This document shows, in pieces, positions 1-48,154 of a stretch of 48,154 nt of DNA. The first letter of the stretch is position 1. Each line of letters begins with the position of its first letter. The DNA is taken from contig CP154954.1 in the NCBI GenBank assembly GCA_039621445.1, forward strand, positions 49,951,847 through 50,000,000. Direction: 5' to 3'. Under the pieces are notes generated by a model. It was given only the letters and a program-made list of their open reading frames with translations, did no database searches and was not told where the DNA came from. This stretch comes from Euglena gracilis (taxonomy: Eukaryota). Both the position numbers and the translations under genes were made by a program.

Positions 1-384
1 AAATGTGCAAAAATGGAAAATGTGCAAAATTGGGCAAAAAAATGCGCAAAAAAATGCGCAAAAAAATGCGCAAAAATGTGCATTTTTGAAAAATTGACAA
101 AATGCGCAAAAATGCGGAGAAATGCGCAACGCATTCCCCCCCCTGTATGCACCAATCTGTGCCTCACCCATATGACCACGCAAAATTGCAGCCACATCCC
201 TTCATTCAGCCACCACAGACACACACACACACACACACACACACCCACACATACATACACACACAACCATCCAGAAAACAACGTCTGATATACACTAGGT
301 GCAAAAATGTTGCTAAATCGCGATGGTTGTCCAGCAGGCAACCCTACCCCTTCTGCCATCGAACGATACACCCCAAGCGCTGGT

Positions 385-560
385 GACACCGACACATGCA
401 GCGGAGCCTGCCAAGGATCGGGACAGCGATGGAAACGCCGGCTTAGGCTACAGCGGAACCAAACGCGGGCAGCCGGCCCCACAGGACGACAGGTCCCTCT
501 CCCTCTCCCAATTGAGCAAACCAGGAGCAGGGACCTCTTTTGGCAGACCACAGAGGGGGA
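385..560 (-). other. Conserved downstream block (probable 3' UTR) of paralog A
   Basis: Clearly similar to 15415-15592, which occupies the equivalent position about 2 kb downstream of the paralog B stop. Confidence 0.55.
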
Positions 561-764
561 AGGGTTTGCCCCTCCCCCCTCCCCCCCAGCTGGCGTCAGC
601 CACAGCTGGAAATTGTTGAAACTGAACAGAGATGGGCTCACCCCATGGTTGCTGAGAGTGGGCTGTTCATCCTCATCCCGCTGTAATGCTCCCCATAAAT
701 AACACCCCCACCAAATATAAAGTCTCCCAGGGACATGTTTGCAGACGTTCAATGCAGTAACATA

Positions 765-894
765 CCTGCCGCTCCCCGGGAAATTGTCACCGGACTGGTT
801 GGGACCCTGACAACTTCCTATCATGACAGGTTGGCCAGTACCAGGCCATGACAGTTTCCGGGGCGGGATCATGACAGTTTCCCGGGGGGGGGGG
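765..894. mobile_element. TA-flanked short inverted-repeat element
   Basis: ccccgggaaattgtca ... tgacagtttcccgggg between TA dinucleotides; relative at 28479-28578. Confidence 0.6.
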
Positions 895-2332
895 TATTTT
901 ATGTATTACGGTTTTATAATTATATGTATATAATATCATGCCATTACGTTACATTATGTTGCTTTATTATTTATATTATATTATTCATTTATATTGCATT
1001 CCTTTCAATTATTTTTTCATTTTAATATTTGTTATGTTAATGTGTAATGTGTGTCATAGTCACAATCCTTCACCAGAAAGGAGCCATTTTGGGCTTCAGC
1101 ATTTCGAGGCAAAGAAATGTGGCATAAAAGTGGACATATGACAACCCCCCGCCCGTGAAGAGGTTGGCGTATCTAAGAGGCCCCAGAGTGAAAACCCTAT
1201 TTAAAAAAACCCTATTAAACCATATTAAAAAGTGAATTAAAATTTATATAATAATTCCTACTGTAAGACATTTTCAGGCAAAAGGACAAATGAACAAACA
1301 GGCAGGCAAGCAGGCAGACAGACAGCACCCAGGGGGTGTTTCGGCTGGGGAGGGCGGGAAAGCATGTCCAAGAGATCCCATGGGCCAGACCTGGGGTTAG
1401 GTGATGAGATGCAAGAGACAGAGAATCACCACAGCATACATGCGGGTCTCGAGCAAAAGGCCGACGATGTGGCGCTTCATGAGCACGCTTCCGCACACCC
1501 CGGTCAAAGCTCAGCCACGTCCACCCCTTTTGTCCAGAACCGGGAAAGATGGGTTAGAATGAGCAAGAACCAGGTGCTGAGATGGTGGAGGGGGATAAGG
1601 ACCAGGCTGCTTCTATGTTGCTTGTTGAGAGCCAGGTGCTCAGAGAGGGAGGGGGCAACGCGACTAAAGGAAGAATCTGGCAATTTCGTCAAAGAAAGAA
1701 AAAATCCTTCAGCGCTGTTCGACTTGAAGGCACCAAGATATTAAAAGCACCCTCCCTTGTTTGAGCACCGGAAAAGAAAGGAAAAGACAAAAGGCAGAGA
1801 TTATTTCGCCAAAATATGGGTCAGAACCAAGAAGGTGCTGCTTAGACAAGGGTGAAAAGCTGACTGCGAAAAAAATCAGGCTTTTTTGCAGTCAACGCTT
1901 TTTCGTTGGGGGGGTCCACCAAGGTTGTATGGGAACCTTGGAGGGGGGGTGGGGGGACCCCCTTCCAAAACTGGGGGGGGGGAATTCCCCTCCTACCTCC
2001 AGTTTTCGGTCGCCGAAAATTTCGGCCGTTTTTTGGGCAAAAAAAATCAATTTTTCTGAAACTTCTCAAAAATGGTGGGGAATCAGAGTAAATGTCAGGA
2101 GAACAACTCAAAGCCCTTAAAGTGTCCTATCTAACAGTATTTTCCGCGCAACTCTGTCCCGAGTTACGGCCATTTTTTGGCCGATTCTCCAGAATTTCAT
2201 GTTGAGCCTCAAGAGGGCCCAAAAAGTCGTCTGGGACAAAAGGAAAACACTCTCTGCCGTCAGTCCCTTGGGCAGGGCGTTCATCCGCAACGCCAACTCC
2301 AGTTCTGAGTCAATTTTAGGGCTCACTGAGGA

Positions 2333-5300
2333 TCAGCAGGCAGCGAAGTTCAGGCTGCGCAGCAAATCCAGCAGAGGGTGGGGGGCGAACAGTTGGGCGG
2401 AGGCGGCGGGGGCGGGGGGAGTCGGCAGGGCGCAGCCCCGGAGGGCGCTGCGGGCTTGGCGGCAGCGACCCCGACGGCGTCGTTGGGGATGGGGGGGGCA
2501 GGGATGTGTGGGGACCCCTGAGTGGGGGGGACCCCCCACACAGGTGGGGAGTACCTCGAACCTGTTAGGGGCTTTCTATGGCCGTTCAAAGTCATAGATA
2601 CTGGGCCGAAATTGTTGGGATTAGATGTATAAAAGCATGCGTATACATTCAAACCTAACTAAACATTGAACCTAAATTTTTATTTGAAAATAAAAGACAC
2701 ACCCAAACTGCTCTGTTTATGACTTCCTTGAATGTTTTTCATGTGGGGAAAAAAATCAAAAAAATGTTCAATCCGCTGAAAAGCGAGGGGGAAAATCATT
2801 GTTGGTGCTTGTGCAGATTCTTTTTCACTGCTTTTGGAAGGGTGTGGGGGTCAGACGACCACTCCCAACATCGGGGGGGGGGGGGGTTCAGGACCTCCTC
2901 GCCCCCAAGCACCTTCGGTCACATACCCGCATCCCCGCGTCAGTGGCCGCACCCACATTCCCTCATTCGCTCAAGTAAGGGCATAAAGGCATTTCCCCAC
3001 CCCACTCCAACAGTCGCCTTACCTGCATCCCTGCATCCGCTCCAGTACGGGATGGCCTGGTGGGGGTCAACCCCCCCCTCCGGGAGGTACGGGGGGGTTG
3101 ACCCCCCCACACACAGCATTCGGTGCCGAAGGAAAATTTTGAACTAAATAAGTGGTTCCTTGTGTACAGGGAGGCTTGGTGGGGGGGTCCACCCCTCCAC
3201 TGGAGGGGTTGCGGGGATCCCCGTACAGCCCTGGCCCCAATAACTGCACACCCATCCCATATCCAGACATCTGCTCCACACACACAAAGTGGTGCAAAAT
3301 GGTCAAATATCGTCAAAATGGACGATATTTGAATATGAATTTAAATGGACCCAAAAAAAAATGCCAATAGTGGTTTGAAATAGCCAAAAAAAATGACCAC
3401 AAATGGGTCACAGGAGAAAATGGCCCAAGACCAGAAGAAAATGAGCACCCAAAAATGGCCAAAAATAGGTCAAAAGGGGCCAAAAGGGGCCAAAAGCTAC
3501 ATAAATTGGCCAAAAGTGGCAAAAAGTGGCAAACAACCTCCAAAAGCGGCCAAAGTGGCTGGAAACAAGTCGAACAACAGCCAAAAAATCTCCGCATCGC
3601 CCTGCATCGCCCTGCATCACCGTGCATTGCCCTGCATCACCCGACATCGTCAAACTTGCCCACCACCTACCTCAATACCAAAAGTCCCTGGGGGGGGAGG
3701 GTTGCGGTCTGTGCTGTGGTGCCAGTGCTCACACTTTTTTCAAACAAAAACAGCCCCAAAGCATGATTTTGTAATTTTGGGAACACGCTAATTTTAGAAA
3801 TATAGATTTTGTTGGTCAGATAAAAATCCGAAAATGACAAAAAAAAGACGAAAAGTTTGGCCTAAGGCAAAAAAAAATATGGTCCAAGATGCAGAAATCC
3901 TCAAAGTCAAAATCATTTCCAAGCAGAAAATGGAGGGGAAAAGGCATACAAAAAAGCCAGAAGTTGCCAAAATTTGCCTAAATTTGTCAAATTTGGCTAA
4001 CTTTGGCAACAAAAAAAAACACCTGGGTTCCCTTGTGAAACGTCCAAAAATGACCGGAACTCACTTCACCTCCCATTTTTGGTCCATGCGAAAAAATTGC
4101 TGAGAAAGGGGAAAAAAATGCGGAGAAAATGCGGGAAAAATGCAGAGGATTGCGGAAAATGCGGAAATATTGCGGTAACCAATTCTCCCCGGGACTGGTC
4201 TCAATTTTGCAGGGTGCAAAACAGCAGAGAGGCTGGGGGCGGTGCCGTGCCAGTGTGCACACAATTGGCTAGCAGCGACTTCGGGGCATGGGGCTGGGTA
4301 TGACCCACACAAGTTGAGGTGTAGGCAATTTATGCTCCACACAGCACATTGCAGGCAATTCCTGTGGCTCGCTGGGCTGGAGAGGTCCGCTTCCAGCGCT
4401 GCCAACGCCGGAGGGGCCGGGGTGGCACTCTCCGGGGGCGGCGTGGCCGGCCGGTCCTGGTCCTCGGTGGGGTCCCGGGGACGGGCTGGGGGGGTCCGCA
4501 GGCTGAACGGGAAGACGTGGGCTGGTGGGCGCGGCCAGGGCTTGATTGACTCGGCACAGCGTCTTTACCATGGTCAATGCAGAGTCAGCAAAATAACTGG
4601 GCGCCTGTTCTGGGCCGGCAATGGGTGTCTCATTTGCAGTCCCAACTCCTTATTGCTTCCCAATCTCAAAATTGAATGCCAACCCAGAAATCACATGAAC
4701 ACACACAAGCAAACCACACACAACACACGCATTCAGACACACATTGAAAGCTGCACGGTGTGCATGGTGTGCACGGAGTGCCGCATACCATACCTCGGTA
4801 TCTCCACAGACAAAACTGCCGACCACTCCACCACAGCACCACACCACACCATCACTGACTGGTAAAAAAGTCACACACAGCCACAACATTCAGGAATAGC
4901 AGGCGTTCCTTCCGTCAACGCCTGGGCAGCGACCCGACTTGACCACTGGGTCCGCTGGCCAGGGCCAGGCATTGTTTTTTTAAGGCACCATTGAAAGCCT
5001 TAAAAAAAAAACCTTAAAATGCCTAAAAAGTGCACAAAAAGCCGTAAAAAAACCCTAATGCACCCTGTAAAACCATTTGAAAAAAAACCCTTTAAAACCC
5101 TCAATAAAACTCCGGCAAACATTTCAAATTTTGAGCAAAATGAAGTTGCACAACAAATTTTTCTGCAATCGCTGGGAACTCTTCCATTTACTTGAACTCG
5201 AAAAAAACGTTTTCGAGTTTTCTGAAGTTGGACCCCTTCGGTATCGGGTTGGCCCTTTGGGTCGTAATTGGGAAGTAAAAATATCAAAAAATAGGGGAAA

Positions 5301-8300
5301 AAATGCCATAAAAGTTTGAAATTTATTCGCCTAAAAAATAATGCCTGGCCAGGGCTCCCGGGGAGCGGCGGCCAACGGAGACCGGGCCAACGCTGGGCTG
5401 CCGAGGGCCTCCGGGGTAGGGGGGGACCCCGGCCGCTTGCTGGAGTCCCCCGAGGAGACAGGGTTCGGGGGCGCCCCCCTGCCGTTGGCTGGCACCCAAC
5501 CCCTGCGGCTGCCCAGTGAAAAGATTGGTACCTTTTCTTTCGCTGAGAAACACCCGGGGAAGCCTTCTGTGTCCTGCAGTTTGTTTGGAATGCTGGAGCC
5601 ATTGAAGCTGGACCGTCAGAGCAGCAGCGCAACAGCGGTGCCAACACATTGAATCAACGCAAAAGAGAATTCGTTAAGACGGCAAATGCGCCGAAGCCCC
5701 GTGTGCCCAGGTCGCCCTGCGGCACCACGCCGGGTTGGACAGAGTCTCATCGGCCAATCGGACGTTGAAAGCGCGTGCAGGCCAAAGCGGACCCACCCAG
5801 CGGCGCCAGAACCGCGACCCGCCAATGCCTCATGCCAGAGACCGCAGGGGGGCGGAGAGGGGACGCGGGGCAGCCGGCGCCGGCGGAGTGGCTTCGGAGA
5901 TGACGTAGCGAGCAGGGCTCTCTGATCGGGAGGGGACTGTTCCATGGGGGAAAATGAACTCTATGCCAATGCCTCCAACACACATTTATGCTGGTCTCGG
6001 ATCAGGGGGTCGATAGAGCGGGGGGGGGGGGGCAAGTTGGCAAGTTGGGGATGCATGGATGTATGGTCATTTTTGGCTATTTTTGGGTCCTTTTTTTTGG
6101 CCCTTTTTGACCAATTATAGGCCAATTTTGTCATTTCTGGCCACTTTGGGTGAAATGCATTATGTTTTTTTTTCTCGCACGTTCAGCAACAAGGCTTGTC
6201 GAATGACCTTCCCCTGGTCAGACCTTTTTGGATACTATGCTTGTGCAGAGTTGTGCGAATAAATTTCTTCATTTTTCCTTCAGCATTAGAGAGGCACAGT
6301 GATTTGCTGAGATGTCCTCTTCTCCAAAGAGTGTTTCACACGTGAACATGGTATTGCCACACAATTCATTTCCCATCCAATGTGCCCCATGAGGTTTGTC
6401 TTTTGTGTTTCCACACCGGTCAATTCAAAACTCAATGTTTGCTTTTGATTGTCTTTTTTTGTTGCGTTGTTTTTTTTTTACTGCAACGTCAAAACGGCGG
6501 CGGAACATGCAACGGCAACGGCCCTCTGATCTTGCAAGTTGACAGGAAAGTCGCAAAAATGTCCAAAAATGGTAAAGTCACAGTAAAATGACTGAAACAG
6601 CAAAAAAAAGAAGAAAGCTGGGGGGGGGGGCAGCTGAACTGAAAAAAGCAAAAGTCGAAGCGTTCACATAAGCTGGGAGAAGGGGTGACTGCATTCCCTC
6701 TCAAAGCACGACAGTGTGGCGACTGCCGAGGTAACGACAGGGAGGCCCCTGGCCGGGGTGCAGCTTGCTGCACTTCCCGCCGAACTTGCACTGCCCCGTC
6801 ATGGCCCACACCTCACACACCTGCCGGCCGGCCTGGGCCTGCACCGCCCCGGACAGCTGCCGGTAGTCCGAGAGGTCCGGGTGGGGGAACCGGCACCGGG
6901 GGACTGCCCCCGCCTTGCCTCTGCTCCCGGCAATGGTGTCCATATGGAGGTATTTGAATCCCAACGTAGCACTGCCCAGTGTGGAGACAACACAAACAGC
7001 AATGCAAGGAGGGGTTTTCTGAAGAAGCCGGGGGCAGGGGGGAGGGACTGCTGACCCAAAGGGGGGGGGGCAGCAGCCTGGCTGGAAGCTGCTGGCTGGG
7101 GAAACTGTGCGGGACCCTCTCCCCCCGGGGTGGGGTCACCTGTGGAAAAACTCCCGCTGAGGAAATCCCTGATAATAACTTGGGAGCACGAGAATGGTGT
7201 GGGAAAGAGACGTTATTGAGCGAAGCACGTGTGACCACAGGAGCGGGGAGCGGGGGAGGCAAGGTAGGCGGGGTCAGGCTGCCGCCGCACACAGCGGCCC
7301 TTCAGGTAGTCGAGGCCAGGCTTCAGGGCTTCGAAAAAATGGCAGAAACTTGTGGGGAAATTGATATCAGGAGGGCAAACATTTTTGCTGACGGCGACTG
7401 AGATAATTTCACAAATTTTTGCCATTTTGCAAAAACAAAAAGGTCCAAAAAGCACAATTTTTGTAATTTTGGGAACATGGTGATCTGGAAATGTGGAATT
7501 TCTGTGGTGAAAAAAATACGAAAACGGCAAAAACTGCCGAAAACATTGGTCTCAGGAAAAAATCTGGTCCAATGCAGAATTTTTCTAAATCGAAATTATT
7601 TTCCAGCAGAAATTGGGGAAAACCCTAAAAAGGCCCTAAGAAAATTTGTCAAATTTTCTAAATTCGACAAATTTTGGCAAATTTGAAACAAAATAACAAA
7701 AAAAGCACCTGGGTTCCCTTGTGACACGTTTGAGAAGTGGCCAAAACTCATCTTGCCTTCTGTCTCAGGTTTATGTGAAAAAATCGAAGAAAGCGAAAAG
7801 ATTGCGGAAATTGCGGGAAAAATGGTGGAAATCAATTCCCCCCCTTTGAGGCTGTTGCTTTAGGTTTCACAGCACCCCGGGTCATTTGGAAAGTGGAAAT
7901 CCTGCCTCCCCCCCCCCTTGTCGTTGACACGCCAATGTTCCAGGAGAGCGCCGTTGACACGGGGGGGGGGGGGGGCGTGTCAACGACACGCCATGTCAAT
8001 GTCACTGTGATTCAATAGGTACCCCCCCCCTAGTCGCATGACCGGGTTCCTGCAACCTGTGACCGGGGGGGGGGGGGTCATAACACCCCCATAACCTGCA
8101 ACCTGTGACCGGGGGGTGGTCGTAAATGAGGTGGCAGTCAAGCACCTCTGGTCATCCATGCCCCTAACCCCAGCATCGCCCAGCATCGCCCAACATCGCC
8201 CAGCATCGCCCAGCATCGTTCAGCATCGCCCAGCATCGCCCAGCATCGCCTTTGGAGCCCTTGAAGGTGTACCTTTTATGCCTGCTGCTTTTGCCGCTCT

Positions 8301-11044
8301 CGCCCACTTTTGGCTACTTTTGGCCATCTTTGGTTGCTTTTTGACCACTGTGACTGCTTTTTGAACGCTTTTGCCCACATTTGCTGCCTTTTGACCAATT
8401 TTGACTGCTTCTTGACCACTTTTACTGCTTTTTGCCCACTTTTGCCCATTTCCAACCACCTTTGCAGCTTTTTTGATCAATTTTGCTTCTTTTTGACCAC
8501 TTTTGACCACTTTTGCCTGCTTTTTGACCACTTTTGACAACTTTTGCTGCTTTTTGACCACTTTTGCCCACGTTTGCTACTTTTTTGCCCACTTTTGGCC
8601 ATTGTTGCCGCTTTTTGATCACTTTTGCTGCTTTTTGACCACTTTGTTGCTATTTGACCACCTTTGCCTGCTTTTTGACCACTTTTGCTGCTTTCTGACC
8701 ACTTTTGTCCCACTTTTGCCTGCTTTTTGACCACTTTTTGACCACTTGGCAGCACAAGATGTGGTGTGCAGGCCTATGAGATGGCAACATCGAGTGCAAG
8801 TTGCAAGCCTCTTGCCGGTCAGACAAACAGAGACCAAAACAGTTGTTGTGCTGGAGGGTGGAGGGTGGCACCCCTGCAATTGCAACGGGGTGTCGACCCA
8901 ACACCCCGCCTAGACCAGACTGGATCTGCGGCGAGTGTAAGTGTTCAGAGGTTATACCAACAACAACCAAGTAAAGACACAGCAAAATGGCGTTGTCCAG
9001 CATCTGCACCTTGTCCACCATCTGCATCTTGTCCAGCATCTTCACCTTGTCCAGCATCGGCATGTTGTCCACCATCTACATCTTGTCCAGCATCGGCATC
9101 TTCTCAGTATCTGCAACGTTGTCCGGCGTCTGCATCCACTTCATCTTGTCCAGTATCTGCTTCTTGTCCAGCATCTTCACCTTGTCCAGCATCGGCATGT
9201 TGTCCACCATCTGCATCTTGTCCAGCATCGGCACCTTGTCCAGCATCGGCACCTTATCAGTATTTGCAACGTTGTCCGGTGTCTGCATCCACTTCATCTT
9301 GTCCAGTATGTGCTTCTTGTCCAGCATCTGCATCTTGTCCAGCATCTGCATGTTGTCCAGCATTTGCATCTTGTCCAGCATCTGCACCTTGTACAGCATC
9401 GGCACCTTATCAGTATCTGCATCTTGTCCACCATCTGCTGTTGTCCAGTATCTGCATCCACTTCATCTTGTCCAGCATCGGCATCTTGTCTGGTATGTAC
9501 ATCTTGTCCAACGCCTGCATCTTGTCCAGCATCAGAGTCTGTCCAGTATTCATCCAATGGCACCCAACCTAGCCAAAATAACCACAAAAGCCCAAAAATG
9601 ACCACAAAAACCCAAAAATTGACCACAAAAAGCCCCCAAAAAGCAACCAAAATGACCCAAAGTGCTTCAAATGACAAAAAAAATGCCCAAAAACGCCAAA
9701 AGATTGTGAAAAATGACCCAAAATCACCACAAAGGCACAAAATGGCCCACAATGCCATAAAATGCTCATATTGACCCAAATTAGCCTAATATTTGCCAAC
9801 TCAGTGACAAATAACCCCAAATTAGCAAAAAATGATCCATAATGGCCAAAATGGGTGTAAGACTGGAGAATTGTAGGGAAATTATCCCAGAAATGGGTTT
9901 AATTCTTCAAAATGTACAAAAAAAATGCCAGCATCGCCCAGCATCGCCCAGCATCGCCCTGCATCGCCCAGCATCGCCCAGCATCGGAACCCCACCTCTG
10001 GTCTCCAAAATTCCAGCATCGCCCAGCATCGCCCTGCATCGCCCAGCATCGCCCAGCATCATCAGAGGTGCTTGGTGGCGGTCATAGGTAAGGTGGTGTT
10101 AAATTTTTCGCAACCTGCAACCTGTGACCGGGGGGGGTCATAACACCCCCATGACCTGCAACCTGTGACCAGGGGGTGGTCGTAAATGAGGGGTGGTCAT
10201 ACGACTAGGGGGGGGGGGGGCAGTGTTCCAGAAAAGTGTCGTTGACACTGGGTGTGTGCCAACGACACGCTGTGTCAACGACAAGGGGGGGGGGGTGTGA
10301 CCCCTGGGGGGGTCCACCAGCAGGGCTAGCCAGGAAAAATTTCTCCAGGTGCGGAATGCCAGAACTTCTTTTGGACCCCAAGCCTGGCCAAAAATACCCA
10401 TGTTTGACCATTTTTTTTGGAATTTTTGGAACATGGCCCCAAAAACACTAAAAAAAATTGTTTCCCATCGGGGACCCCGGACCCATCCCCAGGAGGTGGG
10501 GGGCATGCTTGTGCTTACCAACCGGGGGGGGGGGGGGTGGGGGGGGTTGCTATAGGGTGCCTGCCCCTAGCAGGCACACCCCCCCCCCGGGGGGGGGATA
10601 GGGGTCCGGGCCGGACCCAGAAAATTTTCATTGAAAATGGCCGTTTCCGGGCCCCCGGGGCATTTGGCGACGAGGTCGGAGGGGGGTGCCTGCTAAAGGC
10701 AGGCAACCCCCGAAACCCTACCCCCCCCCCGGGGGGTCGGATCGGGTGCTATGGGGTGCCTGCCCCTAGCACCCACCCCCCCCCCCCGTGGGGTAGGCAC
10801 CCGACTAAGCACAAGCCTGGTGGGGGGTCTGGTTAGAGGCTGTTTCCAGTGTGTAGCAAAATGGCCAGCCAGTGGACCCCCCTAAACTCTGGCCGAGGCA
10901 CACGCGGCGGTTCTCCGCCTTGTCCTCCCGGGCTGGCGGGGGTTGCTTCGCGCCCGTTGCCCCGGTCAGCGGCAAGGAACCGCCCAGCGTCCCATCGCTG
11001 GGGATGGGGCCCAGTGAGGGGTGGGAGAAGGCCGGGATGCGCAT
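2333..11044 (-). CDS. Tandem CCCH zinc-finger protein, paralog A (about 286 aa, 8 coding exons, nonconventional introns)
   Basis: Exons inferred by alignment with paralogs B and C: 10895-11044, 7281-7311, 6755-6897, ~5838-5907, ~5351-5506, 4928-4960, 4378-4530, 2333-2457. They total 861 nt and are phase-consistent. Spliced product: MRIPAFSH...KAENRRVCLDYLKGRCVRRRCRFPHPDLSDYRQLSGAVQAQAGRQVCEVWAMTGQCKFGGKCSKLHPYVIS...ALEADLSKARSALRG...HPLLDLLRSLNFAAC*. Motifs are C-x7-C-x4-C-x3-H and C-x8-C-x5-C-x3-H. Differences from B in the 3' exons fall largely at synonymous third positions. The exon 4/5 junction is tentative. Confidence 0.85.
2458..4377 (-). other. Nonconventional intron shared by all paralogs (also 17803-21104 and 30083-31540)
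   Basis: A|G(C/T)C-CAG...GGGTCGCTG-N5|AAGCCCGC in all copies. Removal gives ADL(S/A)KAR. Confidence 0.78.
4531..4927 (-). other. Nonconventional intron shared by all paralogs (also 21252-21519 and 33043-33342)
   Basis: Y|GCC-C(A/G)G...CTG-N5|G in all three copies, phase 1, with paired ends. Confidence 0.8.
4961..5350 (-). other. Nonconventional intron specific to paralog A = TIR element 4966-5347 plus one TSD copy
   Basis: Perfect 8-bp direct repeat gccagggc at 4958-4965 and 5348-5355. TIRs caggcattgttttt / aaaaataatgcctg. Sense-strand junctions CCCT|GGC-CAG...CTG-GCCCT|GGCC. Paralog B is uninterrupted at the homologous site (~21550). Confidence 0.88.
6898..7280 (-). other. Nonconventional intron shared by all three paralogs (also 22409-24119 and 35004-35798), CTG...CAG stem
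   Basis: 5' CTGCCCCCGCCT-like end pairs with 3' AGGCGGGGGCAG-like end in all copies. Removal yields C-V-R-R-R-C-R-F-(P/A)-H. Confidence 0.8.
7323..7845. repeat. Dispersed ~500-bp AT-rich repeat family
   Basis: Shared motifs (ttttgtaattttgggaaca, cacctgggttccct, ttgcggaaa) recur at ~3735-4190, ~32055-32390 and ~39840-40080. Confidence 0.65.
8139..10074. mobile_element. 1.9-kb non-autonomous TIR element with 8-bp TSD, carrying decamer arrays and an 18-bp minisatellite
   Basis: Perfect 12-bp TIR caagcacctctg / cagaggtgcttg. TSD gtggcagt (8131-8138) / gtggcggt (10075-10082). (cagcatcgcc)n lies near both ends. Partial relatives at ~25165-25717 and ~3290-3660. Confidence 0.8.
8992..9550. repeat. 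18-bp minisatellite (atcttgtccagcatctgc)n
   Basis: About 30 degenerate units; a shorter copy lies at ~25168-25262. Confidence 0.9.
10504..10819. mobile_element. MITE with 14-bp TIR and 8-bp TSD (hAT/P-type signature)
   Basis: TIR catgcttgtgctta / taagcacaagcctg. Perfect TSD gtgggggg at 10496-10503 and 10820-10827. Second copy at 12665-12941. Confidence 0.85.
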
Positions 11045-11070
11045 CGCTCTGTGACAGGGGCAGGGGGGGT
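11045..11070 (-). promoter_or_regulatory. Putative spliced-leader trans-splice acceptor, paralog A
   Basis: Minus strand reads ccccctgcccctgtcacAG|agcgATG: a pyrimidine-rich tract and an AG 4 nt before the start codon. Confidence 0.55.
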
Positions 11071-12664
11071 GCTGGGGGCTAAGGCTCCCGGGGGGGGGGG
11101 GGGGGGGGGGCGAACAGGCCAGTTGGAAAAAGGTGCTGGCTGGACCCCCCCCTCGGGGGTACAGTATGGAGGTACATGGGGTCCGGCTGGCTGGGATCTG
11201 GACCCAGTAGGAACCCAAAAAGCTGGGTTGGCATTTTTCAGTGAAGACCCAAAAAGCACCCAAAAATGCCACCTTGGCCAGTTTTGACTCCTTTTTCACA
11301 AATGTTCGGCGCTTTGTGCCATTTTTTTTGGAAATTCTAGGTGACAAGATTTCAGCAAGGGGGGCTTAGACTTGCCCCGGATGGATTGGGAGATATTCCG
11401 AATGAAAAAAAAGTCTGAACTCATTTTTCGACAAACTCAGTGATGAGAATTTACACCTGGGGGGGGGGGGCAGGATTGAAGGAAAGGCCTGGGGTCAACC
11501 TTGGGGGCCAAATTTGCATGTCAAGAATTTCGGTGGCCATGTGCAACAGGCCAAAGGCCAACCTTTGGGGGGGGGGCAAGTTTTCATGTCAGGGGGTCCA
11601 AGTGCACGGGGGGGGGGGGGGGTATTCACTTCATAAAGTGAAGTGAGATGGCAATAAGAGCAGGAACACCATCTTGGACGCCCTTATGAGCCCTGGCCAA
11701 AAGGCCCCGGGCAACTGTCGCGTGACAAATTGGGCAGCACGGAGGGGGGTGACAATTTCCCGGGGCGACTATTTGGCCGGCACAGAGGGGGGGGTGACAA
11801 TTGCCCGGGGGCGTCAATTGCCCGGGGGCGTCAATTGCCCACCCATGTAAGCCACATTTAAACCAAATGACCAAGAGCACCATCTGAAACACAAATGAAT
11901 GCAGGAAAAATGCAGCTATGGTCATGAAATTGTGCAGAGCGTTTTGGTATGCAAAATTTCTCAGCACGTTGTAGCGAAATAGACGATCAATCGAGTCGTG
12001 TTGGCAAAAGAAAATCAACAGTGCAATACTGCAAACGGGGGGTGACAAATTGGGCAGCACGGAAGGGGGTGACGATTTTCCGGGGTGACAAATTAGCCAG
12101 CACAGCCAGGGGTGACAATTGCCCAAGGGCGTCAATTACCCGGGGGCGTCAATTGCCCGGGGGAGGGGGGGGGGCGGGTTGGCAGAACAGTGACCTGAGA
12201 CAACACTTGATGCCAAAGAGGCCAAAATACTTCTTGTTGCAGGTTTCTTTGTGTCAACCCCGGGGGGTTGGGCTCAGGGTTAGGGTTATGGTTAGGGCAT
12301 CCAAAAAAATATCCCAAAAAGTCCAGGCACAAATTTGATTCAGGCTTCTATTGGAGCAAAGCAGAGGAAGCACAGGTCCCTGCCACACAATCAAGGCTGC
12401 GGGCCAAAGATTTGTGGGTGTACGAGTGTCTGGGGCGGTGTGATCTGGGCAGGTCCGCAGGGGCTCGGGTTTGGACACCGGACTGTGAGGGTGGGATCAC
12501 AGATTCTCTTCGTGACTGGGGGGGGGGGTTCTCCCTGGGCCTGACAGGGCCCAAGCTCACCCAGCCAATTTTTTATTAAAAACCCATCAACCCCACCGGT
12601 GAGGCTAAACGTTGGGTGAATCTGTGGGTGGGACGCGACGTGGGTCACCTGCTGGGGTGGGGAC

Positions 12665-12941
12665 CATGCTTGTGCTTACCGACTGGGGGGTGAGGGGGCT
12701 GGGTGGGTGCTATAAGGTGCCTGCTCCTACCAGGCACACCCCCAGGGGGGTCTGGGGGGGACCCAGAAATTTTTAAATAAAAAAAGCCCTTTTCCGGGGT
12801 CGGAGGGGGGTGCCTGCCTTATGGGCAGGCACCCCCCAAAACCCCACCCCGCCCGGGGGGGGGTTGGATCGGGTGCTATGGGGTGCCTGCCCCAAGCACC
12901 CCCCCCCCCGTGGGGTAGGCACCCGACTAAGCACAAGCCTG
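12665..12941. mobile_element. MITE, same family as 10504-10819
   Basis: Same TIRs and similar interior. TSD gtggggac / atggggac (7/8). Confidence 0.85.
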
Positions 12942-13578
12942 ATGGGGACCCCAGGGGGGACGAGACCGTAACGCCCCTTGCCGGGACGTTGAGCAGACGG
13001 GAGGAGGACCAGCGGGGGCCAACCACACCGCAGAGAGGGCTCCGCGCCTCTCAGCAATGCCAAGGGCGGGAGGGAGGGGGTCGCTCTGGGACGCGCAAGA
13101 GCAACGAGGGCAGGGGAGGGCACGGCAGGCGGGCAGGCAGACGCGGTGCCCGTCGGCACAGCGCGCCGCGTCGATAATTTACCTAAAAATGAGGTTTCAA
13201 ATGCGAGATTCAAGACGCATGTGAGACGCACTTTTGTTGAAGAAAGGTTTGCCCAGTGGACAGGTTGCCCACATCCCGGGACTGAGCTACACCTTCCATT
13301 TTTGCTGTTGGTTTCTTCAATGGATAAAAATCGGTTTTGCCACGTTTATCATCAGCAAAAGGCCATAATCCACTCCCTTTGGTGTGTTGTTCAAAGCAGG
13401 GGGGGGGGTACACTGCCTAACCTGAAGCAGTGACCCTCCTTACATAAAACTCTGGGAGGGTTGACCAGTTTGGGAAAATGGGCTTGAAATATGAAGAAAA
13501 TATCAAAAAAATCCAGTCAACGAAAGCACTTAAGGCACAAAGCAATGTTTCCGAACACACTCTGCGGTGTGTCTGGGC

Positions 13579-13647
13579 AAAAAAAAAAAAAAAAAACAAT
13601 AAAAAAAATAAAAAAAAAAAACAAAAAAAAAAAAAAAAAAAAAAAAA

Positions 13648-13684
<37 letters not shown>

Positions 13685-13691
13685 AAAAAAA
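13579..13691 (+). repeat. ~110-nt interrupted poly(A) tract
   Basis: Read directly from the sequence. Confidence 0.9.
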
Positions 13692-14246
13692 CCAGTCATT
13701 TACTCTGGGGAAACAACATCACTCAGGGTAATAAGTTGGGGGGGGGTCGGAAAAAATCCTTCACTTAAGTCCCCAAGTGTGTGCTGCTGGTGATACTGTG
13801 GTGGGGGTGGGGGGTGGAGGTTGAGGTTGATGGACAACAATGTGCCAACGTAAAAAAAAAATTTCTTTGGTTGGGAGCGCAACGGAGCAAGGGGTGTGGG
13901 CAATGACAACGGATCCAATTGTCGGCCGCCCTGACAAAGAAGCAACATTCGGATCACGTGGGGTAACAAGACCGAAAGGGGGAGTTGCAACAGCTGCACC
14001 AGGGTGGGGGGCAGTTGCAGCCTCCACTGCGGCAGAGGTGGACATGGACAAATGAATAGCAACACCGCCTGTCCAAAACACGCTCACCTTTGCTTCACAC
14101 ATATGCACCAAACAATTTTTTTACCGACACAGGGGGATGTCACTTCCACTCTTCCAAAAACCAGGCACTCACTTTTCTTTGGAAAACCAGTCAGTTAACT
14201 CCCCAATATTTTGGAATTTTTTTGAATTTTAGTTTTTTTGACCCTA

Positions 14247-14617
14247 CCCCCCCCCCCTATGATATGACCGTGTATGATATGACATATGTCGTATGCCCGT
14301 GTTCCTGCAACCTGTGACCGGGGGGGGTCATAATACCCCCATAACCTGCAAACTGTGACCGGGGGGGTCATAACACCCCCATAACCTGCAACCTGTGACC
14401 GGGGGGTGGTCGTAAATGAGGTGGTGGTGTTAAATTTTTCGCAACCTGCAACCTGTGACCGGGGGGTAGGGTGGTCATAACACCCCCATAACCTGCAACC
14501 TGTGACCGGGGGGTGGTCGTAAATGAGGTGGTGGTGTTAAATTTTTCGCAACCTGCAACCTGTGACCGGGGGGGGGTCGTAAATGAGGGGTGGTCGTACG
14601 ACTGGGGGGGGGGGGAA
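14247..14617. mobile_element. TA-flanked MITE with internal tandem expansion
   Basis: Repeated acctgcaacctgtgaccggggg units between C-run and G-run termini; same family as 32495-32753. Confidence 0.7.
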
Positions 14618-15414
14618 TATTAGATTTTTGCCCCCCCCCCTCCGAGATTCCCATACAAGCCCCCCCCACCCCCCCCCCCAGATTCACTGAAAACCAGTGC
14701 CGGTTTAGTCTTTTTCCTTTCATTTTTCACAATCTGTCTCACAGTGGGAGGAAGTGGGGGGTCCGGACCCCCGTTTCTTTGTCCGGGGGGTCCTGCCCGA
14801 GAAATGGCCATCTGAACTACCTGGGAATCAAAGGAAATGACTAGGGACCTAAAATAAAGCCCTGGAGACCCTCTAGCACCCCAGATAGGCCCCCAGTTCC
14901 AGCTGTGCACCTGGCCCTGGGTAGGGCCTATTTTGTACTGTTTTGGCCAGTTTCAACTTGGCCGATTTCGACCCCCCTCCTACCTCCAGTTTTCGGTCCC
15001 TGAACTCCTCGCCGTTGAGTGCAAGATTTCATATTGAGCCTCAACAGGGTCCTAAAAATACACACCCGGCGCGAAGCACCGGAAGATTTATTTTTGCCCC
15101 CGCAGAGGAGGAGGGGAGTGGGGGGAACCCTCTTCCGAAATTAGGGGGGTGGGGGACCCCCACCTACCACTTCACCCCCCAAGCAGGGGGGGGGCTACCA
15201 TGTCAGCGGAGCTCAACATACAACCCTGGGGGGGGGGGGGTCGGCCACTCTGGAATCCAAGGGAAAGTTGACCACAAATGCGAAAAAAAGCCAATTTTTT
15301 TCAGGGCCTTCAGCACTGAGCCAAAAATTTTCAGGGCCTTCGGCACTGGGTGGCACTGCAGTGGTTCTGACCCCCCCTGCCCACAGGGAAACGCCGTTGC
15401 CCATACCCAATGAG

Positions 15415-15592
15415 TACGACGCTGATCCACGCAGCAGAGCCTGGCAGGGATCGGGACAGCGATGGAACCGCCGGCTTAGGCTACGGCGGAATCCAACGCG
15501 GGCAGCCGGCCCCACAGGCCGACAGGCCCCTCTCCCGTCCCCCAAAGAGGGCAAACCACTGGCAGGGACCTCTTTGGCAGACCACGGAGGGA
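15415..15592 (-). other. Conserved downstream block (probable 3' UTR) of paralog B
   Basis: Homolog of 385-560. Confidence 0.55.
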
Positions 15593-15703
15593 AAGAGTTA
15601 ACACTTTTGGGAAATGCCAGCCAGGTCCCAGGGATGGCTGGAGGTAGTTGACCAGGGTCAGGGATGGGGGGGGGGTTACGGTGAGGGACTGCAGGGCGCC
15701 GCA

Positions 15704-15818
15704 AATCCTATTTGGGTGGTAAACCCTACAAAGGAATTTGGGTGGTAAAACCTACTAAGGAATTTGGGTGGTAAACCTTACTAAGGAATTTGGGTGGTAA
15801 ATCCTACTAAGGAATTTG
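15704..15818. repeat. 26-bp tandem repeat, about 4 units
   Basis: gggtggtaaa.cctactaaggaattt starts at 15714, 15740, 15766 and 15792, with no spacers. Confidence 0.9.
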
Positions 15819-17677
15819 ACCCCATCAGAAAACGGCACACGGGTATCCAGCAGTTCTTCTCGCATTTGGAAGTGTCCCCCCCGAAACCCCCCTGCAACCC
15901 GACCAGAGGCCAGGTTCGGGGGTTTGGGAATCCAACTTTTTCACGGGAGGCGGACGGAAGGCCATCCTATTGCTTCCAACAAAAATCAAAAAATGCAAAA
16001 AAAATGTGAATTATTGGCAGGGTTTAGGGGTCAAAGAAATATCCGGTGCTTCTCGCCAGTCACTGGGGGAAAAAACTCCACTAGCTGAAGGGGTTTTCTT
16101 CACTTAGGCGGCGCATCTCGCACTTAAGCCTTTTTTCTTTGTCGATGTGCACAAATGCGCACATCAACATTTTTTTTTACAAAAATGACAAGATATGACC
16201 CCAAGAACCCAAAAATGTCAGCAGGATGTGATGTGGTGCCTCAGGACACAGAGATGAAAGCAGGGACTTTGGCAAATAGGGTGCCTAAGAGCAGGTATCA
16301 CCACAGCACATGATGTACACAACACCCAGCAGATGAAACCCTACAATGGCTGTCTTATTAACTTAGGATATTGACTGAATGATTTGGTGAGGTATGCCCA
16401 AGCCTGGAGTGATACCCTGAAACTTGGCTGTGTGAGAAATTGCTGGATGTTTTCCTCTTGCTAAAACCTGGCAAAGGGGTCTTCCTTTTGAGGATGGGGT
16501 TCGATTTTCGCAGGATGGGGGGGGGGGGGCTTTGGGAGGGGGTTGGGCAATAGACTGACACGACAGATTGGAGCAAACACCATTCACCAGGGTTCCAGCC
16601 TCAGATTCAAGAGATCCCATGGGCAAAACCTGGGGTTAGACAATGAGGGGCAAAATCTTAGACACGCACTTCATAGCTCAGTATGAGTGAGTGTCATGAA
16701 TGGGACCGAAGGTCTGATGTCACATGAACATACTGATGCTAGTGTAATTGCACCTGTAAATCCCTACAAACAGAAGGAAACTATTTTGTGTACTCACAAC
16801 TCCTTGCCAGATAATTAGTGGGCAAGGAGGTGCATGCCGGTCTCCAGGTGGGCGGGGGGGGGGGGAGCAAAAAAAGGACGTCTCTGATGGGGGGGGGGGA
16901 AAAATGGAGCATGGCTTTTTTTATCAGTGATCAAGCGGAATGGGAGCACTGCTTTCGCTTTTGCCGAAGAAAAAAAATGGAGAACTGAAAATTGTTAGAG
17001 ACACCTGCAGTTGCAGTGCAGAGAGCAAACTGAACGATCCTTATGATGACAGGTTGGCGGATACCAACAGAACGGCGGGTTCATACTTGGCGGATTTATC
17101 GGGGCAGATGCCTTGCACCCCTGCCCCCCCCCCTATTGGTTGTGGTCCCAGGGGTTAGACACGTCCGAGACCAATGGGTAGCATGGAAGACCGTTAGGGT
17201 TTGGACTAGGGTTAGGATAAAGACGAAGGCTATTGGGCTGAAATTGGCTTTGCTTGAAGTCAAATATCGGCCTAAGTTTTTCTTCGCAGCATGACCCCAA
17301 TCCGAATCCTTTTCAAACGAGAATGGTAACCCAAACCCCAACCCCTGGCGTAACAGAATTTACCAAAAAAAAATGCCGACAAAACCACCATCAGGGTGCG
17401 GTTTTTTTTTGAAAAAAGTGGGCTCCCCCATGGGGGGTGGGCCAATAGTTTTATGGCTTCCGTTCTGGATTTGTCCTGTGGCATTCCAAATTCTGGTGTT
17501 TGGATTTTCAATGGGGTTGGCATTGTGGAATCAGGCTGGTGGTTGGCAAAACGCAATCAGCATTTTGGCATTAGGCAAACTGCGCCTCCGTCTCAACGCT
17601 CCTCCATCGTCGGTCCCGTTGTCAAGGCGTTCCTCCGCAACCTTGCATCAGAAGCAATTCTGGGGTTCGCCCGAGGA

Positions 17678-20600
17678 TCAGCTGGCAGCGACGTTCAGGC
17701 TGCGCAGCAAATCCAGGAGGGGGTGGGGGGCGAACAGCTGGGCGGAGGGGGCGGGGGCGGGGGGAGTCGGCAGGGAACAGCCCTGGAGGGCAGTGCGGGC
17801 TTGGGGGCAGCGACCCCGACGGCGTCATTGGGGATGGCCTGGATTGGGGGGGGGGGGTCAGGGTCTGTGGCAGTGCGCGTCTGTTTTGCGTGGCACCGTG
17901 TTGTTTTTGTCTGCGGTGGGTGGGTGGGTGGGTGGGTGGGTGTGTGTGTGTGTGTGTGTGTGCACGCGTGCGTGCGTGCGTGTATGCGTGCGTGCGTGCG
18001 TGCGCGCATGTTCTGCTGTGTTTATGTGTGCACGATGTTCGTGCGTGTGGCGGCATGAACCAAACTCGGGCAGAGGCCGAATTCGCACTTAAGGGTTTTT
18101 CCTTTAGGATGCGCGCAATTGCGCAAATGCACCATTTTTTTTTCCCCTGGGACCCTGTACCCTGACACCCGGAACACGATTTAAGAACCGTTACTCCCCT
18201 GTACTGGAGGGGATTAACTCCCAGTGGTCTGGTGTGCATGCTGCTTACCAGGTGACGTTAATAGGGCTGATGGTGAGACTTGTGCTGTTGTACATCAAAC
18301 GGGAGAGAGGCACACACCCCTTGTTACGACACTTGGAAATGGTGCTGACATGTTGGCTGAACTGGCTTGGATACTACCCACTCCTAAGGACACACTGAGT
18401 CTCATTTAATCACAACACCACAGACACACAGACTACGTGAGGCAGCCATCGCGCAACTGATGTGTGTTTGTGGGCGCATTTGCGCAAATAAAAACAATTG
18501 TGTTTGTGGGCGCATTTGCGCAAATAAAACGTACACCGATGATGTTAAAATGACGTGTTGGTGGGCGCAAATGCGCGCACCAACACATTTGGTGGTGCGC
18601 GCATTTGCGCAAATGCGCGCACCAACACAATTATGTTTGTGCGCGCAAATGTGCCCACCAGCATGTACTTTTACTTTCCATGTTAAAAGACACCAATGAG
18701 GACCATGACCCTACGAGGTTTAAAAATGTGATGGGCATGTTGGTGCGCGCAGTTGCGCAAATAAACATTATTACGTTTGTGCGCGCATTTGCGCAAATGC
18801 GCGCACAAACGTTTCATACACCGCTTCAAAATGATGTGTTTGTAGGACCCTTAGAGCACACAAACAAAATTGTGTTTACTTGTGCAAATGCGCGCATCAA
18901 AACACATGAGTTGTGCGACACCATCTCCTCCTTCGTGACAGCTGGCGAATGCAACTCCTCACGCCAACCAATGGTTTGCACTACGATTACATGGCGATGA
19001 AATTTGTGGCGCGAGGTAGTGTGGAGTGTTCACTGGAACATGACATTTGACTGGCCAAAATTTGCCTGCCTTACGTGTGTACATTTGCACTGCTGTTACC
19101 CGGCCCACACGACCTGTTGGTTTGGCGTCATCCGTTTGGCAGTTAAACGTAATGAATTAATGACATGCAAACGACCTGTGACTGTTGGACACCTTTTCTG
19201 CAACAGGACTGCGTTACAAGAAAACAAAATTTGGCACCTGAAATGCCCGGGACGTGTCCGGCCGTAGTCCGTTTTCAGGTTTTCTTTGCCATTTCTTCCT
19301 TGAAAAACGTAAAAACACCGGTTTTTGCGCATAATTTGGGGGGAGTGGGTCCCACCGCTTTGATGCACCCAATCCAGGGGTAAAGCTTCAACACTTCCTT
19401 GCATCCAAAGTAACAGGTGAGGGCTATCTCTCTCCGGCTGCCGGTTGCCATGCACTGGCACCACGTCGTCCCCCAGTCTTACACCCCGGTTGCGGGGTAT
19501 AACGCGGTCGCTGTGGTGGGTGTCGTTGCACTGGGGACGTTGATGCCGGTCTGATGGGTGCTGAAGCATCAGCAGCTGAAGCCCCATCAGCAGCGGAACC
19601 GAGGCCGCAGGTCAGCGACAGGGCCCTTGGGACCCAAAAGTTGGTGCCGGTGGAGGTGCACTGTTACTGGGTAGCTGCGCACTCACCTTCAGGAGATCCT
19701 ATGTCTCCATCCTTTGTGGGACCTGCCAATGGTCCAAAAATGGCACAATAACACCATGTACCAGAGGAGACAGTGTGGCCATTTGCTATCAACCCATTCA
19801 GAAGCCACTAAGGGTAGTTGCAGGAGGGCCAAATGAAATCGCTTTTTACTCCTCCATTGGTGGTTTATTTGCGCATTTGCGCGCATCACGTTGTTTTTGG
19901 GCGCAAATGCGCAAATAAAAACATAGTAAATTGTACTTTTTCTTCATGCAGTTTATTTGCACATTTGTGCCCACAAACAATGTGATGCGCGCAAATGCGC
20001 AAATAAACCACATCTGCGGCTGGTGTTTGACGGTTGTGTTTCCGTCACACCGTTCTTCTTTGTGTTTATAGACGCAAATGCGCGCACAAACACAATTATG
20101 TTTGTTTGTGCATTTGCGCAAATGCGGGCATAAAACATAATTTTTGTTTGTGCGCGCATTTGCGTTCATAAGCTTGCGCCGTCGACATAATTTGACAAGC
20201 GCACCAACTGGACGGCCCGTTGGTCTGCACACCCACGGCTCCTTTGTCAAGCCGTTTGGGTACCAAAGCCAAACCCTTGAAGGACATGTTTGTGTTTATG
20301 CGCGCAATTGCGCGCACCAACATAATTATGTTGGTGCGCGCATTTGCGCGCATAAACACAATCCTGTCCTTCCAGTGTTTGGCTTCTTCTGCAGGGTTCT
20401 TTGCCACACAGCTGGTTGTGCGCATCCCGGGTATAAGCCGGGTGGGAGACACCCATCCCCATTATTCCCTTCGTTCCCTGCGGACCCCGTTTCTTCCCCC
20501 CTGCGCTTCCCTTACCAACACCCCCCACTCACCTTCCTCTCACTGCGGCCCTCCTTCCGGCTTGGTCACACCACACCCACACCCCCCGGCGCCTCCTCCC

Positions 20601-23600
20601 TGCGCTTTAACAAACAGCCCAAAAACACCACACCAAGGCGCCGCAAGCAACGCAGTCCGACAAACACCCAGGACTCACACCGCCGGCAGCTCGGACACAC
20701 CCGGGACACAGCCGAAAGAAGCAACAGGGGCAGTAAAGGTCCCGTTCCTATGGTGCTTTTTTGCGTTTTTTTCCCTTTTGGCCGGCAAGGTCCCGGGGGT
20801 TTCGACGTACAAAGTCCATTTTGGTACCCCCCAAAAACACCATTTTTCGCCAAAGTCCCAGGGGTCTCCCAGCCAAAAACAGAATTTCGCTCGTTTTTTG
20901 CACTCTCTCGTCAACGTGTTTTCAAACCCCCCTGACCTTCACAGCCGAAACAAAGCAGAATCAAAAAAATCGTAAATTGCACAAATGCGCAAATAAAAAG
21001 AAAAAAGCTTAAGTGCGAATTCGGCCGCCTAAGAGGCATTAGATGCTGGGCAAGCCCTAGTCACAGAGTGGAGCAGTGTGAACCCCACCATGGGTTCACT
21101 GGGCTTGAAAGGTCCGCCTCCAGCGCCGCCAACGCTGGAGGGGCCGGGGCGGCACTCTCCGGGGGCGGTGCGGCAGGCAGGTCCTCAGTGGGGTCCCGGG
21201 GACGGGCTGGGGTGGTCCGCAGGCTGAACGGGAAGACGTGAGCTGGCGGGCAGAGCCAGGGCTTGACTGATAGGGGGGATCACTGCCAGGAAATAGGAGC
21301 GGGGGGGGGGGGAGCAACATGCAACCCTTGCGAATTAGGCTCCCCTGTCTTTTGGCAATGGTTGCTTCCAATGAGGGGTACATCTGCACAACATTTTTCA
21401 CATGTGTGAACTTTCATGCCGCAGTTGTCACCACACAAGGCCTCCACTGATCAACAAAGGAGTCACACACTTCCACAACATTCAAGAATATCAGCCATCC
21501 CTTCCGTCAACGCCTGGGCACCGCCCCGACCTGACCACCGGGTCCGCTGGCCAGGGCTCCCGGGGAGCGGCGGCCAACGGGGACCGGGCCAACGCCGGGC
21601 TGCCGAGGGCCTCCGGGGTTGGGGGGGACCCCGGCCGCTTGCTGGAGCCCCCCGAAGAGACCGGGTTCGGGGGCGCCCCCCTGCCATTGGCGGGCACCCA
21701 GCCCCCTGTGGCCGCCCAGTGAGCCAAGGGTCAGGATGGAAAGGCGGTGGCCAACGCCTTTCGGAACAGGCATCGACAACGCGGTGAACGTTAACGTGAT
21801 CCCAGGCTGACCTTGGACCGACGCATCGTCGCCTCATTGGGGACACCGAAAGGGAGGGGTGGGATGCAGGAGGGCGGAGAGGGGACCGGGGGCGGGCTCC
21901 GTGGGCTGGGTGACGACGTAGCGGGCAGGGGTGGTCCAGCAGTGCAAATGAACTTTCGGCCAGCAGACGGAAGTGGAACTGCAAAAGGGACCGCCCCATA
22001 GCCAAGAATCTTCAGACTCTTGGCATTTTGATGCTGTTGTCGGGATTTGTTCGGATTTGTCTGGATTGGTTGGGATTTGTCGGGGCTTGCCACCGGAGGT
22101 GCTTGCCCGTTGCCAAAAAAGAATAATAATTCCATTCTATTCACCTTCCCATCCTCAAACAGGCCATATGATCATAGAAACTGGCTGTGGGAAAGCTGGG
22201 CCTGGTGCAGGAAAAGACAGGAGGCTGGTGAACGATACCATCCTAATGATGGGGCCCCCCTGGCCGGGGTGCAGCTTGCTGCACTTCCCGCCGAACTTGC
22301 ACTGCCCCGTCATGGCCCACACTTCACACACCTGCCGGCCGGCCTGGGCCTGCACCGCCCCGGACAGCTGCCGGTAGTCCGAGAGGTCCGGGTGGGGGAA
22401 CCGGCACCGGGGAAACTGCCCCCGCCGACCCAAAACAAAAAATCCAGCTTTCCCAAAATGATAAAGAAATAAATATAATATAATTAACGATAAATGTATT
22501 TTTTTGACAGATCTTGGACATTTTGAGCAATTTTTTCGCCTTCTTGGCCAAGTTTTGCCACAACGACCATTATTCAGCATCCTTCAACCTGTTTGACCTT
22601 TTTCGGGTCTACCGCAAAAGCGGAATCCCAACTTTTAGGTTGCCTCCGCGGAGACTCCAGGTAACCAGCCTCCATAGAGGCTCAAGGTAACCAGCCTCCT
22701 CGGAGCCATCATCAACTCCAGCATCCTCAGAATAATTACATCAAGGAAAACATGACATTGAAACAAAAAAATGTGAGCATTGTGGGAGACTGGAAATCCT
22801 TTGATGACCTAAACTGATCCGAAAACTTGGTCAAAAAGACAACAAAAATCCGAAATGAAAAAGCAACAAAAACAGACCAAAATAATTTGTGTGACCCACA
22901 CTATTCCAAAAGGATGACCAAGAATGATGAAAGTAGCTCCAAAGAAATCGCTCACATTGGAGCAAAATAGCCCGAGTTGGCTTGGGGGGCATGGTCAAGG
23001 TGGCAGGGTGGGCGTGGGGTGGGATACTTGTGCGGGGGGAGGGTCGGACCATAGGGGGAGAGGGTCGGACCATACAATTGCTTACCAACCCCCCCGGGGG
23101 GGGGGGGGGGAGGGGGGTCACTCCACTTTTTTTAAAAACCAGTCAGTCACTCATTTTCAAAAAACCAGCCAGTCACTACCCCCCCCGGGGGGGGGGGGGG
23201 TCGGCCACTCAGAAAAACGGCCACTTTCCAGTCACTTTAGGCCATTTTAGGCCAAAAAAATTTTCCGGCGCCTTCGGCGCCGGGGTCACTCAAGCCACTT
23301 TTGCCCACTCCTGGCCGACCCCCCCGGGGGGGGGGGGGGGGGTCCGGGCCAAAAACAAGTCAGTCACTCTGAAAAAACCAGTCACCCCCCCCGGGGGGGG
23401 GGGGGGGCGGTCAGTGCTTAAGCAATTGCCTGGGTCGGACCCCCTCCGTCTGCAAAAAAAAAATACGGAGCAAAGTGCAAAGTGGCGGGAATTTTTTGCC
23501 CCCCCCCCTCGGGGTCCAATGGATGGGAGGACTGGGACCCCCCATCCCACCCCATCCCGTTCGGGAACCCCCAAAGTTTTTTCCGGCCCTTTGTACCAGG

Positions 23601-24297
23601 GAAGGTCAACAATTTTGGTACATGATTTGACCGATTTTTCGAAAAAGAAAGTGGGCAAAAAAGAAATTTGCAGAAGAAATCCCCTGCAGCCGAAATAGCT
23701 TCAGCTACAAAATAGGTGAGGCCGTTGGCCCCAGACCAGTCAGTGTTTGAGCGGCATCAAGGGGATGTCCTTAGTTACGAAACATCCCTGAAGTACTCCC
23801 CCGACCCCAGGGGGGAGGGGGGTCACTCCACTTTTCAAAAAATCAGCACTTTTTTTGGGAAACCAGTCAGCCACCACCACCCCTGGGGGGGGGGGGGGCG
23901 GCCATTCTGGAATCCAAAGGAAATTTGACCAAAAACATGACAAAAAGGGCCCAAAAAATTGTTTAGTGGTTTTTTGCCGACCCCCCCCCCCGGGGAGGGG
24001 GTCCAGGCCAATCAGCCACTCCGAAAACCAGTCAGTCACTCTGAAAAAACCTGGGGGGGGGGGTCGACTCAGCGATTGTCTGGCCTGGGGAACCGCACCA
24101 CACCAGGTGGGGGCAGGCCGGCGTCGCACGCAGCGGCCCTTCAGGTAATCGAGGCACACGCGGCGGTTCTCCGCCTTGTCCTCCACCTCCTGCCGCGGCT
24201 TCGCGTCCCTCAGCCCGGACGGCTGGCGGCCGGCATCGGACGGCCCATTGCCATCCAGGTGGATGAGGGAAGTCGCGGGGTAGGCTGGGATGCGCAT
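17678..24297 (-). CDS. Tandem CCCH zinc-finger protein, paralog B (about 286 aa, 6 coding exons)
   Basis: Exons: 24120-24297, 22266-22408, ~21843-21920, ~21520-21709, 21105-21251, 17678-17802. Product: MRIPAYPATS...KAENRRVCLDYLKGRCVRRRCRFPHPDLSDYRQ...CEVWAMTGQCKFGGKCSKLHPYVVT...HPLLDLLRSLNVAAS*. The zinc-finger region is identical in protein to paralog A. The exon 3/4 junction is tentative. Confidence 0.85.
18075..21029. mobile_element. ~2.95-kb TIR element (possibly PIF/Harbinger-like) inside the last intron of paralog B
   Basis: Perfect 19-bp inverted repeat ggccgaattcgcacttaag at 18075-18093 and 21008-21026. The right end reads ...cggccgcc|taa. Many internal atttgcgcaaat-like palindromes. 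A related terminus tta|ggcggcg...cgcacttaag lies at ~16104-16140. Confidence 0.65.
23071..23432. mobile_element. MITE with 8-bp TSD (aaaaccagtcagtcac family)
   Basis: TIR catacaattgctta / taagcaattgcctg. Perfect TSD ggtcggac at 23063-23070 and 23433-23440. Related sequence at 31049-31371, ~23790-24082, ~15217-15380 and ~38620-38945. Confidence 0.85.
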
Positions 24298-24330
24298 GAC
24301 TGCGGAGGACCTGTGAGGTGGGGTGGGGGC
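24298..24330 (-). promoter_or_regulatory. Putative trans-splice acceptor(s), paralog B
   Basis: Minus strand reads cccaccccacctcacAG|gtcctccgcAG|tcATG, giving two candidate AGs. Confidence 0.5.
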
Positions 24331-25961
24331 ACCGTACAGCAAGTCCCAAGACATGCATATACTGCATACATACATGCACACATACATACAAGTAGTATAA
24401 GACATGGAAGACAAACACGGCACACAAAGCACACAGCCCAAGACGGCGGCCCCAGAACAACGCTGAGCTCCGATCTGGGTTCAATCCCCCGGATCATCCC
24501 CAGAACCTCAGGTTTGTGTTTTCCTCTGGCGAAGATCTGCGCCTCTTGAAGACATCACAGCGTGGGTACTTGCAACACCCTGGAGTGTCCAACCCCCCCC
24601 CCCCCGGTCAAAACCTCACCCACGTCACCCGCCAGACGTGACTTCCCCATCCTCAGGGGGAAGGGGGGTATCAAGAGTGAAGGAATTTGGGCGCCTCTCG
24701 TCGGGTGAAATTTCTGCAAAAACGGTGCCACATTTGCCAGCAAATGCAAATCGCCCATGAAAACCTTTGCCTCCGGGTGTCCACAGGGTCGGGGGGGGGG
24801 GCGACCCCTTCCCTTTGGTCAAGGGGATCCCCCCAACTACTCGCTTAGTGACCCGGGGGGGGGGGGGGGGCTCCACGGGAACCACGCCAACCACACAGCT
24901 GAGTGCATGTTTCACAGCGCCAGAATTGAGCCAGAGTTGCTCACCCGGCCAGGGGGGAGCAACACAAGAGCACTGGTGTAAGGGGTCCTTGGCCATTCAC
25001 CACACAAACTGGGACCGGCCATAAACAGGCGAGAAATCTGAGTGCAACTGAGGGGGGGGGGGTCCAGCTCAGAGGCTGGAAAATTGGGGCTGGCGGAAAA
25101 AGGCTGTTGGCTGACCCTCCAGGGCTGTACGCCTGGCGGGGGGAGTCGACCCTCCTCACCCCGGACGTGTCCAGTATCTGCATCCACTTTATTTTGTCCA
25201 GTATCTGCATCTTGTCCAGTATCTCCATCTTGTCCGCATCTGCATCTTGTCCAATATCTGCACTTCCAACCTGGCAAAAATCACCACCAAAGCCCAAAAA
25301 TGACCACAAAAAGCCCCAAAAAGCAACCAAAATAACTTGTGATGACTTGAAATAACCAAAACAGCCCAAAAATGTCCAACAATGCCCACAAAAGATTGTG
25401 AAAAATGACCCAAAATCACCGAAATTGCACAAAATGGCCAAAAATGACATAAACATGCTCATGTTGACCCAAATTGGCCCAATATGTGCTCAAAGCATCA
25501 CAAAATGCCCCCCAAACCAGCGAAAAATTACACCAAAATGGCAAAGATGGGTGCAATATTAGAAATTTGTGGAAATGATTGCTTATTTATCTGAAAATGG
25601 GTTTGATTCTTCAATACATACGAAAAATGCCAGCATCGCCCAGCATTGGAACCCCAGATCTGGTCTCCAAAAATCCAGCATCACCCAGCATCGCCCAGCA
25701 TCAGCAGACGTACTTGCCCGGGGAGTAGCCCAGCCCGGCTGGATCGACCCCACCTCCCCACCCACCACAGCACCCGCGCAAGGACGAGCACCCTCGGCGC
25801 CGATTTGTTTCCTTGCAGACAACCATCGTTATTCCTTTTGGCCACCTCCTAACAAAGACGAACAATTTTTCAGAGTCACCTCAGTGGACTCCACTGTAGT
25901 CCACCCCCTGTGGTTGGTGGGAGAGGGGTGTTTCTAAGACCCCAGGGTTCAGGAGGGTGCG

Positions 25962-26401
25962 CAGGGAAGGATGGGAAGCCTTGAAGGGGGGGGGTCGGAC
26001 CCCCCTCCCAACACGGAGGGGGGGGGGTCGGACCCCCCCCCCCTCATACCTCGAAACTGAGGGGGGGAGGGCCGAAAATTTTTCGATTTCATGCAAAGGG
26101 CCGGAAATCGGGTCGAACCCGGTCAAAAATCCCTGATTTTTCTTTGAAAATGGATCCAAAATGCTCATTTTTTGAATTTTTTGAACATTTTTTGGGGGGA
26201 AAACACCAACACATCAAAAAATGGGCAATATGGCCAAAAGTCAGCAAAAGGGGTGTTTTTGTTCATTTTCCGGAAGAAAATTTTCTGCTATTTTTGGCAC
26301 CTGTCAAGGAGGGGGGGTGGGGGGTCCAGACCCCAGTCCCAACATCTAGGGGGGGGGGGGGGGGGTCGGGACAATACCGAAGGGCTTCCCATCCATCCCT
26401 G
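25962..26401. mobile_element. MITE with ~20-bp TIR and 8-bp TSD
   Basis: TIR cagggaaggatgggaagcc / ggcttcccatccatccctg. TSD agggtgcg / agggtgag (7/8). Confidence 0.8.
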
Positions 26402-27621
26402 AGGGTGAGTGCGTCTTCAATCCCCTGTCATTCAGACCCACAAAATTGGAGGGAGGACAGAAATGGGCAAAGGGGCAAAAATACGAACGTTGCCTGCCAC
26501 TGGACAACCTATCACCACAGGAGCGGTGGTCTTTAATTCATCAATTTAAATTGTGAGGGAGAGGTAGGCACGCAAGGCAAATACAAACTGTGGGATGGGA
26601 TTCAGTGCTGCACGGATATAGGCACAGGCAGCGTCCACAATCTGCTGTCGGCTGGGGAAGCAGCGAGGGAAGGCCTGAACAGGGGTCGGAATTGGTTGGT
26701 TTTGAATTTTGACTGATTTCAATAAAATGAGAATGGTTGCACCAAATACATGCAAATACCGAATTACTACGGTGTCTTTTGTTGGCATAGTCATTATGAT
26801 AGTCACCGCCTTTGACCGGCTATCCACCTTCCACCCCTCGGGGTTCGTGCACAGTGTTCTATTTTTCGTTATTATTTTCTATTTATTTGAATTATTATCT
26901 ATTATTTCAGCAAATAAAAGAAAATTAAATTCAGCACAGCAGAGCCTCAGCAGGCAAAGAGCGGAGGGGATAAACCCAGCAAAAAAAACACTTTTTTTGC
27001 ATATTATCCATTTTGGGTCTTGGGGCAACAAATAAAAACAAGAACATCACATTTGCGCTTTTGAAGAAATTCTGAGTTGAAAAACATTTTCTAAAATACC
27101 ATATTTTCTGCTGACCAATATCGAAATTGAGGTGGGGTACCACCAACCCCTCACCCCACATCGTCAAGGCAGTTGATGTTCAGGACTTGCTCTGGGGTGA
27201 GGCGAAACCGTTACATCCCTGTGGGATGTGAAGTGGGCAGGGCCAAGGGAGCGGGCCCTGATCTCCGCGGGGGGGGGGGGGGCAGCGCCTGTCGACAATG
27301 CCGAGGCCCAAAGAAGCGTGCAGCCGCGGGCCGCGCAATGGGAATGTCATCACTGCGGCAGAGAGAGGGCTTGGGGAGGCACGAGAGGGGTCCACCGCCC
27401 AGGAAGGCCAGGGATTTGGAAAGCCGAGGGGTGGATTTGAATCAATTTTTGCAAAAAATTGCAAAAAAAATGAGCTGGGCAGCCCGACGTTCTCCGCGTT
27501 TAGCGCCACCCAGACCTAAAAACCCCGACCACAAACAAAACCCACCGTTGAGGCTGGAAGAAAGCTGCTGGCTGGTCGGACTTCCCTCTGGCTTCAATGC
27601 CGCCACGGAGGCACACTGGTA

Positions 27622-27971
27622 CCTCCCCCCCTCCCTTGTCGTTGACATGCCAATGTTCCAGGAAAGTGTCGTTGACACGGGGTGTGTGTCAACGACACGC
27701 CGTGTCAACGACACAGAACCATAAATAAATTGACCGCACCAGTGACAATGAATGACCCCGTGAATGCATGTCCGCCGCACTGTGGCCAGTGTGAATGGGG
27801 ATGACAATCGAAGCCATGGATGGAAAGAAGATTCAACACATTTTTGAAATGTTCATGCTGAAATTTATCAGGACTGTGGCCAACGCAAAAGAAAAAAATA
27901 TGTTCCAGGAAAGTGTCGTTGACACGGGGGTGTGTCAACAACACGCCGTGTCAACGACAAGGGGGGGGAGG
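27622..27971. mobile_element. TA-flanked MITE (gtcgttgacac family)
   Basis: TA|cctccccc...cttgtcgttgaca ... tgtcaacgacaagggggggagg|TA. Relatives at 30576-30686 and ~7902-10298 (interrupted). Confidence 0.75.
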
Positions 27972-29444
27972 TACCGAAGAGGAAGGATCCTTTGGCGTTT
28001 CCTGAAACTGTGTTGATGGGCGATGCATACGACGACTTTGAGCACTTATACCCACACATCTGATGGTGGGGGCCACCCTCTCTGGTGGGGTCAACAATCC
28101 TCCACGGGGTTCAGAGCACAACCGAATGCCTCTCTAGAGTTTTTGTCCAGCTGCGGGTGCTGCTCTGAACCCATCAGATGGAGGATTAATGGGGCGAGGC
28201 CTCGCTGGAGCAGAGGTGGGTTTGACCAACCACCGCAGCAGCGGCAAAAGGATGGTTGCAAACGTCCACTCTCAACGACTCAAGGGCAACAAGACAGGAT
28301 GGGCTCACTGGCCAGAAGGCAAAATTACAGAGAAGTGGGAAAAAAGACGTTATTCAAATTTATAAATTCATAAATTTATAGAATAATTTATAAAGTAGTT
28401 TCTTGTTGCCAAACTTCCTCCCAAATCATTGAGGGGTTTAAATCAATGGAAAATGGGGGGAAAATATGAAGCCGGGTATCCCCCCCCCAGGAATTGTCAC
28501 CTTTTGTACACGACAAATCAGCCAATACGAGAAGAAAATCAGCAACTTCCTGGATGTGTGACAACCATGGGGGGGGGATATTTTCAGTGGTTTCAATTTC
28601 ATTTGATATTGTTTGTGTAGCAGATAGTGGAGGCCGCCACAAGCAAGTCAGATGACGGGTCAATCTGGGACTTCACAAACAGTCGCAGAGGGAGGGATTG
28701 CTGGCAGTCCAGCCCAAAGGGCTGATTGCCGCAAATGAAACCGAAAGTTAGGTAGGGACCCTGACTTAGCCTGGGCCTGCAGGTCCGGCTGGCAAAAAAA
28801 GTGCCTGACCTGATCATAGAATCCATCTTGAGAAATTCCAGAAAAGGCACTGGATTCAAAATAGTGTTATGAAAAAAACCACCCACGTTTGGGATTCTTG
28901 ATCGTTTTCCTGTTGGATTGGATGTTGGATATTACATGGTAACACAGAAGAAAATACAGGAGCCATGCGGCCTGCATAATATCCTGTCTATTTTGCCTGC
29001 AGTATCATCAGACACAGACGCCTGATACTTTGCATCCCGGCATATATCCATCCGTTCATTCCCCCATCAATGATGCTTTGCCTGCCGGTGGGGCTGCCCA
29101 TCTTTGTGCAGGTTGATGCACAAATGAAAGGTGTACACTTGCATCGCGTGCCGTCCTGTCATCAATGTGGGCAGCACCATCTTTGGGACTCATCAGTGCG
29201 CAGATTGTACAGTAGAGTACCGCCCGTCTGTCAAATTTGGCAACGCAAGGAAAGGTGCAGCCACTATAACGCATAGAATGGCTGCGGAAAGGAGCATCGC
29301 CAGAGTTGGGGGGGGCACCAATACCACGCTGTCCGCCCCCACCGCTACCCAGTGAGGTGCTCCGTCCCGTGCAGTGCCAGGGGTCATTTCCAAGCCAGGG
29401 ACCCCGGGCCACCCACCTGAACGAGCGCCTGGTGGGCGGTCGGC

Positions 29445-32400
29445 TCAACAGTCAGGGACGTTAAGAGCTCGCAGCATGTCCAGCAGAGGTTCAGACCAGG
29501 GCTTCGCTTTTAAACCCACCTCCTCGGGAGTCTGATTGAGAGGCTCGCTCCTAAAGTCAGGCAAGCAGAAATTTGGGTGGCTGGAAAAGGCATCTGGAAG
29601 CCCCATTTGGATCCCAGAGGTGGGACTTGGTTAAGAGCTCGCGTTGGACCAAACGCAGAAAAAAAATTTTGAATGCAAAAAATGCAAAAAAAGGAGACCT
29701 CAGTGAGCAGCAAACTGTAAACGTCGCCCAAAAAAATGTCAGACCCAAAAGCTGAGATATACCTTTGAACAGGCATTTTTTAAGGCGCCTTAGAACCCTT
29801 AAATTTCTGGAAAAAAATTCGCCAAAATGACTTACCTTAAAACATTAAAAAACCTTACAAAAATCTTAAAATATCGTTCTAGAAAATTTCAGAATTTTGA
29901 ACAAAAAAGAAATCGCAAAATCTCGGCAAAAACAGGCCAACTCTGGGTGAAAAATGACATCTGGCAATACCCCCTGGTCAAGCTTCGGCTTCAGGGAAGC
30001 CCTGGCTGCAGGCTGTCCGGCAGTGCAGGAGGAGCAGGGACAGGCTCCAGCAGGGCGAAATTCCCGAAGGCGTTGCGGGCTTGGCAGCAGCGACCCTCCC
30101 CCTCACCCAGGCCCGGGCCAGGGTGGCTCCACCGCTCCACCACGCCCCCCAACTTCGGCCGGCCGGCCACTCGTCCTTTCGCGCCGCCCGACGCCGGCCC
30201 TGGTTCAAATTGATGGCCCATGAAAAAGCCACGGAAAGAAGCCACCACCAAAGTCCAGTTTGAAATGACTGGCAGGGAGGTTCAGGGGCCCATGTGGGGT
30301 ACTGCGCCATAGCAAACTTCGCCAAAAACGCTTTTAAAAAAACCAGAAATATATCAGAAATCCTCCAGCATCGGGACAAAGCGTTGTATTAAAGAAAGGG
30401 GGGGTTTGCAGACGAAAGTTTGTGGAAAAGGTTGTGGATTCCCATCAGGGACATGCTCAACAATGCACACTGGGGACATGCAGGGCTGTAGTGAAAATGG
30501 TGAAGGCCAAACCCCACTGGAAGGCACCGAAAGCAAACATTGACCTAACACTAAGGATAAGGTTGGGAGAGGGTACCTCCCCCCCTTGTCGTTGACACAC
30601 CAATGTTCCAGGAAAGTGCCGTTGACACGGGGGGGGGGGGAGTCAGCGACACGCAGTGTCAACAACAAGGGGGCGCGGGGGGGGGGTAACGTCGCGTATT
30701 TTCTTTTTGCACCCAGGGTTCACCACACCCACCCAGCCTGGCACAGCACTTCCACCCTTCCAAAGCCATTCAGTCGTTTTTTTCAGAAGACCGTGGGTGG
30801 GGGGCAGGGGTGGCGACTCTGGGCTCCATGGATAAATCACCACAAATGCGATGAAAAAGAGCAAAAAATGAAGGCGTGGATCACTTTGGTTTCTCCCCAC
30901 CCCACCTCCCGTGGGGTTCGGGCCCAAAACCAACCAGGTACTCTGAAAACAGCCCAGTCAATCAGCCACAATTGGGCGGACGACTGGTGTCCAAATGACT
31001 GTATGGTCTCAATTTTCAAAAAAAAAGTCTTGCATTTCACGTTGAAACCAGTCAATTTTTTAAGCACTGCCCCCCCCCCCCCCCCGGGGGACTGACTGCT
31101 TTTTTTCAGAGTGACTGACTGGTTTTGGGCCCGGCCTCCCCCTGGGGAGGGGGGGGGGTCGGCCAGGGGTGGGCAAAAGTGGCCTAAAATGGCCTAAAGT
31201 GACTGGAAAGTGGCTGGTTTTCCTGGGTGGCCGACCCAGGGGGGGGGGAGGTAGTGACTGTACCCGGTGGGGGGGGGTAGTGATGACTGACTGGCTTCCC
31301 AAAAAAAGTGACTGACTGGTTTTTCAAAAAGTGGAGTAACCCCCCCCCGGGGGTCGGTAAAAAATTGTATGGTTGAAACCACAGGGCATTAAAGACCACG
31401 GTCCCAATGGTTTGGGTTGCCCTCACCTGCAGCCAAAGAGCTAACCCTCTAACTTTTTCCCCAAAAACTCCGAAACCAGGCATTTTGGCAGGTTTTGGGT
31501 GTCCCCCCCCCCACTTTGGGAAATTAGGGGGCTGCTGGACTGGCCAGGTCCGCGTCCAGGTCTGCCAACGCCGGCTGTACTGGAACCCCCGTCTCAGGGG
31601 GTGGCGAGGTGGAAAGACACACACAGCTGCTGAGATTCACGGTGGAGGGCGAGGGGGAGAAGAAAAGAGGCATTCGCCAATTTTCATTTTTTTGTGAGAA
31701 ACCTGCCAGTTATTTTCTGACTGAGGGGATGACTGCAAGGGATGACTGCAGGGAGGTCGTGGGGGGAAAAAGTGGATCACAGAGTCCAAACAAGAACTTA
31801 CTATTTGAAGGAAGTGACGGGCTTCTGGTCAGGAGAAACCAGTCGACACCTCCGCAAACCAGGCTGGCGTTGAAGACAGGGCGTTTTGCTCAGAGACCCC
31901 AGGGGTCCAGCTCAAAAAGCTGGATAAATTGGGCTGGCTGGAAAAAGGCAACTAACTGGCTGACCCATGAGGTCCCAGGTTTGAACCGAGTAAAAAAAAA
32001 ATCGAAACTGCAAAAATGTTCAAAAACTTGATTGTCGGGGGGGGGGGTTGATATCGAAGGCCTTGGGGAAAATTGCAGGAAAATTGTGAAAAATTTGCAG
32101 AAATTGCAGCAAGATTGTGGAAAAAAAGGTGACGGGAATGGAACACATTTCTGCTGGAGGGACTTTTAAATTTTCACAAATTTGGTCATTTGCAATGTAG
32201 GTAAGTTTTGAGACATTTTCAAAATGTTTAAAGTTGACTTGGCAGACTTGCAACAAAATAACACCTGGGCTCCCTGATGAAACGTTCAAGGAATGGCCGG
32301 AACTCATTTCGCCTTCCATCTCAGGTTCATGCGGAAAAATTACGGAAAGGGTAAAAAATGCGGCAAAAATGCGGAAATTGCAAAACGTGTTCTAACCCGC

Positions 32401-35400
32401 ACCCTGCTTTATTCAGCTCACTCATTATGAATCCGGGAACAGACTGCCCAACCACATGGCATCGAAACTGCGGAAAAATTGCGGGTATTAACTACCTGCC
32501 CCCCCCCCTTGTCGTACGACCGGGTTCCTGCAACCTGTGACCGGGGGGGGGGGGTCATAACACCCCTATAACCTGAAACCTGTGACCGGGGGGTGGTCGT
32601 AAATGGGGGGGCAGTCTTTGGTAAGGTGGTGTTAAAATTTTTGCAACCTCAACCTGTGACCAGGGGGGGTGGTCATAACACCCCCATGACCTGCAACCTG
32701 TGACCGGGGGGTGGTCGTAAATGAGGGGTGGTCGTACGACAGGGGGGGGGGGGTAAGTTGACCTTTTGACCAAAATTTGCCCTGGTCAGCCAGCCCAATG
32801 AAATCAAATAATTCAAACTCGTCCATGGGGGAGAAGCGGGTCCGGGGCTGGAAAAAGCCTGCTGGCTGGCTGGGTGGACCCCCCGGGGGGGTCAAATTTC
32901 TTTTAAGCAGCACCCTGGTTGCAGAAACCAACCTGAAGAATGACAATGATGATCCAAGGCAACAGTGTGGGTGGGATTGGGTCACAAGGGGCTGGCGCCG
33001 TGGATGCTGGGCGCAGGCTGAAGGGGTGGACATGGGCCGGGCAGGGTCAGGCGCTGACGGGCTGCACGAGTTGGGCGAAGCTGGAAGGGGGGAGGCCCAC
33101 AGATTGATTCAAAAACCCAGCGAGAGGAGGTTCTTCAAAAAAAAACCTGCTCGCCAACCTTCTTTAGGGAAAACAAAACTGACCATCCAGGACAACACCC
33201 ACAAATTGGCCCCAAATCGTCAAAATGGTTGTCAGGGGAATGGTTCATTTCCCTGACCACACAGCTTTGCATTTCGCGCAAAAGAAGCCGCACGCCCAAC
33301 CCCCCCCCCCGGCACACCGGCGGCCTTCGTCAGCGCCCGGGCGCCGCACCGCCATCGGGATCGGCGGCGGCTCCGACGGCGGGGCGAGCGATGGCCGGGC
33401 CACCGAGCCGGCGGCCCCCGGGGGGTTGGAGGTGGGGAGAAGGGGCCACTGGGGCGGGGCGGCCGGCGAACGGGCGGGGTGCGGAGGCACCCTGCGGCGA
33501 CTCGGGTTGCGACGGGTGGCCCGCCCGGCGTTGGGACAGAGGGGCTGACCACGGCAGCTGACAGCTGCCAAGGTGTGGCACTTGCGGAAATGCCTGGCGG
33601 GGTGCCAGGTTATTGGAAGCAACTTTTGGCCCTGCCCCCCCCCCCCGCCAGGCTATTTGGGCCACTTTTTCAGCGCCGTAAAGGAATTTTGCGGACCTCG
33701 CCGAGTTGCTGGAACCATCTTTTTTGCCCCTCCCCCCGCCAAGTCATTCGGCCCCCACCAGGAGCAAGGACCCCGCCAGGTTATTTGGGGGGGTTTACGT
33801 CCAGATGTGAATGGCATGTGAATTTCCATGCAGACGTGGATACATGTTTAACTCCTGATACACGTCAGCCAACCTAACCTGATTGCTTGCGATGGCTAAA
33901 CCCTGACCCTCCCCCACAAACAGAAGCACGGTTTCACTTCGACTTGGACCCAAACTGTGCAATTTTTGCGGATTTCTTTGCAAATTCCAACCAGATGAGT
34001 GTGCTATAGAAGCAGGAGAGTGCTTTTATTTGGAACCTACGCTTGTGGCGACCCCGCGGCTACATGGGGGGGTTACACCTGGTTAGAAAAAATAGAAACA
34101 AACAGACAGACAGACAAGTTTCTTTTCTGGGGCTGACTTGCCATCCCAGGTGCAAGGTTCATCAGTGGCACGAAATGTGGGGCGAAACGTCGCCCTGGAT
34201 TCACACACCATACCACCACCCCCTCCAGTTTTGAATAATCCCCAATTTTGGGGGGTTCATTTAGGTGGTTGGGGTTTGGTTAGGTGGTAAGGGGTATTTT
34301 TCCCCCTCCCCAAAATGATGAAAACATCGTAAAGATCATTTTTGACTCTCTAACTCCAATCTCACACAATGTTTTCAATCGGAGAAGGACAGAAGAAGCA
34401 GGGTGGACACAGGACCACAGAAGACCTCCACTGGCGGCGTGGGCTGGGGCTGGGGGATGATGTATCCAGCAGGGGCTCACAACCGCAACAAGACTGTGAC
34501 ACCGCATGGAAAAAAAAAGTGTTGCCTGACACACGTTGCCGCTCAGGGCAGAGAGGCAGGTGGACGGGGGCCCCTGGCCGGGGTGCAGCTTGCTGCACTT
34601 CGGGCCAAACTTGCACTGCCCTGTCATGGCCCACACCTCACACACGTAGATTCACTTAGTGGATTCCCTCAGGGGGACATTTTCCGTTTCCCAAACCCAC
34701 CCACCCACTTTTTTCGAAAGCCCACCCACCCACCCACGGCCCCCCCCCTCCCCCGCAAGTCAACCACCCACCCACCCACCCACCATAAAATCCAGCTAAA
34801 ATCGTCCGAAAACGCTGAAAAAACTTTCCGGACAAGCCTTTGGCGGTAGCGCATCGCCTGGAGGGGGGATCCAGAGGCCACGACCCACCCATCACCGTCC
34901 TGTTAAGTGAATCTATGCTCACACACTTGCCGGCCGGCCTGGGCCTGCACCGCCCCGGACAGCTGCCGGTAATCTGAGAGGTCCGGGTGGGCGAACCGGC
35001 ACCGGGGGGACTGCCCCCGCCTCCCCCCCATCCGCCAGGTGATGGGGCACACAAAAAGATATGTGAAAAGCACAAACACCCACGAAAGATATCGCGATGC
35101 CTGCGGTCCCAGCGGACAGCAAAATCAAATCCCTCCCCAAAAAGACCAAAAAGGCAAAAAAGGCAAAAAATGCTGAGTGTGGATCATCTAGTTCATGTTG
35201 TAAAGTTCTGAGATCAAAAAATGAACACAAAAGATCTGCCTCCCTCCACAAAAATTAATTGGCATGTCCCCGGCTCGTATACTTTCTTGCTTGCCGAGAC
35301 ACCGGTTGCCTGCATGCACCGTGACATGCTTATGAAATGAAATTGGATCCCATTCAAAGGACAATACCCAGCCAGTGTCACTCCTAACCCCCCACCAAGC

Positions 35401-35973
35401 CAAGAGGTTTAAAATGGTCTAAGCCTGAAACCAGATTGGGCTTAATTTGCCTGGAGGGTGAGTGCCCCAGAGAGTGACAACCGGTCATTGACTTTACTGA
35501 ACCATTTCACCGAAGGGGAAAAAGCTGGCCAGAGAAAGGAACAAACTAATTACGCACAAGAGCCATTCATTGATACAAGGCGGCCACGGGAGTGAGCCGA
35601 CGGGAGCACGGTCGCCCAAACTTGAATTCCGGCTCAAGTTAGGGTTCCGGCACGGAAGTGAGGTTGCACGGCAGTGAGTAAGAAGTAGCACTTTCCGACC
35701 CCGGAGGCCTGGACGACCCCTGCGTACGGCCCCAGGGGGACCGCGGCCCAAACTCTAACCCCAAAGGGGAGCACCGGGTCGCGAGGCGGGGGCAGGCCGC
35801 CGCCGCACGCAGCGGCCCTTCAGGTAGTCGAGGCACACCCGGGGCTGGTCCCCCTTGTCCTCCCGGGCCGGGGGCTTCGACGCCTTCGCCCCGGGCAGCT
35901 GGAGAGCAGTGGCCGGCGGCCCGTCGCCGTCGAGGCGGATAATGGAAGGGAGGGCGGAGGGCGGGAGGTGCAT
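29445..35973 (-). CDS. Tandem CCCH zinc-finger protein, paralog C (most divergent copy, at least 9 coding exons)
   Basis: Exons: 35799-35973, 34921-35003, 34580-34639, ~34390-34464, ~33343-33530, 33013-33042, 31541-31618, 30008-30082, 29445-29491. Product: MHLPPSAL...DKGDQPRVCLDYLKGRCVRRRCRFAHP...VCEVWAMTGQCKFGPKCSKLHPYII...DLDADLAKARNAFG...PLLDMLRALNVPDC*. The middle junctions are approximate. Confidence 0.78.
29492..30007 (-). other. Nonconventional intron specific to paralog C (last intron)
   Basis: 5' end CTGC|AGC-CAGGGCTTC pairs perfectly (9 bp) with 3' GAAGCCCTG-GTCTG|AA. Removal restores the conserved C-terminal PLLDMLRALN motif in frame. Confidence 0.75.
30576..30686. mobile_element. 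Short member of the gtcgttgacac MITE family
   Basis: Same termini as 27622-27971, flanked by TA. Confidence 0.65.
31049..31371. mobile_element. MITE, inverted member of the 23071-23432 family
   Basis: Ends cagtcaatttttta / taaaaaattgtatg. Perfect TSD gttgaaac at 31041-31048 and 31372-31379. Confidence 0.85.
32495..32753. mobile_element. TA-flanked MITE (acctgcaacctgtgaccgggg family)
   Basis: TA|cctgccc...ttgtcgtacgacc ... ggtcgtacgacagggg...|TA. Other members at 14247-14617 and 8022-10220 (interrupted). Confidence 0.75.
34640..34920 (-). other. Nonconventional intron specific to paralog C = TIR element 34645-34917 plus one TSD copy
   Basis: Perfect 8-bp repeat ctcacaca at 34637-34644 and 34918-34925. 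14-bp TIR cgtagattcactta / taagtgaatctatg with 1 mismatch. It splits V-C|E-V of zinc finger 2; A and B are uninterrupted here. Confidence 0.88.
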
Positions 35974-36002
35974 CGGGCTGGGGGGCCGGGACCGAAGGGG
36001 GC
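35974..36002 (-). promoter_or_regulatory. Putative trans-splice acceptor, paralog C
   Basis: Minus strand reads ccccttcggtcccggcccccc AG|cccgATG, with the same 4-nt spacing as paralog A. Confidence 0.55.
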
Positions 36003-36899
36003 GGTGGTCATTGGGCTGTGGCGGTGGGCGGAGGGTGGCCCCCCCCAAAGGTCTGTGGGGTTGGTGGGGGGGGAATCGGGTGGGGGGGGAATGCCGTGGG
36101 GAAATTCGGAACGGGCTTTTTTGGGGGCGATTTTCCGTGAAACAACATAGGCAGCACACAGGGGAAAATATTGACCAAACCCGAGATTTTACAAACTCAA
36201 AACTCCAACAACTCCAAACTGGAAAATGGTCAACGCTCATTGCTCAAAGGGATAGCAAGAAATGCCAGCAATGCTTGATAGCTGACCTTCAGCAATTCAT
36301 AATGATTATCACCTGGGAACAGGAAATATTAAAATGACAAAAACCAATCAAAGGGGGGAGGCCAAGCGCCAGAGCAGATAACCCATTTTGTCGCACTTTT
36401 TTATGTTGCCATGTCTTTGGGAATAACACCACCCACCCAAATGCACAAAGAACTAATTTTGGCCCCCTCGGCAGCAGCACGTAGACCAAATAATCCAGGA
36501 TTTTCCCCAGGATGGAAAAAAAACTGCATCTGAACAGCAGAGATACAATGGTGGCGGTGCACAGCGGAAAGGACCAGAGAACAAGGGAAGGACAACCGAA
36601 GAACCACCCAACGAACACGCACACGGTGGAGAGAGGAGAGGGATCGCTGGCACCAGACGTGCCCCTGCTGGGGCAAGACAAGGATGAGGAGGAACCAATC
36701 CCCATGCCGCCGTGTCATACGATGGAAACAAATTGACAAAAATGACTGAATCTGATGTCAGTGTGGAAGATTGAGACAAACGACCGAAAATTGCCAAAAT
36801 TGGTCAAAACCGGCAAAAAAAAATGCCCCCATAACGCCCGAAATGCCACCTGGGAAATGGGGGATAGTCAACCCCCCCACCTCCGCCCACAAGGATTCC

Positions 36900-39800
36900 G
36901 GGCCATCCGTCCAGCCCGGGGGGCAGGGGGCAGCCTGCCTGTGGTGAGCCGGGGGCCAAGGGCCGGCGCGGAGAGTCAGCCTCCGGCCCCGCCCCAACTG
37001 CCGGGGGGAGAGGAGAGGCCAGAGACGTGTCGGAGCTACCCCCCCCCTGTCCCAGACAGGCCGATGTTTGGGGAATGTGCCGTGGAAGGGGGGGGGGGGG
37101 GGGGGTCATGTCCCAACGCCGCTGGACTTCAACGAAAAAATGTAGGCGGTGGTCCGGAACACGGACGGGGGGGTCAATGAAACCACAACCACAACCACAA
37201 CCACAATACCAGGGCAGACCTAGCAATTTTTTTTGCACACATCACAGAGCACAAAAGGAAACAAACCCCACAAGATGACACTCTTCATCCGTGGGCTTCA
37301 TCCCTCCCCCATCCCCGAAGCAAACGCACCGTTCCAAGTCCCCCTTTGAGAGTCCCATTCAAAAAAAAATCTCTGGAGTGAGAACCGGCAGAGAAAGGAG
37401 AGGGAGGGCCTGGGGCCAGGCTTTCTTGGTACAGCAAAATGGACGATGTTGCTGGCGAACGTTGACAGCTTTACAGGCAAGGCACTTTCTCGGGGGGGGG
37501 GGGGGGGCGACTGTCTCCCGGGGGGGGGGGGGGGGGGCTGTCTTGGAAACTATTGGATGGGGGAAAAAAAAAGTCCGCCAGCCTCAGTGCACCCCGACGC
37601 CCTGAGCAAACAAACAACAAAAAGCCTGCACAAGACACAAAAGGGAACCCGCTGTTGTCTGCCACGAGATGAGTACAAAGGGGACGCACAAGAGGGTGTG
37701 CTGAAAGGGACGGACGAGTGGAACTGCAAGCCCCCTCATCTCTGGTTTCCTGGGGTCTCTTTTGAGGGGTGAATGGGGACTCTATGGGGGCTTGGGGGAG
37801 TGCCATGGGGCAGAAGGGATCCAAAAGTTGTGAACGTTGGGCAAATATCCCAGAAAATGCCGAAAGGACCCAAGAACTGGTGACATTCATTTGAGGTCCA
37901 TTTTTGAGTTTTAAAATTTTGCTCGAACGATAAATCACCCCCAAAAAAATCAGCCCCAACTTCTGTTGAGCAACTAATAAAGCGGTGGGGTTTATTATTG
38001 GGGAGGGGTTTGCAACAGGGGCAAATCAGGTGGTTGTACAGCTTCGCCACAGTCACGCGTTTCCGGGACAAATGGTATGACTGGCTTCCCAACCACGAAA
38101 CCAACCTTCCCCCCCCCAAAAGGGGGGGGGGATGTCAAATGTCCGGAATTCATGTAAATAAAATTCATATCTGACCAATTTGGCAAAAAAGACACATCAA
38201 ATCACAATCCAATCCAGCAACGACACAAAGCATCTGGTCGAGCAAAAGAGCCCCAAAAGTGAAAAAGAGGCAATCAATGATCACAAACGTCCGAAATCAA
38301 CATTGAGGGACGCTTCCTGGAGCAGGGGTTTTTTTAAGACTGGGGGGAAGGGGGGGAAGGGGTCGGCACCCACCCACCCCCTGGGGTGGCCCCCCCGGGG
38401 GGAGGGGGGGTCCCGAGGACCCACCCAAAAATGTCCAGAAATGCTAAAAATAGCACCCTTTTTCAAAATTTTCGGCGCCTTTGGCGCCGAAAAAGATATA
38501 CCCAGAGCCCCTAACCCCCCCCCGGGGGGAGGGGGTCCAAGGGACCCACCCATCCTACCCCCCCCCAGGCCCCCCCCCCGGGGGAGGGGGTCCAAGACAA
38601 AAAAAAAGCCCCTGCCCCGGGGTCACTGTCCACTATCAAAAAAAACCAGTCACCCACTTCTTCTTGGGGGAGGGGGTCGGTCACTATGGCCACTCGGGCC
38701 AAAAATGACCTAAGATCAATGAAATGACCTAAATCAATGACCTAAAATCAATAAATCCATTAAAAAAAAATGACCTAAAATCAATTTTGGGCAAAAAAAC
38801 CTGAAACATTTTCGGCGCTGGGTGGCCCACTTTTGGTCGACGTTGGCCAACCCAACCCCCGGAGGGGGGGGGGTTCAGAGCCATCACCAGTTAGCCGCTC
38901 TGAAAAAAAAAACCACTCAGTCCTCAGAGGGGGGGGGGCATGCCTGAAACAATGGTCTGTTGCTGATCCAATGTGGTAGTACTCACAATTCCACACTTTT
39001 CTTGCTGACTGATATACGCATTTTAAACCCACTTTTGAGTTACCAGCAAAACCTCCATGTACAACTTCTTTCCTTGTATCAGGTGCAGGGTGAAAAACAA
39101 TAAACCGGTTGGTCCCTTCGACTTAGGCTGCACCTCCCCCCCTCAGAGAGGGCAGAAGAAGGAAAGGGAGGACGCAACGGATGAGTTGAAGCGATTGTTT
39201 TCGGGACACCGTGAAGAGGGCAAACGAGTTGAGGAAAGCTTTCTTTTGAAAAGACATTGCTGGTGACTTACATCTGATAACAATGGCGGGGTGGGGCTGG
39301 GAGAAGCTGCGCCACTGCCGCCGGGGTGGGCTCGTGAGCAGAGAACGCAGCGGGAGTGGGGGTTGGCAGTCCTGGCAAGGCGTTGGGTGAGGCGCCGGAG
39401 CCTCTGGAGGCCGCAGGAGGGCGGAGGGGGGTTGGTGGCCCACAGACCCAGTGTGACATTGGCTGTACGCCATACTGGCCACCAGAGCGAGCCCGGCTCG
39501 GGCAGGCACCTTGGGGCTCTGCGGGATAAGCGCTGAAGTGTCCACCAGGTGCAAAATTAGTTTCAGTGGCAAATTAACGGACAATGAACAGCAGGACAAG
39601 AAAGCCAGATCAAGAACCTGGGAGGGTTGTGAACACAATAGGAAAGGAGATATTTGGGTTTGCAAAAAATTTGTTCAGAGTTATATTTCCAGAATATATA
39701 TATATATATATATATAATTTTATATTTCATCTGCAGGAGACTTCAAATATTCAGCTCCTTCGGGATCCGATCTTCATTTTCAAAATTCATGGATGTTTTG

Positions 39801-42800
39801 ATTGTCATCACATGATTCCCCAACAAAAAAAATTCCAAATACAAAAAAAATGCATTATTTTTGTAATTTAAGGAAAACTTTTGGCGTCACGGAAAAATCA
39901 GGTTCCAAAGCGAAATCTTTGTAAGTTAGAATTGTTTTCAGCAGAACTCAAGGGAAAATCCCCCCAAAAAATTGCCAAAATGGCCCAAATTGCCAAAATT
40001 TTGCCGAAATTGGGAGAAAAGATAAAAAGATCCAATGTTCCATAAAAAATTGCAACTTGACCTTGGATTCCATTTCTTCTTTGAAATTTTCATAAGATCG
40101 GCAGAAACTGAATTCTGGTTATTCCGGTTTATCCGGTTTACTCCGGTTTTTGCTACCCTGGTTCATTATTTATCATTTATAATTAAATTTATTATTTATT
40201 TCCGGTTTATCTGGTTTATATCTCCCCCTCCCTGCAGTTTGACGTGGCAGATCTAACCCAAAACACATCAGGGCTTGTCAATGATATGAACTGCAATAGA
40301 ACCATGTTGTTTGCAAAAATTTCAACCTTGGACAAATGGGCGGCTTAGACAGCGTGACCTTGATGACCAACCCCACGTGGTGTAGGTGTGGCTTACACTG
40401 GTTCACAGTTGCATCATACATTTTTCTGTAATGCAAGAAAATGCTTTCCATCATGGAGCTTTTTGCACTGTTCTTCAGACCATCAGGGGACGGAGGGGGA
40501 ACTCGGGGGTCCAGGGGACCGAGCTGTGGGGGTTTTGGGAACCAAAAAATAAGGGGGTTGGAACCGAAATTAGAGGAACTCTGCCTCTGGGGTTACCATG
40601 CCTCCCACTCCTTGGGGGGCAGGTGGGGGTTTCGGCTTGAGAATCCACCCAGCCCCCCCCCCCCCGGTCACCAACCGTTTAAAAAAAAAAACAGGGGAGG
40701 TGAGGTGCCAGCCCTCGGCAGGTCCGCAGCAGGGACGTCACTGAAAGCCGTCGTCGAAGGGACAGAGGCAGACACAGGTCTCGGGGGAGAGGGGAGGCAA
40801 GGACCGGGACGTGGGGCATACAGACCGCGATGCCACCGCCGGCAGCCCCTCCCTTGCCAGCCAGGGCCGTGGGCATCGGGGGGGGGGGGGGGGATTCGCT
40901 CCACAATGGGGGGGGATGATGCGCTGTACCAGACCACACAAAAAAACGCGCAAAAATAAGCGCTAAATGTGCGCTAAATATGCGCTAAATGTGCGCTAAA
41001 AATGGGCTAAATATGCGCCACAAATAAGCAGAAAGTATGCATTTTTTTTCAACACTGAGCCACGTTCAGGTGGTTGCCTGGCAAATCATTTCAGGTCACT
41101 TTGAGCAGTTTTTGGGGCCATTTCAGCCCATGATCCACCAGAATCAGCCGTTTTCAGACCAGAAATGATTTCTTAACTGTTGTAACGACCTTGGAAAACC
41201 TTACAATGCCTCAAAGGGAAAATTTCCTCAAAATGCCTGAATGCCTTTAAATGCCTTGAAAGATTCAGAGTGGTACAATTTTCAAATCGAGTAGAAATGA
41301 AATCACAAAATCTCCACAAAAACAATCCAACTCCGAGAAACAGAAAAATTGATTGAATGTTTGGCATCCTTGGAACATTTTCTGTCAACAAAACCTAAAA
41401 AAAAACATCGTTTCTTTTGTCTTTTTTGATTGGCCCAAAAGCAAAGGCATTGGTTCAATGCCCAAATCATCCTCAGACAAGACTTGGAAACAAAAAATGG
41501 TTTAGGAAGCCTTAAAAAGCCAATAAGAGCCAAAAAAAATGCCTCAAAATGCCTTCAGTTATTTTTAATTAAATTCGGTTTTGAAAATAATGACTGGTTC
41601 TGTTAGGATTAAATTAGGACGTTTCTGTGATGGAAAATGGCCCAAATGACCAAAAGAAAGGCACCCTTCGGGAAGGGAGAAGGAAAGGAACGGCCTGCCT
41701 GCCAACGGTCATGCCAGAACGAAGGTGACCCGCTTCGCCTCCACCGTCGGAGGTCGCGGGCCAGCGAGGGCGGACTTGGGACTCTCCGCCAGAGGGGAGG
41801 CCAGAGCCAACTTGAACCTGAACCAAAAAAGGCGCAAAACATTCTGCTGGAGTACGAAAAAACTGGCTCTATAAAAAGGGTTGGGGATTCAGGGACTCGG
41901 CACTTTGTCCCATGAAAACCAGAAGCGGGAACAACAAAATGGAGAATGATCAGCGACTGCAGAGAAAAAACCAGCAGTTTCAAGTAAAAAAAATTTCAAG
42001 CTGGATCATATCCAAGGGGGAGAGGGGCAGACCAGGACGGGTTGGACGTCGGGGTGGGGTTTAGGTGTGGCTTGGGGGGGGGGGGTAGCACAGGAGGCCA
42101 GGGCTCACCCCCACCATTTCTGAAGAACACATTTGGGCGTTGGCTAAAGCCCAAAGGGCGGAAGAAAGGCATATCTGGCTCACACCAGGCCACGATCCAC
42201 CAGTTGTTTTGTCTTTTGCAAGAGAATTCAACCCTCCTGGGGTGAAAGGGTGCATACATCAGGGGTGTCTGGCCTCGGGATGGCGCAGGTCACTGGAGAC
42301 AAATGAGAATTTTGCGGTCTTTTCCGTTGCTTCCTGGCATTTTTGTGGAAATCCGCAACCACAAAGAATGTTTTTTGCTTCCTTTTACATTGCCTACAAC
42401 TTTCCATTGCCTAGAACCATAATCCGTAGTTGTCGTGGGTGGGTTGCGGTGCTCACACCGTGGCAAAAAAAATATCTGCTGCAGTGGTCGCCACAAAAAG
42501 AAATTTTTTGCTACCAGTGGACAAAGTAAAAATTTGATTGCATTGTAGCAATCAACAAACATTCTGTTGCCACGGTAGAACTTTGAGACAATTGCCCATT
42601 TCGAAAAATCCAGCTTTCCCTTTCTTTGGGACCCACTTTTGGACCCCTTGGGAGGTTCAGCAACAGACCTGAAAAAGTAGGCCCAGATTCCGATTTGGGG
42701 GCACCAGCGGGAGGGGGAAACCCATCTCTGCCCTCTGGGCAGGGCCAGAGGGGACCAGGCACGGGACACATCGCCACCCTTGCGGTCATTACCGGGCACC

Positions 42801-43650
42801 GCGGCACAGTCGCCGGCCAACAGAGGGATGGCTGGGGTTGGGGACTGGGGGGTGCCGACCAAGGATAGATATTGATAGTGATATTGGTTCTAGAAAGCCC
42901 CGAAAACTTTGGATGGATTGACACCCCGATATCCTCAATAAAACTCGATAAAACCGATATGTCATTTTGATATCCCAATTTTGCGATTTGGAGAATCCCA
43001 AAATCGCCCAAAAAAAGAACAAAAAAGTACGTCACCCCCCCCCCCAATAAAGCCAACATTTCATGATATTTTTTTCGGGACTGGGGTGGAAAAAAAAGAT
43101 GCTGGCTGGCTGGACGCCCCCGGGGGTAGGGTGGGGTCCGGCTTAAGAAATTCCCTGTTGGAGGGGGCCTGATACTTGGGGGGGGGGGGGCTTTAGATTT
43201 GGGGGGGTTCAGAAATGAAACAAGGCCTGTGGACGGGAGCCAGAGCCAAAGGCCTCTCAAACACAAACTTCCTGTACTCACATCGCAACGCCATGCCACT
43301 GCCCTTTGGACGCAACACTGGCCGGGAAGGACCGGCCCCCCGCAGCGCGACGGGCAGGGCCGGCCCGCCTTGGGTGGCCGCACGGACACGAAGCCCCGCA
43401 CCAGCGGGCCGGCGGGCGGGGCGGGCTCGGGGCCCCGCTGGGCGGCGCGGTGCGGCCAGGCCAGCGTGGCGTGCCACCCCCGCCATATGTGGACGCGCGC
43501 ACACACACGCGCGCACACAGAGAGAGGGGGAGGGGGGGGGGGGCATGGGGCAAGGGCCTGGGTAGGCCACGGGCTTCCTGGGGGACGGCGCCGTTGGTGA
43601 AGAGGGAGAGGCCGGACTGCTGGCCAGAGGGTTCACTGGGGGCAACCCCC
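36900..43650 (-). CDS. Probable further Pro/Ser/Ala-rich exons of the upstream gene (junctions unresolved)
   Basis: GC-rich open islands at ~43560-43650, 43320-43490, 42730-42820, 41690-41810, 40700-40880, 39280-39545 and 36900-37030 sit among AT-rich repeat DNA, the same pattern as the CCCH exons. Reading frame was not established. Confidence 0.3.
38323..38614. mobile_element. Probable older CAG...CTG MITE
   Basis: Ends caggggttttttt / aaaaaaagcccctg. Flanks tcctggag / ccccgggg match only 5/8. Confidence 0.5.
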
Positions 43651-43758
43651 TACAACAGGGTCGGAGACCCACTGCGATGGAAAGGAGAGCACTTTGGGAC
43701 AGACAGCCAGGCGGCACGTGTACATGCGTGTGCGAGAGGAGAACGTTTTTTTAGATTA

Positions 43759-44036
<278 letters not shown>

Positions 44037-44077
44037 ATCTGTGAATCTGTTGACGGACAGGAGAGGATTGTTCGTAC

Positions 44078-47000
44078 CCCGGGGGAGCCGCTCCGAGGCC
44101 TGGTACCCGCTGGCCACCAAGGCATACGCCCCGGCCACCCCCGGCACACACGCCGCGTCCGCCACTCGACTTCGGGGGGCAGCCCGGGGTTTGTCCGCTG
44201 GCCGGCCGGCTTTCCCCAGCCGCGTGGCTGATATCTGTGGCGGGCGAGACCCCAAGTCTGGGAAGATCTGGCGCAGGGGGTTTGGTGAAACGTTGCCGGC
44301 CGATGGTAAAGGGCTTTTTTGCGAGAAGAACGTCAAGAAAGGACCAGTGGGGACTTAGAATAGGTGCACGTGACGGGACCATGTTAAGAACGTTACGGGA
44401 CCCCGTCAAACAGGACACAAGACCACGTCACACACAACAGTACCTAACCCTAACCCAACCTAACCCTAACCCTAACCTGACAATTGCACAGGGGAACTTT
44501 TATTGTCCAAAACAAAAACTGAGACATTTTTAAGGGGTAAACAATAACATTCCAACCCTCCCCAGATTGAGCTCCATCCGCTCACTCTGAAAACTAAATT
44601 GAGCCATCCGGGAGTCACCAACTGTGGCAAGGACTTCATGGCAAAGACAATTGCCAGGATATAACATGACTCACCTCGAATCGGACTGGGGATGCTGCTT
44701 GAATGATGGGCAGGCCGTCAGACAACGACAACAGAGGGGCGGAACAGATACGCCAGGAACAGATACGCCTGACCACATTGGCAATCAAACTGTCGTTTGG
44801 AGGAGAATAGGTGCATGTCAGTGAAAACACACCCGAGTGCGGGTCGGTACCTTCCGGGGGCTGCGGCCATGCAAATACCCCTGCAAAGATGGGGGTTAGG
44901 CTGGATTCCCGCTCACACAATCCCCACAGGCCGGGGGTAGCTTTGCTCCCCCTTAGTGGATTGGGGTCAATCCAATCCAATCCAATCCCTTGGTGGGAAT
45001 GGGGTTGTACCATGGCAAGAGCAGAGGGGGATGGGGCAAGCAGGTGGGGGCGGGGTGTACCTGCATGGCCGACCACTCCTTGTCCTCGAGCGTCACAAGC
45101 CGGGTCCGGCGCTTCACCTCCAGCACCAGCAGCGTCGCCTCCATCTCCTGCAGCATCAGGTCGAAGTTGCGGCGGAACTGCAGCTTGCCCAGCGCCATGC
45201 GCTGCGCGGAGGCGGGGGGGGGGGGGGGGGGGGGGTTGGGGACGGACGGTCACGGTGGCGATTGGGCGGCAAATGACTGGCATTGGATGGTCACTCTCCC
45301 TGGGAGGAGAGCCCTGCCCCCCAATATGTTGTTCCGCATGGCCGCTTTGGCACCCCATCAGCTATCGGGGGGGGGGGGGGGGCTGGACAGGAAAGTCTGG
45401 GTGAGGGGAGTCAGAGACCCTACCCAACGTGGACAGTGTAAGGGAAATTCCTTCGGCGCTGAATGAGTCCAAAAGAATTTCGGGATGAATTAATTGTTGG
45501 GAAAATGGGCACCCTAGAGTTGTACGAAGGGCGGGGGTCGATCCTTCCCCCTACCGGCAATAACACCCATCCCTTCCTGGGGCAGAAATTGCCCAGTTTG
45601 GCACTCAACCTGGAAAACCTGCCAAACCGGTTTAAACGTTAGGTGGGGCCCCTGGTTCACTCCCGCAACATATAAACCCACAATTTAGGCCACCACTCGT
45701 CCGACCAAAAATCGACCTACAACCCACATAAGAGAGAAAAACGACGAAGAAAATAAGGGCGAAATGTGCCAGGAAATTGCCAGTGCCGTAAAGCAGGTGT
45801 AATGTGGTCGTGGTGTGGTGTAAATGTGTAACCTCCCCGGAACGCTTGGCCCAGGCCATGACTGAAGGGAAGGCCTGAGCACAAACCTCAGCGGGGAAAG
45901 TTTGCATGTTAAGATTTTGGCGGGTCATGCACAAATGAGGCCAAAAGTCCAAAGGGAGGCCAAGATCACAAGTTTAGGCCGAGGCCAACTTTGTGGTGGC
46001 CAAGTTTGCACTTGGGGTGGCACATATATTAAGGCACTGCGCACAATTAAGGAACTGCGCATTTATTGGGGGGGGGGGGTTAATTGAACCGAGCTTGGGG
46101 GTTCAAGCCAGGAGGGTAAAAAAAAAACCGACCTTGGGGCGCATTTTGGAAGCTCTATTTCGAGGTGTAAATTAGGAATCACCACCATATCTGAACCAGC
46201 GAATGGCGGGAATCGGAACGCTTGCATATTTTCTTTCTCCAAAAATTTATGAACACTTCAACTTTTCCAAGAAATCCCTCCCCTGTACCTCATTGGTCTG
46301 CAGCTGCACAAACTCCTCCTCTGCCTCGGCCATGATGCTGCCTCGCTCCGTGCCAGGCGACCCTCAAGCAAAGGCAATTGCGGCTAAATTGAGGTGGATC
46401 AGAGCCCAATTTGGCCGAGAGGACAAATTGGATGACCAACAGGACAGGATGACAGAAAACGGACGGAATATTGGACCGACCAGGGCGCAAATTTTCGGGA
46501 GAATTTAAAAGACAATTTTTATTCCAAATGTCTTGTTTCACTTTAGCAAAGGAAAAAAGAAAAAAGGTCCGCACCAAGACATTCAAAACGCATCGAAAAG
46601 AAGCAAGGAATGTGGTCCAACATTGAGATTTGCACTGTGTCTATTCTATTGAAGGCAGGGCTTGTCAGGGCCGAAGAGTGCCTGAGTGCGGGTCTGCACG
46701 GCACGAAGCACATCCATCATATCCTGCCGGCAGGCGCCCGCATTGCGGCACTTGCGACGCGGTGACCCACACAACAGGTGCGGCCAAACTTTGGGGGGGG
46801 GGGGCTAAGTTTTTTGTGTGTAAGGCGGAGAGGGGACCAAGCGCCGGTGGGGGGGGGGGGGGGCATGAGAGCGGGAGAAAAAGAAGCGAGCGTGGGGTGA
46901 TGCCAGGCAGTTGGGGAGAGGGGCCACACGGCAAGGGCCTGCCCGCCACATACCCTCGTACTGCAGCGTCCGCCGGATTTGGTTCGCGCTGAGGTCCTGC

Positions 47001-47996
47001 AATGACAGGGTATGGAGGTGGTCAGTCAATGGAATTGGGTGTCAAGATCTGGGTCTTGGGGCTCTCTTGCAAAAGAGCTGTACCCTGAGATGCTCCTCTC
47101 ACCTTTGCCGGACCATCGGCAAACTTCGGTATCCTCACAATACTTGGGGAATAACTTCCCCGGCACACATATTGTTCCACCACCAAAAAAATATATGCAT
47201 CATGTTTCAACCCGAAAAAAACATTTGGCGGAGATCTACCACATCTACTTCTGAATTTAGAAAAAATGAACATCAGAAATAGTAAACTCACCCCTGCAGA
47301 AAGCACACAGTTACAAGGTTTTGCAGATAGTCCCAGCAACTTTTCACCAATGCGACCTTGTCTTTTGATGTGTTCCAGGTAGGGTCATTTGAAAGTCCAC
47401 CCAAACATTTTTTTGGAACTCTCACCCACATCCAGGCTTCCGGGGGAGGGGGGTGCTATGGCTATGGGTTCCTGCTATGGGCCAGCCCATAGCAGGAACA
47501 CCCCCCAGGGGAGGAGGGGTTCAGTTTGGACCTGGGTGCCTGTCGACCGAGCCAATTTCACTTGAAAATGGTCATTTTTGGGCCCCAGCACCTTTGGTGC
47601 ACAGGGTGTGCTAGAGCAAGAGCACGACCCCCCCCCCAATTCTTGACCCCCACCCCCCCCCCCAGATCAAAAGTTCCCAACCTGCCTGCCTGCCCATAGC
47701 ACCCCCCTGGCCTGCGCACAACTCTCCGGGGGGGGGGGGTCCAAAAGAACACAGACGCAAACACCCACCCACCCACCCACCCAGGGGTGGGGAGGGGTGC
47801 AGGAGGTCCAAACCCACCCACCTTCGTGGAAACCCTCCCCCCCCCACCCTTGGGGTGGATTCGCACAAAAGTGAACGGATTTATAGGATGGTCCCACCCT
47901 CACCCGGCACACCAGCCACTCCAGCTGGTCCAGCAGGTGTTGCCGGTCTGAGCGCTCCTCCGCGCTGACCCTGTCCCCAGGGCCGTGCGGGACGGC
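44078..47996 (-). CDS. Partial multi-exon gene, unknown charged alpha-helical/coiled-coil protein (5' end probably outside the window)
   Basis: GC-rich exon islands: 47904-47996 (AVPHGPGDRVSAEERSDRQHLLDQLEWLVCR; preceded by C-run+CAG, followed by GTGAGG), ~46945-46996 (DLSANQIRRTLQYEG; preceded by TTGCAG), 46289-~46352 (ERGSIMAEAEEEFVQLQTNE), 45061-~45207 (AQRMALGKLQFRRNFDLMLQEMEATLLVLEVKRRTRLVTLEDKEWSAMQ; followed by GTACAC). Tentative exons at 44851-44880 and 44078-44234. Recurring E-x-x-x-R pattern; no family recognised. Confidence 0.6.
44443..44477. repeat. Short interstitial telomere-like (CCCTAA)n
   Basis: cctaaccctaacccaacctaaccctaaccctaacc; similar ttaggg patches at ~12277-12297 and ~17192-17216. 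Confidence 0.6.
46997..47903 (-). other. Conventional GT-AG spliceosomal intron
   Basis: CGG|GTGAGG...CATTGCAG|GAC, phase 0, joining two open exons in frame. Confidence 0.65.
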
Positions 47997-48154
47997 CTGG
48001 GGGGGGGGGGGGCGACCACCACAGCACCGCTGAGGGAAACAATCATTCGGTGGGGAAAGCAAAATTTGGCCCAGAAAACCGGCACCAGAAAGGCGGGAAG
48101 GCCTGGCGGGGGGGTCAGACCCCCCGCCCCACAGGGTTTCAGGGATTCCCCCAC

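Follow-up and report, generated by a model that had tools for sequence, protein, structure and literature searches.

Transposons with 8-bp target duplications as probable sources of nonconventional introns in a CCCH zinc-finger gene array of Euglena gracilis

Background

The question raised by this locus is whether transposons that insert into exons can be removed from the message exactly, and whether such removal would account for the geometry of euglenid nonconventional introns. Splicing of these introns is described by the code 5'-N3CDG-/-CH'GN5-6|R (Nomura et al. 2025, PMC12501133; Milanowski et al. 2014, PMC3935182), and knock-in genetics in E. gracilis defined, in the excerpts of PMC12501133 available to us, the N3 and N5-6 spacers and the purine at the start of the 3' exon. 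Earlier publications already contain a transposon (MITE) origin, repeats that resemble duplications and, in one young intron, an 8-nt repeat, and the idea that splicing acts as a buffer against insertions is also in print.

Our sample was one 48-kb window, the whole stretch of E. gracilis nuclear DNA analyzed here, which carries on its minus strand a tandem array of three CCCH zinc-finger paralogs (A, B and C). A sequence-only reading of this window had proposed that three introns, each present in one paralog, are terminal inverted repeat (TIR) elements flanked by 8-bp direct repeats, and that cutting 3 nt before and 5 nt after each element takes out the element and exactly one duplication.

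Results

Inserts and empty sites

The three inserts (ins1, ins2 and ins3) were found where they had been placed, each in one paralog only, and in each case the intron equals a TIR element plus 8 nt. Ins1 (4961..5350, minus strand, paralog A only) measures 390 nt, the sum of a 382-bp element (4966-5347) and 8 nt; its inverted ends match at 13 of 14 positions, its duplication GCCAGGGC (4958-4965 and 5348-5355) at 8/8, and paralog B carries the empty site in single copy at 21550-21557. Ins3 (34640..34920, minus strand, paralog C only) is 281 nt long, a 273-bp element (34645-34917) plus 8 nt, with ends that match at 13/14 by manual count, a duplication CTCACACA (34637-34644 and 34918-34925) that is again 8/8, and empty sites in A (6812-6819) and, with 1 base different, in B (22323-22330). 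The direct repeat extends to 11 nt for ins1 and to 9 nt for ins3, which we attribute to adjoining target bases that coincide by chance with the element ends. Ins2 (7312..10894, minus strand, paralog A only) has 3583 nt, made up of a 3575-bp composite element (7317-10891) and 8 nt; it starts with CAG and ends with CTG, and about 9-10 of its first 12 positions are pairable by manual count. The perfect repeat that the sequence-only reading implied is present in ins1 and ins3 and fails for ins2, where GTCGAGGC (7309-7316) and GCCGAGGC (10892-10899) agree at 7/8. The mismatched base belongs to the portion of the 5' copy that splicing would place in the intron, and the exonic copy is identical to the empty site in paralog C (35827-35834); the empty site in paralog B is at 24148-24155. 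Because the sister paralogs carry the same 8 bases in single copy, the duplications are not chance repeats.

Removal of element plus 8 nt restores the coding sequence, as had been predicted. The spliced frame of paralog A is open for 226 aa with its CCCH fingers rebuilt, the frames of A and C are both intact after insert removal, and stop codons appear when ins1 or ins3 is kept in frame. The first coding exon of A (10894..11044, minus strand, start codon 11044-11042), which is supported by RNA depth and read variants at 10984, 11003 and 11015, has its 3' end at the ins2 site. Between ins2 and the next intron lies a 30-nt micro-exon (7281..7310, minus strand), placed by the joints 6897->7281 and 7310->10894 and by translation, that codes for the central part of the first CCCH finger, and this finger is rebuilt when ins2 is removed. 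In the exon that holds the ins3 site, paralogs A and B share 98% identity and C is ~93-95% identical to A.

RNA evidence for removal

Ins2 is skipped in the reads as exactly 3583 nt. The joint 7310->10894 was found in 104 raw reads of run X21 (57+47), in 2 contigs of X1 and 1 contig of X6 (RNA-like runs), and in 0 contigs among the matches listed for the DNA-like run X20; the RNA confines the cut to offsets 0-6. At locus A the RNA runs differ from the assembly at several sites, including 10984, 11003 (where the window's base is found in 7/56 reads) and 11015, and the A-like protein P0001 diverges after residue 108 from the A encoded in the window, which means that an A-like paralog or allele is present. 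Given this copy and the read variants, the reads across the ins2 joint could derive from an empty-site copy, and the only argument against such an origin is the count of 0 joined contigs listed in X20.

For ins3, the published transcript-derived protein P0002 (EG_transcript_32696) is 100% identical to paralog C across four exons, on both sides of the ins3 site, and lacks the insert; the source of P0002 could be an allele that lacks ins3. Support for the splicing of ins1 is indirect. Its joint is not among the 15 listed joint rows, RNA depth within the element is low, and a loose RNA end at 4965 runs on into the bases after the right-hand duplication. Slid to one of its permitted positions, the ins1 intron has GC...AG borders, so the conventional spliceosome could remove it.

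A fourth young intron, i8 (12493..12629, minus strand as judged from neighbouring introns), is 137 nt long, a 129-bp TIR element (12498-12626) plus 8 nt, with termini similar to those of ins3 and a duplication (12490-12497 and 12627-12634) that matches at 7/8. Its joint (12488->12626, a skip of 137 that is slidable by 8) was found in 33 reads of X21 (11+22) and in contigs of X1 and X6, with 0 among the matches listed for X20; the window holds no empty-site copy of i8.

Geometry of older introns

RNA cannot show the 3|5 cut in young introns, as their joints slide within the duplication, and the exact cut positions inside the perfect duplications would be those given by the 3+5 geometry. Two older nonconventional introns have joints that cannot slide, and both joints occur in RNA runs only. 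The intron of paralog A at 5467..5857 (minus strand, joint 5466->5858) consists of 3 nt, an 11-bp terminal helix and 5 nt, and that at 14013..15446 (minus strand, joint 14012->15447), downstream of paralog B, of 3 nt, a CAG...CTG helix and 5 nt. The exact 3 nt + helix + 5 nt geometry, found in 2/2 non-slidable introns, agrees with the N3/N5-6|purine code derived from genetics (excerpts of PMC12501133), where the spacers that the sequence-only reading had invoked are an experimentally defined requirement. In two older introns the nucleotides outside the helix number 7 or 9 instead of 8, and the junction octamers of older introns agree at 2-4/8 positions (manual count). The triplets of ins3 and i8 (CAT/ACG and CAC/GTG) fit the published CDG/CH'G incompletely. 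Among the joints listed, 0/11 distinct RNA-only introns have GT-AG at any allowed slide.

Other CA...TG elements

We scanned the window for CA...TG inverted-repeat pairs with a threshold of at least 7/8 matching 8-bp flanks, and offset flanks served as the control. The threshold was reached by 12/1036 pairs versus 5/3108 offset controls, and these 12 pairs comprise nine elements and three satellite pairs. Ins2, ins3 and i8 fell below the scan thresholds and were added manually, which gives 12 elements with flanks matching at 7/8 or better.

Eight of these elements, listed without strand, are further to the four introns and have 8-bp duplications in places that are non-exonic or without assignment. 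Two are nested in ins2: an element at 8139..10074 (1936 bp; duplication GTGGCAGT/GTGGCGGT, 7/8), whose empty site is found in a repeat copy within the stretch 32570-32660, and a MITE at 10504..10819 (316 bp; 8/8), which shares one family, with unrelated flanks, with the MITE at 12665..12941 (277 bp; 7/8). The latter sits downstream of paralog B in a segment with RNA coverage; read in sense orientation, its duplication has C, a non-purine, at position 6, and none of the joints listed is its own. Other MITEs are found at 23071..23432 (362 bp; 8/8; between two paralog B coding blocks), at 25962..26401 (440 bp; 7/8) and at 31049..31371 (323 bp; 8/8), the last a candidate intron because its duplication, read in minus sense, has pyrimidine|purine at positions 5|6. 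The candidate element at 18086..21015 (2930 bp; 8/8) is the least certain, given its palindromic duplication and satellite-rich stretch. The long open frames of the element at 42033..45579 (3547 bp; 7/8) gave no Pfam match, and no transposase was found in the 48-kb window.

A pyrimidine at position 5 and a purine at position 6 had been noted for the three duplications and are also present in i8. This makes 4/4 introns; of the other elements, 1/8 have the pair when read in minus sense (Fisher p = 0.010) and 2/8 when read in plus orientation (p = 0.030). A selective filter probably acts on duplication position 6.

Discussion

The earlier observation is confirmed and its interpretation supported, and we consider it probable that 8-bp-duplicating transposons are removed as element plus 8 nt and so become introns. 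Non-autonomous cut-and-paste transposons of several TIR families, with a CA start, a TG end and an 8-bp staggered cut, would land anywhere, exons included. In the pre-mRNA their inverted ends would pair, and the nonconventional machinery, which needs a downstream exon that begins with a purine, would cut 3 nt upstream of the 5' arm and 5 nt downstream of the 3' arm. Since 3 + 5 equals one duplication, element and 8 nt would be lost together and the message restored without a scar, and this scarless removal would leave the insertion silent, to be kept as a new intron.

The inserts could instead be old and have been lost precisely by the sisters, for example by cDNA recombination, with the single-copy sites as scars of the loss. 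For ins3, which only C has, the paralog identities make a single loss in the common ancestor of A and B no less parsimonious than a single gain. For ins2, absent from B and C, loss takes two events and gain one; the introns adjoining the ins1 site are retained in B, and the duplications and TIRs are near-perfect while the paralog exons diverge by 2-13%. We regard loss as improbable and believe that each insert was gained in one paralog; even with loss, 8-bp repeats that abut TIRs would indicate an origin by transposition. Repair of a double-strand break, in which filler DNA caught at a staggered break leaves direct repeats without a transposase, has been the interpretation of one recent nonconventional gapC intron that carries direct repeats of eight nucleotides (PMC4770533, in excerpt). 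Filler DNA would not start with CA and end with TG each time, however, and here the inverted ends abut the repeats in 12/12 elements, the repeat length is always 8, one MITE family is present twice between unrelated flanks, and a nested copy in non-coding repeat DNA has its own empty site, all of which makes repair very improbable.

It is also unlikely that the interrupted paralogs are decaying copies and that the spliced-looking RNA stems from uninterrupted copies, allelic or paralogous, at other places in the genome. The divergence of P0001 and the variants at 10984, 11003 and 11015, which mean that several haplotypes are expressed, agree with that idea; it is opposed by the X20 DNA contigs listed, none of which has the joined form of ins2 or i8, by reads that are at least 95% identical to the 30-nt micro-exon specific to A, by the identity of P0002 to paralog C and by the intact frames of A and C without their inserts. 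More weight has to be given to a coincidence produced by filtering, which we consider possible though doubtful: the 3+5 rule would have evolved for other reasons, and only insertions with 8-bp duplications would survive in exons. The equality might then, just as tentatively, be a matter of ascertainment, uninformative about how the rule, or most nonconventional introns, arose. The spacer rule is intrinsic to the machinery and a 6-nt 3' spacer is tolerated, according to the excerpts of PMC12501133, and the junction octamers of older introns match poorly. All eight non-coding CA...TG elements found here nevertheless have an 8-bp duplication, and the window contains no competing class that was filtered out. 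Filtering retains scarless removal and differs from our account solely on which came first.

Giroux and co-workers are said to have described in 1994 a maize Ds insertion that is processed as an intron. Ds, a hAT element, makes an 8-bp duplication; the insertion is likewise taken out of a gene at the RNA level, reportedly through cryptic conventional splice sites and not scarlessly by design.

The Introner elements of Micromonas pusilla and Aureococcus are TIR DNA transposons that become introns (Huff et al. 2016, via excerpts of PMC11282704), and with them, as here, one duplication copy leaves with the element and the message is restored. They are spliceosomal, have GT/GC-AG borders and take a splice site from their 3-nt duplication, whereas the borders in our locus are non-canonical and the cut is set by distance from an RNA helix. 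In the tunicate Fritillaria borealis, non-canonical MITE-derived introns have been interpreted as a way in which the host has adapted to render transposon insertions harmless (Henriet et al. 2019, via the same excerpts). These introns also bear TIRs and duplications and are removed despite non-GT-AG ends, but by a modified U2 spliceosome at AG-AC/AT borders, and the excerpts give them no N3/N5 helix-distance rule. In Euglena agilis strain ACOI 323, gapC intron 4 is a recent gain (Milanowski et al. 2016, PMC4770533): a young, strain-specific, nonconventional intron with eight-nucleotide direct repeats at its flanks. This single case was interpreted as a fingerprint of double-strand-break repair, and the excerpts available describe neither TIR/duplication arithmetic nor element families.

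The introns described here have in common with euglenid nonconventional introns, as excerpted from PMC12501133 and PMC3935182, the non-GT-AG borders, the helix from +4 to -6, the 3/5-nt spacers, the purine-initial downstream exon, the sliding of junctions in direct repeats and a suspected MITE origin. They differ from those in the two papers in that filled and empty sites, TIRs and 8-bp duplications are visible, and in that the spacer sum is tied to the duplication length, a link that the excerpts do not state. The word 'duplication' has 0 occurrences in the searched text of PMC12501133, and a statement that 3+5 equals one duplication was not found in the literature examined. We infer that this rule may be valid genome-wide. 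The equality of 3+5 with one duplication would explain the odd geometry of these non-standard introns.

Organization of the locus

Self-comparison of the window, combined with translation of the conserved blocks, identified three paralogous copies of one gene, all on the minus strand: paralog A, from before base 1 to ~11044, paralog B, from ~12.5 kb to ~24.2 kb, and paralog C, from ~33 kb to ~35973. The gene product contains two CCCH zinc fingers. With the A exon at 6756-6895 as query, seven proteins were retrieved from a large protein collection, the source of every one being eukprot. Paralog C and the transcript-derived protein P0002 (EG_transcript_32696) show 100% identity across four exons, while P0001 (EG_transcript_11334) shares 48 of 50 residues with the first exon of A and diverges beyond residue 108; the EG_transcript names belong to what we take to be the published Euglena gracilis transcriptome.

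Locus A is expressed from several haplotypes, with variant sites at 10984, 11003, 11015, 5379 and 5394. The window's base at 11003 was present in only 7 of 56 RNA reads, and the two residue changes of P0001 are the outcome of the variants at 11003 and 10984. A DNA-like run differed from the window by ~1-2% at A and by only ~0.2% at B. The stop codon of paralog A is located at ~2333-2335, yet at least two further spliced exons (1385-1447 and 415-521) lie beyond it, and reads on this side extend beyond the window's left edge. These exons belong either to a second cistron or to an extended 3' UTR interrupted by several introns. In paralog B the region matching 415-2335 of A (12488-17700) contains five introns, and the frame is open in both copies of the block 395-557 / 15428-15591.

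Paralog-specific inserts

The sequence-only reading had described three introns, each present in only one paralog, as TIR elements flanked by 8-bp direct repeats, with the empty site retained in the sister paralogs. Sequence comparison of the paralogs found all three as described, and the intron spans that had been proposed correspond to the element plus 8 nt at ins1, ins2 and ins3 alike. The first insert, ins1, is a 382-bp element of paralog A at 4966-5347 (+ strand coordinates, as for the other two) between duplication copies at 4958-4965 and 5348-5355, with its empty site at 21550-21557 of B. The second, ins2, also in A, is a 3575-bp element at 7317-10891 with duplication copies at 7309-7316 and 10892-10899 and empty sites in both B (24148-24155) and C (35827-35834). 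The third, ins3, is a 273-bp element of paralog C at 34645-34917 with duplication copies at 34637-34644 and 34918-34925 and empty sites in A (6812-6819) and B (22323-22330). The implied exactness of the repeats holds for ins1 and ins3 (8/8) and needs correction for ins2 (7/8), where the single mismatch falls at position 7 of the 5' copy, in the part predicted to be intronic; the 3' copy, on the exonic side, is the same as the empty site of C. A fourth young intron, i8, is formed by a 129-bp element at 12498-12626, whose inverted ends are 9 bp long and whose duplication matches at 7/8.

The interior of ins2 is a mosaic of nested elements and tandem repeats at several levels. It includes a ~2.2-kb element with poly-C/poly-G ends (~8021-10222), which itself holds a 1936-bp CA...TG element and has a 254-bp relative at ~32498-32740, as well as a 316-bp MITE, small poly-C-ended elements and arrays of 18-nt and 20-nt tandem units. 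Within ins2 the DNA run was ~1000 to 10000 times as deep as over single-copy sequence.

Removal of the inserts from RNA

Two contig sets (X1 and X6, called RNA-like here because their RNA nature is a guess), a raw RNA-seq run (X21) and a DNA-like contig set (X20) were compared with positions 1-20000 of the window, a stretch that ends before ins3 at 34.6 kb. We recorded as joints those reads or contigs that skip the bases between two positions; among the 15 joints listed, 12 were found in the RNA-like runs only and represent at least 11 distinct introns. The expectation that the inserts would be skipped as element plus 8 nt, with junctions located without a GT-AG prior, was borne out at ins2: the joint 7310->10894 skips 3583 nt, is supported by 57+47 reads of X21, two contigs of X1 and one of X6, and is absent from the listed X20 contigs. 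This joint slides by 6, as predicted from a duplication that matches at 7/8. The i8 joint, 12488->12626, leaves out 137 nt, can slide by 8 and is supported by 11+22 reads of X21 and by contigs in X1 and X6, again with none listed in X20.

None of the 15 listed joints spans ins1. One X6 contig matches as far as 4965 and then continues with the 12 bases next to the right-hand duplication of ins1, on its far side, and the 43-nt side of the joint 4525->4923 in X1 is a micro-exon, 4923-4965. The depth of X21 was ~1.3 in the bin holding the ins1 element vs ~9.3 in the adjoining bin. When the B exon that extends across the site of ins1 served as query for transcript-derived proteins, none of 307 candidates scored. 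At the ins3 site, P0002 is continuous, with C-specific residues on both sides. Thus ins2 and i8 are absent from mature RNA according to reads and contigs, ins3 according to a transcript-derived protein, and ins1 according to indirect evidence.

The coding sequence agrees with the claim that removal of the element and 8 nt restores it. The A exons, as delimited by the joints, together form a 226-aa open frame in which the first finger is reassembled across ins2 and the next intron, while removal of ins3 from paralog C rebuilds the second finger. Stop codons are introduced if either ins1 or ins3 is retained. The joint 6897->7281 has a companion in each of the three RNA-like runs, 6899->7286, whose two sides are separated by three additional letters and which probably reflects another paralog or an alternative cut.

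Intron borders and geometry

Could these introns be the work of the conventional spliceosome, as are spliceosomal introner elements, which are spliced at GT/GC-AG borders with one of the two sites supplied by the duplication? One slide of ins1 does read GC...AG, a reading that is possible because its direct repeat extends, by chance, to 11 nt. The other three young introns do not fit: ins2, ins3 and i8 cannot be read as GT/GC-AG whichever permitted slide is chosen (ins3 as judged by eye from the sequence), and none of the 11 RNA-only introns listed is GT-AG in the sense orientation at any allowed slide. The young introns fit the euglenid nonconventional class, defined by non-GT/GC-AG borders, a CA/TG helix and a downstream purine. 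The 2024 review places CAG at +4 to +6 and CTG at -8 to -6 (PMC11282704), and in ins1 and ins2 the terminal helix, in which CA at +4,+5 pairs with TG at -7,-6, is CAG/CTG; it is CAC/GTG in i8 and, with one mismatch, CAT/ACG in ins3.

The two introns whose junctions do not slide (5466->5858 and 14012->15447) both consist of exactly 3 nt, an inverted-repeat helix and 5 nt. At ins1, ins2, ins3 and i8 the nucleotides outside the helix total 8; because these junctions slide, they fix the sum and not the 3/5 split. With the helix as anchor, the outside bases also total 8 in most of the other RNA-only introns, two older ones having 7 and 9 by eye. A simple helix finder, which is misled by mismatches near the ends, left 8 nt unpaired (i+j = 8) with its top helix in 5 of 14 introns, and the remainder were counted by eye; intron ends were also examined by duplex folding. 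If the duplication is cut after its fifth base, leaving three, the downstream exon begins with G, G, G and A in the four young introns, a purine in 4/4.

Elements with 8-bp duplications across the window

An initial TIR scan was overwhelmed by a palindromic satellite at 18.4-20.3 kb and was replaced by a scan of the whole window for CA...TG inverted-repeat pairs matching at 11 or more of 14 positions and 60-4000 bp apart. Flanks matching at 7/8 or better were found at 12 of 1036 such pairs, three of them in satellite, vs 5 of 3108 in a control with offset flanks. Adding ins2, ins3 and i8, which are below the thresholds of the scan, to its nine hits outside satellite gives 12 elements, each with an 8-bp duplication adjoining its TIRs (8/8 in six and 7/8 in six). 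It follows from these 12 that elements duplicating 8 bp are common in the window and that they land outside exons as well. Four of the 12, namely ins1, ins2, ins3 and a nested element at 8139-10074, have an empty site with a single copy of the duplicated bases; the nested one interrupts a repeat that shows the empty site in its other copy, near 32.6 kb. Two more, 10504-10819 and 12665-12941, belong to one family, and their flanks are unrelated. Duplications of 8 bp are made by the hAT and P superfamilies, and the elements share this property with them.

A TIR motif common to ins3 and i8 gave 7 hits vs 0.84 expected. Global alignment showed the two to be alike at their ends only, and we do not claim them as one family. 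Of 98 open frames of at least 130 aa listed for the window, 10 long ones were compared with Pfam and gave no transposase match, only a sub-threshold match to the CCCH zinc finger.

In 8 of the 12 elements (window 4957, 8130, 10495, 12656, 12489, 23062, 25953 and 42024; binomial p = 0.006 vs 28% G) the left-hand duplication is immediately preceded by G, the right-hand one is immediately followed by C in 5 of 12, which is not significant, and the empty site of the nested element is likewise surrounded by G...C. This pattern may represent a palindromic target preference of the transposase. The satellite of short GC-rich units (18400-20350) and a CA/CG-rich satellite at 43.5-44.0 kb (43500-44050) both yield false inverted-repeat and direct-repeat hits.

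A possible purine filter on the insertions that are spliced

The sequence-only reading had noted a pyrimidine at position 5 and a purine at position 6 of all three duplications. This is correct for the three and extends to i8: in the sense orientation positions 5 and 6 are T-G, C-G, T-G and C-A, and no other position of the duplication is pyrimidine-purine in all four introns. Among the eight other elements the same step occurs in 1/8 in minus sense (Fisher p = 0.010) and in 2/8 in plus orientation (p = 0.030), a comparison of small numbers in which the orientation of non-exonic elements is assumed. One CA...TG MITE with a 7/8 duplication, 12665-12941, is situated in an RNA-covered segment between two verified introns and has C at position 6 in the sense orientation. 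Under the published purine rule it is predicted to be unspliced because of this C, and it would be a natural negative control for that rule. Another, 31049-31371, has an 8/8 duplication with pyrimidine-purine at positions 5 and 6 in minus sense, and is a candidate further young intron if its site is transcribed.

Relation to published work and significance

The general idea of a transposon origin is already published. Nonconventional introns were suggested in 2014 to derive from MITEs (PMC3935182), a gapC intron specific to one strain and flanked by eight-nucleotide direct repeats was interpreted in 2016 as a trace of break repair (PMC4770533), and in 2018 the validity of the transposon theory was still posed as a question (PMC6221363). 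The 2024 review describes TSD-like repeats as frequent at nonconventional junctions, and the introns as leaving in the form of full-length circular RNA (PMC11282704). The 2025 knock-in study in E. gracilis defined the code 5'-N3CDG-/-CH'GN5-6|R, which fixes the 5' spacer at 3 nt, sets the 3' spacer at 5 nt but tolerates 6, requires a purine as the first base of the 3' exon and makes no demand on the bases of the donor side; the study counts 84.4% of all introns as slidable and suggests that transposon insertions are perhaps buffered by the splicing machinery (PMC12501133). The word "duplication" does not occur in the text of PMC12501133. In the published literature, figures and supplements aside, we did not find 3 + 5 equated with one target-site duplication, nor its corollaries that both junctions carry the same consensus and that a purine filter acts on the surviving insertions.

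Our results support the reading of the inserts as transposon insertions with 8-bp duplications that are removed by the nonconventional pathway as element plus 8 nt. A broader proposal, to which we give slightly less than an even chance, is that the N3/N5 spacer rule is co-adapted to one 8-bp-duplicating transposon superfamily, the machinery being an RNA-level undo of that insertion chemistry. Such insertions would be harmless because the 3 + 5 nt of the machinery equal the 8 duplicated bases. That the excision factor is itself derived from a transposase seems to us very improbable.

The origin and the removal of euglenid nonconventional introns are both open questions, and the window captures the insertion event four times, with target-site duplications, and with empty sites for three of the four. 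Equating 3 + 5 with one duplication would explain the spacer lengths known from knock-in genetics, the identical pyrimidine-purine consensus of the two junctions and the very large proportion of introns that can slide, and it makes the question of origin directly testable genome-wide on existing assemblies and RNA data. If the proposal is true, the consensus at the two junctions would be one duplication position seen twice, the requirement for a purine at the 3' exon start would decide which insertions turn into introns, and the majority of nonconventional introns, which number hundreds of thousands, would have started as such insertions.
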